DNA of 64,000 nt. It comes from Basidiobolus meristosporus CBS 931.73. Its lineage: Eukaryota > Fungi > Basidiobolomycota. The notes beneath the pieces were generated by a model, which saw nothing but the letters and a program-made list of their open reading frames with translations, ran no database searches and had not been told where the DNA came from. Both the position numbers and the translations under genes were made by a program. Where the stretch lies: the NCBI GenBank assembly GCA_002104905.1, contig MCFE01000187.1, positions 1 to 64,000 on the forward strand, written 5' to 3'. Positions 1 through 64,000 of the stretch are shown here, one piece after another. How positions within the stretch are numbered: the stretch's first letter is position 1; every line of letters starts with the position of its first letter.

Positions 1-19
1 ATCCCACCAAGTCAACTCC

Positions 20-3000
20 ATGAAATCCCCAGACCCTGATAACCGTGAAAAGACGGTTGCCAACAGTTCAACAGCCCAAGATACCTTGCCAGCTGAAGGA
101 GCCCCCTCAGCAACTATACCAGCCAAGTACCAAGAGTTTGCCCATGTCTTTGACAAGAAGAAAGCAGAACTCCTCCCTGACCATCGGCCTTATGACTGCC
201 CTATTGACCTTGAAGATGGAAAAGTCCCTCCATTTGGCCCAATATATAACCTCTCCCAGCCGGAGTTGAAAGAACTCCATGGTTATATTCAAGAAAACCT
301 CCAGAAGGGTTTTATTCAGCACTCCAAATCACCTGCTGGAGCCCCAATCCTCTTTGTCAAGAAGAAGGATGGCACCCTCAGAATGTGTGTGGACTACCGT
401 GCTTTGAATAAGATCACAGTCAAGAACCGCTACCCCCTGCCCCTGATCAACACACTGTTGGATCAGCTATCTGCTGCCCAAGTCTTCACCAAGATAGACT
501 TGAGAGGAGCTTACAATCTTGTCAGAATCAAGCCTGGTGATGAATGGAAAACTGCCTTTTGCACAAGATATGGCCACTTTGAATACAAAGTAATGCCATT
601 TGGCCTCACCAATGCCCCTGCTGTGTTTCAACACCTCATGAATGACATATTCCGTGAATACCTTGACCATTTTGTGGTAATCTACCTTGATGATATTCTC
701 ATATACTCCAAGAGCCAAGATGAACATGATGAACATGTCAAGAAAGTATTGAGAAAACTAGACTCTGCCGGTCTCTATGCCAAGCTAGAGAAGTGTGAAT
801 TTGACCAGAGAGAAGTGGAATTTCTTGGTTATCTCATCAGCCCTGAGGGAACAAGAATGGACCCAAAGAAAGTTGACTCAGTCCAATCCTGGAAAACACC
901 AAGCTCAGTCAAGGAATTACAATCCTTCCTGGGATTTGCCAACTTCTATCGCAGGTTCATAGCCAACTACTCCAAGATAGTCACCCCTCTGACAAAGCTT
1001 ACCCAGAAGAACACACCTTTTGCCTGGAATGAGGAGCAATCCAGCTCATTCAACCAACTCAAGAAATCTTTCCTGAAGGCCCCCCTGCTTGCCCACCCTG
1101 ACCTTGAGAAGCAATTCATAGTGGAGACTGATGCTTCTGATTTTGCCCTTGGTGCCATACTCTCCCAGTATGATGAGGACAATGTGTTGCACCCCATTGC
1201 ATTCTACTCTCGGAAGTTTTCCCCTGCAGAGATCAACTACGATATCTATGATAAGGAGTTGCTTGCCATCATTGTAGCCTTTGAGCAATGGAGACACTAC
1301 CTGGACGGTGCAAAACACAAAATCAAAGTCTTCTGTGACCATAAGAACCTTGAGTACTTTACAACTTCCAAAGTACTAAACCGGAGACAAGCCAGATGGT
1401 CACTCTTCCTGTCCAGCTTTGACTTTACTATCACCTATAGACCTGGTGCAAAGCAAGGAAAGCCTGATGCCCTGTCCAGAAAAAAGGAATATGCCCTGGA
1501 AGAGGGAGATGATGCCTGTCGGCAAATGGAACACCCATTGCTGAGCAAGAAACATTTTGAGATTCTTGCCACCCAGTCCTCAAGTCTTGTCATCCCTTCA
1601 TTCCTAGTAAGGATATCAGAATCCCAAGCCTCTGATATGACTTCCAGCACCATCAAGAAATATCTGGAATCCCCAGTTGGGCCCCCTCCCAAGTTCCCAA
1701 ACATCCAGAACCTGCATTTGGTAAACAACCTCATCTACCACAAGCAGCAGCTTTATGTCCCAGACCTTGCCACCCAGCTAGACATCATTAAGTCTCGGCA
1801 TGATTCAATGGCTGCAGGCCACTTTGGTACTGCCAAAACCTTGAATGCTATCAAAAGAGATTTCTGGTGGCCTAGAATGATAACTCTTATCAAAGAGTAC
1901 ATTCTGACTTGTGATATTTGCAACCGTGCAAAACCAGCCAGACACCAGCCCTATGGACTTCTTCAACCCCTGCCTATCCCAGAACACCAATGGAGATCTA
2001 TATCTATGGACTTCATTACTGACCTCCCTGAGTCATGTGGCTTCAATGCTATACTTGTAGTGGCTGACCGGCTGACCAAGATGGCTCACTTCATCCCTTG
2101 CTGTAAGAACACTGATGCAAAAGAAACTGCTGCTTTAGTCCTGAAGAATATTTTCCGCCTTCATGGTATCCCCAGTGATATTGTGTCAGATAGAGGCCCA
2201 CAGTTTGTGTCCAAGTTTTGGAAACACTTCATGCAATACCTTGGTGTTCAAGTCAAGCTCTCTACTGCCTTCCATCCACAGTCTGATGGCCAGACTGAAA
2301 GAATCAACCAGATTCTGGAGCAATACCTCCGGTGCTATATCAATTACCAGCAAGACAATTGGGTTGATCTACTCCCTGTTGCTGAGTTTGCCTACAACAA
2401 CTCAAGTCATAGTGCAACCGGTTTTACACCATTCTATGCAAACTATGGATTCCACCCTCAGTTTGATATCCAGATTCCAACAAACCCAATGAGCCCACAT
2501 GCGGCTGAACATGCCCAAGCAATCCAGGACATCCAGAACACCCTCAAGGAAGAGCTATCCTTAGCTCAGGAAAGCTACAAGAAATTTGCCAATCTAAAAC
2601 GGCATCCCAGCCCTGATCTTAATGAAGGAGATTCTGTATGGTTGCTCAGAAGAAACATCAGCACCAACCGCCCTTGTGACAAGTTGGATTTCAAGAAACT
2701 TGGTCCCTTCAAGATCAAGAAGAAGCTTAGCCCTATAGTATATCAGCTACAGTTACCAGCAAGTATGAAAATCCATGATACTTTCCATGTGTCCCTCCTG
2801 GAGCCGTATTGTAGGAACACATTGCCAAACCGGCAAGAAGCAAAGCCCCAAGCTATCCAGGTTGACCAACATCAAGAATTTGAAGTTAAACAGATTCTAG
2901 ACTCCAAGTATATCCGGTCAAAGCTGTACTACTTAGTAGACTGGATTGGTTATGGCCCAAGTGACCAAACATGGGAACCAGCTACACATCTCACTAGTTG

Positions 3001-3088
3001 TCAAGAACTAGTTACCCAGTTCCACCAACAATATCCTGCAAAACCTGCCCCAAAGGGAAACAGAGCTCCGCCTGGAAGAGGAGAATAG
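20..3088 (+). CDS. pol: Ty3/Gypsy Pol polyprotein, 5'-partial: reverse transcriptase, RNase H, integrase, chromodomain
   Basis: RT motifs [23 protein letters not shown]; RNase [14 protein letters not shown] and DKELLAI; integrase HHCC (HDSMAAGH...CDIC) and DDE core ([20 protein letters not shown]); GPF motif; chromodomain FEVKQILDS...[18 protein letters not shown]. The frame is also open from base 2 to 19, so the true start is upstream of the window. Confidence 0.95.
3074..3088 (+). other. Polypurine tract of the retroelement
   Basis: GGAAGAGGAGAATAG immediately before TGTCATG; it includes the pol stop codon TAG. Confidence 0.85.
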
Positions 3089-3609
3089 TGTCATGTTCAC
3101 ATGACAACCATGAACACCCATGCCAAGTTTCAGCTTCCCAGCTCAATTTCTAAGAGATTCCTTCCGGAACCTTCTACCACCTTCCAGAAAGTTCCTGACC
3201 ATTCCAAACCATTGTTACACAATGGAACATTCCATGGAAGCTTTCCATCGTATTTTTTATAGTCCAGTACCATATATGGAAATACCAGGTCACATGACTT
3301 AGTCACATGATCAGGTGACCCAATCCATTTCCCCATCCTGTCTCAGTACCGTGTCATCTATGTCATTATCCCCAGCACCATTGCTGTGCCTCACCCCACA
3401 ACCCCATTAGTATTAGCTAACATCTCTCGGCATCAATATAGCCAAAAAGTATATATAGTCCTATCCCCCCTTAAGTATTCCTCAGTCTGATAAACACAGG
3501 TCTTGAATAAACAGCCTTGCCTTGAATCCTGCCTTGCCTTGATGGTCCACACCTAAGTCCTTTCCTGCCGTGCCTAGCTTTTCCTCCTGCCTTGTGTCTA
3601 TTCATAACA
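3089..3609 (+). repeat. 3' LTR, 521 bp
   Basis: Starts TGTCATG and ends CATAACA (terminal inverted repeat with 1 mismatch); TATATATA at 3450-3457; AATAAA at 3506-3511; CACATGA motifs at 3098, 3291 and 3304. The target-site duplication cannot be checked because the 5' LTR is outside the window. Confidence 0.85.
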
Positions 3610-4001
3610 TAGTCCTGCTAAAGTGTGCCTCCTTTGACTGCACCGTATGTAGCTCCAAGTGACAACGCAGCATTTTGAGTATCACTATCTCTTAACCTAT
3701 CTTTTACACCCTTGATATATCCAGTTTGATCAGAATTTTGACTCATAATAATTCCTGCTACACTAGAAAGTAATATGGCAGATACAGATGTGAGAAGAGT
3801 GAAGTTGTTCTTTTGCTTTTGAATAGTGCACCTTATATACAAGCCCATCACCATTATAGGTATATCATTATTGCTGATTCATAAACATGCCTTTAGACCG
3901 TTTCATACCTCACCGCAGTCCAAAAGAACATCACTGATGGAAGCAGTTTAACAAGGAGAAACCTCCAACAGTGGTGACTGAAACCTTGGCCAACAAGTAA
4001 A

Positions 4002-4478
4002 TCAATGGGAATAAGCAAAACAATGCTGTATGAGATTTGTGCTAGTTTGGTAATTTGATGTTCTGTCATGGATGAATTGAGCTATCTCATATGTCATAGT
4101 GTACAGTATGCTGGTACAAAAGGGACGTAACAAACCTGACATATTGGGAAGGATACACATTGAAGATGTCCTTTTGGAGTGACATGATGGTCTACAGAGT
4201 TGGAATATTATGTCATCCAACATGAGTGTGGTATCTGATGATACTAAGGAATGAATGGCAACACCCGCTGAAAAGCAAAGCCCCCTATTTTTCTATGCCT
4301 TAATGGGAAAGCATGTCTTTTGTTTTTGAGTCTGTTTGGTGGAAACCAATGGGAAATCCATGGCTGCAACTGGTCCTTGTAAGGGCATTGAATCATTAGT
4401 TGGGCTAATTTTGCCAGGATGCTCAAGGTCCCAGAAGGGTAGAAATTTCAGGTTTTTGTTGGCATTTGCCAAATTCAT
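4002..4478 (-). pseudogene. Degenerate reading frame of unknown family in a CpG-depleted relic region
   Basis: Track ORFs 4293..4478 and 4002..4223 are in the same frame, separated by a single TAG at 4293-4295; no family recognised. Confidence 0.3.
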
Positions 4479-7400
4479 GCCTCAGTAGTTACAACCATGC
4501 GTACCTCAACTGACCCACTCTCCTCCATCTCTTCATATACATACTTAGAAACTAGCATGAGTTGAGAGCCATGTAGTATCAAGATTACTCAACCCAACTA
4601 ATGTTTCATAAATCATGTTCTCACATAACTAAAGGGAAAGATGTACTCATCCTGTGTCCAAAGCACCAAAAAAGACTTGGCAGCAAATAATGCAATCATC
4701 AATGACTATACTTGTGTCAGCTCATTGACTGTCTTTATTGTATCTTTCAGCATTATTGCATACATAAGTAAAGACAGATGATGTTACTATTCTTGGCAAC
4801 TTGGCAGATGAGATATTTGGTAATGTAGTGTATTGCCAACACTATACCAAATATGAGTACTTGATTCAACAATTAGCAACAGTTGTTTGAATTCATGACT
4901 GCCTGTTTTACATATAGCATACTTGGTGCCTAATGACTGTACTTTATACTGTTAACATGGGTGCCAATTGGCCTATTATATGATCACAAGAATTTGCAGT
5001 GCTGTGTACACGGTAAATAAGCTGTCCAGTGTTTAATGGTAGCATTGAGTTCAATTTGTCAGATGCCTGTATCCTCAAACCTCATTTAGGGCTATGCATT
5101 TCACCTCATTGAGACTTATGGTGGTTGATGGAATAGTAGTGTTGACCCCATTTTGTTACTGCCATACACATATTAAGTACTTGATACACCAAGGTCCACT
5201 CTCTACCTAATACCACAGCTACTCAAATGCATATATATGTCCTTGGGTGTGGTGTACACTGCATGCTTCAAAGCCTTGGTAACCTATTGGTATGCTCAAA
5301 CAAATAGCCTATAGGTCATGATATTTGAAACTGACTGAAGGAACAATTCTAATAAAACAAAGATCTAACTTGTAAGCCCTGGTTGATGTGTTTAATGTAT
5401 GAGTGTTACTTGGAAGCAACAGACTAACACATCCTTAGCCTAGAAACTAGAAATGACTATTCACCTTGCAAGTTTTATTGATGATGCTAAGATCATGTGA
5501 TACTGATCATGTACAGTTTCCAGGCATATATGGGCTTCTGCAATCCCTTTTACCAGGGTCATCCATGGTGTGTAAGCACCCAATTCCCAATTTATCATAT
5601 ATTTTAAGGTTGATAAGAAACACAAAACTATTCAATATGCTTTTTCTTCACTAATTTCATTGACCTTTGGACACTTCTTAATATCCTCCTCTCTGCAAAT
5701 AATTGCATCTCTCAACTAGCATTGACAGAGGTGAGCACTTGCTGTAAGAGGTGCATGTGGCTACCTCCCAAATTCAATATATTAGTGATTCTCTCTTCAG
5801 GTTACTCTTGCTCAAATTGGCTACTCATTTCTATAGAAGATTTCTAGAAAACTATATGCTAGAGATCACTGCCAGAATGTGCAAGCTTTGCCTGTGTCCA
5901 ATCTCCATTATTGCATTAAATCTCTACCACTGTGACCTCAATGCATTGTAGCCTGAGCATTATTAATCCCTGCAGCAATAAATGCATCAATGTCAAGTGT
6001 TCAGTAGGCCAATGCATTAAGATTTGCCAAGCAGATGAGAGTCAAGCATAAATACCTTATTAATATGGTGAGTGCAGCTAATATCCTTTGACTCAGTATT
6101 CTGCTGCAGGATGCCATAAACACTTGATGTTTGATTGAGGTATTAAGATAAACTGTGTCTATTTTGATGGTTAATATAGTATCTTTATACTTGCAGCTAT
6201 TGGAAGTAATTTGGAGTTTATGGCTAATTTCTGGACTTAAATAAGCATTGATTCTTTTGTGTGAGCTCTGTACATATAACAATAATCACATACTGGAAAA
6301 GGTTACATGAGTACTGCACAAACTTGATGTCATTTCAATGAGTTTCACGATTGTGATAAATTTTAGCATTTTGACGATTTCTAGCAGTTAGCAAATAATA
6401 AATACTGTGAGAAATTAACTCTAGGTAAATAAACTTTCACTTGATAATTGAATAAATACTTCAAGATATATGCATAAATAAGCGCTAAACCTGTTGCTTC
6501 CAACCTGATCAAGGTTTACTAGTGTCAATGAGTGTCTATAACCACGCTTAGAGTTAGCCAGTAAAGCCCGAGCCTTAACATGAACCAAATCTGAGGTCAT
6601 TTAGTACTTAAAATGTATATATGAAACGTGGAATATAGATGACGACTTGATTGCAATCGAAAAAATATAGGTCAGAAGGTTCCAGTGTTTGTTCGTAACA
6701 AGGTAGGAGCCAAACACATATTGTCACCGTCTTTCCTCACGAAGAGGAATGAGTAATCAAATGGAAACATTCATCATGAGTGTTGAACTTCTAAATAGAA
6801 GGACATTAACATCGATTCCATGTCAGGACCCTGGGCTTATATTCCGGATCATCAAATGTGGGATGATTTCGAACGGGTGGAGATTTTTTTTTGCATTCAC
6901 AATCCAATGGTAGCATGTCATGTCAAATACATTAATGGAACCCGAAATTCGGGATTCCACGGGAACACGTGGTTTCAAGCCTCGGTTTATAGGATGGTGG
7001 GGACTGATGGCTTTAAGACCCTTCTCGTACCATCGTCCGGAAAGCCTCAGAATCCACAAAGAATATGTTCGATGCACTGAAACCCTTAGCGTTACTAATA
7101 GCTCACTACATTACTCAGAGTTGGTAACACTTAGGGTTAGGGTTAAAGGTTGGGAATGCAACTTTATTATTAATATATATATGCTAGCGTTGCTTTCAAA
7201 TTCAAACATGTCATCCGAGGTATCACGATAATATTATGGCTTTGGATTGGACATTTTGGTGCCAGGTAAAGATCATAGAAAGATGTGTATGGAGTCTGGT
7301 GTCTCTCACCTCCCGAGGATTTCCACAATCCTAGGGTACTAGCTGTATTTGATAATGAGCTTTAAGATGGCAGCTGTGTACAAAGTTGCTAATCTATTTT

Positions 7401-10400
7401 TTCTCTTTGCTGCTTACCACGGCTAATTTTCCAAAATGTACGGACGCTTTGAGAATATACTCAGATCAGGAGTCACGTGATGTGAAAAATACCCAATTGG
7501 TCAGTTTTTGATTCAAGTACGTGGAATGATGCATTTGACAATCATTGTCAGAGATGGAACATATCCAATGAAACTTAACTCCTGTTCATATGTGGAGCTG
7601 CCACTGTGGGCTTTAAAATAACACCTGTGAAGAGGGGGAAACTTGGTTGAGCCAAAGCCCATTGTAAAAAAGAGATAAAGTAATGGCGTATTACATCGCA
7701 GCAATGTATTATTACTTTTAGACAAATGTTGCGAAAAAAATCCTAGACAATAATGCGGAAGACTATATAAAGGTGTACAACATTTAAAATCACCAGAGCA
7801 TTTTTCTAATCTATTTAATAAATACAATCCTTAGTATTTAATAAAGCATTCCGCCAATTGAAAGCGCGCTTATGGATTTAATGACTTACGTTGGAATGTT
7901 TCGATGATATGCTGTACGCCTTTACATTTCTCTCTATCACGCAATCTTGTGCCAAAACCTTCATATGCTTTCACTTCATGTGTGGCTTACGGCTTTAAAG
8001 CTGGAAACCATTTTTGTGCTTTATTTGTAAATTGCAGACTCGAAAGTTCGAAGTCTCAGTTTCATTTGAAGGGCTCTGAATTTGGTCCATTCCTTTTCAG
8101 AGCTTGCATCATTAATCACACATATAACCGCCAGTACACACCTCGCTCCTCCCTGCCTAATGGGCTAGAGGCTAATATACACCTTGAGGACAATCCCACT
8201 AGCCTGTACGTATACCAATTTACGTAAATAATAAGCGGTGCATTCTGTACCCCTGATTAGCATCAAGATATCAAAATGTGGTCAGTATTTTGTATGGACC
8301 TGGAATAGATTCGCTGTGGTTGTAGATGATGATTTTTCTGCATGGGAAATCTATTGCTTTTCTGCGTCACGAACGGTCATTGAAAACAGCGGAGCTAGGA
8401 AGAAAGAATGGATTGGCTTCTGCTGCTTGAATGGTCAATACAAAATATGCAATTTAAGCTTTGATGGAAATCCGAACTACCATTTATGGGTTGGTGTTAT
8501 GGAATGGACTGGATCGTTCGACCTCTATGAAAGCCTCCAACTTTTGGACATTTCCACAATTATGAAGGATTCCCAATAAATATCATGGGTCGTGGCTTTC
8601 ATAAATATCCATCTCTCTGACCTAGGACGTCAGTATGATTTATGAATCAACCATGAAAATGCCCAATACACTGCAACGGCTTTCACCTATTGAGTTACGG
8701 AGCAGACAAAGGTATATATACTTTTGGCAATACTTCCCAAAAATAAGGATGTGATCAGCTCGTGAGCCTTCTGCAACAAGGCTTGCAAGGAGGACTTTTC
8801 ATCACTCCGATCACAGCGGAGAATTATCAAGATAACATTATCTAGTTAGCTCCAAACTTGCTGCGTATGACAGGAAGATGAATGATTTATCGAGGGCTAT
8901 AGTACTTGTAGCATGTTGTCTGATGCCTTCTGGTAGATAGCTACTGAATGGATCTACTCCCACCATATGCCTAGCAAAACACACGGAGATGATGAAAGAT
9001 CTCTAATGGCAAATGAGGGTCATCTCCGAACAAGGGGAACCAGCTACCGAACACTCCTACCCAGGTTTGCTTCAACTAAATTCGGATCTCATATCCATGT
9101 TCAACAAAAAGCCCAATACAATCAACTCTTGATTCCTCATTATCGCTGTGCAAGACTCGCTCCCAGTGTGGCCTCGAACAATATATAAATGCCGGAGAGA
9201 AAAGGCTACACAACTCCAGCTCAAATAACGGCATGGTCTCCTCTAAAGAAACGCTGCTCTCTGGTACCTGTATGTTACATGGCAAAATATCAGTCAATTA
9301 CATTTCTAGCTGCCTGCTACCTAAATTGCGAAATAAACCTGATCATGGTGACTATAACCTGACAACCATAAAGCTCCCCTCAAATCATAAATGTCCAGGT
9401 GTTTGGGGTAAATTGCAAACGTTAGCATCAACACCTGTAGCGCTAGCCCAGTGCGTGATCTCCTCACTTCACCATACTAGGAACTCTTTATACAAATATA
9501 TATCGAGCTCGCTGACTGACTTTCCCCACGTTCATTAATATGCAGAATACTGCTTGATAATCTTACTAAGTGATGGAACCAAGCATGCTCTTGCTACGAA
9601 TCAATTCGCCATACAATCACATACGTTTCCTTGACAAATGGGAGAGTTGCAAGCTCTACTACCGTGTACCTTTAATATCATCATTCAAAGCAATTGCACC
9701 ATCTCCCAGATAGTGGTAGTACCCGCCAGGATAGTTTCATGTCTTGTGAGCGACATAGTCGAAGCCTGTTCTCGGCGTTGCTCTTTCACAACCTGGTTCT
9801 CACTGGATATACAGTGTAAACGATGTCGCACATATGTAATACTACAATATTCAGCGTAAGGCCCACATTCCACTCTTCAGAAGATCATACCTTGCTTTAG
9901 AAGTATCCAGACTTCAATAAGCTGCAAGAACGCATCGTCATCCCCTGCAGGTGATGTATTCCTTTCAAGTGAATTACATCCTGGACACCGTCCAACAATG
10001 CAGGGAGTGGGTGATGCACCATCTCATTGAGATCTCATTCAAAATATCACATTACAAAAGATTCCTTCACGAGTAGCCCGTGTAGTTGGCAGCTATGTTG
10101 TAGAACTGGATCTATGGTTTCATCACATACCGGATTGACCCCACCCTTGGAGGTCTCCTGGTAGCACATGGGTAGTATATTATATGAGAATATCCGATGT
10201 CGTTCCCACTAACCAAATACGCTTTTCGAGGACTATTTCGAAGGAAAACGTACATAGGCGAATGTTCGTTTGGAAGCTAATCACTACCACTTTGTATCTT
10301 CGGTTGATATCATACGAGCAACCACGTTTTTGCACCACATTACCTTCATTGTGTCGAGCGGTTGGAGCGATTTCTAATATTCCATCAAAAGATCTTAAAA

Positions 10401-11008
10401 ATGCCAGTGACCTGAACAGGCTCCCTAGATGAAAACCAGCTTAGCCTGCAGGACAATGAGTGCTGGTCGATCGTTGCCCGATACGTTTGTCTGTGGCCGG
10501 CCATTTATGTAGTGCTATGCCTGGAGAACGAATACCTGATTGGGTAAAATATCCATAGCGCTATAGATATTTTCATCCGTGTCAATAGGAACCTCTGGTG
10601 TAACGGTACTGGTGTTATGGCAGTTGCTACAAACAATACAAAAGTCGCACTTGCTCGCTTTAGCCTCCTTCAATCGGTGATAGAATACTACTGATTTTGA
10701 CACTGATCTACGCCACATCTTATTAAACAAGGTTGGGGTTTGATCATGATACTGCCAGTTAATAAATCTTATCACCATGGCTAGCAATGAGATGTGGGTG
10801 TACAAATAGGTATCATACTTGAATGTGTGGTGTGGTGTGATGAATAAATCCCAGGCCCCTTCACGACCAAACAGTTCGCATATCACCAAGTTGCCTATTT
10901 GGCATGTAAAAAGAATGGTATTTTGAATTAGCCCATCAGTCAACCGAGTTTTTGTGTTGTGCATTAATTTGCCGGTATTATCACTCTTTGGTCCTCGTCG
11001 TACTCCCA

Positions 11009-11015
11009 TATATAA
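11009..11015 (+). promoter_or_regulatory. Putative TATA box of NRPS1
   Basis: TATATAA followed by GCCAT, 54 nt before the ATG at 11063; the paralog has a matching TATAAAAGCCAT 55 nt before its ATG. Confidence 0.6.
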
Positions 11016-11062
11016 GCCATGGAAATAAAATTCCCGACCCCCAACTACAAGAAGTCTCAACA

Positions 11063-14000
11063 ATGAACTCACCTAAGGCTGGCGTCTGTCAATTCCCACA
11101 TTTGCTAAATGGTGATTCCAAGCACAACACTGCTGTGGTTGGATTTCTTGTTAGTGACTTCAAGGAACTTAATGTGAGCACTATACACAAGCATATCCAT
11201 CTAAGTGGGATTAGCGGCATTGAAAAAGCCCTACTCTACGCTACTTGGACGGTCATGCTGAGCCTGTACACTGGGAACTCAGAGATTACTTTTGGTACAG
11301 GCTTTTTTCATCATCAAACATCGAAGTCACTGTTGGAGGACTTGCACCTCTTCCAGTCAACTTATGATCAAGAAATCGCCAAGCTAAATGTTAGCTGCTG
11401 GTTGAGGCAACTGGCACTTACCCAAACTACGGCTTCTCACGACATTGACGACTTGAATATCCAAGATACCAGTAATTTTAACACGTGTGTCATCTTCTCA
11501 GATCAACAAGGTTCCATAGATACCCACAATCTTAAGGTAATTCATTGCAAATGCGTAGACTCAATTGCCGATGCTAAAGTTCTCCACTTTGATAAGCGAT
11601 ATGCCATATACCTAGAAGTATACCAAAAAGAAGGGAACATTGCTTTCCGCATGTCCTTTGCAAATAACTACCTTGATCAAGACCAGGGAATATTACTTTT
11701 CAACCAGTTTATCTATATTGCTAAAACACTGCTTAACAATCTTGATGCACCCTTGAATACTCTCAATTGGACTCCTGAAAACGAAAAACACTTATTCTTG
11801 ACTGAATGGCAGCAAGGCAAGCCGAATTATGTTCAAGTACTTGATGATAGCTGCATCCATCATCTGATTGAGGAGCAAGTCAAGAGGACACCAAATAGTA
11901 TCGCCCTTCAATTCGAGGACAAAGATTTGGTCACATACTCAGAGTTGAACAAACGGGCCAATAAGCTTGCTCATACGCTGATCCAGATTGGTGTACAACC
12001 CGACAACGTGGTACCAGTATGCATCGAGAAATCCATCCATATGGTGGTTGCTATCCTGGCGGTCCTTAAGGCCGGGGCTGCCTATGTGCCCCTCGATCCT
12101 GAATACCCAAAAGATCGGATTCATTTCATCATACGAGATACAAATGCTAGTGTTTGTATCACCACAAGCAATTTGCAGAGGATGTTTGCTGAGGGACAAA
12201 CCCTTCGATCGCTGACGGTGGATGAGTTCGATTTCTGTGGTGACGAGCGGTCCGAGTTGAACCCCGTCATCCCTGGGTTGAAGTCCTCAAATCTTTGCTA
12301 CCTAATCTTCACCTCAGGCTCCACCGGAAAGCCCAAAGGTGTTATGCTAGAACACCGTTGCGTCGTCAATTACGTAGCTGCTCACCAGAAGATTCTGGAT
12401 TTGTCCCAGGATGACCGGTTCCTCCAGTTCGCCAACTACACCTTTGATGCGTCCATACTTGATCTGTTCGTGAATCTGACCACTGGATCCCGTCTATGCT
12501 TGGCATCGAAGAACAATTTGCTCACAGATCTCCCCGGAATGATGAACCTGATGAAGGTTACTGCAGCACAGCTGACCACAACCGTGGCTTCCCTGGTGGA
12601 TCCGAGCTCCGTGCCTACGCTCAAGCTACTTCAGCAAGGAGGTGAGATGCTCACCAAATCCGTAAGGGATGCTTGGGCCAGCAAAGTCAAGTTGCATAAT
12701 GGCTACGGCCCGACCGAAACCGCAGTCTACACCATCATCAAGCAGTCATTGAAGCCATCGACCTCCTGTGCCAATATCGGGTGGCCCATTGGCCGCAGCA
12801 AAGTTCTCATCCTGAATGATAGGTTGGAGCTGATCCCATTGGGGGCAGTGGGTGAGCTTTGCATTGGTGGACCACAGCTTGCTCGAGGATATCTCAATCG
12901 ACCTGATCTGACGGAAAAGAGCTTCGTCAGCTCCCCATTCAATCATGGCGAACGACTGTACAGAACAGGGGATCTGGGAAGATTCAACCCCGATGGCTCG
13001 ATCACCATCCTTGGGCGGAAGGATAATCAAGTCAAGTTGAACGGGCTGAGAATAGAAATAGAGGAAATAGAGCATGTATTGAACCAATTCCCAGAGGTTA
13101 GCCGCGTATCGGTCAGACTGTTGAATCGGAAGTCGAAGACATCCAAGGTGAGTAAAGTGCTGGTGGCTTTTGTAACTTTCGTCAACAAAATGTCGGATGA
13201 AGAGTCAGTATCTGTTCTTGAGTTGACAAGCTGCCCAGAAGTGGGTCAAGTACAAGAGTCTGTTCGAAAACAGCTTCCACCATATATGGTGCCCACAGTG
13301 TGGGTGCCGTTGACAAAAATGCCCATCAATACTAGCGGAAAGACCGACTTGAAGACTTTGGAACTCTTGTACACAAGCCTCGAAACTGCTCAAGACGTCA
13401 AAGAGGCCAAAGACATGCCCACCTCCGCGATGGAAGTGCTACTGCAAGAGGCTTGGGGTGAGGTGTTGAATGTTGAAAAGTCTTCAATCGGCACTGGTGA
13501 CTCCTTCTATCATTTGGGGGGCGACTCGATCTCCGCCATCCAAATATCCGCCCAATGCCGTCAAAATGGGGTGGAGGTGTCTGTGCAGAGCATATTGCAA
13601 CACCCCACCATCCGTCAGCTGGCAAACTATGCTCGGTTCACGACATTGGCGCTAGAGAAGCAGAGCATAGAGGAGGATGAGGAGGAGGATTGGAGTGACA
13701 TTCCGTTCACCCCAATCCAGCACCAGTTCTTTGGTGTCACCCAGCCTGAAGTCAATCACTTCCATTTGTCGTGGTTGGTGAGTGTCAGGCATCCAATCGA
13801 GCTACCTGCACTGAGAGGTGCGCTATTTGAGCTGATTGGCCATCACGATATGCTCAGGACTCGTTTCACCCAAGAACTAGGTCGCTGGAGACAATGGCTG
13901 GCTTCCAATGAACAGACTAATTTCGAGGTGCAGCGGCATCGAGTCTCTGGTGTTGAAGAGCTGAAGTCGAGTGTACTGAAAACACAACGAAGCCTCAACG

Positions 14001-14990
14001 TTGAGACCGGGCCAGTATCATCGTTTGTGATCTACGATCTACCATCCGGTGAGCAGCTGCTATTCATGACCATCCATCATTACATCATTGATCTTGTTTC
14101 GTGGCGTATCTTTTGGGAGGATCTGGAAAAGCTGCTGAGCGGACAGTCCTTGTCATACAAAACACTGTCATTCAGAAAGTGGAGCAGGCTGCTACAAAAG
14201 CACGCAGAGTCCTTGACGAGTGAGGACTGGCCGCAACAAGCGCCAATCGAGCCGTTGGATATTGATATGTCCAAGCTTTCTCTGAATACCATGGAAACGG
14301 TAGAAACATCATCGTTCACGCTGGATAGTGAGCACACTGCCCTCATGTTCGGTAGAAGCAATGATGCTTACGGGACGGAGGCCGTTGACTTCATGCTTGC
14401 CACTCTCGCCACCTCATACTGTGATGTGTTCCAGACCGATTCGATTACCTTTGCAACGGAAGGTCACGGACGTGAGCCATGGGATGACTCCATCGATGTG
14501 TCCCGGACAATTGGATGGTTTACCTCCATTTATCCAGTCACCATCCAGCGCAAGCGTGGGGATTCTCTGATTGACGTATTGAAGCAGACTAAAGATACCC
14601 GTCGAGCAATTCCTAACCACGGATTGGACTATGGACTTCTTCGCTATCTAAACTCGGAGCTATCCTCTAAATATAGTAGCGATCGCTTCCAGGTTGGCTT
14701 CAATTATTTTGGACGCTTCCAGCATCTGGAGAAGGGTCGCTCTCTGTTCCAGCAAGCTGCGGAGCAGTACACGTTCGATTTGAATATGATTGGTCCCAAG
14801 TGGAGAAGAATGAATGCTATCGAGGTTGAGGTCACCGTACAACGTGACAATCTGAGTGCCTCGATATCTTACAGCAACCAACTACATAATGAGAAGCAGA
14901 TCAACCAATGGCTGCAGGCATGGAAGAGGGACTTGATGGAGGCAGTCCAGATTAGTGGCAACAAGAAGAAGAGAGAACTGACCGTCTCAG
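11063..14990 (+). other. NRPS1 partial starter C domain plus module 1 (A1-T1-E1); boundaries approximate
   Basis: T1 Ser codon at 13526; E1 HHYIIDLVSW at 14075 and EGHGRE; A1 code read by eye D-A-L-Q-Q-G-G-V-Y-K. Confidence 0.85.
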
Positions 14991-17900
14991 ACATCCCGTT
15001 GCTCTGCCTCAATGCTCATCAATTGCACGGACTGTTGGAAGAGGTTGCTGCAAAATATGGCGAAGAGTTTGTGCAAAACATAGAGGACATGTATCCCTGT
15101 TGCGCAATGCAGGAGGGCCTGATCGTCGGGAATGCCCGCTCAGCCTCATCGTATCATGTTCAAGATGTGTACACTCTGCCGGATGGAGTGGACGAGGAAC
15201 AACTACTCTCAGCCTGGAGATCCACAGTCAATGATCTACCCATACTGCGCACCGTGTTTATCGAGAATTCTTACTCCTCACCCACGTTAGGAGCATATCT
15301 CCAAGTCGTTCTGCGACATGTTGATGTCGATTTCCAGCGCATATATCCAGAGAGTCAGGATATCGAAGATGCTGCACTGAACAAATATCTGGAAGCTGAT
15401 GTAGCCAAAGGATTTCCGCTTGGCCGGCCCAACATACGATTATGCTTGATACAGGGTGAGAAGAATCGGATGATTATCAGTCGTCATCATGCTATCAATG
15501 ATGGTTGGTCGGACAAAATCACCATGGCCTACTTGGAAGCCGTCTTTAACAGTACTTCAAGGCCAGCAGTGATCCCATACAAGGAGTATATCTCCTATTG
15601 CGTTAAGCAGAATGGCTCATTGAGCAACGAAGAGGGTGCTGAGTACTGGTCAACCTATCTAGCCGGTATTGATGCCAGCATCTTTCCTAAGCTTGGTGAG
15701 ACAAATGCCCGTGCTGGTCATCACCAAGTTGTGTTCAGATCACAAATTCCCATGCAGGTGCTGAAGGACTTTTCGAAGAAGGCCGGTGTAACCACGCTTA
15801 CCTTATTACAGGCAGCTTGGGGAATGATATTGCAGCCCTACTATGGAAAGGAGGACTTTGTGTATGGCGTGCTCACGAATGGCCGCAATATTTCCATGAA
15901 GCAGATCAATCACGTAGTTGGTCCGTGCATCAACACCACCCCATTAAGGATTCAGTGTCATCCAAGCACCAAGATCATGGATTGGCTAAGATCACTGCAT
16001 CAAAGCATGGTGGCCCGGATTCCATACGAGCATTGTGGTCTAAGACTGATCAAGCAATGGTGCAAACAGAGGAATTCCCAGGTCGGTTTTGATGCTATTC
16101 TCAACTTTCAGTTGTCCGAGAAAGATGATGCAAGGCAAAAGGTGACCTTCGAAATGGAGAGAATAATCGAGCCCACTGAGTATAGGCTTTGTCTTAACGC
16201 ATGGAAAGAAGGGGATAAGCTCGCCTTCAGGTTGGACTTTGACAATGCTACACTGACCAGCCACCTGGCCAATCATTTACTAGATCGCTTGGATGCTGTG
16301 ATTGGTGGCATTGTTGTTGCTGATGGTGAATCCACCGTTGCTGACATTCCATATATGTCAAATGTGGAAAGCAGCTTGATCCAGTCATTCGCTACTGGTT
16401 GCAATCAAGTCGATCCCACGTTGGAATGTTTGCACCACTTATTTGAAAAGCAGGTGGCAAAGACACCCAACAACATTGCCATCCGCTATGGAAATGATTT
16501 GCTTCTTACCTACAATGACCTTAACAAGCAATCGAATCGGTTGGCCCACTACCTGGTTAGTCAAGGAGTTGGGCCAGAGTCAATTGTGATGTTGTGTCTG
16601 GACAAATCGGTAGAAATGATAGTGGCTATGCTGGGAGTGCTCAAAGCTGGAGGCGCGTACGTACCAATAGACCCAGCAAGTCCTGTTGAGAGATCGAGAT
16701 TCGTGCAGAAGGAGACAGAGGCATCAATTGCTATTACAACAAACTCGCACAAAGAGAGATTCGAATACATCACTCTGGTGTTAATTGACAGCGAGATGAG
16801 TGCATTCCGTAACTACTCCTCTGAAAATCTGGATAGGAGCGAGATCACCGAAAAGAATCTGTGCTACGTGTTGTACACCTCAGGTTCTACCGGGACACCG
16901 AAAGGCGTGATGTTGGAACATTTAGCCGTTGTGAATTTCATTCATGCCATTAATGAAGTGTGCCAGCTCACTTACAGCGATACTTTTCTCCAATTCGCCA
17001 ACTACACATTCGATGCTTCAGTATTCGAGATATATGCCCCACTTGCAGTGGGTGCATCAGTAGGGATGATTCGGATGGATCACCTGCTGGCGAATCTAGA
17101 AGAATGGATCGACAAGCTCAAGGTCACCTTTCTGATGCTGACACCAACGATTGCCACAATGATTGATCCGCTCAAAGTACCTTCAATTAGGCGGATCCTT
17201 TTGGGTGGAGAAATGATGACCACTACAGTTCGAAACATATGGCTACCCCATGTGGAGATCAACAACGCCTATGGCCCAACGGAATCGGCTGTTATGATGA
17301 CCATCAATCCTAAAGTACACTCAGACACATCGTGCGCAAACATCGGAAGGGCTGTTGGCAACAATAGAATCTATGTTCTTGGAGCTGATCACCGCCCGGT
17401 TCCGCTTGGAGTTGTTGGGGAACTCTGCGTTGCTGGACCACAATTAGCTCGAGGCTATCTCAACAGATCCGATCTAACCGAGAAGGTATTTGTGACTGGT
17501 CCTTTTGTGTCTGAGCAACGCCTTTACAGAAGCGGAGATCTTGCTCGATTCAATGTCGATGGGACAGTGGAACTTATTGGAAGAATAGACAATCAGGTCA
17601 AGATACACGGGTTGCGAATTGAGTTGGACGAGATAGAGCATGTGCTCCACGAACACTCCAGAGTGGCCAGAGCTTGTGTGATCCCCTTGGTCACTGACCA
17701 GAGTACTAGTCATAAATCTTTGGCTGCTTTCATTACCTTTCATGGACTAGTTGACAATAGCCTGCCTATATGCACGCCTGGCGGACCAAAGAGTGAATTG
17801 TTCTCTTCGTATGTCAAGGAGGCCAGATTAATCGCTCGAAAGAAGCTACCTTCGTACATGGTACCAACTATTTGGATTCCACTTAATAGAATGCCATTTA

Positions 17901-20900
17901 CGACGAGCGAAAAGATCGATCGGAAACACTTGAAATCGTTGTATGCCAGCCTAAGTGCTCATAATCTGAGGCTACTCAATCTTGCTGATGATACTGGCCA
18001 TGCCGGAGCTAGGTCCGATTTGGAGGAAACCTGGGTCAAGCTCTGGTCATCAGTCCTCAATGTTCCATCTGTTGCTATAGGGATTCATGATTCATTCTTT
18101 AATATCGGTGGTGATTCGATCTTGGCTGTACGGCTGGTGGGCGCTGCTCGAAAGGCCCGATTTGCACTAACAGTGCAGGATCTATACACTCATCCAACCA
18201 TTGCTGAGATTGCCGAGAATATTTTTCCGATCGGTTCCGATGGTGTTGAGCCCAAATCAATCGAAAAGTATTCCCTGTTGAGCCTGGAACAATATCAGTT
18301 TGACGAGTTAGTTGAGTGTGATCTCTCTCAGCACGGGATTGATATTGAGGAGGTGGAGGATATATATCCTTGCTCGCCAATGCAAGAGGCTCTAGTAGCG
18401 CTAAGTTTCAAAGATGACTCCAGCTATCTAACCCAGCAGGTGTACAAATGCGGGCCTAATGCTGACATCAAGAAACTTCAGTCCGCTTGGAGGTCAGTGA
18501 TTGAGATAAATCCTATACTTCGGACAGTTATTCTGTTCACGAATAGTGGCTTCAATCATTTGAACGGTTTACAAGTCGTAGTTAGTAACAGCAATGTTGA
18601 CTGGCATGTTCAGGATTTCGAAGATGAAAGGTCGCTTGAAGAGCATCTACCCAAGGTTTTATTAGAGGATAAAGCGCGAGGAATATCTGCCGGAAAGCCA
18701 TTGATTCGGTTCAAGATTCTGACCACTGTGGGCAAAGCAGCATACTTCATATGGACAATCCATCACGCCCTGTACGACGGCTGGTCTATGGGTCAAATAG
18801 TCGCCGACGTGAATGCCGCCTACCAAGGCCTTGGTATGGCTATACGCCCTAATTATAGTCTGTATATCGATTATTTGCTGAGTCAAGATAAGCAACAGGC
18901 TCTACACTATTGGTCGGAAACACTTCGATCAGCGCAAGTTACTCACTTGGCTAGATCAACTGCCCATCATCAGTCCATTCATTCACGAGCCAGATACATC
19001 GAAAATCTTCATATTGATTTTACCACAGTTACTGGTGTCTATAACATAACAGCAGCTACCATCGCATACCTGGCATGGGCGCTTGTGCTGAAATCACATA
19101 CTGGTAATCCAGATGTGATATTTGGCGTAGTGAATTCCGGAAGAGATGCTCCCCTACGAGATATACAAGATATTTGCGGGCCTTGTATCAATACACTCCC
19201 GATGCGGATCACTCTCTCTGACAATCTGTCGCTTTTAGACACGTTGCTATCCATTCAGAATACTCAAAATCAACAGTATCAGTATCAGTCCATCGGCCTT
19301 CAAGATATTCTTAAACACTGCTGTGACAGTGGAGAAAGCGCATTGTTCGATTCCCTATTTGTCGTTCAAAATTTCCGCGATGAAGATGCCACTGTAGACC
19401 TCTCGACTATTGGACTACATCAGTCGGAAGCAACTATGCATATTGCCTACCCTGTAGTGATGGAGATTAGCACTAAGGGAGCTTCTTGCGAGGTTAGCCT
19501 CACGTACGATGCGCAGGCAGTGACTATGTTTGAAGCATCATGGATAGTTAAGCACTTTATTGCAGCGATTGACGTTGTAATCAATAAGTTCCACAGCATT
19601 GTTAGAGATGTGAATATTATCACTTCAGAGGAACTTCGCCTGTTGGAAAGCTGGAATGGCTCTAAGGATACTGTACAACAATCATGTTGTATTCATGAGC
19701 TGTTTGAGCGAAGAACAATAATTCATCCCGATCAGCTAGCAGTTCAATACGAAAACTCCGAAAGTATCACTTACAGTGAGTTAAATATGAAGGCCAACCA
19801 GTTAGCCCACCATCTGATTAAGCTTGGAGTTCGCCCTGACTCGATCGTTCCATTATGTCTCGACAAGTCGATCTCAATGATCGTGGCAATGCTTGCCGTT
19901 CTCAAAGCAGGCGGTGCCTATGTTCCTCTTGATCCGAACAATCCTGTGGAGCGGAACAGATTCATTATTCAGGAGACAAAGGCGGAGGTGGTGTTGACAC
20001 TGGGTCAATATACACAGTACTTCGATGAACGATCCCTGGCTTTGCTCGACATTGAAAACCTGTCGCTGAAACAGTATGACACCACTAACCCGGAAGTGAG
20101 TGGGCTAAATGAGTCGAACCTGTGCTATGTGATCTACACCTCAGGTTCTACAGGGAAACCAAAGGGAGTAATGATGGAGCATCGTGGTGTCTCAAGCTTC
20201 GTTCAGGCATTTAGCCGTGCGTGGGGAATCAACAACGAGGATTCAGTTTTACAATTCGCCAATTATACATTTGATGCGTCAGTTATCGAGATTTTCTGCG
20301 CATTGACCTCGGGAGCAAGTATATCGCTCGCCTCGAAAGATAAACTGCTATTCGATATAGAAATGTGCATAAACACAATGGGTGTGACAACTCTAATGCT
20401 CACGCCAACTATAGCAACATTAATTGACCCTATCAGGGTGCCATCAGTTAAGCGACTCGTGCTGGGGGGTGAAATGATGACTACAGCAGTTCGCGACTTA
20501 TGGTCACCCCATGCCGAGCTTTGTAACGCATATGGTCCAACTGAAGCTGCTGTGGCTATTCTTGCCAATTGGGATATAGCTGCAGATACCATGTGCACGA
20601 ATATTGGTAAGCCAATCGGAAGTAACAAGATTCTAATTATGGGGCCTGACTTACATCCTGTTCCATTGGGTGTGTTGGGAGAGTTGTGTGTTTCAGGCCC
20701 TCAGCTTGCTCGCGGATACCTCAACAGATGCGACTTGACCGAGAAAGTCTTCGTTTCAAGTCCTTTCGTGTCCAACGAGCGCATATACCGAACTGGAGAC
20801 CTGGCTCGGTTCAATGCTGATGGCTCGGTAGAACTGATGGGAAGAATCGACAACCAGATCAAGATCAATGGTTTGCGAATCGAGCTAGATGAGATCGAGC

Positions 20901-23900
20901 ATGCTCTCCATGACCACTCAAGAGTGGCCAGAGCGTGTGTGATGGCTCTGATCACTGACCAGAAGACCAGTCGTAAGTCGCTGGTGGCCTTCATGACATT
21001 CCAGGGGCTGGAGATGGCTCATGCTGATCCCAAGTTCTTGAGTGAGCTTGAGGCCGAGCCCGCCTATGAATACATCGAGGAGCTGAAGGTTATTTGCCAG
21101 AAGAAATTACCTACATACATGGTCCCCAATCTATGGCTACCGCTCAGCACTATGCCAGTCAATACTAGTGGGAAGATTGACCGCCGCAAGTTGTCAGATC
21201 TCTTCGTATCCTCGAACCTCGATGAGATCACAAGACTGTCCAAGTGTGGAAACGGACAGCGGAGACAACTCACAACACCCTTGGAGGTGAAGATCCAGGC
21301 GATATGGTCGGAGACGCTGAACATTCCGGCCGCCAGCATCACTGCCGATGACACATTCTATCAGCTAGGCGGTGACTCCATTTCAGCCATTCGAGTTTCG
21401 TCACTCTGTCGTCAGAGTGGGATCTCACTCTCGGTGAAGCAGATCATGCAAAACCCCACCATCCGTTCGCTTGCCTCAGTTGCCACCATCCAGGAAGCTG
21501 TTGCCGACGAGTCTCCTCAGTGCTCCGATGGCGATGTTATCCTCACGCCAATCCAGAGACGCTTTCTGGGAGCCCCTCAGGATAACATGCATCACTTCAA
21601 TCAATCGTGGCTTCTGAAATTACGGGAACCTACGACGAAGGAGGTACTCACCCGAGCAATCTTTGCCTTGGCAAAGCATCACGACGTGCTTCGTGGTCGA
21701 TTCCCAGAGACCCAAGGGGAACGGAGGATGACAGTCGTGCCGATGAACGAGGTCTCCTTGCAAGTCCACCACCGCCAGGTGAGATCAGTTGCAGAGCTGA
21801 AGGAGCACACCCATCAGCTGCAACGAAGTCTCAACTTGGCCACTGGACCCATGTTCCATTTCTCACTGTATGAGCTGGAAGATGGATCCCAGCTACTGTT
21901 CATGACCATCCACCATCTAATCGTTGATCTGGTGTCATGGCGCATCATATGGGAAGACTTGGAGCAGCTGCTTCAGGGCAAGGGATGTGGGTACAAGTCG
22001 ATGAGCTTCATGCAATGGAGTGCCATGCTCAACGAGTACGCCCAAGAGCTAGAGATTGACATGTGGCCGTCTCAGAAGGTTTCTGAGCCGATAGTGAGTG
22101 ATGCATCTCTCCTGGCACAGAACACATTTGAATCCACCAGATCCGTCTCCTTCACCTTGTTGGCCACCCAGACCGAAAAGCTCTTTGGCAAGTGTAACCT
22201 TCCATTCCAGACCGAAGCGACTGACCTGATGATCTCCTCGCTAGCCATTGCTTACTGCAAGGTATTCAATGTAGATAGCATGACCATCGGCATGGAGGGG
22301 CACGGAAGAGAGACCTGGCGTGATGGGATTGATGTGTCGAGAACTGTCGGCTGGTTCACCACACTCTACCCATTCGTCGTGGAGATAGCTCATCGCTCGG
22401 ATCACTTGAGTATTCTGAAGAGAGTCAAGGATCAGCGCAAACTGATGCCAGGGAATGGTATTGTCTATGGACTACTCCGGTACTTGAGCAACAAGCCTGA
22501 CAATCCATTCAGGGATGATGTGATCCAGATTGGGTTCAACTACCTTGGCCGTTTCCAGCAACTGGAGAGTAAGAACTCATTCTTTGAGCCGGTCGGAGCT
22601 CCTTATAACTTTGATATCGCCAGTATAAGTAACAAATGGATCAGAGATCATGTCTTTGACATTGTTGCTAATGTTGTTCATGACAGTTTCACAGCTGGAA
22701 TCACTTACAATCCCAACTTGCACTCGGATGAAATCGTATCGGAATGGCTTTCTGCATGGAAGGACTCGCTCAACACTTTGATCGACAGTTGTGCCTCAAT
22801 GGATGATGTGGAGCACACCCGAAGTGATTTCCCGCTAGTGAAATTCAGTGAAGCAGAGTTCGACCTGTTCTACAATCAAAACCTGCCAAATATCGGAGTC
22901 GAGCGTAATCTCATTGAAGATATTCTACCATGCACCCCGTTGCAGGAAGGACTGATAGCTGGTATGTTCAAGGATGCCAATTACTACCATGTTCAGCAAC
23001 AGTTTGAGATTACTGGTGACTTCGACCGGACAAGATTCCTAAACACATGGGGTATTATCATTCGAGATCACCCTATTCTCAGAACCATTTTTGTCGAATC
23101 CATGGTCAGTATTTCAAAGTACAATTTCCTTCAAGTCGTGATGAAGGGATTTACTCCATCCTGGTCATATTTGAGCTGCGCAAATAACTCTGTCGAGGAA
23201 GAAATTTCGTTATACTTTGCTGAAGATAAGAAGAATTCGTTCCAACTTGGACTGCCCAATATCCGTCTTGGCCTGCTAGAAGCAGACGGGGGGCAGAGGT
23301 TCTTACTTGTTAGTTGGCATCATGCCATATTGGATGCTACATCGTGGGACCTGGTTCTTCAAGACTATTACGATATTTATCATCAACAATTACGTGCCGA
23401 GACATATCCGTTTGCAAGATATGTGTCGGAGATATATGGCAAATCCTCGGATGAAGTAGACGCTGAGAAGGCGTACTGGCAGCGGAAATTTTCACAGCTC
23501 AGTAGAGCACAGTTCCCTAATCTTGGTGCTTGTAAAGGTTCTGACCCATCGACGAATCGTGCTTCTGGTTCAATCTCAATTCCAGTAGATAGAATTTCAA
23601 GGTTTGCTCAGCAGCAGAAAGTTACCATCTTTACTCTTATCAAAGCTACGTGGGCTATTCTGCTTCGAGAATATACGCAAAGCGAGGATGTAGTGTTTGG
23701 ATATGTCGTCAATGGGAGAAGTGGAGAGCTTGATGGTGTTTCAACTATTATTGGGCCTTGTATCAACACACTTCCGAATCGCACACAGTGTAATGGTGAA
23801 ACCACCATTGCTGAATGGCTCCTGCAAATACAAGAAGACTCCTCGTCAGTACTAACTTATCAGCACAGTAGTTTGCGTCAAATTCAAGAGTGGGCCGGTG

Positions 23901-26900
23901 TATCACCTTTATTTGACACTATCCTCAATTACAAATATGATTCAATGAAGCCTAACCATGCATTGGAAAATGATAAGCTAAGACTTGTTCCACTACACGG
24001 AAAAGAGGCAACTGAGGTAAACATAGATAGAACTATGCATATAGGGAGATGGCTACTAATATTCTACTATCCGATACTGTAGTATCCACTATCGTTAAAC
24101 GTATACGTGAGCAACAATGAAATTTTGTTCAGCTTAGATGCGGTCGGCGATTTAGTTTCCTACTACTTTGTTGAGCAAATCGCCAACAGCTTTACATCCG
24201 TGTTTGAGTCATTTATTGCTTTACCTTCAAACACACAGCTTCAACATATTCCCATACCACTAGAGAGCACTGCTTCTGCTGCTTATCCTACGGCATCAAA
24301 CGTACCCTCAGAGAATATAGTGTTATGTATACATCACCTCTTCGAGCGACAAGCTAAGCAATCACCTCAAAATTTAGCAGTTCAGTTCGAAAGCTCAGAA
24401 TACGTCAGTTATGATGAACTTAACAGCAGAGCCAACCAGCTAGCCCACCATCTGATTAAGCTTGGAGTTCGCCCTGACTCGATCGTTCCATTATGTCTCG
24501 ACAAGTCGATCTCAATGATCGTGGCAATGCTTGCCGTTCTCAAAGCAGGCGGTGCCTATGTTCCTCTTGATCCGAACAATCCTGTGGAGCGGAACAGATT
24601 CATTATTCAGGAGACAAAGGCGGAGGTGGTGTTGACACTGGGTCAATATACACAGTACTTCGATGAACGATCCCTGGCTTTGCTCGACATTGAAAACCTG
24701 TCGCTGGAACAGTATGACGCCACTAACCCGGAAGTGAGTGGGCTAAATGAGTCGAACCTGTGCTATGTGATCTACACCTCAGGTTCTACAGGGAAACCAA
24801 AGGGAGTAATGATGGAGCATCGCGGAGCATCAAGTTTCATTCAAACATTCAGTCGAGAATGGGGCATTGACTCCACTGATACCGCACTGCATTTCACTAA
24901 TTATACATTCGATCCCTCAGTGATTGAACTATTCTGCTCATTGGCAGTTGGTGCGTCAATCGCAATTGCCTCCAAAGACAGTCTTCTTTCTAATCTAGAG
25001 CTATGTATAAATACCATGAATGTCACGGCAATGGCTCTCACACCGACGGTTATCAATCTGATCGATCCTGTCAAGGTGCCATCAGTTAAGCGACTCGTGT
25101 TAGGTGGCGAAATGATGACCATAGGAATCCGTGACTTATGGTCACCTCATGTTGAACTTTGTAACGCATATGGTCCTACTGAAGCTGCTGTGGCTATTCT
25201 TGCCAACTGGAAGATGACTACCGAAACAGTGTGCACGAACATTGGCAAACCGATTGGAGTCAACACTGTTCTGATGATGGGGGCTAATATGAAGCCGGTA
25301 CCATTTGGTGTGATAGGCGAACTATGCCTCACGGGTCCTCAGCTTGCCCGTGGATACCTCAACAGATGCGACTTGACCGAGAAAGTCTTCGTTTCAAGTC
25401 CTTTCGTGTCCAACGAGCGCATATACCGAACTGGAGACCTGGCTCGGTTCAATGCTGATGGCTCGGTAGAACTGATGGGAAGAATCGACAACCAGATCAA
25501 GATCAATGGTTTGCGAATCGAGCTAGATGAGATCGAGCATGCTCTCCATGACCACTCAAGAGTGGCCAGAGCGTGTGTGATGGCTCTGATCACTGACCAG
25601 AAGACCAGTCGTAAGTCGCTGGTGGCCTTCATGACATTCCAGGGGCTGGAGATGGCTCATGCTGATCCCAAGTTCTTGAGTGAGCTTGAGGCCGAGCCCG
25701 CCTATGAATACATCGAGGAGCTGAAGGTTATTTGCCAGAAGAAATTACCTACATACATGGTCCCCAATCTATGGCTACCGCTCAGCACTATGCCAGTCAA
25801 TACTAGTGGGAAGATTGACCGCCGCAAGTTGTCAGATCTCTTCGTATCCTCGAACCTCGATGAGATCACGAGACTGTCCAAGTGTGGAAACGGACAGTGG
25901 AGACAACTCACAACACCCTTGGAGGTGAAGATCCAGGCGATATGGTCGGAGACGCTGAACATTCCGGCCGCCAGCATCACTGCCGATGACACATTCTATC
26001 AGCTAGGCGGTGACTCCATTTCAGCCATTCGAGTTTCGTCACTCTGTCGTCAGAGTGGGATCTCACTCTCGGTGAAGCAGATCATGCAAAACCCCACCAT
26101 CCGTTCGCTTGCCTCAGTTGCCACCATCCAGGAAGCTGTTGCCGACGAGTCTCCTCAGTGCTCCGATGGCGATGTTATCCTCACGCCAATCCAGAGACGC
26201 TTTCTGGGAGCCCCTCAGGATAACATGCATCACTTCAATCAATCGTGGCTTCTGAAATTACGGGAACCTACGACGAAGGAGGTACTCACCCGAGCAATCT
26301 TTGCCTTGGCAAAGCATCACGACGTGCTTCGTGGTCGATTCCCAGAGACTCAAGGGGAACGGAGGATGACAGTCGTGCCAATGAACGAGGTCTCCTTGCA
26401 AGTCCACCACCGCCAGGTGAGATCAGTTGCAGAGCTGAAGGAGCACACCCATCAGCTGCAACGAAGTCTCAACTTGGCCACTGGACCCATGTTCCATTTC
26501 TCACTGTATGAGCTGGAAGATGAATCCCAGCTACTGTTCATGACCATCCACCATCTAATCGTTGATCTGGTGTCATGGCGCATCATATGGGAGGACTTGG
26601 AGCAGCTGCTTCAGGGCAAGGGATGTGGGTACAAGTCGATGAGCTTCATGCAATGGAGTGCCATGCTCAACGAGTACGCCCAAGAGCTAGAGATTGACAT
26701 GTGGCCGTCTCAGAAGGTTTCTGAGCCGATAGTGAGTGATGCATCTCTCCTGGCACAGAACACATTTGAATCCACCAGATCCGTCTCCTTCACCTTGTTG
26801 GCCACCCAGACCGAAAAGCTCTTTGGCAAGTGTAACCTTCCATTCCAGACCGAAGCGACTGACCTGATGATCTCCTCGCTAGCCATTGCTTACTGCAAGG

Positions 26901-29900
26901 TATTCAATGTAGATAGCATGACCATCGGCATGGAGGGGCACGGAAGAGAGACCTGGCGTGATGGGATTGATGTGTCGAGAACTGTCGGCTGGTTCACCAC
27001 ACTCTACCCATTCGTCGTGGAGATAGCTCATCGCTCGGATCACTTGAGTATTCTGAAGAGAGTCAAGGATCAGCGCAAGCTGATGCCAGGGAATGGTATT
27101 GTCTATGGACTACTCCGGTACTTGAGCAACAAGCCTGACAATCCATTCAGGGATGATGTGATCCAGATTGGGTTCAACTACCTTGGCCGTTTCCAGCAAC
27201 TGGAGAGTAAGAACTCATTCTTTGAGCCGGTCGGAGCTCCTTACAACTTTGATCCGGCGGAAGTTTGTTTCGAGCGTTGCAGGGACCATGTCTTTGACAT
27301 CGTTGCTAATGTTGTTCATGACAGTTTCACAGCTGGAATCACTTACAATCCCAACTTGCACTCGGATGAAATCGTATCGGAATGGCTTTCTGCATGGAAG
27401 GACTCGCTCAACACTTTGATCGACAGTTGTGCCTCAATGGATGATGTGGAGCACACCCGAAGTGATTTCCCGCTAGTGAAATTCAGTGAAGCAGAGTTCG
27501 ACCTGTTCTACAATCAAAACCTGCCAAATATCGGAGTCGAGCGTAATCTCATTGAAGATATTCTACCATGCACCCCGTTGCAGGAAGGACTGATAGCTGG
27601 TATGTTCAAGGATGCCAATTACTACCATGTTCAGCAACAGTTTGAGATTACTGGTGACTTCAACCTGGCCAAGTTCCAAAATACGTGGGAAACCCTTGTT
27701 CGGGATCACGCCATTCTACGCACTGTTTTTGCAGAGTTTTCCACAATTGCATCACGCTTTAACTTCTTGCAGGTTGTGATGAAGCCCTCTAGACTTGACT
27801 GGTCTTTTGTTCACTGCACGCATAATTCTCTGGCGGAAACCATCACTGAAAATCTAGTTGCCGACAAAGCCAAATCCTTTCAGCTAGGTCAACCTAATTT
27901 AAGATTTATCTTGGTGGAAACGGATTTACAACACCGCGTACTCCTCATCAACTGGCACCATGCTATTCTTGATGCCACAGCGTGGGATATTGTACTGAAT
28001 GACTTCTACCATGTATATCATCAAAAAGCTCGTGTGGAAACCTATCCATTCGCGAAGTTTGTGGAGGAACTGTGTAGTAAACCCTCACAAGAACTAGATG
28101 CCGGGAAATCCTACTGGCAGGGTAAACTCTCACAGCTCAGCATTCCCCAATTCCCAAATCTGGGGGTCTCTAAGGACCTTTCTTCCACATTTTGTCGTGT
28201 AGAAGGCTCTATTGAAATCCCAATCAATAGGATTTCACAATTCGCTCAACGTCTTAACGTAACTCCATTTATATTGATCAAAGCAGCTTGGGCAATTCTA
28301 TTGCGGGAGTATACCCGCAGTGAGGATGTGGTCTTCGGGTATGTGATCAACGGAAGAAATGGTGAACTTGAAGGCGTTTCGACTATTGTTGGCCCGTGCA
28401 TCAACACCATTCCTTGTCGCGTGCATTGCGAGAGCGAGGGGAATGTTGTAACATGGCTGCAGGAAATCCATCAGAGCTACATATCCGACCTTTCCTATCA
28501 ACAGAACAGTTTGAGAGATATTCAAGAATGGGTGGGAACATCCCCACTGTTCGACACTATTATTAATTATAGGGTTGGCGACTCGTCTGGGACCGACACT
28601 ACTAATATTCGCAATGAAACGGAAGCAGAAAATGGGATTAAGCTTGTCCCGAAAGTCAGTAATGAAAGAACAGAGGTTGGAAAGGGGATTTATAGTAACT
28701 TGATGCAATCGTGTTACTAATGCAACGTATGGCTAATTCACTCTATCTTATAGTATGCATTAGTATTGAACATCGGCTCAAGCGGCAGTGAATATGTGTT
28801 CATTATCGATGCCAACGGTACACTGATACCACGACAATTTGTGAATCAAATTGCAAATGACTTCAAAACACTTTTTGGAGCCATGGTGCATGCAGTTCCT
28901 GACACCCAGATCAGTGATTTCTGTGTTTCGTTAAGCAAGACCCAAGCTCCCGTGACCAACCCGGCAACTACTTCATCTTGCCTAACGACGACAGATAGGT
29001 GTATTCACCAACTGTTCGAGGAGCAGGCAAAAGTGAATCCTCAGCGCATAGCGATCCAGTTTGAACTCTGTGAGTCTGTCTCTTATGAGGAGCTCAACTG
29101 CAGAGCTAACCAGCTGGCTCATCATTTGATTAAGCTTGGTGTCCGCCCAGAGTCAATGGTGCCCTTGTGCCTTGACAAATCTGTTGAAATGGTAGTGGCA
29201 ATGCTTGCTGTTCTCAAGGCTGGTGGTGCTTATGTTCCCCTTGATCCGAACAATCCAGTCGAGCGCAACAGATTCATCCTTGCTGAGACAAATGCACAGG
29301 TTGTAGTGACACTGGATGTGTACAGATCTACTTTCGATACAGTGACTGTGGTGCTCCTTGACTCCGACCTGGATCGTATTCGCACAAATCCCGAGGATAA
29401 TCCCGAGGTCACTGGCTTGAGTAGCTCGAACCTTTGCTACGTTCTGTTCACCTCTGGCTCAACCGGAACACCGAAGGGAGTGATGCTAGAGCACGCCGCG
29501 GTGGTTAGCTTCATTCACGCAATCCAACAAGAGTACGACTTCAGCCCCAAAGACTCGATACTGCAGTTCGCCAACTACACCTTCGATGCTTCGGTGTTCG
29601 AGATATACGTTCCCCTTGCCATCGGAGCTTCCGTAGCTATGGCACGAAAGGACTACCTACTCACGGATCTTGAGGAATGTATCAGGGAGCTGAGAGCAAC
29701 ATTTTTGATGCTGACCCCTACAATTGCTACTCTGATTGACCCACTTGAGGTCCCATCGGTACGGAACCTGATGTTCATAGGGGAGATGCTGACAACCACT
29801 GCACTGAACAAGTGGTCGCCGTATGTCGACCTGAGCAACGGTTACGGGCCGACTGAGTCGGCAGTCCTGACGACTGTCAACACGCAAATGAGCTCGACTA

Positions 29901-32900
29901 CCTCATGCTCGAATGTCGGCAAGCCAATCGGAAACAATAGGCTCTATGTTCTCGGTGACGACAACTACCCTGTTCCGTTCGGAGTGGTTGGTGAGCTTTG
30001 TGTTGCTGGATCCCAGCTCGCTCGGGGCTATCTGAACAGACCTGATCTGACGGACAGCGCGTTCATCACAAGCCCGTTCGTGTCGGCAGAACGTCTGTAT
30101 AAGACTGGGGACCTTGCTCGATTCAATAGTGACGGATCGGTGGAGCTGGTTGGGAGAAAAGATAACCAGATCAAGATCCATGGGCTGAGAATCGAGTTGG
30201 ATGAAATCGAGCATGCTCTCCATCAGCACTCCAAAGTCGCCAGAGCGTGTATTGTTCCTTTGGTCACTGACAAAGCCACTGATCACAAATCACTGGTTGC
30301 CTTTGTGACTTTCAACGACCTCGCTGACAGCAACTCACCGGTTGGTCTGATCGAGGAAAGTAACGACCAGAAGGTTGTAGAGTACTTCAAGGAGATCAAG
30401 GCACTTCTTCGGAAGAAACTATCTACTTACATGCTGCCTAACATATGGGTTCCTTTGAATAGAATGCCTACCACAACGAGTCAGAAGACAGATCGAAAGA
30501 GCCTAGCTGCACTGTATGCATCCGTGGATAAGGAGGATTTGATGAAGTGGAATCATTCCGACGCCTCTGGCCACGTTGGAGCAAGAACAGCAATGGAGCA
30601 GAGCTGGGTGGAACTCTGGTCGGCGGTTCTCAAGATCTCTCCAGATACGATTGGATCGCACGACTCTTTCTTCAGTCTCGGAGGTGACTCTATCCTAGCC
30701 ATCAGGCTGGTGGGTGTTGCTCATAAGGCTGGGTTCACGCTGACAGTCCATGATCTATATTTACATCCTACTATTGCTGAGCTTGCAATCACTTGTTTCC
30801 CCTTAAGCTCAGCAATTCCGGAAACCATGCCGGTTGAGAAATACTCCCTGCTCAAATTGGATGTTGAACAACTAGACCAAATGATTGAATACGAACTACC
30901 TCAGCATAACATTATGCCTGACGATGTCGTTGACATCTACCCCTGCTCTCCGATGCAAGAGGCACTTGTGGCTCTGAGCCTACAAGACAGCTCGAGCTAT
31001 GTCAGTCAGCTTGTGTACAAGTGCGAAGGCAACGTGGACCTGGAGCGACTTCGCGCCGCCTGGCACTCGGTGATTGAAGCAAACCCCATTCTTCGAACAG
31101 CGATCTTGTTCACCACTAGTGGCTTTGCTCATCTGAATGGCCTACAGGTTGTTCTTCGTAGCAAGAGCATAGAGTGGGATGTTCAGGAGTATGAGGATGC
31201 CACCTCGCTCGAAAACAGCTTGGCTCGAGCTTTGGAAGCTGACAGGTCTAAAGGAGTATCTGTGGGGCAACCACTGACTCGGTTCGCTTTGCTGAAGACC
31301 GCAGGCCCGAATGCATACCTCGTATGGACCATTCATCATGCCTTGTACGATGGCTGGTCTATGAATCACATCGTGTCGGATGTAGTGGCTGCCTATCAAG
31401 GTCATGATTTGCCGGCCAGACCACCGTACAGCATGTACATCAACTACCTGTTAGACACGGACAAGAGTCAAGCCATCAAGTACTGGAAGGAGAACTTGAG
31501 CTCAGCAACTTCAACACATTTAGGTGGCAATTCTCGAACTACTGAAGAGACGCAAATATCATCTGCAATCATTGAGAACATCCAGGCGGACTTCAGTTTA
31601 CTTGCTAGTGAACATAGCCTTACAATAGCTACCGTTGCATATTTAGCCTGGGCCATGGTGCTGAAGTATCATACTGGTAATCCGGACGTAGTGTTTGGAG
31701 TGGTGGACTCAGGTAGGAGCATTCCTCTCCACAACGTTCAAGATATTTGCGGTCCCTGTATCACGACATTGCCCACCCGCATCAATCTCTCAGATACTCA
31801 ATCCCTTTTGGATGCTCTGCGATTGATCCAAAACGCCCAGATTCAGCAACGTCAGTATCAGTCTATCGGGTTGCAGGATATTCTCAGGTATTGCTGTGAC
31901 ACGAGTGAAAGCTCACTCTTCGACACCCTCCTGGTTGTTCAAAATATCAACCAGGAGGGCGATAATGGAGGACTCTCTTCCATCGGCTTGGTGCAGTCTG
32001 TCACGTCTATGCCTATAGACTATCCAATTGTTATGGAGATAAGCTCTGAAGGCACGGATCACACAGTTGCTCTGACGTATAATGCGAAGATCTTGACCGA
32101 GTTTGAAGCATCCTGGATTATGAAGCATTTTGTGGAGGCGATCAAGGCGATTCTCTCCAATGTTCACGCTGCTGTCAAAGATGTCAGGGTTACAACTGCG
32201 GCAGAATTAGAGCTCATCGAGAGTTGGAGTACCGTAAGAAACACTGCATTACAATCTGAGTGCATTCATAGGTTTATTGAGCAACAGGCATTGCTCCACC
32301 CAGAGCATGTTGCAATCCAGTTCGAGGATACTGAATATGTTACTTATGGCGAACTCAACCGCAGAGCTAACCAGCTGGCTCATCATTTGATCAAGCTTGG
32401 TGTCCGTCCTGACTCCATAGTACCTCTCTGTCTTGATAAATCAGTTTCAATGGTAGTGGCAATGCTTGCAGTGCTTAAAGCCGGTGGTGCCTATGTTCCG
32501 CTTGACCCCAACAACCCTGCGGAGCGAAATGAATTCATTCTAAGGGAGACAAATGCTGAAGTCGTTATTACTTTAGATACATACAAGCAGAATTTCGACG
32601 GCCGAACCTGTGTTCTACTTGATTCTGAGGATCTGTCGCTGGTACAGAACTGCATTGATAACCCTCAGGTGATCGGTCTGGAGAATTCTAGCTTATGCTA
32701 TGTAATATATACCTCTGGCTCCACTGGATTGCCCAAGGGAGTGATGATGGAGCACCGAGGTGTTTCAAGCTTCATCCAAGGATTCCAGTACGTATGGAAC
32801 ATCGACGTATCGGACTCAGTCCTACAATTTGCCAATTATACCTTTGATGCATCCGTGATTGAGATATTCTGCGCATTGGCTGCAGGTGCCTGTGTTGCAC

Positions 32901-35900
32901 TTGCTTCCAAGGAGAATCTTCTCTCTAATATTGAGTGGTGCATCAACACCATGAATGTGACTTCACTGATGCTTACACCAACCGTGGCCACCTTAATTGA
33001 TCCTACCAAGGTGCGTTCCGTGAAGCGACTAGTGCTGGGTGGTGAGATGATGACAACGGCAGTCCGTGATTTATGGTCACCTTATGCCAAGCTGTACAAT
33101 GCCTACGGGCCTACTGAGGCTGCGGTGGCTATTTTAGCCAACTGCAACATTACCGAGGATACACTGTGTAGCAATATCGGCAAACCAATTGGAAGCTGCA
33201 AGATCGTGATCCTGGGAACTGATCTACAACCTGTGCCACTGGGCGTGACTGGTGAACTGTGTGTATCAGGTCCCCAGCTCGCTCGTGGCTATCTCAACCG
33301 ACCTGACCTTACGGAAAAGGCATTCGTGACCAGTTGCTCGGAACCTGATATCCGGATCTATCGCACCGGCGATCTGGCACTATTCAATGAGGATGGAACG
33401 GTCAAGATTGTTGGTAGAATCGACAACCAGATCAAGATCAACGGTTTGCGAATCGAGTTGGATGAGATCGAGCACGCTCTTCACGATCACTCAAGAGTGG
33501 CCAGAGCGTGTGTGATGGCACTGACCACTGACACGAAGACTAACCGCAAGTCGTTGGTGGCCTTCTTGGCATTCTACGGTACGGAGAGTATAACTACCAC
33601 TACAGAATTGCTTAAGGGCTCGCAAGCCAAGTCGGCCTCTGTGTACGTAGAGGAATTAAAATTGGCTGTGGGTCAGCGGCTACCATCATATATGATTCCA
33701 AATGTATGGCTACCGCTGAACATCATTCCGATCAACACCAGCGGAAAGGTGGATCGTCGTAAACTAGCCGATATCTTCGCATCTTTCAGTAATGATGACA
33801 TCTCAAAGATAATCATGGATGGAAAGGAGCGTGGCAATGAAGCAGTCACTTCATCAATTGACAGCGCTGGAGAGTCGTGGAACGATTTCGACGAGGTATC
33901 AAAGCCTCAAAATTCCATGCAACGCTTTATTCAAGAAGTCTGGTCCAAGGTGTTGAAAATTCCTCAGAGTAACATCGGCATCAACCACACTTTCCGCTCT
34001 CTGGGCGGGGATTCTATTTTGGCCATTCATGTTTCTTCCGAATGCCGTAAGCACAACATTCAGATCTCAGTACACAGCATGTTGAAAAATCACACCATCA
34101 TCCAACTGGCTGAGAACGCCAAAGTGAAAGCATCAGGAAATCAGATGGAGAACTCGTTGAGCCATGGCGAGGTTCATCTCTCTGCCAATCAACGGATGTT
34201 CTTGGAATTCGAGCAGGAGAACTACAACCACTTCAATCAGAGCTGGCTGTTCAGAATGCAGAACCCAACGAACAAGGCCAGTCTCCAATCGGCAGTTGGA
34301 TACCTCATCCTGAATCATGATATCCTTCGAAGCCGGTTCTCGCGTACACAGAACGAATGGAAGCTACGAGTTCTATCGCCAAAGGAGATGACGTTTGAAG
34401 TCCACCGTATGCAGGTCCAATCGAGAGACGAATTGAAGGCTTCTGTCCATCATCTTCAGCGTAGCCTGGATTTGATATCTGGACCTTTGTTCCAATTCGC
34501 TCTGTACGACTTACAGGATGGCCAACAGCTGATCTTCATGGCCGTCCATCACTTTATCATTGACCTTATGTCCTGGGGCCCTATCTGGGAGGAACTTGAA
34601 CTCCTACTTCGAGGGGAAACCCCCGTTGGCCAGTCCACATCGTATATGCAATGGAACAAAGCACTCTACGATTATGCCCAGACCTTGGAAATGGGGGCAT
34701 GGCCTACACAACCCCAGACGCCACCCATTATCTCGGACACGGAACTGCTGGCTAGAAACACCTTTGAATCCACAAATTCGATCTCTTTCAGACTCGACCC
34801 TTACTTTACGAGATTAGCCGAAACCTCCTGCGGGGCGACTACGAATGTAGAAGTGATCGATCTGTTGATTGCTTCGCTGGCATATTCTTATTGTTGTACA
34901 TTTGAGAGAGACTCTCTTTCAATTACCCTAGAAACCCATGGGCGCCAGCACAGGGATGAGGATGTGGACATTTCGAGGACTGTAGGCTGGTTCACCAATT
35001 TGTATCCGATTGTCGTACAATTGGGTACAAACCAACGTATGGAAGACGCCATTCGTCAAACCATCCTGCAGCATCGTGACATCCGTGGAAACGAGGTAAA
35101 CTACGGTCTTTTGAGGTACATGAACCAAAGAACCGCCTCATTGTTCGAAAAGGAGCCACCGCAAGTTACCCTAGGATACATGCCAAACACGGCAGCCCAT
35201 GGCCACTCTAGCTCCTGCTTACTTCCCATTTCACCTGACTCAGAGTACAAATTCGACCTGGGTGGCATTCCTTCCACATGGAAACGTCATCAAGTCTTCA
35301 ATTGTGCCGCACAGTATGTGGGAGACCAGCTTGAGGCCAGTATCACCTACAGCGAAGCACTCCATTCCAAATTTGAGGTACAGCCCTGGCTCGACCTATG
35401 GGAAACTGAATTGATAGATGCTATCAAGGCCATTTCGCAAGAAGCAACATCACCATGCGAATACTCCCAGCGTTACGTTCTACCATCTGAAAATGGGATT
35501 CTTTCGCCTCCACCGGAAGGGGATTCTTTTGTGAATGACAGCAAGGCGAATGCGGACGACTGCCTGACGTTGATCTCGAAGAACAGTGGCCCGACAATGT
35601 TTATCGTACATTGCGCTACTGGGGTGGGCAGCTACTTCCAGCTTTTGGGTCAATATATGAACTGCACCCTGTATTCCATCAGTGACCCCACTCTTGGAAC
35701 CAATGAATCATTTGACTCGGTGGAGACGATCGCCTCGAGATATCTGAAGGCAATTCTTCAGGTGCAGCCAGATGGGCCCTATTATCTGCACGGGTACTCG
35801 TTTGGTGGTCTGGTCGCCTTCGAGATTGCGCGTCAGCTCGAGCGGCAGGAGCGAGTGGTCGCGAGATTGACCATTATTGACACGCTGGCACCGCATACCG

Positions 35901-36247
35901 GGCGACAGATTTGGACTTCTGCCAATCAAAGCTCTGCCCGCGAGTATCTGACCATGATCTCTTCCTCAGGTGAATGGTCGTTGGACGAAGCCGCCTCCCA
36001 AATGATTTTAGAGAAGATCGAGGAGAACACTCAACTGATGAGGAAATACGAGCCTGTAGCCAAGCGGTTGGCCACCGATATCGTGTTGGTGAAAGGACTA
36101 GGCGCCAAGGGTACATTTGGCGAGCAGAAAACCTGCTACGGCTGGTCGGAACACTCGACCAACGTGGTTGTTCACAGCGTGGAGGCCGAACATCACGAGC
36201 TGATGTTTGAGCCGCATGTAGCCAGGATTGCCCAGTATCTCCAATAG
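11063..36247 (+). CDS. NRPS1: hexamodular nonribosomal peptide synthetase, join(11063..24016, 24083..28675, 28754..36247), about 8346 aa; C0-A-T-E-C-A-T-C-A-T-E-C-A-T-E-C-A-T-C-A-T-E-TE
   Basis: Six A domains (TSGSTGxPKG, YGPTE, YxTGDL), six T domains (GGDSI), four E domains (HHxIxDLxSW, ExHGR, RTxGWFT), five full C domains (HHAxxD) and a terminal TE (GYSFGG, IIDT, EHH). The three track ORFs join in frame through two phase-0 introns. The start was moved from the track's 10952 to ATG 11063 by comparison with the paralog. Confidence 0.93.
11715..16701 (+). repeat. About 5.0 kb near-identical copy of 48596..53582 (A1-T1-E1-C and start of A2)
   Basis: Constant offset 36881; many shadow ORFs in the track are duplicated at this offset; only scattered substitutions. 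Confidence 0.95.
15070..18240 (+). other. NRPS1 module 2 (C-A2-T2); boundaries approximate
   Basis: C motif HHAINDGWS; T motif IGGDSIL; A2 code D-A-F-M-L-G-A-V-M-K, similar to published Leu-type codes. Confidence 0.85.
18340..22830 (+). other. NRPS1 module 3 (C-A3-T3-E2); boundaries approximate
   Basis: HHALYDGWS; LGGDSIS; HHLIVDLVSW and EGHGRE; A3 code D-A-I-M-V-G-A-V-A-K. Confidence 0.85.
19793..20184 (+). repeat. 392 bp near-identical copy of 24431..24822 (N-terminal part of A3 and A4)
   Basis: Offset 4638; only a few substitutions visible. Confidence 0.9.
20699..23023 (+). repeat. About 2.3 kb near-identical copy of 25337..27661 (A C-terminus, T, E, start of C)
   Basis: Offset 4638; shadow ORFs 20701/25339, 21064/25702 and 21607/26245 are duplicated. 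Confidence 0.95.
22910..27470 (+). other. NRPS1 module 4 (C with intron 1, A4-T4-E3); boundaries approximate
   Basis: HHAILDATSW; LGGDSIS; HHLIVDLVSW; A4 code D-P-I-A-V-G-A-V-A-K. Confidence 0.85.
24017..24082 (+). other. Spliceosomal intron 1 of NRPS1 (66 nt, phase 0)
   Basis: GTAAAC donor after codon GAG; TACTAAT branch site at 24054-24060; TAG acceptor. Splicing gives KEATE|YPLSLNV, matching the uninterrupted EPTEYRLCLN in the first full C domain. Confidence 0.88.
27550..30810 (+). other. NRPS1 module 5 (C with intron 2, A5-T5); boundaries approximate
   Basis: HHAILDATAW; LGGDSIL; A5 code D-A-F-M-M-I-G-V-L-K. Confidence 0.85.
28676..28753 (+). other. Spliceosomal intron 2 of NRPS1 (78 nt, phase 0)
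   Basis: Atypical GTTGGA donor after codon GAG; GCTAAT branch site at 28732-28737; TAG acceptor. Splicing gives NERTE|YALVLNI, the same position as intron 1. Confidence 0.8.
29102..31486 (+). repeat. About 2.4 kb highly similar copy of 56671..59055 (NRPS1 A5-T5-C versus NRPS2 A3-T3-C)
   Basis: Offset 27569; shadow ORFs 29230/56799, 29653/57222 and 31142/58711 are duplicated; colinearity continues at lower identity to about 32408/59977. Confidence 0.92.
30920..35440 (+). other. NRPS1 module 6 (C-A6-T6-E4); boundaries approximate
   Basis: HHALYDGWS; T6 Ser codon at 34013; E4 HHFIIDLMSW at 34547, ETHGRQ, RTVGWFT; A6 code D-A-I-M-V-G-A-V-A-K, the same as A3. Confidence 0.85.
35570..36247 (+). 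other. NRPS1 C-terminal type I thioesterase domain
   Basis: GPYYLHGYSFGGLVAFEIARQL (Ser codon at 35798), LTIIDT, EHHELM. Confidence 0.9.
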
Positions 36248-36302
36248 GAGCCCTCTACTAGTATATGTTTCCCGCAACTCCCATGTTAACTTGATTGACA
36301 CC

Positions 36303-36308
36303 AATAAA
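36303..36308 (+). terminator. Candidate polyadenylation signal of NRPS1
   Basis: AATAAA about 55 nt after the stop codon. Confidence 0.4.
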
Positions 36309-36603
36309 CGGAACTCTTAACCATATCATAGTACCTGAGTAACCAGCGTCCGTGACCTTTGGAACCAATTAATCCCACCTGTCCGACATGGCCACTACCA
36401 CATTCCGCACGAATCGCTTTTCAAGTGATCTGGTCGGTCATACATTTTGTCCACCTGATAGTGGTAGAGTTGTTGAGCAATTGGGGGCACGCATATAATG
36501 GGTGAGAAGCTGGCCAATACACACATCAAGTAGCTCTATTTCACCATCCACTAAGTGTCTCTGCCATTACTCCCTTTGCCTGTGACTTGACTTTGTTGTT
36601 AGT

Positions 36604-36990
36604 TTACTGGCTCCCATATGTCCTTGTCTTCAGCCAGCACTGCAAGGTCTAGCACCTCATCTGCTAGCCTTTGCAATATTCAAGTGCTTTTCTCTAGCAC
36701 TGCTCTTGAAGAAGTGCTGCAACCTTTTAGTATGCCTATTAGTATTTGAATATTCCAATGTAGGCATTGTGAAAGTCCTCTGATTTCTTGATGTTGTTGC
36801 TTTGCATGTTAGTGGGATCTCCACTCTGTCTATCTTGGAGGATGTTGAGGCTATGGTAGACAAATTGTCTTTCTCTGCCAACATATCTACATCACTGGAG
36901 TGTAGCTCAACTGGCTGTGCCTCAAACCTTTGTAACACTGCTGCTGTCTTGTTAGTGATTCTTCTTGGCTATTATGGGGTTTGGACTGTT
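36604..36990 (-). repeat. Unclassified repeat family, copy 1 (diverged relative of 38914..39320)
   Basis: Shared AGCCAGCACTGCAAGGTCTAGCACCTCATCTGC, GAAGTGCTGCAACC, AGTGGGATCTCCACTCTGTC and TTCTTCTTGGCTAT; both copies translate to RHTKRLQHFxKSSA on the minus strand. Confidence 0.8.
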
Positions 36991-38830
36991 CCAAGACTTA
37001 TCCTCCTTGCATGCAACTACTTCTAGATCTTCAATGTCTTTTCATATATAAGCATAGGTATGTATCAATGACTCTCCTCCGCATTCTGTGTAAGGGTTTT
37101 TTGGTGGGCATTATCTTTGAGTACTGGTATTGTGCTTTAAGGCCCAGCCAATATTGCACTGCTGTTCATTAGGCAAAGGTTCAATCCTGCTCCATTTCAC
37201 AGAGTTGCTAAAGTTTCTACTCTGCTGCCCTGATACTGCCCTCTATACCTGAAATAATGAATGCCCCTAATACATCATGAGATCAACCTATCTCTGCATT
37301 ACTTGATTTTTCTGAGCCATTTCATCTATCATGCTGGCCACAGCCCCAATTGCATTTTCAATGAGCTTATTTGTGTACTTGCAATTAGTGGTGATAGGTT
37401 TATGATAGTCATTGATTGGTCATATATCCAATGTAGGGCATTTGCCACATTCTTGTATGCCTGAGCATTATGGTCACTGCAGCTCTCCAGATATATGCTT
37501 GACTGAGAGCCTGAAGAGAGCACAATAGTATCTTCAGTGAGCACACTGTGAATAAGGCCTACTTAAGTACCACTTACTACTCTGGATGCCAATGTAGTCA
37601 GTAGTCCCTCATATCATTTGCTGCCATTGGCCACAGTGCTTGGTTGGGTACCATTGGTGCCTACAATATCTTTTGGCAGCCCATATGGAGTAGGGAGTCA
37701 GACCTGGAGGAATACAGTGCTTGATATTGATGTGTATGAGGTCCCTCAACTTTACTAACAATGTTTACCATTGTGGGATATAATTCAATTGTACAAACAA
37801 ATATATTTAATATCAATGTGAATGACTTTTTCAAACTCACATGAAAACCAATAAAGAATCAATATGATACTGACATGCCAAGGTACATCAAATTACTAGC
37901 CCCATGGACGTGAATACTCTGCTTACATACAAGAAGAGAAGAGCAGAATGACTATGTGATTATTTTAGATAGCCACTCAACTGTGAGACATGCAGGCTGC
38001 ATAGGAAATATGACAATGATTATAGCAAATGACTTGCTAAAGAAGTCACACTTGAACCTTCATTGGACACCACAGCTTCTAACTGTCACTTCTGGAAAAG
38101 TTGGATTCAGCTTATATTGGGATTTTGTTCTGCTGGCTTTTTCTTAGTTTTATTTCTCTGGGAGGGGCCTTAAGCAGTTACTACTACTTCTGGCCAAAAT
38201 TACTCCAGTATGCTACTTACCATGTAAATGGTATAAACAACCCACTGTAATATGGCTGGCAACATATAACCTAAATTGTCAGAGACCTGCCACAAAAGGA
38301 GGAAAACATTCATATAGCTTGGATATTCCCCAGAGGTACATTTTCTAATAAAGCTTATGCAATCAAATCAATATAGGACTCCTTATGAAATATAATGGTG
38401 ATGATCCTGTCAAAAGGCTTTCACAGAATTATAATCTCATGACTAGGAGGTATTAATCCTATGAGGACACTATGCAAAGACCATGAAAAAAAATTGCACC
38501 CCAGATTTTGCCAACAACTTGGTCAAAATTTTTCATCTCAGTGATATTTTGGTAGCTTTTGATTGGTTCCCTGCCAATTTGCTCACTTTCTGATCCCAGA
38601 CACTTGACCACCTCCTATGTTTGTGTGCATTGATTGGCTATTGCCTCTTTTTCACACTCCTTACTTCTTGACTCAACCTTTTCTCTTACTTTTTATGCAT
38701 ACAAACTGACTTATATTTGTTGAAACTTCAGTTGTACCTCAATTGCCAATTGTATTGACCTATACAAGTTCCTATACCCTACACTAACATTAAGCCCAAC
38801 CCCACACTCAACCAGTAACTCCATTGAGAT

Positions 38831-39667
38831 TCACCACTCAATACACATTTCTGCTGTAATGCTCTGTTTCCATGACTCCAGTGGGAGCCCAACAGCTTTA
38901 TGCCACTGTTCATTCACTGGTTCCCACACATCCTGGTCTTTAGCCAGCACTGCAAGGTCTAGCACCTCATCTGCCAGTCTCTGCAATAAATCCTTGCAAT
39001 ATTCAAGTGTGCTTTCTTGAGCACTGCTCTTGAGGAAGTGCTGCAACCTCTTGGTGTGCCTATTAATGTTCCATAATTCCACCAAAGGCATTGAGATCGC
39101 CTTTTAAGTTCTTAATGGTGCTACTTTGTCTGACAGTGGGATCTCCACTCTGTCAACAATGGAAGATGTGGAGGCTGTGGTAGATTAATTACCTTTCTCT
39201 GCAAACTCATCTACCTTGCTGGAGTGCAGCTCAACTGCCTGTGCTTCCAACTCTTGTGAAAACAGCTGCTTTCTAGTTGGTAATTCTTCTTGGCTATAAT
39301 AGGACTCAGTCTGTTCTGGGCTTACAGCATTAATTGACAAGAACTGCAGTTTTTTTTGTATGCTTCCCAGTCTCAGGCTTGGGTAGACACTTTTCCCTTT
39401 ACCTTTTCCTTTATCACTGCCAGGCCTTTCACTGCTACTTTGTCTGAGTGCTTCTTGTATCATACTTTGTTTTCTCCTTAATAAATTCTGATCTGACAAA
39501 TCAATTTTGGCCTGCTTGTCCCTTGCTGGCACTCTCCTGGCAACTTGACATTTATTTACTGCTTGTTTTGAGCTCTCAGCCATAGTTGTGACCGGTGTGG
39601 TGGTGTATAGGTCCAAGGGAGAGATACGTCCAACACTTCTCAAGTGTTTTGTGTGTGGGGTGTTCAC
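38831..39667 (-). pseudogene. Unclassified repeat family, copy 2: about 279-codon frame broken by two stops (possibly gag-like or a transposon accessory ORF)
   Basis: Track ORFs 39185..39667 and 38831..39091 are in the same frame; homologous to 36604..36990 and to a short third fragment at about 40705..40750. Confidence 0.55.
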
Positions 39668-39897
39668 TGGGTGCGATAACCTCTGGCAAAAGCTTGCTAG
39701 GAATACTTGGGTTCTGTCTCTAATCTAATGTGAAGGGGAATAAAGCCACAAGCTTGTCAAGGGAAAACTATTGAGCTACAATCCCCAGCTTAGTTGGCGT
39801 CTTAACAAAAGTATATGCTGGGTTCAGCGTCCTTTGAGATGACAATGTACTAAAGCTTCCAAAGTCAAAACAACTGTAAACTCCACCAGCAGGGACT

Positions 39898-40486
39898 TGA
39901 TAAGAATGCAGCTGTGGTCAATAGTTACAAAGACAGAAAAGTATCTTTGCCTGTACAAGAACAAACTTGGGAAAGAATCAAATATAATAAAAGATACCTA
40001 CTCTGAGTATTCCTCACAAGTAGTGCCTCCAAGGTCAGTTGGCTGTCAGCGCGGTTTCCTGAGAGTGTCCTGTGGTCTGGGGTTGGAAGTTCAGGTAGCA
40101 GCAGGTAGCAGTGATCACACTAATCAACAAGTCGGTAAATTGATAAAAGGGATGATGAATTATTGTTGAGGGATAGCCTCCCTTATATACTTTTTTTTCA
40201 CTGGCTAAGTGATTACTAATCATGGTGTTCCAGAAGGTTCCGGAGATCAATAGAAATCTTAATGACATCAGAATGACCTAAGAATATTCTAAGTAGGTGC
40301 CGGAAGGTTCTAAGAGGCACAGCACATCCAACCAATCAGGAATCAGTATTCTGAAACCTGTGTAACATGGGGATACCATATATGGTATGGAAATGGTAGG
40401 GATGGTGACACGGGCTGATCATGTGTCACGGGTACTGGCGCAGGTACTTGCCTAATATAGAAGTACTTATAGCTAGTAATCTTACA
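39898..40486 (-). mobile_element. LTR-like relic on the minus strand, related to the LTR at 3089..3609; boundaries uncertain
   Basis: The reverse complement carries TCCGGAACCTTCT (40231-40245), CCATATATGG (40376-40385), CACATGATCAG (40415-40425) and AAAAAGTATATA (about 40183-40198), all also present in the first LTR; candidate ends TGATAAG and CTTACA. Confidence 0.5.
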
Positions 40487-40950
40487 TAAAGTGAGGGGTA
40501 ACTTATGCAATAAGGTAAGCAGGTGTGATAGTCAACCGGCTTATGGGATAGTACTGATTGGGTAAGACAAATGGGATAAAACTAAAATAAGTGTAGTAGA
40601 GATATAGGGAAGTAGAAAATAAGGGAATGAGCACATCTGTCAGTGAGTGTCACTGTCACCCCACTACACCGGCTTCTTTAAAAGCCTCTGGTTTTTATCA
40701 CTGCCAGGTCCTTCACAGCTACTTTGACTGAGTTCATCTTGAGTGGTACCATGCTTTTTATTTTGCTATAGCTTTATTAATAATGCTTACTATGGTGGGC
40801 CATCATTGAGTCTTACATTCATGTAGGTGCAATGTCTCAAGTACACACTGTCTTAAAATAATAAATAACTCTGCCAGTAAATTCTGCTGGCTACTGATTC
40901 TCATCAGCCTGAATCTGCTGCCAATTGTACAGTCTCAGAGTAGAAATCTG

Positions 40951-41960
40951 ATGGTGGTCCCACTGATATATGGGCCGGAGTCACTGGCCATCCTGGATAG
41001 CTACCTGTCTTCATTGCTGGATGAATTGTGTATGCTATCTAATGGGATACCAGTAAACAATGGTCATGCCAAAGGGCATGCTATTATCTATATTGGAGAT
41101 ACCCTAGCCAGGAGCAAGATAGCTGGCTTTCCTGGACACAATGGATAGTAATGCTGTTAAATGTGTGAGATCCAGGTTACAAACTCCATTACTCACACAC
41201 ATTATTATTTTTTAAACACCAACACTGAGAACATCATTTTCCCACAGAGAGAACATACCAAAGTCAGCAGGCAATTGCAGCAAAGCTGGCAAGCTATAAG
41301 CCATTGACCAGAATGTGGAATTAATCAAAAACCAGGGATATTAAAGATAGAGGGAATATGCTGGAGCAAAAATCTTCCACTGGGAGTAAGGCATTTGCTC
41401 ATCAACAATATCCCTACACTAATGACCAAGTTGTACATGTGGCATTTCAAGCTAAATGAGCCCATTGATATACCAGAGAAATTTCAAAAACTGGCAAGGT
41501 ATTACAGAGTATCCATTACCCAAAGTATTTCTCATAGGCTCCAGTCAATATTAAATACACATATGTAACAATACAAATGCAAGGACTGGATGAACTGGAT
41601 ATGTACTTATTCAAGTGGTCTTCTGAAGGCATGTCTACCAAGAGTACATTGGAAGCCTTTGGAGTCATATGTTGACATTATAGGAATATTTATCCAGAAG
41701 CAGATTACTAAGGCCAACTTGATGCATCTACAGCCTTTATTCAAGAAGTTTGTGTTGGGACTTGCGCAGTCACACTACAAGCATAAAGCTAATATGCATA
41801 GATCTCTGCTGCTACTGTTTCCATTATCTACTCCATCTTGCATGGTGTGTGAAGAATATTGGACCTTGCTTCACCTATTGGTAGTTTCTTATAGAGCAGA
41901 TGTATGGGGAGATAGGAGAATGGTCAAGTTGCAAGTACCACCACATCCAAATCTCATCAA
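40951..41960 (+). pseudogene. Degenerate CACTA/En-Spm-type (Transposase_21/Tnp2-like) transposase
   Basis: Fragments across stops and frameshifts: GPESLAILDSYLSSLLDELCMLSNGI, IGDTLARSKIAGFPGHNG..CC.MC, LPLGVRHLLINN, YKCKDWMNWICTYS, LFKKFV, GPCFTYW*FLIEQMYG, in the order typical for this family (recognised from memory, not searched). Confidence 0.7.
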
Positions 41961-42905
41961 GATTATTACCTTCAAGTCTGTCATAACTGTGATGAATTTG
42001 CATGTGTACAACAGCCAGGAAAAGTTAGCAAATACTTAGGACAAATGTGCATATGGAGACATCTATGCATTTGGCAGTAAGAAGCTAAGCAGCCCCAATG
42101 TATAGGTAATTGGTTAAGTAATACAAAGTTGGGTTGGACGCCACAAGATACTAATTGTTAGTAGGACAACTTTAGAAAAGTATGCCAGGTTTTTCTGGTT
42201 ACAAGCCAATTTCTGCACCATTCCATACAAAATTCATATAAACAAGAACCTGAGCATACCAATACAGGGGACTAGAGCCCAGCAGGGAGAAGGAATCTAT
42301 TAACTAAGAATCAATAAGTATCTTGCAGATATTCAAGGGGTATTTATGGCAAATGTGGTGGTAACAAAGCATATGCTTGCAAGACTTATATGTTACCAGC
42401 AACACAAGGTATATGGCAACTCTGCAAGCATCACAGTAAAAAGCCATAAACTTGAGGTGATAGAAGTGTGTCAATTGCAGCAGGTGGGCATATATGTAGA
42501 GCTTAGTAAGCAAGATGCCATAGTTTCTCTATTCAACCTATATGTGGAGTACCTACAGTAGTAGTGGGTTAACAAATAAATTGAGGTGATTCTGTTGTGT
42601 TGTATTATCATTAGTTTGGGGCTTGTTCTACAATGTAGAGGCTAATCAACAATATACAACAACTTCCAGTATATTAATACTGAAATAGTTTATTGGGAGT
42701 TTGATATACCGATAGAAGATATAACTTTCACTAATTTCCTCAATCTTGGGCTCAAAATATACTGTAGGCAGTGTTTATCACTTCTACAGCAGTGTTCTGA
42801 CCTTCTGTCGACTAATGGGCTTATTTACTTTTATAGTAACTTTTCCTTATTTGGAAGTCACTTTCCTTTCTGAGAAAATATTTCCTAATATGGAAATTCT
42901 GAACT

Positions 42906-43146
42906 CCCCTTTAACCTAAAGGGGTGTGTTGTAGAAGTCTCTAAAGGGGTTTTTAGACCTAAAGGGGTGTCTAAAGGGGTGTCTTTAGAGTAAAGGGGCT
43001 TCTTGTAGTGGTCTCTAAAGTGGACTTTACACTAAAGGGGTGCCTAAAGGGGCTTCTTTAGAGTAAAGGGGTTTCCTAAAGGGGTCTCTAAAGGGGTCTT
43101 TAGACTAAAGGGGTGTCTTTAGAGTAAAGGGGTTTCTTAGAGGGGA
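42906..43146. repeat. Imperfect TAAAGGGG array (12 exact copies, 2 variants, 1 inverted copy)
   Basis: Exact units at 42917, 42942, 42960, 42972, 42991, 43033, 43045, 43064, 43077, 43089, 43106 and 43125; variants at 43016 and 43138; inverted CCCCTTTA at 42906. Confidence 0.9.
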
Positions 43147-46100
43147 CTTTTCCGACAGAAAAGTGGTAGTTTCTTGTAGAACTTAGATTGGATTCTTGTG
43201 AGCTTTGCAGTCTCTTTACTGATGTAGTACCGATCAAAGTCAGAATACTCAACAGTGCAAGTGATGCAGGGGAAGTCTTATAACCTTTAAACTTGTAATC
43301 GTAGTGTGGAGATTCTGGAAAGAGAGGCTCTCCCTTTATTTTTCAGCTGGGGAAGTCATATATATGAAAATTTTGAAGGATCAAAGTTTTTGGGCAATTG
43401 CGCAAGCAATACACGTGATACAAAGCTAAAATTTTGCAGTGGCGCAGATCGGACATAGGCGCAGCACCTGTGAAAATTTCACGTGATTTGATTGGCTGGT
43501 TCGAAAGTTACATGCAATCAAAGTCACCATAGTAATCCTAGCAATAAGGCATAGTATATATAATAGTTGGACTCTTTTGGTCATAACTCCTTAAGTACTG
43601 CTTCAAATGAGCTGTAATTTGAAACATGTGTTGGCTACTACGTGTTCTGTATGACATAATATTCTTGGGTGGATTGCTTGTCAGGGTCTGGAGTATTTGC
43701 TCTTCAAAGTTGGAAATTCTTGATCTTTCTCTTGTGTGTTACGATAGCAAAAAGCAAAATAAAGAAATGAGTGCAATATTGGTTTAGAGATATTGTAGTA
43801 ATGGAATACTTTCCATTACCACAATTCTACAACGGAATGTATGAATGACCCAAGGGAAGGTAGCAAAAGGAAATACCATTGGGTAAATTGGTATGGTAGC
43901 ATTATACAGTACTATCTGTAGGCAACTGTACTACCACCAGATATCTGCATCAGGGCCATCAAAATACCATCAAGTTTTTTTCCATATATGGCATTTGCAT
44001 GTACTGGCCTGTTGGGTCTCCTCAGATAAGTGTAGGCTATGATAAGACCATCAGAATGCCTTTGAAATACCATTAGGGAACTGCCTAAACACTGTCAAGT
44101 TTATTTGCCTATGTTGCAGTAGCATCAGCAAAACACCATCCTGATCCCATCATAAGATTGTGAAGAAGGTCAATAATTCTAAGCTGCTGATATTATGACT
44201 CCCTTATTGCAGGATCTTATTGGCTGATCTGGATTGGATCCACCTGCAGGACCAAATTATTTTTCTTAGGGAGAAGCCATGTGTTACTTCCAAGCAAAAA
44301 TCTTTGAGTTGGAGTTCTTTGCATTTTTGACTGGTTTTCTGGTGTATTTGGCTGGTTTTCTGATAGTATTTTGCCAGCATTCAGCTTGTGGTTCAGCTTC
44401 AAATTTTCAGTTGAAGTTTTTGATGAAAGCAATGAGTAGCTGCTTGCCTAATTTGGTATGAAGGCTAGTTGACCAAGATCTCACTTGGTGAAGATGCCTG
44501 CTTGTCATCTGTGAAGCTGGTATCTTTGATATTAAGAGTTGTCACTTATGGGAAAGTTGAAAAACAGTTGATATTATTTTAGTAATCTGCAGGCCTTTTT
44601 GTAGAACATGCTCAAGAATGCTCCAAGAGCATGTGTGCAAGGTTGCAGACATTTGGATGAGCTGCAAACTTTGATGTTCTAGGTGCTATCCATTGTGGTA
44701 AGTATATTTCAGGTAGATCTAAACAAAGAATCCAGGTAGAAATTAGCCAAGCTCATATGCCATGATGTGATGTAATTTAAATATTTAGGTATGGGTGCAA
44801 AATGAGGAACCCCAAAAGCCCCCAAACATCAATGTGACTTCGGCTACATGGCAGGCGGCAGCGATGCTAGATTGGGTCGGGATACTTGATCAAAGTGGAT
44901 ATTCACTGAGTAGCGACCAATGTACTGAGCTACCGGGTTTGAGTAGGATGGAAATCCAAATGAACAAAAGGATTTGCTGAACTACCAGCCAAAGCATGCT
45001 GTGGCACGCACTATCACTAGAGGTGGAATGAAGGAGTGCGAGGCGACCCAGTAGGATCCGTTTCAGAGTGCACAATGCTTCTACATTAGAGATAATCATA
45101 TACAAACTTGGTGTTTGGGAATCAAGTGTACGTCGTTGGCTGCATCGATACATACTGCCATGGAATTCCCAGCATCTAGGCTAGATCGACTTGGATCCCG
45201 ATCCACATACATACTGGGATCCATCTGGCAGTGGGTGGATCGTGCAAACAGTCGAGTTTGGAATGGTTCTGGGAACACAGTGTAAGCAGTTCGGAATGAC
45301 TGGGGCTATTTACTGGTGAGAACAAAACAAGCAGCATTGATGGTAGATATCTTCGATCTGATGTAGTAAATGAGTGAATAGTCTCACATCCACGCTTAAG
45401 ATGTCTAGGTGCCAAAGGCCCGTGAGATCAATCCATTCTGATCCCGATGCTGGTGCGCTGTAGGCCATCTGGAAACACTGATTCGATGATAAACCAATCA
45501 CATGAAGCAGTGACGCTTGGTCCACAACTGGATCGGGGTTGGATTGCCCGAATCTTCAGAACCATCTGCAATAGGGAGCCCTACATGATCTCAGTCGTAG
45601 GGTGTAACTGGGGATCTATACCACATTGGATCCGCTAAGCTAATTTGGAGACATCGCGTTTTGATATGATAACACGACAATCAGATCATTTTGGTACCAC
45701 CCTTTAAACAGAGTTGTTTGTTCTGGGTACCCCTACAGAGAACATGCTCACTACCTCATCGTAGTCACAATATGATTGCGACACTGGTGTGCTGCCAGAA
45801 GACATCATTGTTGATAAATCCTGTCCTGTCGATGTTTAGATCATGAACCAAATGAAAGTCAGTCATTGCTTGATACCTAGAATGCTACACTACTTCATTT
45901 CTCAATGGAGTTGACCGGGAGTCCCAATCTCCCCCACTAACCCAGTCTCGAACTTTGACTCACCCTTCCGGCGTTCAGTTTCGCACACCACATATGTAAA
46001 TCCATCCATCCATATACACGTACAAACATGATGTCCAATTCTATAGTTACTTCAGGATTGATGGTTGCATCGCAATGAAAATATAGGAAAACTCATCAAT

Positions 46101-47879
46101 ATCGTGGGTGATTTCGGATGTCGGTTTGCATGCTTTCGGAATCCCGCTTGGCCTTTTGCATAGATCACAAAAATCCACCGTAACACAATATCACTTGTTA
46201 GCGTTCGGATGTTGGTTCTTCTTCACCTCCCATGGTAAAAAAGGCACTAAGCCTCTCTATCACATGGGGCCTCACTCGGAGACGCACAAGAATCTTTCCC
46301 CAACAGACAATCAAGTCGGCCTGTGGCAGCTTGGTGAAGCCAGTCTCATAAATATCATCATACCATTAGATCTCCCTGTTGGTCGATATGCAGTTGGGGT
46401 TACGTAGCATACACAGTTAATATAGGTGGCCGGGTGATATTCCATTCACCTGCCAAATCCACCCCCAGAGATTAGAAATGCATGGCTGAGTTGGGTATGC
46501 ACAGGCGTATTTTCCTTAAGCTCGGTGGGTGGTGATCCAGCCACCAATGAGCATTGCCAAAGACCATGACCATCATTGCACCATTTCGCATGACTGGCAA
46601 CAGGTGGCTGATATGTTGGCTGCCATACTTGAGCTCCAATCAGAACTACTCAATAAGTACTAGTGTCCAGTACAAGAAATCTGGATGCATTGTTTGTTGG
46701 ACAACGACAGCCCGGCATTATTTACCTGACATATTGGGATGGATTGGGTTGTGCAAGTGATAGCCCAGTGGAAAGCTAAATTCAGTGAATGTCGGATGTG
46801 GTAGAATCCTAGATTGATGGCGGATAATCGATATGAAGATCGGCTGGGAGGGATTTGCAAATCAATCTCCATATGGGGAGCATTGGTATGGCAGCACCAT
46901 AGTCACGCCCACCAACCTGAGTAGTAGAGCACCGGCAGTTCTACTGCCAAATTTCATGAGTGTTTGTTGCGTTTAGGGTCGACTTGGCAGGATCAGAGGA
47001 GCAGTAGATGCATATACCCGTGAGTGTCTAATTTGACAGGACGGAAATGTACAGTCAATGATGATTCTATGTTATAGTAACTAGAAAGCTAATATCAACT
47101 GAAGGAGGGACGGGATCGTTCGTATCCACTATACAGTTATATCACTTACCGCATCTTATTCAATTAGGATTGGTGTAATGCTCCTGGTTACCATTTGCAA
47201 TCATTCTGTATACTTTATACATTCATTCTGTAAAAAGTATACAGATGGTGCGTTTTCTTTGGTTTTTAGGAAACAGATATGAACCCTTCAAGTGACTTCG
47301 CGGGTCGAGCTGATGGTTTCCAATCAATTAGGCTCTTTGAAATCCAAATACAAGAGTCACTACTAAACTCGCGCAAGCCATAATCAATTCGTACAGTTTT
47401 GTGCTAGACAGTGCTGTAGGCGTACTAGATTATAATATCATATTTGCTAACGCTGATGTGCAGATCATCTCCACATCTTATGGGAATAGAATTGGGATTT
47501 GAGCCTGTGTAATGTTCCAGGTTATTAAGGCCCCTGACCAGTTGTAGTATTCTACCAACGCTGACAGAATGAATGGGTTTTGTTTGGATTTGAGGTAATA
47601 GGAATGGCCCCATCACGATTCATCGATTGACAGATCATGCCAAATACAGAAGTGGTTTGGAAGGTCAGATTATAGATTTTGAGCTATTCTAATGCTTAGG
47701 AAACCAAATTCAAGAATCGCCACCAAGTCTGCATATGGCTCCTAATCATATTTCGCCTAACACGAATGGTACATGTCGTATGGGGCAACAAGTGGCGAAT
47801 ATCCAATGTAGAATAAGCTAGGAGCCAACCCTGGTATCCCAATGGATTGAGAAACATCGGCCGGGGAACCATTCTCAGC

Positions 47880-47886
47880 TATAAAA
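47880..47886 (+). promoter_or_regulatory. Putative TATA box of NRPS2
   Basis: TATAAAA followed by GCCAT, 55 nt before the ATG at 47935; CCAAT motifs upstream at about 47804 and 47840. Confidence 0.6.
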
Positions 47887-47934
47887 GCCATACTCCCAAG
47901 TGTTTTTGTGCACCATCTACTGGAAGTCCCAACA

Positions 47935-50900
47935 ATGAACTCATTGAATACTAGCGTTTGCCAATTCCCACATTTGCTGGCTCGTGAGTCAGAGCAAATT
48001 GCTGCGATGGTTGAGTTTCATGCTAGTGAAATCATAGTCCTAGACTTGAGTTCGATCCACCAGTTTACTGCTTTCCAAGGGGCTGCTGACATTGAAGAGG
48101 CCTTGATAATCGCTACCTGGGTAATTATGCTGAACTCGTATACTGGAAGCTCAGACATTACCTTCGGGACAGGCTTTCCTCATCGAGAATCATCAGGGTT
48201 GTTTTTGAAGGATTTGCGAGTCTTCCAGTCAACTTATGATCAAGAAATCGAAAAACTGTATGTTTGGAGCTGGCTAAAGCATATAGCAAATACCCATATT
48301 CAGGGTGTCAGTTCCAAAGATACTGCCGCCTTCAGTATCCGAGATGCCCTCAATTTCAACACTTACATTATCTTCAATGAAAAAATAGGCTCAATAGATA
48401 TGAGCAATCTTAAGGTATTGTACTATTTACATGAAAGATGCGTTATTATAAATGCTGAAGTTCTCCACTTTGATAAGCAATTTGCCATCTGCATAGAAGG
48501 GTACTTGTGTAAGAGTAGCATGACTATTCGTATGATTTTCGCAAACAGCTATCTCCAACAAGACCACGGGGTGTTACTTGTCGATCAATTTACTCATATT
48601 GCTAAAACACTGCTTAACAATCTTGATGCACCCTTGAATACTCTCAATTGGACTCCTGAAAACGAAAAACACTTATTCTTGACTGAATGGCAGCAAGGCA
48701 AGCCGAATTATGTTCAAGTACTTGATGATAGTTGCATCCATCATCTGATTGAGGAGCAAGTCAAGAGGACACCAAATAGTATCGCCCTTCAATTTGAGGA
48801 CAAAGAATTGGTCACATACTCAGAGTTGAACAAACGGGCCAATAAGCTTGCTCATACGCTGATCCAGATTGGTGTACAACCCGACAACGTGGTACCAGTA
48901 TGCATCGAGAAATCCATCCATATGGTGGTTGCTATCCTGGCGGTCCTTAAGGCCGGGGCTGCCTATGTGCCCCTCGATCCTGAATACCCAAAAGATCGGA
49001 TTCATTTCATCATACGAGATACAAATGCTAGTGTTTGTATCACCACAAGCAATTTGCAGAGGATGTTTGCTGAGGGACAAACCCTTCGATCGCTGACGGT
49101 GGATGAGTTCGATTTCTGTGGTGACGAGCGGTCCGAGTTGAACCCCGTCATCCCTGGGTTGAAGTCCTCAAATCTTTGCTACCTAATCTTCACCTCAGGC
49201 TCCACCGGAAAGCCCAAAGGTGTTATGCTAGAACACCGTTGCGTCGTCAATTACGTAGCTGCTCACCAGAAGATTCTGGATTTGTCCCAGGATGACCGGT
49301 TCCTCCAGTTCGCCAACTACACCTTTGATGCGTCCATACTTGATCTGTTCGTGAATCTGACCACTGGATCCCGTCTATGCTTGGCATCGAAGAACAATTT
49401 GCTCACAGATCTCCCCGGAATGATGAACCTGATGAAGGTTACTGCAGCACAGCTGACCACAACCGTGGCTTCCCTGGTGGATCCGAGCTCCGTGCCTACG
49501 CTCAAGCTACTTCAGCAAGGAGGTGAGATGCTCACCAAATCCGTAAGGGATGCTTGGGCCAGCAAAGTCAAGTTGCATAATGGCTACGGCCCGACCGAAA
49601 CCGCAGTCTACACCATCATCAAGCAGTCATTGAAGCCATCGACCTCCTGTGCCAATATCGGGTGGCCCATTGGCCGCAGCAAAGTTCTCATCCTGAATGA
49701 TAGGTTGGAGCTGATCCCATTGGGGGCAGTGGGTGAGCTTTGCATTGGTGGACCACAGCTTGCTCGAGGATATCTCAATCGACCTGATCTGACGGAAAAG
49801 AGCTTCGTCAGCTCCCCATTCAATCATGGCGAACGACTGTACAGAACAGGGGATCTGGGAAGATTCAACCCCGATGGCTCGATCACCATCCTTGGGCGGA
49901 AGGATAATCAAGTCAAGTTGAACGGGCTGAGAATAGAAATAGAGGAAATAGAGCATGTATTGAACCAATCCCCAGAGGTTAGCCGCGTATCGGTCAGACT
50001 GTTGAATCGGAAGTCGAAGACATCCAAGGTGAGTAAAGTGCTGGTGGCTTTTGTAACTTTCGTCAACAAAATGTCCGATGAAGAGTCAGTATCTGTTCTT
50101 GAGTTGACAAGCTGCCCAGAAGTGGGTCAAGTACAAGAGTCTGTTCGAAAACAGCTTCCACCATATATGGTGCCTACAGTGTGGGTGCCGTTGACAAAAA
50201 TGCCCATCAATACTAGCGGAAAGACCGACTTGAAGACTTTGGAACTCTTGTACACAAGCCTCGAAACTGCTCAAGACGTCAAAGAGGCCAAAGACATGCC
50301 CACCTCCGCGATGGAAGTGCTACTGCAAGAGGCTTGGGGTGAGGTGTTGAATGTTGAAAAGTCTTCCATCGGCACTGGTGACTCCTTCTATCATTTGGGG
50401 GGCGACTCGATCTCCGCCATCCAAATATCCGCCCAATGCCGTCAAAATGGGGTGGAGGTGTCTGTCCAGAGCATATTGCAACACCCCACCATCCGTCAGC
50501 TGGCAAACTATGCTCGGTTCACGACATTGGCGCTAGAGAAGCAGAGCATAGAGGAGGATGAGGAGGAGGATTGGAGTGACATTCCGTTCACCCCAATCCA
50601 GCACCAGTTCTTTGGTGTCACCCAGCCTGAAGTCAATCACTTCCATTTGTCGTGGTTGGTGAGTGTCAGGCATCCAATCGAGCTACCTGCACTGAGAGGT
50701 GCGCTATTTGAGCTGATTGGCCATCACGATATGCTCAGGACTCGTTTCACCCAAGAACTAGGTCGCTGGAGACAATGGCTGGCTTCCAATGAACAGACTA
50801 ATTTCGAGGTGCAGCGGCATCGAGTCTCTGGTGTTGAAGAGCTGAAGTCGAGTGTACTGAAAACACAACGAAGCCTCAACGTTGAGACCGGGCCAGTATC

Positions 50901-53900
50901 ATCGTTTGTGATCTACGATCTACCATCCGGTGAGCAGCTGCTATTCATGACCATCCATCATTACATCATTGATCTTGTTTCGTGGCGTATCTTTTGGGAG
51001 GATCTGGAAAAGCTGCTGAGCGGACAGTCCTTGTCATACAAAACACTGTCATTCAGAAAGTGGAGCAAGCTGCTACAAAAGCACGCAGAGTCCTTGACGA
51101 GTGAGGACTGGCCGCAACAAGCGCTAATCGAGCCGTTGGATATTGATATGTCCAAGCTTTCTCTGAATACCATGGAAACGGTAGAAACATTATCGTTCAC
51201 GCTGGATAGTGAGTACACTGCCCTCATGTTCGGTAGAAGCAATGATGCTTACGGGACGGAGGCCGTTGACTTCATGCTTGCCACTCTCGCCACCTCATAC
51301 TGTGATGTGTTCCAGACCGATTCGATTACCTTTGCAACGGAAGGTCACGGACGTGAGCCATGGGATGACTCCATCGATGTGTCCCGGACAATTGGATGGT
51401 TTACCTCCATTTATCCAGTCACCATCCAGCGCAAGCGTGGGGATTCTCTGATTGACGTACTGAAGCAGACTAAAGATACCCGTCGAGCAATTCCTAACCA
51501 CGGATTGGACTATGGACTTCTTCGCTATCTAAACTCGGAGCTATCCTCTAGATATAGTAGCGATCGCTTCCAGGTTGGCTTCAATTATTTTGGACGCTTC
51601 CAGCATCTGGAGAAGGGTCGCTCTCTGTTCCAGCAAGCTGCGGAGCAGTACACGTTCGATTTGAATATGATTGGTCCCAAGTGGAGAAGAATGAATGCTA
51701 TCGAGGTTGAGGTCACCGTACAACGTGACAATCTGAGTGCCTCGATATCTTACAGCAACCAGCTACATCATGAGAAGCAGATCAGCCAATGGCTGCAGGC
51801 ATGGAAGAGGGACTTGATGGAGGCAGTCCAGATTAGTGGCAACAAGAAGAAGAGAGAACTGACCGTCTCAGACATCCCGTTGCTCTGCCTCAATGCTCAT
51901 CAATTGCACGGACTGTTGGAAGAGGTTGCTGCAAAATGTGGCGAAGAGTTTGTGCAAAACATAGAGGACATGTATCCCTGTTGCGCAATGCAGGAGGGCC
52001 TGATCGTCGGGAATGCCCGCTCAGCCTCATCGTATCATGTTCAAGATGTGTACACTCTGCCGGATGGAGTGGACGAGGAACAACTTCTCTCAGCCTGGAG
52101 ATCCACAGTCAATGATCTACCCATACTGCGCACCGTGTTTATCGAGAATTCTTACTCCTCACCCACGTTAGGAGCATATCTCCAAGTCGTTCTGCGACAT
52201 GTTGATGTCGATTTCCAGCGCATATATCCAGAGAGTCAGGATATCGAAGATGCTGCACTGAACAAATATCTGGAAGCTGATGTAGCCAAAGGATTTCCGC
52301 TTGGCCGGCCCAACATACGATTATGCTTGATACAGGGTGAGAAGAATCGGATGATTATCAGTCGTCATCATGCTATCAATGATGGTTGGTCGGACAAAAT
52401 CACCATGGCCTACTTGGAAGCCGTCTTTAACAGTACTTCAAGGCCAGCAGTGATCCCATACAAGGAGTATATCTCCTATTGCGTTAAGCAGAATGGCTCA
52501 TTGAGCAACGAAGAGGGTGCTGAGTACTGGTCAACCTATCTAGCCGGTATTGATGCCAGCATCTTTCCTAAGCTTGGTGAGACAAATGCCCGTGCTGGTC
52601 ATCACCAAGTTGTGTTCAGATCACAAATTCCCATGCAGGTGCTGAAGGACTTTTCGAAGAAGGCCGGTGTAACCACGCTTACCTTATTACAGGCAGCTTG
52701 GGGAATGATATTGCAGCCCTACTATGGAAAGGAGGACTTCGTGTATGGCGTGCTCACGAATGGCCGCAATATTTCCATGAAGCAGATCAATCACGTAGTT
52801 GGTCCGTGCATCAACACCACCCCATTAAGGATTCAGTGTCATCCAAGCACCAAGATCATGGATTGGCTAAGATCACTGCATCAAAGCATGGTGGCCCGGA
52901 TTCCATACGAGCATTGTGGTCTAAGACTGATCAAGCAATGGTGCAAACAGAGGAATTCCCAGGTCGGTTTTGATGCTATTCTCAACTTTCAGTTGTCCGA
53001 GAAAGATGATGCAAGGCAAAAGGTGACCTTCGAAATGGAGAGAATAATCGAGCCCACTGAGTATAGGCTTTGTCTTAACGCATGGAAAGAAGGGGATAAG
53101 CTCGCCTTCAGGTTGGACTTTGACAATGCTACACTGACCAGCCACCTGGCCAATCATTTACTAGATCGCTTGGACGCTGTGATTGGTGCCATTGCTGTTG
53201 CTGATGGTGAATCTACCGTTGCTGACATTCCATATATGTCAAATGTGGAAAGCAGCTTGATCCAGTCATTCGCTACTGGTTGCAATCAAGTCGATCCCAC
53301 GTTGGAATGTTTGCACCACTTATTTGAAAAGCAGGTGGCAAAGACACCCAACAACATTGCCATCCGTTATGAGAGTGATCAGCTTCTTACCTACAATGAC
53401 CTTAACAAGCAATCGAATCGGTTGGCCCACTACCTGGTTAGTCAAGGAGTTGGACCAGAGTCAATTGTGATGTTGTGTCTGGACAAATCGGTAGAAATGA
53501 TAGTGGCTATGCTGGGAGTGCTCAAAGCTGGAGGCGCGTACGTACCAATAGACCCAGCAAGTCCTGTTGAGAGATCGAGATTTGTACAGAGGGAAACAAA
53601 GGCATCGATTGTAATAACTAAAAGCTTGCTCAAGGAGAAATTCGAAGACATCGCTCTGGTGTTAATTGACAGCGAAATAAGTGTATTCAGTACCTATCCA
53701 TTTGATAATCTACGCAGCAGGGAAGTCACCGAAAAAAATCTATGCTATATATTGTACACCTCAGGGTCGACGGGAACACCGAAGGGTGTGATGCTGGAGC
53801 ATTCTTCCGTGGTCAGTTTCATTCATTCAATCCACCAAAGGTATCAACTTACCGCTGAAGACTCGATTCTGCAGTTTGCCAACTACACCTTCGACGCATC

Positions 53901-56900
53901 TGTATTTGAAATCTATGCACCGCTGGCTATTGGCGCGTCTGTGGTCATGGCACGCAAGGATTATCTGCTTACGAATCTAGAGGATTGGGTCAACAGACTG
54001 AGGGCAACATTTTTGATGCTGACCCCCACCATTGCAACCATGGTCGACCCACTCAAGGTGCCTTCGGTGAAGCACCTGATGTTCATTGGTGAGATGCTGA
54101 CAACCACCGCGCGCAACATCTGGTCACCTCATGTTGAGATCAGTAATGGCTATGGCCCGACTGAATCCACTGTTCTCATGACAGTCAACACTCGGATGGA
54201 TTCAGCCACATCGTGCTCGAATGTCGGACTACCCGTTGGTAACAACAGAATATACATTCTTGGTGCTGACCGCCAACCGGTGCCACTTGGAGTGGTTGGT
54301 GAACTCTGTGTAGCTGGTCCTCAATTAGCTCGGGGCTATCTTAATAGACCTGATCTCACTGGGAAGGCATTTGTCCCTGGTCCATTTGTGTCTGAGGAGC
54401 GCCTGTACTGTAGTGGAGATCTTGCTCGATTCAATGCGGATGGATCAGTGGAGCTGATTGGGAGAATAGACAATCAGGTCAAGATTCACGGATTGCGGAT
54501 TGAATTAGATGAGATAGAGCATGCCCTTCACGAATACCCCAGAGTGGCCAGAGCATGTGTAATTCCACTGGTCACTGATGCGGAGACGAATCATAAATCA
54601 TTGACTGTCTTTATTACATTCCATGATCTAATTGACTCTAGTCTCGCATTATGTACACCTGGGGGAAATAACAGTGTATTACTTGCTTCCTATGCCAAGG
54701 AGGCCAGATCGCTTATCAGGAAGAAACTACCCTCCTATATGATTCCTAACATCTGGGTGCCACTCAATAATATGCCCTTCACGGCTAGTGAGAAGATTGA
54801 TCGAAAAATGCTGGTATCTCTTTTTGCCACTTTTTCCAAAGACGATTTGATGCTTTTGAGTATTTCTGATGACGTTAGTCACGTTGGGCCTAGAACAGTA
54901 GTGGAGCAGAATTGGACGAAACTCTGGTCATCGGTGCTCAATATTCCTGCCAATGCTATAGGTGTTCATGATTCGTTCGTTAATCTTGGAGGTGACTCTA
55001 TTTTGGCCATCAGATTGGTGGGGGCTGCTCATAAGGCTGGATATGCCTTAACCGTACAGGATCTATATACTTATCCAACCATAGCTGAGATTGCCGAGAC
55101 TAGTGTGCTTGTTGATTCGGATATATTGGCAGCCAAGACCATTGCGCGGTATTCACTTCTCAACCTTGATCCAGCTCAACTTGAATACCTGCTTGAGTGT
55201 GACTTACGCCCAAATGGCATAAACTATGATGACGTGGAAGACATGTATCCATGTTCACCTATGCAAGAAGCGCTGATGGCCCTGAGTATAAAAGACCAAT
55301 CCAGCTATCTCACTCGGCAAGTTTACAGATGTGGACCTAATGTGGACATCGAACGACTTCGTGCTTCCTGGCAAACCGTTATCGAGGCCAATCCTATTCT
55401 ACGAACAGTCATTATTTTCAGTACCTCTGGTATTACGCATCTCAATGGTATACAAGTTGTACTTCGTGGTGAAGGTATGGAGTGGAATGTCCATGAGTAT
55501 GAAGATAATGCCTCTCTGGAAAGCAGTCTACCTCAAGCTTTAGCTGAAGACAAATCAAGAGGAATTCGCCTTGGTCAGCCCCTGATCCGGTTCAGTCTAC
55601 TGAAGTCCAAGGAAACTACTACATACCTCATATGGACTATTCACCATGCACTGTATGATGGTTGGTCCATGAATCATATAATAACTGATGTTATTACAGC
55701 ATACCAGGGCCACGACCTGTCGGTCAGACCATCTTACAGTGAATATATCAAATACCTCATGAATCAAGACAAGAACGAATCTCTTTGGTTCTGGAAAAAT
55801 ACACTTGATTCCACCACTGAGACTTACTTAGTGAGAGGTATACCTACTCCTGGAGCGACATCACTGCCCTCCAGGGTTAGTGAAAAGCTTCAGGTTGATT
55901 TCTCATCCATAACCAGCGTTCATAATATTACAGCAGCCAGCATTGCTTACTTGGCCTGGGCACTTGTGCTAAAGGTCCATACTGGTAGTTCTGATGTGGT
56001 ATTTGGAGTGGTGAACTCCGGAAGAAGTATTCCCCTTCATAACATTCAAGATATTTGTGGACCGTGCATCACGACGTTACCAATCCGTGTTACTTTCTCG
56101 GATAACGTGTCGCTTTTGGAAATACTACAGTCGATCCATGGTACGCAGATACAGCAATACCGCTACCAATCCATCAGCCTGCAGGAAATTCTCGAGCATT
56201 GCCACCACGTGGGAGAAAAAGCCCTTTTTGATTCCCTTTTGGTAGTTCAAAACATCCCTCAGAAAAGTGAGGATGAAGGATTGGCTACAATCGGACTCCA
56301 TAAATCAATAGCCTCAATGCCAATTGACTATCCAATTGTTATGGAAATCAATATTACTGGAACCATCCACAGTGTTGATCTCACTTATGACGAGCAAGCG
56401 GTGACTACGTTTGAAGCAACTTGGATAATGAAGCACTTCGTGGAAGCTATCAAAGTGATTCTACATAATCTTAACAGCACAGTGAAAAGTGTTCGCCTAT
56501 TGACATGGGAGGAAACTTCAATAATGCAGAATTGGAATCTGATTGAACAAATACAAAACAAGTTGTGTTGTATCCATGAGTTATTCGAGCAGCAAGCACT
56601 CCTCCATCCAGATAATTGGGCTCTTCAATTTGAAGATGAGGTTTCCGTAAGCTATTCAGATTTGAATCGAAGAGCTAACCAGCTGGCTCATCATTTGATC
56701 AAGCTTGGTGTCCGTCCAGAGTCAATGGTGCCCTTGTGCCTTGACAAATCTGTCGAAATGGTAGTGGCAATGCTTGCTGTTCTCAAGGCTGGTGGTGCTT
56801 ATGTTCCCCTTGACCCGAACAATCCAGTCGAGCGCAACAGATTCATCCTTGCCGAGACAAATGCACAGGTTGTAGTGACACTGGATGTGTACAGATCCAC

Positions 56901-59900
56901 TTTCGACACAGCGACTGTGGTGCTCCTTGACTCCGACCTGGATCGTATTCGCACAAATCCCGAGGATAATCCCGAGGTCACTGGCTTGAGTAGCTCGAAC
57001 CTTTGCTACGTTCTGTTCACCTCTGGCTCAACCGGAACACCGAAGGGAGTGATGCTAGAGCACGCCGCGGTGGTTAGCTTCATTCACGCAATCCAACAAG
57101 AGTACGACTTCAGCCCCAAAGACTCGATACTGCAGTTCGCCAACTACACCTTCGATGCTTCGGTGTTCGAGATATACGTTCCCCTTGCCATTGGAGCTTC
57201 CGTAGCTATGGCACGAAAGGACTACCTACTCACGGATCTTGAGGAATGCATCAGGGAGCTGAGAGCAACATTTTTGATGCTGACCCCTACAATTGCTACC
57301 CTGATTGACCCACTTGAGGTCCCATCGGTACGGAACCTGATGTTCATAGGGGAGATGCTGACAACCACTGCACTGAACAAGTGGTCGCCGTATGTCGACC
57401 TGAGCAACGGTTACGGGCCGACTGAGTCGGCAGTCCTGACGACTGTCAACACGCATATGAGCTCGACTACCTCATGCTCGAATGTAGGCAAGCCAATCGG
57501 AAACAATAGGCTCTATGTTCTCGGTGACGACAACTACCCTGTTCCGTTCGGAGTGGTGGGTGAGCTTTGTGTTGCTGGATCCCAGCTCGCTCGGGGCTAT
57601 CTGAACAGACCTGATCTGACGGATAGCGCGTTCATCACAAGCCCGTTCGTGTCGGCAGAACGTCTGTATAAGACTGGGGACCTTGCTCGATTCAATAGTG
57701 ACGGATCGGTGGAGCTGGTTGGGAGAAAAGATAACCAGATCAAGATTCATGGGCTGAGAATCGAGTTGGATGAAATCGAGCATGCTCTCCATCAGCACTC
57801 CAAAGTCGCCAGAGCGTGTATTGTTCCTTTGGTCACTGACAAAGCCACTGATCACAAATCACTGGTTGCCTTTGTGACTTTCAACGACCTCACTGACAGC
57901 AACTCACCGGTTGGTCTGATCGAGGAAAGTAACGACCAGAAGGTTGTAGAGTACTTCAAGGAGATCAAGTCGCTTGTCCGAAATAAGCTGCCTACTTACA
58001 TGATGCCCAGTACATGGGTTCCTGTGAGTAGAATGCCTACCACAACGAGTCAGAAGACGGATCGAAAGAGTCTAGCTGCACTGTATGCATCCGTGGATAA
58101 GGAGGATTTGATGAAGTGGAATCATTCTGACGCCTCTGGCCACGTTGGAGCAAGAACAACAATGGAGGAGAGCTGGGCGGAGCTCTGGTCGGCGGTTCTC
58201 AAGATCTCTCCAGATACGATTGGATCGCACGACTCTTTCTTCAGTCTCGGAGGTGACTCTATCCTAGCCATCAGGCTGGTGGGTGCTGCTCATAAGGCTG
58301 GGTTCACGCTGACAGTCCAGGATCTATATTTACATCCTACTATTGCCGAACTGGCATCCACCTGTCTCCCTCTGGGGCCAGAGATCATGGACACTAGACC
58401 TGTGGAGAAGTATTCCTTGCTCAACCTTGATCTTGAGCAGCTTGGCTATTTGATGGAGCACGAACTGCCCCAGCATGACATTATGCCTGACGATGTCGTT
58501 GACATCTACCCCTGCTCTCCGATGCAAGAAGCGCTTGTGGCTCTGAGCCTACAAGACAGCTCGAGCTATGTCAGCCAGCTTGTGTACAAGTGTGAAGGCA
58601 ACGTGGACCTGGAGCGACTTCGCGCCGCCTGGCACTCGGTGATTGAAGCAAACCCCATTCTTCGAACAGCGATCTTGTTCACCACTAGTGGCTTTGCTCA
58701 TCTGAATGGCCTACAGGTTGTTCTTCGTAGCAAGAGCATAGAGTGGGACGTTCAGGAGTATGAGGATGCCACCTCGCTTGAAAACAGCTTGGCTCGAGCT
58801 TTGGAAGCTGACAGGTCTAAAGGAGTATCTGTGGGGCAACCACTGACTCGGTTCGCTTTGCTGAAGACCGCAGGCCCGAATGCATACCTCGTATGGACCA
58901 TTCATCATGCCTTGTACGATGGCTGGTCCATGAATCACATCGTGTCGGATGTAGTGGCTGCCTATCAAGGTCATGATTTGCCGGCCAGACCACCGTACAG
59001 CATGTACATCAACTACCTGTTAGACACGGACAAGAGTCAAGCCATCAAATACTGGCAAGAAACCCTTGGCTCGGCAACCCCTACTCATTTGGCCCGTAGT
59101 TCTCCCACTGCAGCGGAGACTCAGTTGCCGTCGACAATTGTGGAGAATATCCAGGCGGATTTCAGGTCACTTGCAAGCGAGCATAACCTGACGGTAGCCA
59201 CCATTGCGTATTTAGCGTGGGCCCTAGTGCTGAAGTGTCACACTGGTAACCCAGATGTAGTGTTTGGTGTGGTGGATTCCGGAAGAAGCGTTCCTCTCCA
59301 GCATGTCCAAGATATATGTGGGCCCTGTATCACGACATTGCCCATGCGCATCAATCTATCGGATACTCAATCCCTTTTGGATGCTCTAAAATTGATTCAG
59401 AGTTCCCTGACACATCAAAAACTATACCAGTCAATTGGTTTGCAAGATATCCTCAAGCAGATTGGTATGGCGGCTGAAAGCTCGCTGTTTGATACACTCT
59501 TGGTAGTTCAAAACATCAACTTAGATAATGATGCCACAGACTTGACTTCCATTGGGCTGCAACAGTCAGCAACTTCGATGCCAATTGATTACCCTGCCCT
59601 AATTGAAATCAGTTTGAAAGGGTCCAATCTGCAGGCGAGTCTCACTTACCAAACCCAAATATTTACGGAATTTGAAGCAACATGGATTGCCAAGCACTTT
59701 GTTGAGGCGATGAGGTTGATACTACGTGATAGCAGCGCATTGGTTAAAGATGTAAGCATTAGGACTGAGGAGGAGATAATATCAATCAAAAGATGGAGTA
59801 CGGCTGGCTCTGTCAAGAATAGTTCCGAATTTATTCACGAGTTGATTGAGCAGCAAGCCTTACTTCGCCCGGAACAGGTTGCAATTCAATTTGAAGAGAC

Positions 59901-62900
59901 TGAATATGTTACTTATGGCGAACTCAACTGCAGAGCTAACCAGCTGGCTCATCATTTGATCAAGCTTGGTGTCCGTCCAGAGTCAATGGTGCCCTTATGC
60001 CTTGACAAATCTGTCGAAATGGTAGTGGCAATGCTTGCTGTTCTCAAGGCTGGTGGTGCTTATGTTCCCCTTGATCCGAACAATCCGGTCGAGCGCAACA
60101 AGTATATACTCAACGAGATTAGTGCTCAGATTGTGCTGACTAGTGACCAGCATAAGTCGGCTTTTGAAAAGCAAGTCCTGGTACTGGTTGACAGAGATGA
60201 GCAAATGATTGGACATTACCTTACGAGTAACCCTGAAATTAATGGACTGAGTAGCTCGAGCCTTTGCTATGTACTCTTCACTTCAGGGTCTACCGGTATG
60301 CCGAAGGGAGTCGTGCTAGAGCATTCTTCCGTGGTCAGTTTCATTCATTCAATCCACCAAAGGTATCAACTTACCGCTGAAGACTCGATTCTGCAGTTTG
60401 CCAACTACACCTTCGACGCATCTGTATTTGAAATCTATGCACCGCTGGCTATTGGCGCGTCTGTGGTCATGGCACGCAAGGATTATCTGCTTACGAATCT
60501 AGAGGATTGGGTCAACAGACTGAGGGCAACATTTTTGATGCTGACCCCCACCATTGCAACCATGGTCGACCCACTCAAGGTGCCTTCGGTGAAGCACCTG
60601 ATGTTCATTGGTGAGATGCTGACAACCACCGCGCGCAACATCTGGTCACCTCATGTTGAGATCAGTAATGGCTATGGCCCGACTGAATCCACTGTTCTCA
60701 TGACAGTCAACACTCGGATGGATTCAGCCACATCGTGCTCGAATGTCGGACTACCCGTTGGTAACAACAGAATATACATTCTTGGTGCTGACCGCCAACC
60801 GGTGCCACTTGGAGTGGTTGGTGAACTCTGTGTAGCTGGTCCTCAATTAGCTCGGGGCTATCTTAATAGACCTGATCTCACTGGGAAGGCATTTGTCCCT
60901 GGTCCATTTGTGTCTGAGGAGCGCCTGTACTGTAGTGGAGATCTTGCTCGATTCAATGCGGATGGATCAGTGGAGCTGATTGGGAGAATAGACAATCAGG
61001 TCAAGATTCATGGATTGCGGGTTGAACTCGATGAGATAGAACACGTACTCAACCAACATGCACAAGTGGCTAGAGCATGTGTCATACCGTTGGTGACAGA
61101 TCCCAACACAAATCGTAAATCGATTGTAGCATTCTTAACATTCTGTGGAATGGAGGGTTCCCTTGCCGATCTTTCATTACTCACTAATCCTGAACTATCA
61201 TTCGTTCGGCCATTTTTGGAAGAAGTGAAAGAAATAGCCAGACGACAGCTACCATCCTATATGGTGCCAAATCTTTGGTTGCCTCTTAATGCTATTCCAA
61301 TCAACACCAGTGACAAAACAGATCGTCGTAAACTAGAAGGCCTCTTCAAGTCTTTCAATCTGGAGGAAATCGTAAATGGATCAAACAATGAAAGCCATCA
61401 TGAGAGTCAACAGATAACGCCCTTGGAGAAACAAATCCAAAAAATATGGTCTGATACTTTAAATATACCTGTTTCCAGCATCAGTATTGAAGATACATTC
61501 TATCAATTGGGAGGAGATTCCATTTCAGCCATTCGGGTGTCGTCATTGAGTCGTCAAAATGGTCTGTCCCTCTCAGTGAAGCAAATAATGCAGAATCCAA
61601 CCATTCGCTCACTTGCCTCAGTGGCTGCTGCGTTGGATCCATCCAAGATCATCAGCCTGCCTAGCACTAGTGGTGATCTGATTCTTACCCCAATTCAGAG
61701 ACGCTTCCTGTATACTCCTCAGGAAAATATGAATCACTTCAACCAGTCATGGCTACTGAAGCTGCGTGATACCACAACGAAGGACAGGCTATCGCAAGCC
61801 GTTAATGCTCTGATGAGCCATCATGATCTGCTTCGCAGCCGCCTTTCCTGCACAGACGGGGCTTGGAAGATGAGGATTGTATCCGCAGAGGAAGCGCCCT
61901 TCCAGGTTCATCAGATGCAAGTGAGGTCGATTGACGACATGAAGGGTCACATTCATCAGCTGCAACGTAGCCTCGACCTGATGTCAGGGCCTATGTTTCA
62001 GTTTGCACTCTACGAGCTGGAGGATAGATCACAGCTGCTATTCATGACCGTTCACCATTTGATAGTGGATCTGGTTTCGTGGCGTATCATATGGGAAGAT
62101 TTGGAACAGCTGCTTCAAGGGAAGCAGTGCGGCTACAAGTCGATGAGCTTTATGCAGTGGAGCGCTATGCTCAACGAGTATGCCCAAGAGCTTGGCATGG
62201 ACATGTGGCCGTCTCAGGAGATTTCCGAGCCGATAGTGAGAGATGCAGCTCTCCTGGATGCGAACAGAATGAGCTCAAGCAAGTCTCTTGCTTTCACCCT
62301 TTCGGTCGGCCAAACAGAGCTGCTCTTTGGAAAGTGCAACCTTCCATTTCAGACTGAGGCGACGGATCTCATGATCTCCTCACTGGCTATTGCTTACTGC
62401 AAGGTGTTCAATGCTGGTAGCATGACCATCGGCATGGAAGGGCACGGAAGGGAGACCTGGCGTGATGGAATCGATGTGTCGAGGACTGTTGGCTGGTTCA
62501 CCACACTCTATCCACTGGTGGTGGAGATTTCTGAAGATTTGGATCAACTGAGTGTTCTGAAGCGAGTCAAGGACCAGCGTAAGCTTATGCCGGGCAACGG
62601 GCTTGTGTATGGATTACTACGGTACATGAGCAACAATCCGGAGAATCGATTCAAGGATGATGTGATCCAGATAGGGTTCAACTATTTAGGTCGTTTTCAG
62701 CAGCTAGAGAGCAAGAACGCATTTTTTCAGCCTGTTGACGCCACTTACGATTTTGATCAGCTTCATATCGGCAATGAGTGGAGAAGAGATCATGTCTTCG
62801 ATGTCACTATAACTGTTGAGCATGATTGTCTTAAGGCTGAGATTGTGTTCAATACCAGTTTGCACACTGAAGAAATAGTATCAGAATGGCTCTTCAAATG

Positions 62901-64000
62901 GGATGAGGCATTAGGCAACATGATTGAATCTTGTGCTCAGATCGATACTATCGAGCATACCCGAAGCGACTTTTCATTAGTTAAATTTAACGAAGCAGAG
63001 TTCAATCTTTTCTATACTCAAACTCTCCCAGGCGTGGGTGTTGATCCTAAATTCGTTGAAGATATTCTTCCATGCACCCCACTGCAAGAAGGCCTCATTG
63101 CTGGTATGTTCAAGAATGCCAACTACTACCATATCCAGCAGCAGCTTGATCTTGTTGGTGAATTCGACCCGATCAAATTCCAAAGCACTTGGGAAACCAT
63201 GATTCGGGATCACCCAATTCTGCGCACTATCTTTGTCGAATCGACGATTAGTGGCACGCATAATAATTTCTTACAGCTCGTGATGAAATACCGCAAGCCT
63301 TGCTGGTCATACAAGAAATGTGCTCACAACTCCCTGGAAAAGACTGTAGCCACGCTATTAGCAGAAGACAAGTCCTTTACCTTCGATTTGGGCCTGCCAA
63401 CGATGAGGTTTACACTGCTGGAGACTGATCAGAACTATCGGATGCTATTCCTTAGCTGGCATCATGCTATACTCGATGCAACAGCATGGGATCTTATCTT
63501 ACAAGACTACTACAATGTTTATAATAGCCAATCTCGTGTGGCAACATATCCATTTGCCAAATTTGTTGAAGATCTTTATAGTAAATCAGAAGTGGATATT
63601 GCCAAAGAGAAATCCTATTGGCAAGGAAAATTCTCTCAGGCCAGTCGGTCTCCATTCCCTACTCTTGGAGCACCCGAGGACCCAGCTCCCGAAATGAGAC
63701 GTGTTGAAGGCAGAATTCATATACCTATGGAGAAGATAGCTCATTACGCTCAACAACTAAGAATCACTACATTAACGCTGGTCAAAGCTGCTTGGGCCAG
63801 TATTTTGCGAGAATACACTCAAAATGACGATGTGATATTCGGATATGTCGTCCATGGAAGAAGTGGAGACTTGGAGGGGATTTCAACCATTGTTGGTCCG
63901 TGTATTAACACCCTACCGTGCCGCATCATCTGTAACCACCGATCAACTATTGCAGAGTGGCTAATGCAAATTCATGTGGATTACACATCAGCCCTGTCAT
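47935..64000 (+). CDS. NRPS2: multimodular NRPS, 3'-partial (at least 5355 codons); C0-A-T-E-C-A-T-C-A-T-C-A-T-E-C...
   Basis: ATG AAC TCA is homologous to the NRPS1 start (MNSLNTSVCQFPHLL versus MNSPKAGVCQFPHLL). The frame agrees at 48601, 53761 and 63961 (LMQIHVDYTSALS). No plus-strand ORF from this frame is in the track, which implies no stop before the window end. T motifs near 50400, 54990, 58250 and 61510; E motifs HHYIIDLVSW and HHLIVDLVSW; last C motif HHAILDATAW at about 63460. Confidence 0.92.
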   Translation, partial: MNSLNTSVCQFPHLLARESEQIAAMVEFHASEIIVLDLSSIHQFTAFQGAADIEEALIIATWVIMLNSYTGSSDITFGTGFPHRESSGLFLKDLRVFQSTYDQEIEKLYVWSWLKHIANTHIQGVSSKDTAAFSIRDALNFNTYIIFNEKIGSIDMSNLKVLYYLHERCVIINAEVLHFDKQFAICIEGYLCKSSMTIRMIFANSYLQQDHGVLLVDQFTHIAKTLLNNLDAPLNTLNWTPENEKHLFLTEWQQGKPNYVQVLDDSCIHHLIEEQVKRTPNSIALQFEDKELVTYSELNKRANKLAHTLIQIGVQPDNVVPVCIEKSIHMVVAILAVLKAGAAYVPLDPEYPKDRIHFIIRDTNASVCITTSNLQRMFAEGQTLRSLTVDEFDFCGDERSELNPVIPGLKSSNLCYLIFTSGSTGKPKGVMLEHRCVVNYVAAHQKILDLSQDDRFLQFANYTFDASILDLFVNLTTGSRLCLASKNNLLTDLPGMMNLMKVTAAQLTTTVASLVDPSSVPTLKLLQQGGEMLTKSVRDAWASKVKLHNGYGPTETAVYTIIKQSLKPSTSCANIGWPIGRSKVLILNDRLELIPLGAVGELCIGGPQLARGYLNRPDLTEKSFVSSPFNHGERLYRTGDLGRFNPDGSITILGRKDNQVKLNGLRIEIEEIEHVLNQSPEVSRVSVRLLNRKSKTSKVSKVLVAFVTFVNKMSDEESVSVLELTSCPEVGQVQESVRKQLPPYMVPTVWVPLTKMPINTSGKTDLKTLELLYTSLETAQDVKEAKDMPTSAMEVLLQEAWGEVLNVEKSSIGTGDSFYHLGGDSISAIQISAQCRQNGVEVSVQSILQHPTIRQLANYARFTTLALEKQSIEEDEEEDWSDIPFTPIQHQFFGVTQPEVNHFHLSWLVSVRHPIELPALRGALFELIGHHDMLRTRFTQELGRWRQWLASNEQTNFEVQRHRVSGVEELKSSVLKTQRSLNVETGPVSSFVIYDLPSGEQLLFMTIHHYIIDLVSWRIFWEDLEKLLSGQSLSYKTLSFRKWSKLLQKHAESLTSEDWPQQALIEPLDIDMSKLSLNTMETVETLSFTLDSEYTALMFGRSNDAYGTEAVDFMLATLATSYCDVFQTDSITFATEGHGREPWDDSIDVSRTIGWFTSIYPVTIQRKRGDSLIDVLKQTKDTRRAIPNHGLDYGLLRYLNSELSSRYSSDRFQVGFNYFGRFQHLEKGRSLFQQAAEQYTFDLNMIGPKWRRMNAIEVEVTVQRDNLSASISYSNQLHHEKQISQWLQAWKRDLMEAVQISGNKKKRELTVSDIPLLCLNAHQLHGLLEEVAAKCGEEFVQNIEDMYPCCAMQEGLIVGNARSASSYHVQDVYTLPDGVDEEQLLSAWRSTVNDLPILRTVFIENSYSSPTLGAYLQVVLRHVDVDFQRIYPESQDIEDAALNKYLEADVAKGFPLGRPNIRLCLIQGEKNRMIISRHHAINDGWSDKITMAYLEAVFNSTSRPAVIPYKEYISYCVKQNGSLSNEEGAEYWSTYLAGIDASIFPKLGETNARAGHHQVVFRSQIPMQVLKDFSKKAGVTTLTLLQAAWGMILQPYYGKEDFVYGVLTNGRNISMKQINHVVGPCINTTPLRIQCHPSTKIMDWLRSLHQSMVARIPYEHCGLRLIKQWCKQRNSQVGFDAILNFQLSEKDDARQKVTFEMERIIEPTEYRLCLNAWKEGDKLAFRLDFDNATLTSHLANHLLDRLDAVIGAIAVADGESTVADIPYMSNVESSLIQSFATGCNQVDPTLECLHHLFEKQVAKTPNNIAIRYESDQLLTYNDLNKQSNRLAHYLVSQGVGPESIVMLCLDKSVEMIVAMLGVLKAGGAYVPIDPASPVERSRFVQRETKASIVITKSLLKEKFEDIALVLIDSEISVFSTYPFDNLRSREVTEKNLCYILYTSGSTGTPKGVMLEHSSVVSFIHSIHQRYQLTAEDSILQFANYTFDASVFEIYAPLAIGASVVMARKDYLLTNLEDWVNRLRATFLMLTPTIATMVDPLKVPSVKHLMFIGEMLTTTARNIWSPHVEISNGYGPTESTVLMTVNTRMDSATSCSNVGLPVGNNRIYILGADRQPVPLGVVGELCVAGPQLARGYLNRPDLTGKAFVPGPFVSEERLYCSGDLARFNADGSVELIGRIDNQVKIHGLRIELDEIEHALHEYPRVARACVIPLVTDAETNHKSLTVFITFHDLIDSSLALCTPGGNNSVLLASYAKEARSLIRKKLPSYMIPNIWVPLNNMPFTASEKIDRKMLVSLFATFSKDDLMLLSISDDVSHVGPRTVVEQNWTKLWSSVLNIPANAIGVHDSFVNLGGDSILAIRLVGAAHKAGYALTVQDLYTYPTIAEIAETSVLVDSDILAAKTIARYSLLNLDPAQLEYLLECDLRPNGINYDDVEDMYPCSPMQEALMALSIKDQSSYLTRQVYRCGPNVDIERLRASWQTVIEANPILRTVIIFSTSGITHLNGIQVVLRGEGMEWNVHEYEDNASLESSLPQALAEDKSRGIRLGQPLIRFSLLKSKETTTYLIWTIHHALYDGWSMNHIITDVITAYQGHDLSVRPSYSEYIKYLMNQDKNESLWFWKNTLDSTTETYLVRGIPTPGATSLPSRVSEKLQVDFSSITSVHNITAASIAYLAWALVLKVHTGSSDVVFGVVNSGRSIPLHNIQDICGPCITTLPIRVTFSDNVSLLEILQSIHGTQIQQYRYQSISLQEILEHCHHVGEKALFDSLLVVQNIPQKSEDEGLATIGLHKSIASMPIDYPIVMEINITGTIHSVDLTYDEQAVTTFEATWIMKHFVEAIKVILHNLNSTVKSVRLLTWEETSIMQNWNLIEQIQNKLCCIHELFEQQALLHPDNWALQFEDEVSVSYSDLNRRANQLAHHLIKLGVRPESMVPLCLDKSVEMVVAMLAVLKAGGAYVPLDPNNPVERNRFILAETNAQVVVTLDVYRSTFDTATVVLLDSDLDRIRTNPEDNPEVTGLSSSNLCYVLFTSGSTGTPKGVMLEHAAVVSFIHAIQQEYDFSPKDSILQFANYTFDASVFEIYVPLAIGASVAMARKDYLLTDLEECIRELRATFLMLTPTIATLIDPLEVPSVRNLMFIGEMLTTTALNKWSPYVDLSNGYGPTESAVLTTVNTHMSSTTSCSNVGKPIGNNRLYVLGDDNYPVPFGVVGELCVAGSQLARGYLNRPDLTDSAFITSPFVSAERLYKTGDLARFNSDGSVELVGRKDNQIKIHGLRIELDEIEHALHQHSKVARACIVPLVTDKATDHKSLVAFVTFNDLTDSNSPVGLIEESNDQKVVEYFKEIKSLVRNKLPTYMMPSTWVPVSRMPTTTSQKTDRKSLAALYASVDKEDLMKWNHSDASGHVGARTTMEESWAELWSAVLKISPDTIGSHDSFFSLGGDSILAIRLVGAAHKAGFTLTVQDLYLHPTIAELASTCLPLGPEIMDTRPVEKYSLLNLDLEQLGYLMEHELPQHDIMPDDVVDIYPCSPMQEALVALSLQDSSSYVSQLVYKCEGNVDLERLRAAWHSVIEANPILRTAILFTTSGFAHLNGLQVVLRSKSIEWDVQEYEDATSLENSLARALEADRSKGVSVGQPLTRFALLKTAGPNAYLVWTIHHALYDGWSMNHIVSDVVAAYQGHDLPARPPYSMYINYLLDTDKSQAIKYWQETLGSATPTHLARSSPTAAETQLPSTIVENIQADFRSLASEHNLTVATIAYLAWALVLKCHTGNPDVVFGVVDSGRSVPLQHVQDICGPCITTLPMRINLSDTQSLLDALKLIQSSLTHQKLYQSIGLQDILKQIGMAAESSLFDTLLVVQNINLDNDATDLTSIGLQQSATSMPIDYPALIEISLKGSNLQASLTYQTQIFTEFEATWIAKHFVEAMRLILRDSSALVKDVSIRTEEEIISIKRWSTAGSVKNSSEFIHELIEQQALLRPEQVAIQFEETEYVTYGELNCRANQLAHHLIKLGVRPESMVPLCLDKSVEMVVAMLAVLKAGGAYVPLDPNNPVERNKYILNEISAQIVLTSDQHKSAFEKQVLVLVDRDEQMIGHYLTSNPEINGLSSSSLCYVLFTSGSTGMPKGVVLEHSSVVSFIHSIHQRYQLTAEDSILQFANYTFDASVFEIYAPLAIGASVVMARKDYLLTNLEDWVNRLRATFLMLTPTIATMVDPLKVPSVKHLMFIGEMLTTTARNIWSPHVEISNGYGPTESTVLMTVNTRMDSATSCSNVGLPVGNNRIYILGADRQPVPLGVVGELCVAGPQLARGYLNRPDLTGKAFVPGPFVSEERLYCSGDLARFNADGSVELIGRIDNQVKIHGLRVELDEIEHVLNQHAQVARACVIPLVTDPNTNRKSIVAFLTFCGMEGSLADLSLLTNPELSFVRPFLEEVKEIARRQLPSYMVPNLWLPLNAIPINTSDKTDRRKLEGLFKSFNLEEIVNGSNNESHHESQQITPLEKQIQKIWSDTLNIPVSSISIEDTFYQLGGDSISAIRVSSLSRQNGLSLSVKQIMQNPTIRSLASVAAALDPSKIISLPSTSGDLILTPIQRRFLYTPQENMNHFNQSWLLKLRDTTTKDRLSQAVNALMSHHDLLRSRLSCTDGAWKMRIVSAEEAPFQVHQMQVRSIDDMKGHIHQLQRSLDLMSGPMFQFALYELEDRSQLLFMTVHHLIVDLVSWRIIWEDLEQLLQGKQCGYKSMSFMQWSAMLNEYAQELGMDMWPSQEISEPIVRDAALLDANRMSSSKSLAFTLSVGQTELLFGKCNLPFQTEATDLMISSLAIAYCKVFNAGSMTIGMEGHGRETWRDGIDVSRTVGWFTTLYPLVVEISEDLDQLSVLKRVKDQRKLMPGNGLVYGLLRYMSNNPENRFKDDVIQIGFNYLGRFQQLESKNAFFQPVDATYDFDQLHIGNEWRRDHVFDVTITVEHDCLKAEIVFNTSLHTEEIVSEWLFKWDEALGNMIESCAQIDTIEHTRSDFSLVKFNEAEFNLFYTQTLPGVGVDPKFVEDILPCTPLQEGLIAGMFKNANYYHIQQQLDLVGEFDPIKFQSTWETMIRDHPILRTIFVESTISGTHNNFLQLVMKYRKPCWSYKKCAHNSLEKTVATLLAEDKSFTFDLGLPTMRFTLLETDQNYRMLFLSWHHAILDATAWDLILQDYYNVYNSQSRVATYPFAKFVEDLYSKSEVDIAKEKSYWQGKFSQASRSPFPTLGAPEDPAPEMRRVEGRIHIPMEKIAHYAQQLRITTLTLVKAAWASILREYTQNDDVIFGYVVHGRSGDLEGISTIVGPCINTLPCRIICNHRSTIAEWLMQIHVDYTSALS
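53797..54498 (+). repeat. 702 bp near-identical copy of 60319..61020 (specificity core of NRPS2 A2 and A4)
   Basis: Offset 6522; runs from GAGCATTCTTCCGTGG just after the A3 motif to GGATTGCGG in the A8 motif; the flanks are diverged. Confidence 0.92.

Follow-up and report, generated by a model that had tools for sequence, protein, structure and literature searches.

A forward-strand gene of Basidiobolus meristosporus CBS 931.73 encodes a multi-modular (type A) non-ribosomal peptide synthetase (NRPS) with six modules, and it is likely, taking the explanation as a whole, that the gene is intact and specifies a linear, colinear assembly line for a D-L-D-D-L-D hexapeptide. ORF and motif mapping across the window (the whole 64-kb stretch of DNA analysed) places its ATG at 11063 and its stop codon at 36245-36247, some 25 kb in all, and motif and own-HMM maps give the domain order partial-C, A-T-E-C-A-T-C-A-T-E-C-A-T-E-C-A-T-C-A-T-E-TE. 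The features are as follows.

11063-36247, + strand: whole NRPS gene, ATG to stop codon; 3 exons, 8,346 aa
11063-11812, + strand: N-terminal C remnant (C-terminal half, no HHxxxD), by alignment to C2-C6
11852-13636, + strand: module 1, A1-T1; code DALQQGGVYK (polar pocket)
13655-14974, + strand: E1, with HHYIID and EGHGRE
15065-18226, + strand: module 2, C2 (after-E subtype, HHAINDGWS)-A2-T2; code DAFMLGAVMK
18338-21487, + strand: module 3, C3 (after-T subtype, HHALYDGWS)-A3-T3; code DAIMVGAVAK
21491-22810, + strand: E3, the second E domain, with HHLIVD and EGHGRE
22898-26125, + strand: module 4, C4 (after-E subtype, HHAILDAT, with intron 1)-A4-T4; code DPIAVGAVAK
24017-24082, + strand: predicted intron 1, 66 nt, GTAAAC...TACTAAT...TAG, in frame, containing a stop; within C4
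26129-27448, + strand: E4, the third E domain, 98% identical to E3
27536-30799, + strand: module 5, C5 (after-E subtype, with intron 2)-A5-T5; code DAFMMIGVLK
28676-28753, + strand: predicted intron 2, 78 nt, GTTGGA...TTACTAAT...TAG, in frame, containing stops; within C5
30911-34123, + strand: module 6, C6 (after-T subtype)-A6-T6; code DAIMVGAVAK, the same as that of A3
34127-35452, + strand: E6, the terminal E domain, with HHFIID and ETHGRQ; pre-TE subtype conserved in the Basidiobolus family
35507-36244, + strand: type I thioesterase, Ser (GYSFG)/Asp/His
47935-64000, + strand: tandem paralogue (JGI 351909), seven modules as completed from the protein model; runs off the window

The Pfam matches comprise six AMP-binding, six PP-binding, nine Condensation-fold and one Thioesterase domain (E-values down to 1e-261), with PP-binding matched in all pieces, and they bear out the six modules counted in the initial annotation. 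All six A domains carry TSGSTGxPK, Y[RK][TS]GD and GRxDNQ[VI]K (core motifs A3, A7 and A8) together with the A10 lysine, Lys517, and GGDSI, with its phosphopantetheine serine, is present in 6/6 T domains as had been reported. HHxxxD is found in each of the five full C domains, in the form HHA[IL][NYL]D; the N-terminal 250 or so residues match a C domain over its C-terminal half alone and are without this motif, in agreement with the partial domain described there. The four E domains had been called canonical, and all do keep the His of HHxxxD and the Glu of the EGHGRE motif, but the fourth, E6, just before the TE, belongs to a diverged subtype with ETHGRQ, and with LGYMP in place of FNYLG. Similarly, the C-domain start EDIYPCSPMQE is exact at C3 only, the others being variants (VDIYPCSPMQE in C6, EDMYPCCAMQE in C2 and EDILPCTPLQE in C4 and C5). 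Modules 3 and 4 are near-duplicates. The predicted TE release domain is confirmed both by its Pfam match (4e-28) and by alignment of its Ser (in GYSFG), Asp and His to the EntF and NocB TE structures, the nearest solved TEs. Over the full domain it shares at most 33% identity with any protein from outside Basidiobolus; its closest relatives beyond the genus are bacterial-style or metagenomic, with no close fungal relative, and no ACVS occurs among the TE matches.

In the assembly that we propose, module 1 would activate an amino acid that is probably polar, and modules 2-6, with their aliphatic-lined pockets, probably hydrophobic ones, each residue being loaded onto a GGDSI carrier domain. Applied to a Paenibacillus control, our code extraction gave back the order known for fusaricidin; fungal specificity codes are poor substrate predictors. 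The in-line E domains would epimerise residues 1, 3, 4 and 6, the C domain after each E taking a D-configured donor and the remaining C domains an L donor, so that the D-L-D-D-L-D order first predicted is retained from the placement of the E domains, with colinearity assumed. Alignments and trees separate the C domains after E from those after T as two subtypes, which supports the D-residue prediction since a split between D- and L-acceptors requires two such subtypes. Because an E domain lies directly before the TE, the last residue would be epimerised by this specialised terminal domain before release, and the Ser-Asp-His TE may free the hexapeptide either as a macrocycle or as the free acid. 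The predicted C-terminal residue is thus D, unlike the L residue usual at the C-terminus of TE- or CT-cyclised peptides (bioRxiv 10.1101/2020.08.21.262279).

The enzyme might instead be active but non-colinear, with reuse or skipping of modules, or an inactive E domain, yielding another length or stereochemical pattern such as that of a known cyclic pentapeptide. Related fungal enzymes do reuse modules, FgNRPS4 using its last module (module 5) twice (PMC10967133), and colinearity may therefore fail; moreover, the known Basidiobolus peptides are cyclic pentapeptides only, containing D and L residues and linked to no gene, with no hexapeptide among them (PMC10964425), and both the divergence of the terminal E domain and the near-duplication of modules 3 and 4 would fit such an outcome. 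We nevertheless regard it as unlikely, since every module and E domain retains its catalytic residues, the divergent subtype of the terminal E is conserved across species, an argument that it functions, and the number of modules varies within the family (4, 6, 6, 7), as expected if module count sets peptide length.

The colinear hexapeptide synthetase that we favour would be expressed as a single protein through splicing of three same-frame ORFs (10952-24082, 24107-28720 and 28766-36247) separated by short, stop-containing, intron-like gaps. The limits originally assigned to the gene are exact, both start and stop codons having been located, and the introns proposed with them are supported by two short in-frame stretches. 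Both have GT-AG ends, ACTAAT branch sites and lengths that are multiples of 3, and the position of the second in C5 is that of the first in C4 when these are aligned. Removal restores a TEY motif that aligns gap-free with the intronless C2 and with every paralogue, and both introns are accordingly predicted to be spliced out, although the intron 2 donor, GTTGGA, is weak and unusual. Were the stops real, the locus would be a pseudogene, decaying or silent, or else a set of three ORFs, and there would be no six-module enzyme. This is a rather improbable reading, to which the atypical donor, the gene-poor surroundings with an adjoining retrotransposon and the lack of a model in public protein sets lend something; against it stand the finding of just two interruptions across 25 kb, the intron features and homologous sites of both, the gap-free rebuilding of a conserved motif, the retention of every catalytic motif, and dN/dS values well below 1 (0.12-0.41, for the diverged parts compared with the paralogue and for module 3 compared with module 4). 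The gene thus looks intact.

Although described as stand-alone, the gene is not strictly so, since a seven-module paralogue begins 11.7 kb downstream, at 47935. In its aligned parts this neighbour is identical to K493DRAFT_351909 of B. meristosporus CBS 931.73, a result that establishes the early-diverging host suspected from the outset. Basidiobolus meristosporus is a frog-gut fungus. The region is gene-poor and a retrotransposon lies next to the gene. No Pfam match to an ABC transporter was found in 18 flank ORFs (3.1-11 kb and 36.3-47.9 kb), although intron-split genes could escape such a search. The protein of the six-module gene was not found in public protein sets, and the gene is apparently unannotated; as the public model of 351909 is also damaged, published module and A-domain counts for B. 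meristosporus are probably too low. No characterised synthetase matched the NRPS, as had been anticipated. The gene family itself is already known, Tabima et al. having catalogued the paralogues in 2020 and flagged 351909 and 377413 as candidates for horizontal transfer by best RefSeq hit (PMC7466969), and the six-module NRPS is an uncharacterised member of it.

That study raises the question of whether the NRPS gene, like 351909, could be a fairly recent transfer from bacteria (cyanobacteria were named) that gained introns later. Besides the best RefSeq hits of 351909 and 377413, the top non-Basidiobolus match of the paralogue by total score is a Paenibacillus NRPS, the closest extra-genus TEs are those bacterial-style or metagenomic ones, T-(C-fold)-TE ends are common among bacteria, and two introns are few for a gene of 25 kb. 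The identity of the paralogue to its best bacterial and best fungal matches is, however, equal, at about 30%, and the NRPS has neither dual E/C domains nor a lipo-initiation C domain. In the C tree, built like the other domain trees from the sequences of two word-seeded searches only and with other Dikarya NRPS families thinly sampled, the Basidiobolus after-E and after-T clades each have the corresponding ascomycete clade as sister (SH-aLRT 78 and 94), and all of these lie inside an all-fungal clade (support 98). In AU tests on groups named after the tree had been seen, a position of the C domains among bacteria is rejected (p 1.7e-4 and 1.7e-5), and a Mortierella NRPS published as bacterial in origin does group with bacteria in the same tree. 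FastTree trees of the A and E domains agree; in the latter the Basidiobolus clade has 98% support, and 27 bacterial E domains, with three from one unplaced metagenome protein, lie together on the same side of a branch with good support. By these trees the A, C and E domains of the family are of fungal descent, and the combination of a fungal-type body and TE release put forward initially is real. Bacterial transfer is disfavoured for the C domains, the A and E trees concurring, and we judge it very unlikely for the gene, though the TE alone may be bacterial in origin; the placement with fungal NRPSs contradicts the published best-hit inference. A siderophore synthetase, as might follow from the reading by Tabima et al. 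of the Basidiobolus 'SIDE'-clade A-domain expansion as siderophore biosynthesis (44 CBS 931.73 A domains lie in this siderophore-labelled clade, PMC7466969, and the A-T-E...E-TE family could hold many of them), is scarcely credible given the four E domains, the aliphatic pocket codes, the lack of a ferrichrome-type T-C-T-C tail and the absence of any ornithine monooxygenase or acyltransferase match in the flank ORFs within the window.

By the same trees, the six-module NRPS has its nearest named relatives among the Pes1/NPS4-type enzymes of Pezizomycotina, for both C subtypes and in accord with the E and A trees, and the nearest eukaryotic cluster in the atlas is a Pes1 cluster. The ascomycete proteins compared are Pes1 by source name or by architecture, none being itself characterised. 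Enzymes of this type (Pes1/NPS4/NRPS4/HcpA, with products such as fungisporin and fusahexin), which have been named WARP synthetases (bioRxiv 10.64898/2026.07.13.738209), resemble the Basidiobolus NRPS in having a partial C domain at the N-terminus and a first module of A-T-E, in carrying in-line E domains that are each succeeded by a C domain of a special subtype, and in pockets that are for the most part hydrophobic. They differ in their strict alternation of E domains (D-L-D-L-D), whereas the six-module NRPS has two adjacent E modules, in ending C-T-C(-T) with CT-type release rather than E-TE, and in adjoining an ABC transporter gene; they are reported from Ascomycota only, and overall identity to the Basidiobolus family is about 30%. 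Their products are cyclic, hydrophobic and needed for surface hydrophobicity, to which the aliphatic pockets of modules 2-6 offer a suggestive parallel only.

Other systems resemble the NRPS in part. MpcA and MpbA of Mortierella alpina (the malpicyclin and malpibaldin synthetases) are likewise multi-modular, TE-terminated enzymes from an early-diverging fungus; their starter C domain is truncated and their peptides are hydrophobic and rich in D residues, but they have bacterial dual E/C domains and bacterial descent, in contrast to the stand-alone E domains and fungal-descended C domains found here; in the alignment, none of the C domains of the six-module NRPS shows a second HH motif at its start. 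In ACV synthetase a terminal E domain is followed directly by a TE and the last residue is epimerised before release, but that enzyme has three modules (A-T-C-A-T-C-A-T-E-TE) with fixed substrates, and the E-TE end is all that is shared. Tabima et al. placed zero zygomycete A domains in the ACV clade (PMC7466969). Bacterial NRPSs ending T-E-TE have the same E-then-TE end, and bacterial T-(C-fold)-TE clusters were found in the atlas.

We suggest, tentatively, that the family may be an early-diverging sister lineage of the ascomycete Pes1/NPS4 'water-repellent peptide' synthetases and that the published call of bacterial transfer may be wrong. If so, the split between D- and L-acceptor C domains and the epimerised first residue would predate the divergence of Zoopagomycota and Dikarya, the family would have kept or regained TE release where Dikarya use a CT domain, and the cell surface could be the site of action of its hydrophobic D/L peptides, perhaps with the unassigned basidiosin-type cyclic peptides among them. 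The link bears on the timing of fungal D/L-peptide assembly lines and on whether TE or CT was the ancestral mode of release. The natural products known from all Zoopagomycota number only about fifteen (PMC10478498), none of them linked to a gene, and in the NRPS gene and its paralogues there are now specific candidates for the source of the D-containing Basidiobolus peptides.

The family includes, besides the six-module NRPS, 351909, 377413 and several B. ranarum genes, among them K7432_001523. All members found have the A-T-E start and the first-module code DALQQGGVYK, all complete members found have the specialised E-TE end, and the A, C and E domains of the family are each monophyletic in the domain trees. 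Between these ends the members differ, with predicted orders of D-L-L-D-D-L-D (7 modules), D-L-L-L-D-D (6) and D-L-L-D (4), and the internal specificity codes of the paralogues depart from those of the six-module NRPS. The family is Basidiobolus-specific and recombines at the level of modules, as seen in conversion tracts, the duplication of a T-E block and the swapping of A cores, and so offers a natural example of assembly-line rebuilding; a tract of 4.5 kb in the NRPS gene is 99.4-100% identical to 351909.

The gene at 11063-36247 (+) is a real, intact-looking and uncharacterised NRPS gene; it is of a known kind, in a family catalogued in 2020, and its novelty is therefore modest. What the present analysis adds is a set of corrected gene models, evidence against a bacterial origin of the C domains and a possible link to the Pes1/NPS4 synthetases. 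Three long ORFs that share one frame of the + strand (10952-24082, 24107-28720 and 28766-36247) fill the interval, with the first ATG at 11063 and the stop codon at 36245-36247. From homology and from signatures of selection we infer that the gene is spliced and expressed, with two introns:

Predicted introns of the NRPS gene
24017-24082, + strand, intron 1, 66 nt, GTAAAC...TACTAAT...TAG, contains a stop codon
28676-28753, + strand, intron 2, 78 nt, GTTGGA...TTACTAAT...TAG, contains a stop codon

Both have lengths divisible by three and lie at the equivalent position in two homologous C domains. Their excision gives the junctions ...ATE/YPLSLNV... and ...RTE/YALVLNI..., which align without gaps with the intronless second C domain (C2, EPTEYRLCLNA) and with the TEY motif found in all paralogue proteins, and yields a protein of 8,346 aa. 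An alternative intron 2 (28659-28763, GTAATG) has the better donor but would remove conserved residues around the TEY motif, and was rejected. A TATATAA box is present at about 11010, upstream of the ATG, and the terminal TGA of a putative 15-codon upstream ORF (11019-11066) shares bases with the start codon (ATGA). The protein appears to be absent from public protein sets, as far as the size ranges searched extend: no annotated version was found among the proteins of 2,944-9,366 aa that resemble its N-terminal 2,450 aa, nor among those of 1,373-4,370 aa that carry its TE domain, and exact look-ups with the exon-1 ORF, one flank ORF and a retrotransposon ORF gave no match.

AMP-binding, PP-binding, Condensation and Thioesterase domains are recognised by Pfam, the lowest E-value being 1e-261, and motif scans together with profile HMMs built from the protein's own domains give the order A-T-E-C-A-T-C-A-T-E-C-A-T-E-C-A-T-C-A-T-E-TE; this order upholds the six modules and four stand-alone E domains proposed in the initial annotation. 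The partial N-terminal C domain that it described is also evident, as the first ~250 aa, which lack HHxxxD, can be aligned solely with the last half of a C domain, and the GGDSI motif is indeed present in every T domain (six of six). Motifs A3, A7 and A8 and Lys517 are present in all six A domains, and HHxxxD is retained in all five C domains, although the EDIYPCSPMQE start attributed to these domains is found as an exact string at C3 only. The E domains were expected to be canonical, and the HHxxxD His and EGHGRE Glu residues are retained in all four, but the last of them, which precedes the TE (E6), is of a diverged subtype with ETHGRQ and with LGYMP replacing FNYLG. This subtype is conserved across two species, in all family members that have a pre-TE E domain, which argues for its being functional.

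The assignment of a TE release domain stands, with Ser (GYSFG), Asp and His in alignment with the thioesterases of EntF and NocB, the structures of which are solved. An exhaustive HMMER search over 1.84 billion representatives returned only three proteins below 1e-30 with this TE, and no near Dikarya TE; the best match outside Basidiobolus is a metagenomic protein with three C-A-T modules and a bacterial-style tandem TE (33% identity). Termini of the T-(C-fold)-TE type are common in bacteria, and the Basidiobolus TE may be an ancestral one that was kept or one that was gained separately. Assembly by the six modules is likely to be ordinary and colinear, with epimerization at residues 1, 3, 4 and 6, and the TE would release the peptide as a ring or a free acid. 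We note that a C-terminal D residue is unusual for cyclization by either a TE or a terminal C-like (CT) domain (bioRxiv 10.1101/2020.08.21.262279), and that the peptides known from Basidiobolus, none of them a hexapeptide, are cyclic pentapeptides containing both D and L residues (PMC10964425).

The ten Stachelhaus positions of each A domain were extracted from alignments, a procedure that returned the textbook Thr-Val-Tyr-Thr-Asn-Ala codes from a control Paenibacillus protein with fusaricidin synthetase architecture.

Specificity codes of the six A domains
A1, DALQQGGVYK
A2, DAFMLGAVMK
A3, DAIMVGAVAK
A4, DPIAVGAVAK
A5, DAFMMIGVLK
A6, DAIMVGAVAK

Asp235 and Lys517 are present in all six, and alpha-amino acids are therefore the expected substrates. 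A1 has a polar pocket and a code that recurs, with at most one change, in the first modules of the family members found; the pockets of A2-A6 are lined with aliphatic residues. Comparison of the A domains with Fusarium NRPS4-like proteins gave no usable code match, and since fungal codes predict poorly and there is no informative match, we name no amino acids.

The gene belongs to a Basidiobolus family whose architectures were read with HMMs from its own domains:

Basidiobolus family members and predicted residue configurations
This NRPS gene, 6 modules, D-L-D-D-L-D
B. meristosporus K493DRAFT_351909 (351909), tandem paralogue downstream, 7 modules, D-L-L-D-D-L-D
B. meristosporus 377413, 6 modules, D-L-L-L-D-D
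B. ranarum K7432_001523, 4 modules, D-L-L-D

All four begin with A-T-E and end with A-T-E-TE, and the E domains of the family split by position into three subclades, one each for first-module, internal and pre-TE domains. The downstream paralogue is a second giant ORF on the + strand, running from 47851 to the end of the window with an ATG at 47935, so that two paralogues stand here in tandem and the description of the gene as stand-alone fails. Translation from 47935 matches 351909 of B. meristosporus CBS 931.73, and since two gaps in the public model account for every apparent mismatch, identity is effectively 100%. That model (7,961 aa) is damaged and the true gene has seven modules: it starts near 48799, about 290 codons late, omits two coding blocks (52798-53634 and 54565-56184) and treats as introns the in-frame segments 52282-52335 and 63895-63954, in which conserved residues of C domains are encoded (e.g. 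GPCINTLP).

Judged from their sequences, the family genes are mosaics. Over codons 301-1800 (11963-16462 versus 48835-53334, ~4.5 kb) the NRPS gene and 351909 are 99.4-100% identical in DNA, with flanks that are 62-78% identical, a tract that would stem either from a recent conversion between the two genes or from a collapse in the assembly. Within the NRPS gene, modules 3 and 4 (19688-28960) are 95-99.8% identical in the A-domain C-terminus, T and E and 70% identical in the A-domain core (aa 3050-3200; dS 1.7); C4 and C5 are ~65% identical, and the A3 and A4 codes have eight of their ten positions in common. The diverged parts have dN/dS values of 0.12-0.41, indicating purifying selection.

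Tabima et al. (2020; PMC7466969) listed both 351909 and 377413, by their best hits, among candidate transfers from bacteria. The top total score outside Basidiobolus is indeed bacterial, and the best-scoring Paenibacillus matches have the architecture and codes (Thr-Val-Tyr-Thr-Asn-Ala) of fusaricidin synthetase; this score reflects a shared number of modules and E domains rather than close kinship, which is the reason that best-hit methods assign these fungal genes to bacteria. Because identity is ~30% to bacterial and fungal matches alike, domain trees were constructed, from two word-seeded searches that left out other E-containing Dikarya NRPS families. In trees computed with FastTree (184 E, 588 C and 620 A domains), the Basidiobolus domains of each type form a single clade whose nearest neighbours are fungal (Caloplaca and Cudoniella, then Spizellomyces and Dimargaris). 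In an IQ-TREE analysis of the E domains, 27 bacterial domains and three from one unplaced metagenome protein share the same side of a branch (SH-aLRT 99), and Basidiobolus forms one clade (98), with relations among the fungal groups not resolved. It is mainly the C tree and the associated AU tests that point to fungal descent. The Basidiobolus C domains that follow an E domain are sister to their ascomycete counterparts, as are those that follow a T domain (94), and both pairs lie inside an all-fungal clade (98); a Mortierella NRPS, from a group published as bacterial in origin (bioRxiv 10.1101/2020.08.21.262279), served as a positive control and falls with bacteria. For groups named post hoc, after inspection of the tree, AU tests reject both a grouping of the Basidiobolus C-after-E domains with their bacterial counterparts (p 1.7e-4) and a tree that has every Basidiobolus C domain on the bacterial side (p 1.7e-5). 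This evidence speaks against a bacterial origin for the C domains, and the A and E trees agree.

The ascomycete neighbours constitute a widespread Pezizomycotina family of 6,800-7,950 aa, some named Pes1 by their sources, with the architecture (partial C)-A-T-E-C-A-T-C-A-T-E-C-A-T-C-A-T-E-C-T-C. This agrees with the way in which Fusarium NRPS4 assembles fusahexin, out of D-Ala, L-Leu, D-allo-Thr, L-Pro and D/L-Leu (PMC10967133), and also with the rule that the 'water-repellent peptide' synthetases Pes1, HcpA, NPS4 and NRPS4, reported in a 2026 preprint from Ascomycota only, have E in every other module (bioRxiv 10.64898/2026.07.13.738209). The Basidiobolus family shares with Pes1/NPS4 a truncated N-terminal C domain, an A-T-E start and two C subtypes, and kinship between them is possible on these sequence comparisons, but it lacks three defining features, namely strict E alternation, C-T-C release and an adjacent ABC transporter gene, and for that reason we do not count it as one of them.

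None of the 18 ORFs in the flanks of the NRPS gene (3.1-11 kb and 36.3-47.9 kb; 37-43% G+C) has a Pfam match, and the window thus shows no gene for tailoring or transport. Some 8 kb upstream is an ORF that probably belongs to a recent chromovirus-type retrotransposon:

2-3085, + strand, Ty3/gypsy pol ORF entering from the left edge, open for 1,028 aa, with RT, RNase H, integrase, Tf2-type SH3 and chromodomain

An intergenic minisatellite at 42885-43148 has units of 61-74 nt rich in CTAAAGGGG. Two diverged direct copies of ~400 nt (36597-36991 and 38907-39316) are 74-85% identical and lie 2.3 kb from each other. They overlap ORFs of the minus strand for which Pfam gives no match, and may be what is left of a repeated element or a pair of small genes.

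What the first reader, a model, noticed from the sequence alone, without database searches (positions are those of the whole stretch)
19793..25336. Natural A-domain subdomain swap signature between modules 3 and 4
With a fixed 4638 bp offset, A3 and A4 are near-identical from 19793 to 20184 and again from 20699 onward through T, E and into the next C. They diverge only across 20185-20698 versus 24823-25336, the segment between the A3 and A6 core motifs that holds the substrate pocket (DAIMVGAVAK versus DPIAVGAVAK). This matches the flavodoxin-like subdomain exchange described for bacterial NRPS evolution and engineering (e.g. hormaomycin), here in an intron-containing fungal gene. It could be a swap-in of a new pocket, or homogenisation of the flanks with selection protecting the pocket.
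Basis: partly seen in the sequence, partly recalled or inferred. Interest (0 to 1): 0.75.

Follow-up and report, generated by a model that had tools for sequence, protein, structure and literature searches.

The report
Peptide-synthetase modules identical except the substrate pocket
Two neighbouring modules of a giant peptide-making enzyme gene in the fungus Basidiobolus meristosporus are almost letter-identical except for the 514-base piece that forms the amino-acid pocket, most likely because repeated copying between the modules keeps everything else alike while the pocket stays different; this way of evolving is known from bacteria and seen here in a clean fungal example.

Summary
At a fixed offset of 4638 bp, modules 3 and 4 of a six-module NRPS (10952-36247, + strand) are 99.2-100% identical over 19793-20184 and 20699-23023. 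The exception is a 58-bp patch in the E domain. They are only 69.5% identical over 20185-20698, and the edges are stepwise. This core runs from 7 codons after motif A3 into motif A6. It holds all nine variable specificity-code positions: A3 is DAIMVGAVAK, the same as A6, and A4 is DPIAVGAVAK.

Synonymous divergence is about 0.02 in the flanks and saturated in the core. A simple recent tandem duplication is excluded. The rest of the 4638-bp period, which is C4 versus C5 with their introns, is old: 57% amino-acid identity and saturated pS.

The A4 core is not foreign. Its closest known relative is the A3 core (68% aa), and the best public hit is 65%. Trees place it as the fast-evolving sister of A3. 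A 132-bp middle segment has intermediate divergence.

The best reading is an old module duplication, followed by gene conversion that homogenises the flanks while the pocket subdomain escapes. A swap-in from an unsampled donor is less likely. This is a known kind of NRPS evolution, shown here in an intron-bearing, bacterial-like fungal gene. Other first-stage notes on this window flagged related mosaics.

The parts
10952..36247 (+). NRPS1: one reading frame with two phase-0 introns. Domain order: (partial C)-A1-T-E-C-A2-T-C-A3-T-E-C-A4-T-E-C-A5-T-C-A6-T-E-TE. The true start codon was not determined.
   Evidence: ORFs, Pfam, motif map, NCBIfam TIGR01733 and TIGR01720
19793..20184 (+). A3 N-terminal flank, from just after motif A1 to 7 codons after motif A3. 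It is 99.2% identical to 24431-24822 in A4.
   Evidence: dS 0.022
20185..20698 (+). A3 pocket core, about GrsA residues 206-379, ending inside motif A6. Code DAIMVGAVAK. It is 69.5% nt and 68.6% aa identical to the A4 core.
24823..25336 (+). A4 pocket core. Code DPIAVGAVAK. Long branch, with 25-29 unique residue changes against 10-11 in A3.
20437..20568 (+). Middle of the core (partner 25075-25206), with intermediate divergence. pS is 0.36 for the A3-A4 pair only; every other paralog pair has pS 0.59 or more here.
   Evidence: binomial p about 4e-4
20699..22605 (+). Rest of A3 (motifs A6-A10 and Asub), T3 and most of E3. It is 99.5% identical to 25337-27243.
22606..22663 (+). Short divergent patch in E3 (partner 27244-27301), 22/58 mismatches. 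It is not a frameshift. The E3 version keeps the family's I..W.R pattern and the E4 version does not.
22664..23023 (+). End of E3 and the first ~40 residues of the next C domain. It is 100% identical to 27302-27661 and marks the right end of the homogenised block.
23024..24430 (+). Remainder of the 4638-bp period: C4, with intron 24017-24082. It is old relative to C5 (27662-29068, intron 28676-28753): 57% aa identity, pS 0.81.
53797..54488 (+). Mirror case in the neighbouring NRPS2. This 692-bp block is identical to 60319-61010 (A2 versus A4 of NRPS2), set in flanks only 58-62% identical. Its left junction lies 39 nt after the start of motif A3; the NRPS1 junction lies at 47 nt.

Best explanation
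Modules 3 and 4 of NRPS1 are old tandem paralogs of an A-T-E-C unit. Ectopic gene conversion between them recently homogenised everything from just after A-domain motif A1 to about 40 residues into the next C domain. Two islands escaped: the 514-bp pocket subdomain and a 58-bp patch in E.

The pocket subdomain escaped because the two modules load different amino acids, so converted pockets are removed by selection. In addition, once the core had diverged by about 30%, heteroduplex can no longer form across it. Conversion tracts therefore stop at the conserved nucleotide islands of motifs A3 and A6.

The result is two modules with identical scaffolds, carrier and epimerase parts but different pockets.

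Shown: the mosaic, the age contrast, the old C domains and introns, the sister relationship and fast evolution of the A4 core, and the junctions at conserved motifs.

Inferred: that selection on substrate choice maintains the island, and that conversion ran from module 3 to module 4.
For: 1. Age contrast. dS is 0.017-0.022 in all flank segments, and their divergence is homogeneous (chi-square p=0.29). The core has pS 0.70 (saturated) and dN 0.2.

2. The rest of the repeat period is old. C4 versus C5 shows 57% aa identity and pS 0.81. Their introns lie at the same site and phase but differ in length and sequence, and the intron is absent from C2. Both modules therefore predate the homogenisation. 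C4 and C5 each match best the positionally equivalent C domain of NRPS2.

3. The A4 core is local, not foreign. Its nearest relative is the A3 core (68% aa), then A6 (65%), then B. ranarum P0356 (65%). Trees give ((A3,A4),A6) with support 98 and 90. Placing A4 outside the clade is rejected at AU p=0.006.

4. The A4 core evolves faster. Tajima relative-rate counts are 25-29 versus 10-11, chi-square 5.4-9.3. A3 keeps the same code as A6, whereas A4 differs at positions 236 and 278.

5. The middle of the core has pS 0.36 only for the A3-A4 pair. This indicates an older exchange between the two cores, and so repeated conversion over time.

6. Both core edges sit at peaks of nucleotide conservation among seven distinct A-domain lineages: motif A3 at 20117-20183 and motif A6 at 20681-20747.

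7. The locus is full of other recent exchanges: N1A1=N2A1, N1A5=N2A3=N2A6, N2A5~N2A7, and N2A2 core=N2A4 core.

8. This matches the published model in which duplicated modules are held in concerted evolution and parts escape through functional divergence or through reduced recombination (PMC4256081, Figure 4 legend).
Against: - Saturated dS prevents dating the core against the C domains.
- Without the middle segment, the topology tests no longer reject alternative placements of A4 (p-AU 0.067-0.084).
- The sharp single-step edges would also fit one swap event.
- The mirror case in NRPS2 proves that a core alone can be copied between diverged A domains at this locus.
- Only two of the ten code positions differ, so different substrate use is plausible but not shown.
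- The rest of the genome, and the DNA of NRPS2 modules 5-7, could not be searched for a donor.
Confidence: 0.66

Rival explanations
1. True subdomain swap-in. A module 4 whose A-T-E part was already a near-copy of module 3 received a pocket subdomain by recombination from another A domain that is unsampled or since lost. The crossovers fell at motifs A3 and A6.
For: The edges are stepwise. The neighbouring NRPS2 shows exactly such a copied core: a 692-bp identical block in 58-62% identical flanks, with its left junction within 8 nt of this one. Acore subdomain swaps are the dominant natural route in bacteria (PMC8097286). Several large B. meristosporus NRPS genes exist (PMC7466969), and not all of them could be screened.
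Against: The nearest known relative of the A4 core is the A3 core itself. No public protein exceeds 65% aa identity. The A4 core is nested in the local A3/A6 clade. The middle of the core has intermediate divergence specific to the A3-A4 pair. A donor would have to be a lost sister of A3.
Confidence: 0.2
2. One discontinuous conversion event with no role for selection. A single long heteroduplex or repair tract from module 3 to module 4 skipped the most diverged stretches (the core and the E patch) purely because mismatch-rich DNA is rejected.
For: Flank divergences are statistically the same on both sides: 3/392, 9/1907 and 0/360, p=0.29. The junctions lie at conserved nucleotide islands. A second small unconverted island exists in E.
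Against: It does not explain why the core diverged in the first place, nor why A4 changed 2.6 times faster at the protein level, including at two pocket positions. The intermediate-age middle segment implies more than one event.
Confidence: 0.1
3. Assembly artefact: the near-identical 3.2-kb copies arise from mis-joined or duplicated reads rather than from the real genome.
For: Near-identical tandem repeats are a classic source of assembly error. No read data were available here.
Against: The copies differ at 12 scattered sites, a 58-bp patch and the 514-bp core. The period is a multiple of three and the frame stays open through both copies. The unique C4 and C5 sequences and two different introns separate the copies. 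The sister gene NRPS2 has the same A-T-E, A-T-E arrangement at the equivalent place and is in the public annotation.
Confidence: 0.04

Closest known systems
Natural Acore / flavodoxin-like subdomain exchanges in bacterial NRPSs: the hormaomycin and microcystin examples and the survey by Baunach et al. 2021 (PMC8097286); engineered FSD swaps (PMC8616955)
   Same: The breakpoints lie inside the Acore. The variable segment carries nine of the ten specificity residues. The C-A linker side, Asub and the A-T interface are left untouched. Core identity (68%) is within the range in which engineered swaps work (>55%, PMC8616955).
   Different: No donor module is identifiable here, and the odd core is the sister of its partner's core. 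The pattern therefore looks like protected divergence rather than import. The host is a eukaryote and the gene has spliceosomal introns.
Concerted evolution of NRPS/PKS modules, with escape by functional divergence (Medema et al. 2014, PMC4256081, Figure 4 model)
   Same: Duplicated modules are kept alike by internal recombination. A part breaks out and is then protected by selection, by sequence divergence, or by both. Domains cluster by gene rather than by position.
   Different: The unit that escapes here is a subdomain of 171 residues, not a whole domain. In the sister gene of the same locus the same subdomain is also copied on its own.
Bacterial-like ('surfactin-like' clade) NRPSs of Basidiobolus and Mortierella (Tabima et al. 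2020, PMC7466969; Wurlitzer et al. preprint 10.1101/2020.08.21.262279)
   Same: The A domains are bacterial-type: the best solved-structure matches are LgrA, TycA and GrsA, ahead of fungal SidN. The gene has E domains and a terminal TE. The organism is B. meristosporus CBS 931.73.
   Different: In the passages retrieved with term searches, which found no occurrence of 'recombination', that paper describes gene content and horizontal transfer. It does not describe intragenic mosaicism or subdomain-level exchange.
NRPS2 A2/A4 identical-core block in the same window (53797-54488 = 60319-61010)
   Same: Same gene family and same left junction just after motif A3. The same subdomain behaves as a separate unit.
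   Different: The polarity is opposite: the core is identical and the flanks are diverged. Its right junction is at motif A8 rather than A6.

Membership tests
NRPS adenylation domain (ANL superfamily) | Match to AMP-binding / amino-acid adenylation models and presence of core motifs A3, A5, A7, A8 and A10 | tested here: met
   Pfam PF00501. TIGR01733 scores 415 bits against a cutoff of 317. Motif map. 1AMU E=1.5e-91.
Natural Acore/flavodoxin-like subdomain swap (donor-derived) | Abrupt breakpoints inside the Acore that bracket the specificity residues, with Asub and linkers unchanged | tested here: met
   Edges at 20185 and 20698, between motifs A3 and A6. Code positions 235-331 lie inside. 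Flanks are 99.2-99.5% identical.
Natural Acore/flavodoxin-like subdomain swap (donor-derived) | The exchanged segment is more closely related to another module (the donor) than to the module its flanks match | tested here: not met
   The closest relative of the A4 core is the A3 core (68%), and the best other hit is 65%. A4 is sister to A3 in trees. The search was incomplete for this genome.
Concerted evolution / intragenic gene conversion between modules | Paralogous segments within the gene are far more alike than their positional homologs in the sister gene, with near-zero dS | tested here: met
   Flank dS 0.02. The same segments are 62-76% aa identical to NRPS2 counterparts.
Concerted evolution / intragenic gene conversion between modules | The duplication is older than the homogenised tract: adjacent segments of the same repeat unit are deeply diverged | tested here: met
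   C4 versus C5 shows pS 0.81 and 57% aa identity. The introns share site and phase but are 66 and 78 nt long and dissimilar.
Concerted evolution / intragenic gene conversion between modules | Tracts of different ages, indicating repeated events | tested here: inconclusive
   Three divergence classes are seen: 0.02, about 0.5 and saturated. The intermediate class rests on 34 synonymous sites.
Functionally distinct A domains (different substrates) | Different specificity code and different substrate in assays | not testable with these tools
   The codes differ at 2 of 10 positions, 236 A/P and 278 M/A. No predictor or assay was available.
Epimerization domain following T3/T4 | C-superfamily domain after T, followed by the TIGR01720 region, with spacing of about 650 residues from T to the next C active site | tested here: met
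   Pfam Condensation stretches. TIGR01720 scores 99.5 bits against a cutoff of 74.2. Spacing. Epimerase activity itself was not tested.

The most novel reading that the evidence does not exclude
In this fungal locus the pocket subdomain behaves as a free-standing evolutionary unit in both directions. In NRPS1 it is shielded while its surroundings are homogenised. In NRPS2 it is copied alone into a diverged A domain. The junctions recur at the same conserved motifs. If this is general for the horizontally acquired NRPS family of Basidiobolus, these genes give a naturally validated set of subdomain boundaries and compatible scaffolds. They would also show that subdomain-resolved concerted evolution operates in a eukaryote after the genes gained introns.
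Probability: 0.45. Interest if true: 0.55.

Novelty: new member of a known kind. Interest (0 to 1): 0.4.

Why it matters
The pair gives a clean natural experiment. Two modules in one protein are identical in scaffold, Asub, carrier and epimerase and differ by 54 residues confined to the pocket subdomain. Testing A3 against A4, and exchanging their cores, would show which residues set specificity in these poorly understood bacterial-like fungal NRPSs.

The locus also extends subdomain-level recombination and concerted evolution from bacteria to an intron-bearing gene of an early-diverging fungus. It predicts a hexapeptide whose residues 3 and 6 are the same building block, whose residue 4 is different, and whose D residues sit at positions 1, 3, 4 and 6.

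The mechanism itself is not new.

Tried and rejected
- **Simple recent tandem duplication:** rejected. 1407 bp of the 4638-bp period is 25-65% identical.
- **Donor inside the window:** rejected. No other A-domain core exceeds 72% nt identity to either core.
- **Donor in public proteins:** not found. Three word-index searches and one exhaustive representative search were run. The representative search ranked hits by summed multi-domain scores, so I re-scored all 397 retrieved proteins locally with BLASTP.
- **Whole-length search with the NRPS2 frame:** A 601-residue region then worked.
- **DNA of NRPS2 modules 5-7:** Those modules were compared at the protein level only, from a gene model that looks mis-spliced in module 2.
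- **E-domain patch as a compensated frameshift:** rejected by nucleotide alignment.
- **Residue-by-residue 1AMU alignment:** not displayed, because the five alignments shown were all LgrA. The code register rests on the reported 1AMU range plus motif positions.
- **Branch-wise dN/dS:** not attempted, because dS is saturated.
- **Joined exons:** the spliced protein was never joined. All searches used the three exon-frame pieces separately by reference, so no full-length NRPS1 protein search was run.
Full report
**1. What is in the window**

One long + strand frame runs from 10952 to 36247. It is interrupted only by in-frame stops at 24080, 28718 and 28751. These stops lie in two short GT..AG, phase-0 introns at 24017-24082 (66 nt) and 28676-28753 (78 nt). 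Aligned to the intron-less C2 domain, the introns appear as clean insertions of 22 and 26 residues at the same site.

Pfam, NCBIfam and a motif map give this order: (partial C)-A1-T-E-C-A2-T-C-A3-T-E-C-A4-T-E-C-A5-T-C-A6-T-E-TE.

A second, paralogous NRPS occupies 47848 to beyond 64000. Its frame is 100% identical over the 601 residues scored to the public protein K493DRAFT_351909 of Basidiobolus meristosporus CBS 931.73. This identifies the genome.

The A domains are bacterial-like. The best solved-structure matches are LgrA, TycA and GrsA (1AMU, E=1.5e-91), ahead of fungal SidN. This agrees with the 'surfactin-like' horizontally acquired NRPS clade described for Basidiobolus (PMC7466969).

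I never joined the exons. Every search used the three exon-frame pieces separately by reference.

**2. The observation**

At a fixed offset of 4638 bp (3 x 1546) the two modules align without any indel. Mismatch counts:

| Segment (module-3 coordinates) | Mismatches / length |
|---|---|
| 19793-20184 | 3/392 |
| 20185-20698 | 157/514 |
| 20699-22605 | 9/1907 |
| 22606-22663 | 22/58 |
| 22664-23023 | 0/360 |
| 23024-23900 | 339/877 |

- Beyond about 23900 there is no similarity at this register.
- All transitions are stepwise.
- The homogenised block begins immediately after A-domain motif A1. It ends about 40 residues into the following C domain.
- The divergent core begins 7 codons after the A3 motif and ends inside the A6 motif.
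- In GrsA numbering the core is about residues 206-379. This rests on the reported 1AMU range 190-413 for the query starting at the A3 motif, which puts the pocket aspartate at 235.
- The core therefore holds all nine variable specificity-code positions.
- The codes are DAIMVGAVAK for A3 and for A6, and DPIAVGAVAK for A4.

It omitted only the short patch in E and the right-hand end of the block.

**3. Ages**

Nei-Gojobori estimates give dS 0.017-0.022 for every flank segment. The core has pS 0.70 (saturated) and dN 0.2. Flank divergence is homogeneous (p=0.29).

The core itself has three parts:
- Left part: pS 0.88.
- Right part: pS 0.72.
- Middle part, 20437-20568: pS 0.36.

That low middle value is specific to the A3-A4 pair. 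All other paralog pairs have pS 0.59-0.84 in this segment. The binomial p is about 4e-4.

The part of the repeat period outside the homogenised block is also old. It consists of C4 and C5 with their introns, and shows pS 0.81 and 57% aa identity. A simple recent tandem duplication of 4638 bp would have made these segments identical, so it is excluded.

The shared intron site and phase in C4 and C5, absent from C2, show that the A-T-E-C unit was duplicated after the intron was gained. The duplication therefore happened in the fungal lineage.

C4 and C5 each match best the positionally equivalent C domain of NRPS2. This suggests that both modules already existed before the two genes separated.

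**4. Is either core foreign?**

*Within the window.* No other A-domain core is closer than 72% nt to the A3 core or 70% nt to the A4 core.

*Public proteins.* I searched with:
- the A3 core, candidates 2407-7658 aa;
- the A4 core, candidates 845-2690 aa;
- an exhaustive representative search with the A4 core;
- a search that retrieved the two largest B. meristosporus relatives found.

I then re-scored all 397 retrieved proteins locally.
- Best hits for the A4 core: N1A3 68%, N1A6 65%, B. ranarum K7432_011761 65%, NRPS2 A5/A7 60%.
- Best hits for the A3 core: N1A6 77%, K7432_011761 72.5%, NRPS2 A5/A7 69%.

*Trees.* Maximum-likelihood trees of the core place A4 as sister of A3, with A6 next. Support is 98 in the large set and 90/90 in the focused set. 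The A4 branch is about three times longer than the A3 branch.

*Topology tests.* An AU test rejects A4 falling outside the A3/A6/NRPS2-A5/A7 clade (p=0.006). Without the middle segment the preferred topology is unchanged, but the alternatives are no longer rejected (p 0.067-0.084).

*Rates.* Tajima relative-rate counts give 25-29 changes unique to A4 against 10-11 unique to A3.

*Flank trees.* Both flanks fall in the same clade as the core.

Nothing in the A3/A4 pair looks imported. A4 looks like a fast-evolving old sister of A3. A3 keeps the ancestral code that it shares with A6.

**5. Junctions**

I measured nucleotide conservation among seven distinct A-domain lineages. Both core edges coincide with conservation peaks: motif A3 at 20117-20183 and motif A6 at 20681-20747.

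The neighbouring gene holds the mirror image. A 692-bp block (53797-54488 = 60319-61010) is identical between NRPS2 A2 and A4, in flanks only 58-62% identical. Its left junction lies 39 nt after the start of the A3 motif, against 47 nt here. Its right junction is at motif A8.

Other recent exchanges in the locus:
- N1A1 = N2A1.
- N1A5 = N2A3 = N2A6.
- N2A5 ~ N2A7.

Recombination among modules is therefore frequent at this locus, and it resolves at conserved motif-coding islands.

**6. Interpretation**

The best-supported history is:
1. An old duplication of an A-T-E-C unit.
2. Functional divergence of the pocket of module 4.
3. Repeated gene conversion that keeps the non-specific parts alike, with the most recent round at dS about 0.02.

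The pocket subdomain stays outside the conversion tracts for two reasons. Converted pockets would change the product. In addition, 30% mismatch blocks heteroduplex formation, so tracts stop at motifs A3 and A6.

This is the published qualitative model of module evolution, applied at the scale of a subdomain: concerted evolution, with escape through functional divergence or reduced recombination (PMC4256081). The resulting pattern looks the same as the Acore subdomain swaps that dominate bacterial NRPS diversification (PMC8097286; also discussed in PMC9205934). It also corresponds to the flavodoxin-like subdomain used in engineering (PMC8616955).

Direction of conversion has only weak support. 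The shared T-E sequence is closer to NRPS2 T4-E4, the positional homolog of module 3 (71.5%), than to T5-E5 (66.6%). This hints at conversion from module 3 to module 4.

**7. Rivals**

- **Swap-in from an unsampled or lost donor.** This remains possible, at about 0.2. The edges are sharp, the mirror case proves that such copying happens here, and I could not search the rest of the genome at the DNA level.
- **A single discontinuous conversion with no selection.** This explains the equal flank ages. It does not explain the accelerated protein evolution of A4 or the intermediate-age middle segment.
- **An assembly artefact.** This is unlikely given the scattered differences, the preserved frame, the unique C domains and introns between the copies, and the equivalent architecture of NRPS2. 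It needs reads to exclude.

**8. Verdict**

The finding is a clean example of a known evolutionary pattern, here in an intron-bearing fungal gene. It is not a new kind of system. Its value is as a natural experiment for specificity determinants and subdomain boundaries in bacterial-like fungal NRPSs.

Noticed in passing
window 19793-23023 vs 24431-27661: All 12 scattered differences in the homogenised flanks are transitions, 7 of them at third codon positions. Under a 2:1 transition bias the chance of 12 out of 12 is about 0.008. This may reflect a strong transition bias or a deamination-type process acting on repeats.
   Followed up: partly
window 24017-24082 and 28676-28753: Two phase-0 introns sit at the same site in the C4 and C5 domains and are absent from C2. 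The intron was therefore gained before the module duplication, so the duplication took place in the fungus rather than in a bacterial donor.
   Followed up: partly
window 22606-22663 vs 27244-27301: A nine-codon island of divergence lies inside otherwise identical E domains. The E3 version fits the family pattern shared by the other four distinct E domains in the window, with conserved I, W and R. The E4 version does not. It is not a frameshift, and no donor is present in the window.
   Followed up: partly
window 53797-54488 vs 60319-61010: A 692-bp block is perfectly identical between NRPS2 A2 and A4 inside diverged flanks. This is a genuine copied pocket subdomain, with junctions at motifs A3 and A8.
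   Followed up: yes
window 29102-30313 vs 56671-57882; protein P0251 residues 4388-4889 vs 6759-7244: Further recent homogenisation: NRPS1 A5 is 96-99% nt identical to NRPS2 A3 and, from the protein model, 94-99% aa identical to NRPS2 A6. NRPS2 A5 and A7 are 86-98% aa identical across all three A-domain segments.
   Followed up: partly
window 20-3088 (+): An intact-looking 1022-residue ORF encodes a Ty3/gypsy-type chromodomain retrotransposon Pol (RT, RNase H, integrase, chromo). It lies about 8 kb upstream of NRPS1.
   Followed up: partly
window 36597-36991 vs 38907-39316: A direct repeat of about 400 bp at 77% identity lies in the AT-rich spacer between the two NRPS genes. Its nature is unknown.
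   Followed up: no
protein P0251 (public model of NRPS2), residues ~1363-1908: The public gene model has two A3 motifs only 545 residues apart and no T motif between them. The window frame shows a complete module 2. The model therefore appears to splice out part of module 2.
   Followed up: partly

Follow-up and report, generated by a model that had tools for sequence, protein, structure and literature searches.

The ACV synthetase of penicillin and cephalosporin producers resembles the product of the gene NRPS2 described here at both ends, having a first A domain that no functional starter C domain precedes and a terminal T-E-TE, and differs from it in having three modules. No A domains of zygomycetes were found in the ACV clade by Tabima 2020 (PMC7466969). 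In Table 3 of the same work protein 351909 of Basidiobolus meristosporus CBS 931.73, which is the product of NRPS2, is catalogued as an NRPS and listed as a candidate for horizontal gene transfer (HGT) with a cyanobacterial best hit. The known products of Basidiobolus are cyclic pentapeptides and no hexa- or heptapeptides have been reported from it (PMC10964425). For bacterial NRPS, exchanges of the A-core have been described which keep the C-A linker and the Asub (Baunach 2021, PMC8097286).

The window, i.e. the whole stretch of DNA analysed (64,000 nucleotides of contig MCFE01000187.1), holds the beginning of NRPS2 and the whole of its sister gene NRPS1. With a probability of about 0.8, NRPS2, whose 5' two-thirds are covered by the frame, is an intact nuclear gene of this early-diverging fungus and encodes a seven-module linear NRPS of type A; it would be an old tandem paralogue of NRPS1 reshaped by recombination.

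The NRPS2 reading frame and its public model

Frame 0 of the plus strand is free of stops from 47851 to the window end (64000). These are 5383 codons, and the chance of such a run, (61/64)^5383, is effectively zero. The preliminary description had proposed a frame of at least 16 kb running off the window end and encoding a second giant NRPS, which is confirmed, the gene being paralogous to NRPS1. The first ATG is at 47935 and leaves 5355 codons to the window edge. Homology with NRPS1 starts 22 nt 5' of this ATG, and the start contexts of the two genes (ATG 47935 and ATG 11063) are identical at 17 of 18 positions. No in-frame stop is seen in 47851-64000, and the short-read runs X1 and X2 show no indel over 47701-53700. 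The frame is indeed absent from the ORF track, as was noticed before, but the explanation is that the ORF lister omits frames running off an end. Moreover the gene is not unannotated, as it is the public GenBank model K493DRAFT_351909 (JGI protein 351909) as well as an entry of the Table 3 mentioned above; the model maps to the window frame in five blocks with 100% identity. The features of NRPS2 in the window are the following.

47935..64000, plus strand: NRPS2 CDS, first 5355 codons, without stop or intron in the window; corresponds to K493DRAFT_351909; runs past the window
47935..48747, plus strand: N-terminal C-remnant, 271 aa, degenerate C-terminal half of a condensation domain (PF00668 24.7 bits, below the 30.6 cut-off)
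48748..50352, plus strand: A1, code DALQQGGVYK; protein 100% identical to NRPS1 A1
50323..50511, plus strand: T1 carrier, LGGDSI
50578..51873, plus strand: E1 epimerisation, HHYIIDLVS (TIGR01720 111.6 bits)
51955..53304, plus strand: C2 condensation, after E1, HHAINDGWS
53323..54942, plus strand: A2, code DAFMMIGVLK
54913..55101, plus strand: T2 carrier, missing in K493DRAFT_351909
55228..56553, plus strand: C3 condensation, after T2, HHALYDGWS
56584..58203, plus strand: A3, code DAFMMIGVLK; protein 95% to NRPS1 A5 and 97% to NRPS2 A6
58174..58362, plus strand: T3 carrier
58489..59817, plus strand: C4 condensation, after T3, HHALYDGWS
59845..61464, plus strand: A4, code DAFMMIGVLK, chimaera; core as the A2 core, C-terminal flank nearest the D-module A domains NRPS1 A3/A4
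61435..61623, plus strand: T4 carrier
61675..62970, plus strand: E4 epimerisation, HHLIVDLVS (TIGR01720 94.5 bits)
63049..63999, plus strand: C5 condensation, after E4, HHAILDATA, cut by the window end after 317 residues

Pfam recognises only AMP-binding, PP-binding, Condensation and AMP-binding_C in the frame, and the order obtained with phmmer is A1-T-E-C-A2-T-C-A3-T-C-A4-T-E-C5, where the window edge leaves C5 incomplete. The order in the window is thus C-remnant, A-T-E, C-A-T, C-A-T, C-A-T-E, C, in agreement with the four modules and fifth C domain described before. The four A domains score 538-541 bits per half with PF00501 and each is accompanied by one PF00550 carrier domain with LGGDSI; the HHxxxD, GGDS, A3, A8 and A10 motifs are all intact. 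Only E1 and E4 pass the cut-off of TIGR01720 (NCBIfam, 74.2 bits), which none of the four C domains in the window part reaches, so that the stereochemistry D-L-L-D is right for this part. As the pattern of the whole NRPS2 it does not stand, since it was cut by the window and the full gene has seven modules, D-L-L-D-D-L-D.

The public model K493DRAFT_351909 looks mis-spliced, because it drops 288 N-terminal residues and four conserved in-frame stretches. Its start is an out-of-frame ATG at 48710 and it enters the NRPS2 frame at 48799, by which residues 1-288 are lost. It then excises 52282-52335, 52798-53634, 54559-56184 and 63895-63954, all of them in frame and stop-free. These stretches encode conserved residues of C, A and T domains, e.g. 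the GPCINTLP.R motif, all of T2 and half of C3, and their removal results in a nonsensical C-A(partial)-A order. The window part of NRPS2 counts 5355 residues as a continuous frame versus 4215 in the model.

Residues 4216-7961 of the model contain three further A-T sets, C and E domains and a PF00975 thioesterase. The latter lies at the C-terminus, outside the window, with 93 bits for PF00975 and 362 bits against the NRPS1 TE. NRPS2 has seven modules because this remainder supplies three more modules and the E-TE end. The 3' third of the gene, including its splicing, is read from the public protein model alone and, as that model appears mis-spliced inside the window, its short E5, C6 and C7 borders are unreliable. 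The deposited model would have lost the true start of NRPS2, one carrier domain and halves of two further domains, and mining counts or product predictions taken from these models will be wrong for the NRPS1/NRPS2 locus. NRPS2 is among the largest biosynthetic genes of Basidiobolus, and its public annotation is corrected in this way.

The sister gene and the recombination tracts

NRPS1 (11063-36247) is located 11.7 kb upstream of NRPS2 on the same strand. It is one gene with three exons and six modules, D-L-D-D-L-D, and a TE end, of which the earlier D-L-D-D was an incomplete version.

11063..24016, plus strand: NRPS1 exon 1, with C-remnant, A1-T-E, C-A2-T, C-A3-T-E and start of C4
24017..24082, plus strand: NRPS1 intron 1, 66 nt, GTAAAC...CTACTAAT...TAG, phase 0, inside C4
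24083..28675, plus strand: NRPS1 exon 2, with end of C4, A4-T-E and start of C5
28676..28753, plus strand: NRPS1 intron 2, 78 nt, GTTGGA...TTACTAAT...TAG, phase 0, at the homologous site in C5
28754..36247, plus strand: NRPS1 exon 3, with end of C5, A5-T, C-A6-T-E-TE and stop codon

The locus had been read as bacterial ORFs; the three "ORFs" of NRPS1 are exons, with spliceosomal introns of 66 and 78 nt between them. A bacterial operon of three ORFs was rejected because the breaks lie inside C domains and not between modules. Reassigned stop codons were also tested as an explanation for the scarcity of ORFs in the spacers and for the stops interrupting the NRPS1 frame, and no extra long frames were opened. 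The NRPS1 stops sit in canonical introns, and after removal of both introns NRPS1 is open over 8346 codons. The two canonical short introns at homologous sites, together with a Ty3/gypsy chromovirus pol at 2-3088, point to a eukaryotic setting. No NRPS or retroelement remnants were detected by tblastn in the spacers 3089-11062 and 36248-47934, and the sole repeat found in the spacer check has 390 nt and 77.7% identity. A search among public proteins of 1373-9371 aa gave no model for NRPS1, and the gene appears to be without any.

Both genes share the strand, the conserved start context, the N-terminal C-remnant, the E-TE end and the A1 code, and their module order is colinear, with an A1-T-E-C2 stretch that is 99.4% identical. 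NRPS1 differs in having one module fewer and two introns, and the pocket codes differ at positions 2-4 and 6 (DAFMLGAVMK, DAIMVGAVAK, DPIAVGAVAK). The following tracts of high identity involve NRPS2.

48596..53582, plus strand: gene-conversion tract, shared with NRPS1 11715-16701; 4987 bp, 31 differences, 99.4%, no gaps
53797..54497, plus strand: A2 core, 100% identical in nucleotides to the A4 core 60319-61019
60319..61019, plus strand: A4 core, second copy of the identical A-core tract
56671..59520, plus strand: module-3 block, A3-T3 and most of C4, 92.7% to NRPS1 29102-31951 (module 5)

The 4987-bp tract extends from the final part of the C-remnant through A1, T1, E1 and C2 into A2, of which it includes the first ~86 residues. 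The C-remnant has only 61-71% nucleotide identity to that of NRPS1. Outside the conversion tracts dS between the genes is 0.9-1.5 (N-terminal part: dS 0.93, omega 0.37; A2 region: dS 1.5, omega 0.11), whereas inside the 5-kb tract it is 0.014. The pair is, judging from its sequence, an old duplicate patched by recent gene conversion.

The identical protein stretch of A2 and A4 has 235 aa (~700 nt) and runs from LEH just past motif A3 to KIHGLR at motif A8, while the flanks of this core are only 40-60% identical between the two domains. The C-terminal flank of A4 is nearest to NRPS1 A3/A4 (54%), and its N-terminal flank resembles other modules (about 70%) more than it does A2. The module-3 block is made up of stretches of 97-100% identity to NRPS1 module 5 interrupted by diverged patches. 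NRPS2 module 3 is the extra module of this gene, and its protein is near-identical to that of NRPS2 module 6 (outside the window).

The pair had been taken for a peptide-diversifying system. Recombination between and within the genes is plain, but the 5-kb tract at 99.4% homogenises and does not diversify; diversification would come from the A-core copied between A2 and A4 and from the gain of module 3. We propose that the tandem paralogues were reshaped after duplication by non-reciprocal homologous recombination. A very recent 5-kb conversion between the genes would have made A1-T-E-C2 almost identical in both, and an extra A-T-C unit (module 3) would have been copied from the lineage of module 6 and NRPS1 module 5. 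In addition, the complete A-core (motif A3-A8) would have been copied very recently between A2 and A4, by which an epimerising module received an "L-module" pocket.

Specificity codes and predicted peptide

The codes were read by motif anchoring (FDxS, LTPT, xxGE, NxYGPTE and the A10 Lys) and not by alignment to a solved A domain. NRPS2 A1 and NRPS1 A1 both give DALQQGGVYK, and A2, A3 and A4 of NRPS2 all carry the code of NRPS1 A5, DAFMMIGVLK, as described before. Module 1 is common to both genes and residue 1 can be called shared as had been claimed, in the sense of the same pocket, because fungal codes are poor substrate predictors and "same residue" means no more than that. NRPS1 A3 has DAIMVGAVAK where the colinear NRPS2 A4 has DAFMMIGVLK, so the pocket code has changed. 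The three identical codes seem to have arisen via two different routes and not via one. As three consecutive modules share one specificity code, it is reasonable to predict a peptide that is related to that of NRPS1 and yet different from it.

The full order of NRPS2 would be C-remnant-A1-T-E / C-A2-T / C-A3-T / C-A4-T-E / C-A5-T-E / C-A6-T / C-A7-T-E-TE, and the product predicted from this domain order is a heptapeptide D-L-L-D-D-L-D. Its positions 2, 3, 4 and 6 would share the pocket code DAFMMIGVLK and probably one hydrophobic residue; presumably this code and DAFMLGAVMK resemble published leucine codes. Positions 5 and 7 would have DAMVMGGVAK in common, and position 1 would not differ from that of the NRPS1 peptide. 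Release is expected from the terminal thioesterase, probably as a macrocycle. Module 4 might however be inactive if the E domain and the next C domain behind the new A-core are tuned to a different residue.

It is a tentative view, which we rate at somewhat less than even odds, that both genes are active and that the locus is a living eukaryotic case of the bacterial NRPS recombination rules, with two undescribed D/L peptide families. If true, the transfer of an A-core into an epimerising module happened only a few mutations ago, and the assembly line was lengthened from six residues to seven by the insertion of a whole A-T-C unit. Of the two peptide families then made by the fungus, one would consist of hexapeptides and the other of heptapeptides with four like residues, and the pair would offer field-tested fusion points for the engineering of fungal NRPS.

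Alternative explanations and comparison with known systems

The HGT listing of 351909 in Tabima 2020 (PMC7466969) would be explained if NRPS2 was a bacterial-type assembly line recently acquired from bacteria. NRPS2 is intron-free over 16 kb, TE release and E domains are more common in bacteria, and the best non-Basidiobolus hits of the A6-T-E-TE part of NRPS1 are bacterial (29-34% identity). We nevertheless consider this origin unlikely. Dozens of Ascomycota NRPS match NRPS2 with 29-33% identity and outscore the bacterial ones (27-28%), so that the statement of "no fungal hits" for 351909 no longer holds. A midpoint-rooted FastTree of 143 A domains, a small and biased sample, groups all 13 A domains of NRPS1 and NRPS2 in a clade with only Basidiobolus members (SH 98). 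This clade stands apart from the bacterial one (SH 99) and has Ascomycota as its weakly supported neighbours. Moreover several paralogues of the family exist in B. meristosporus and B. ranarum, and the two spliceosomal introns of NRPS1 are at homologous sites, the intron probably having been copied along with its module. The elongation A domains of NRPS1 and NRPS2 are each other's closest kin in this tree, closer than to other members of the family, which indicates that modules multiplied within the lineage. The published horizontal-transfer label of 351909 merits re-examination.

Long repeats within NRPS genes are a classic source of mis-assembly, and the near-identical tracts could then be assembly or polishing artefacts in genes that are in fact uniformly diverged. 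The reads make this extremely improbable, with the reservation that the check covered 47701-53700 and that the short-read runs possibly come from the assembly's own project and are the same data as its source. The short-read contigs fork exactly at the tract borders, ending at 48625 (tract start + k-1) and 53582. At sites in the tract that distinguish the assembled copies, the contigs show the letter of one gene or the other (of 24 alternative letters, 23 agree with NRPS1), and the word depth per contig, which is weak evidence, is ~2x that of the unique flank. Furthermore 31 scattered differences would not survive cross-polishing. A different doubt concerns function, as one gene could be decaying or silent and kept intact-looking by conversion from the working copy, with a single peptide family made. 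A 5-kb tract at 99.4% means that conversion is able to overwrite large parts, module 4 could have lost its function through the swap of the A4 core, and the failure to find an NRPS1 protein model would fit as well. None of the runs listed that are on record as RNA holds the stretch, and in its text Tabima 2020 (PMC7466969) does not quantify the expression of 351909. Parts of the shared tract, plus 57 nt found in NRPS2 but not in NRPS1, occur in run X3 (27 Mb of contigs), whose kind is only guessed and which does not count as RNA. A silent copy is still distinctly unlikely given the 5355 stop-free codons, with ~9 kb lacking a near-identical donor in the window, the omega of 0.11-0.37 where conversion left the sequence untouched, the intact catalytic motifs of NRPS2 and the equally open frame of NRPS1 (8346 codons without its two introns).

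The closest relatives of the pair belong to a Basidiobolus NRPS family with K493DRAFT_377413 and, in B. ranarum, K7432_005451, K7432_001523 and K7432_010984. These members are in the same A-domain clade with 40-53% identity, some of them are TE-terminated, and an orthologous starter A1 is common to the family and the pair (SH 100). There is no high-identity orthologue of NRPS1 or NRPS2 among them.

As in the bacterial exchanges of Baunach 2021 (PMC8097286), the unit exchanged between A2 and A4 lies inside the A-core with its borders at conserved core motifs. The C-A linker, the Asub and the Asub-T interface of A4 stay native, since the tract spans from after A3 to A8 and the flanks are nearest to other modules. 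In contrast with those cases the swap in NRPS2 took place in a eukaryote and between two modules of one gene, it has 100% nucleotide identity, and the acceptor module has an E domain. The locus provides dated and sharply bordered natural exchange units (the A-core A3-A8, A-T-C and A1-T-E-C), a type of evidence which is scarcer in fungi than in bacteria. It brings no change to the current understanding of how NRPS work, and NRPS2 is a new instance of an already known route of NRPS evolution and not a new kind of system.

The NRPS2 frame and its public model

The second giant NRPS frame noted in the preliminary description is real. This gene, here called NRPS2, lies in frame 0 of the + strand, which is free of stop codons from 47851 to the final base of the window (5383 codons), with 47935 as the position of the first ATG. 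The region homologous to the sister gene NRPS1, which lies upstream on the same strand, begins 22 nt upstream of this ATG. As the start context GAAGTC(C/T)CAACAATGAAC is common to this ATG and to that of NRPS1 at 11063, translation very probably starts at 47935. NRPS2 is indeed missing from the ORF track, as had been remarked, but the whole reason is that the ORF lister omits frames running off an end.

A word search using a region specific to NRPS2 retrieved K493DRAFT_351909 of Basidiobolus meristosporus CBS 931.73 (7961 aa), which falls on the window frame in five blocks of 100% identity. The model starts at an out-of-frame ATG (48710), enters the NRPS2 frame at 48799 and drops four stretches of it (52282-52335, 52798-53634, 54559-56184 and 63895-63954). 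All four are in frame, have no stops and code for conserved residues, including the whole carrier domain T2, parts of the condensation domains C2 and C3 and of the adenylation domain A2, and the GPCINTLP.R motif found in 6 of 6 aligned C domains. Since the dropped stretches are open, in frame and conserved, and since the domain order of the model, C(partial)-A(partial)-A, is senseless, we conclude that K493DRAFT_351909 appears to be mis-spliced and that the continuous frame is the gene. NRPS 351909 had been listed among HGT candidates with the best hit "cyanobacteria" (Tabima et al. 2020, Table 3, PMC7466969). NRPS2 is ordinary in kind, already catalogued and wrongly modelled.

Domain order and pocket codes

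The only Pfam families found in NRPS2 were AMP-binding, AMP-binding_C, PP-binding and Condensation, and domain borders were mapped with seeds taken from the NRPS2 protein itself. In the window the order is C-remnant, A1-T-E, C-A2-T, C-A3-T, C-A4-T-E and the first 317 residues of C5 (E, epimerisation domain). The N-terminal remnant, 271 aa from the C-terminal half of a C domain, scores under the Pfam cut-off. NCBIfam TIGR01720 is passed by both in-window E domains and by no other domain. The HHxxxD, LGGDSI, A3, A8 and A10 motifs are intact throughout; C domains read HHAINDGWS and HHAILDATA after E, and HHALYDGWS after T.

All A domains were aligned with one another, and their ten pocket positions were located by the conserved motifs that flank them rather than by a solved structure.

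Pocket codes of the A domains
NRPS2 A1: DALQQGGVYK
NRPS2 A2, A3, A4: DAFMMIGVLK
NRPS2 A5, A7 (beyond the window, public model): DAMVMGGVAK
NRPS2 A6 (beyond the window, public model): DAFMMIGVLK
NRPS1 A1: DALQQGGVYK
NRPS1 A2: DAFMLGAVMK
NRPS1 A3, A6: DAIMVGAVAK
NRPS1 A4: DPIAVGAVAK
NRPS1 A5: DAFMMIGVLK

Because of the domain order and the two TIGR01720 assignments, the D-L-L-D configuration proposed earlier is right for the in-window part of NRPS2. The motif-anchored alignment also bears out the proposal that NRPS2 A1 shares the code of NRPS1 A1, and NRPS2 A2, A3 and A4 that of NRPS1 A5.

Residues 4216-7961 of K493DRAFT_351909 contain the remaining C5, A5-T-E, C-A6-T, C-A7-T-E and a thioesterase (TE). 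As these add three modules, NRPS2 has seven, D-L-L-D-D-L-D, and would end in a release domain; for this 3' part, thioesterase included, the public protein model is the source. E5, C6 and C7 are short in this model, which is attributed to further spurious introns.

NRPS1 and the history of the pair

The three upstream "ORFs" of NRPS1 lie in one common frame, which is interrupted within two C domains, at about residue 370 of each, and never at a module boundary. Both breaks are canonical short introns:

11063-24016, + strand, NRPS1 exon
24017-24082, + strand, intron of 66 nt, GTAAAC...CTACTAAT...TAG
24083-28675, + strand, NRPS1 exon
28676-28753, + strand, intron of 78 nt, GTTGGA...TTACTAAT...TAG
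28754-36247, + strand, NRPS1 exon

On alignment to the spliced C5 protein of NRPS2, exactly 22 and 26 codons drop out of NRPS1 at the same EATE|YPL site. Since the breaks are canonical introns within C domains at a homologous site, NRPS1 is one three-exon gene (8346 codons) and the locus is fungal. It has six modules, D-L-D-D-L-D, and ends in T-E-TE (TE, Pfam PF00975). Both are phase-0 introns whose lengths are multiples of three, and they occupy one and the same site in two consecutive C domains, which suggests that the intron was copied together with the module and hence is older than the module duplication. Two word searches, which returned NRPS2 and many relatives, gave no public model of NRPS1 among proteins of 1373-9371 aa; the gene may be unannotated or divided among smaller models.

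NRPS1 modules 1, 2, 3, 4, 5 and 6 are colinear with NRPS2 modules 1, 2, 4, 5, 6 and 7, module 3 of NRPS2 being extra. Between the genes the N-terminal part gives dS 0.93 and omega 0.37, and the A2 region dS 1.5 and omega 0.11; outside shared tracts they are old duplicates under purifying selection. One near-identical tract joins them:

11715-16701, + strand, NRPS1 copy of the tract
48596-53582, + strand, NRPS2 copy of the tract

Over 4987 bp the copies align without gaps and differ at 31 positions (dS 0.014), and at the sharp borders identity falls to the 60-75% of the flanks.

Two short-read runs were compared with 47701-53700 (6 kb), and their contigs have no indel there. Contig ends coincide with the borders of the tract, one lying at 53582, the final base common to both genes, and the other at 48625, k-1 bases past the tract start. 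Where contigs within the tract have an alternative letter, it is exactly that of NRPS1 in 23 of 24 cases, and per-contig word depth, which is weak evidence, is about 107-121 in unique flank against about 170-250 inside the tract. As borders, letters and depth fit, this is compatible with two near-identical copies in the reads, although the runs may be the source data of the assembly. A third, small run (27 Mb of contigs), labelled as another organism, contains pieces of the shared tract and 57 nt of NRPS2-specific sequence. It differs by a substitution of its own (52595 C>T) and, in a contig of depth 9, by the loss of 1 nt at 52711; these variants could be error, another strain or RNA.

NRPS2 module 3 (56671-59520) and NRPS1 29102-31951 have an identity of 92.7%, a mixture of stretches at 97-100% and diverged patches. 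In protein, module 3 is near-identical to module 6 of NRPS2, matching it exactly over runs of 421 and 270 residues. About 700 nt (235 aa) of the A2 and A4 cores of NRPS2, from just past motif A3 to motif A8, match at 100%, between flanks of 40-60% identity; the C-terminal flank of A4 is closest to D-module A domains of NRPS1. Because A3 sits in the module-3 block while A2 and A4 have identical cores only, the identical codes of A2-A4 have two different origins: A3 came with a copied module, and A2 and A4 share a copied core.

T4-E4 of NRPS2 (61492-62676) equals T5-E5, outside the window (residues 4907-5301 of the public protein), over 395 residues, and the start of C5 equals that of C6 over 61 residues. 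In NRPS1, modules 3 and 4 have blocks in common that are 100% identical, separated by a pocket region that has diverged. The same type of concerted evolution is seen among these neighbouring D modules, NRPS2 4/5 and NRPS1 3/4. A tree built from 143 A domains places every elongation A domain of the two genes nearest to the others of the pair, with domains from one B. ranarum protein next; the starter A1 domains of five Basidiobolus NRPS are orthologous.

Neighbouring sequence and known systems

The left end of the window is a Ty3/gypsy chromovirus pol (2-3088, + strand), an open 1028-codon frame entering from the left edge, with RT, RNase H, integrase zinc-binding and core, SH3 and chromodomain; it looks intact. 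GC content is 37-43% in the spacers 3089-11062 (8 kb) and 36248-47934 (11.7 kb) and 45-50% in the genes, and no spacer ORF exceeds 185 aa. No Pfam family was found in three spacer ORFs tested, nor any NRPS or retroelement remnant by tblastn; one 390-nt repeat of 77.7% identity is present (36597-36972 and 38907-39297). Multi-exon genes are possible there. A changed genetic code was rejected as the cause, as no code change explains these ORF-poor spacers.

The HGT label of 351909 was based on the absence of fungal hits (Tabima 2020, PMC7466969). Many Ascomycota NRPS now match NRPS2 at 29-33% identity, above bacterial matches at 27-28%, and the A domains of both genes lie outside the bacterial clade in the small 143-domain tree; for the terminal A-T-E-TE part the best hits outside the genus are bacterial. 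The "cyanobacteria" call does not match present database hits and this tree, and re-examination may likewise be due for other entries of that Table 3 that were based on "no fungal hit". The peptides on record from Basidiobolus are pentapeptides, cyclic and built of D and L residues (PMC10964425; PMC11376311), and no hexa- or heptapeptide is described in the literature on the peptides of the genus.

Diversification of bacterial NRPS is described as proceeding mainly by A-core swap, in which C-A linker and Asub-T interface are kept (Baunach 2021, PMC8097286). The A2/A4 tract of NRPS2 obeys this bacterial rule, its A-core being exchanged and its linker and Asub-T interface kept. Inter-paralogue conversion and module duplication are likewise already familiar, and the locus is a clean example, in an early-diverging fungus, of ongoing gene conversion and A-core swapping.
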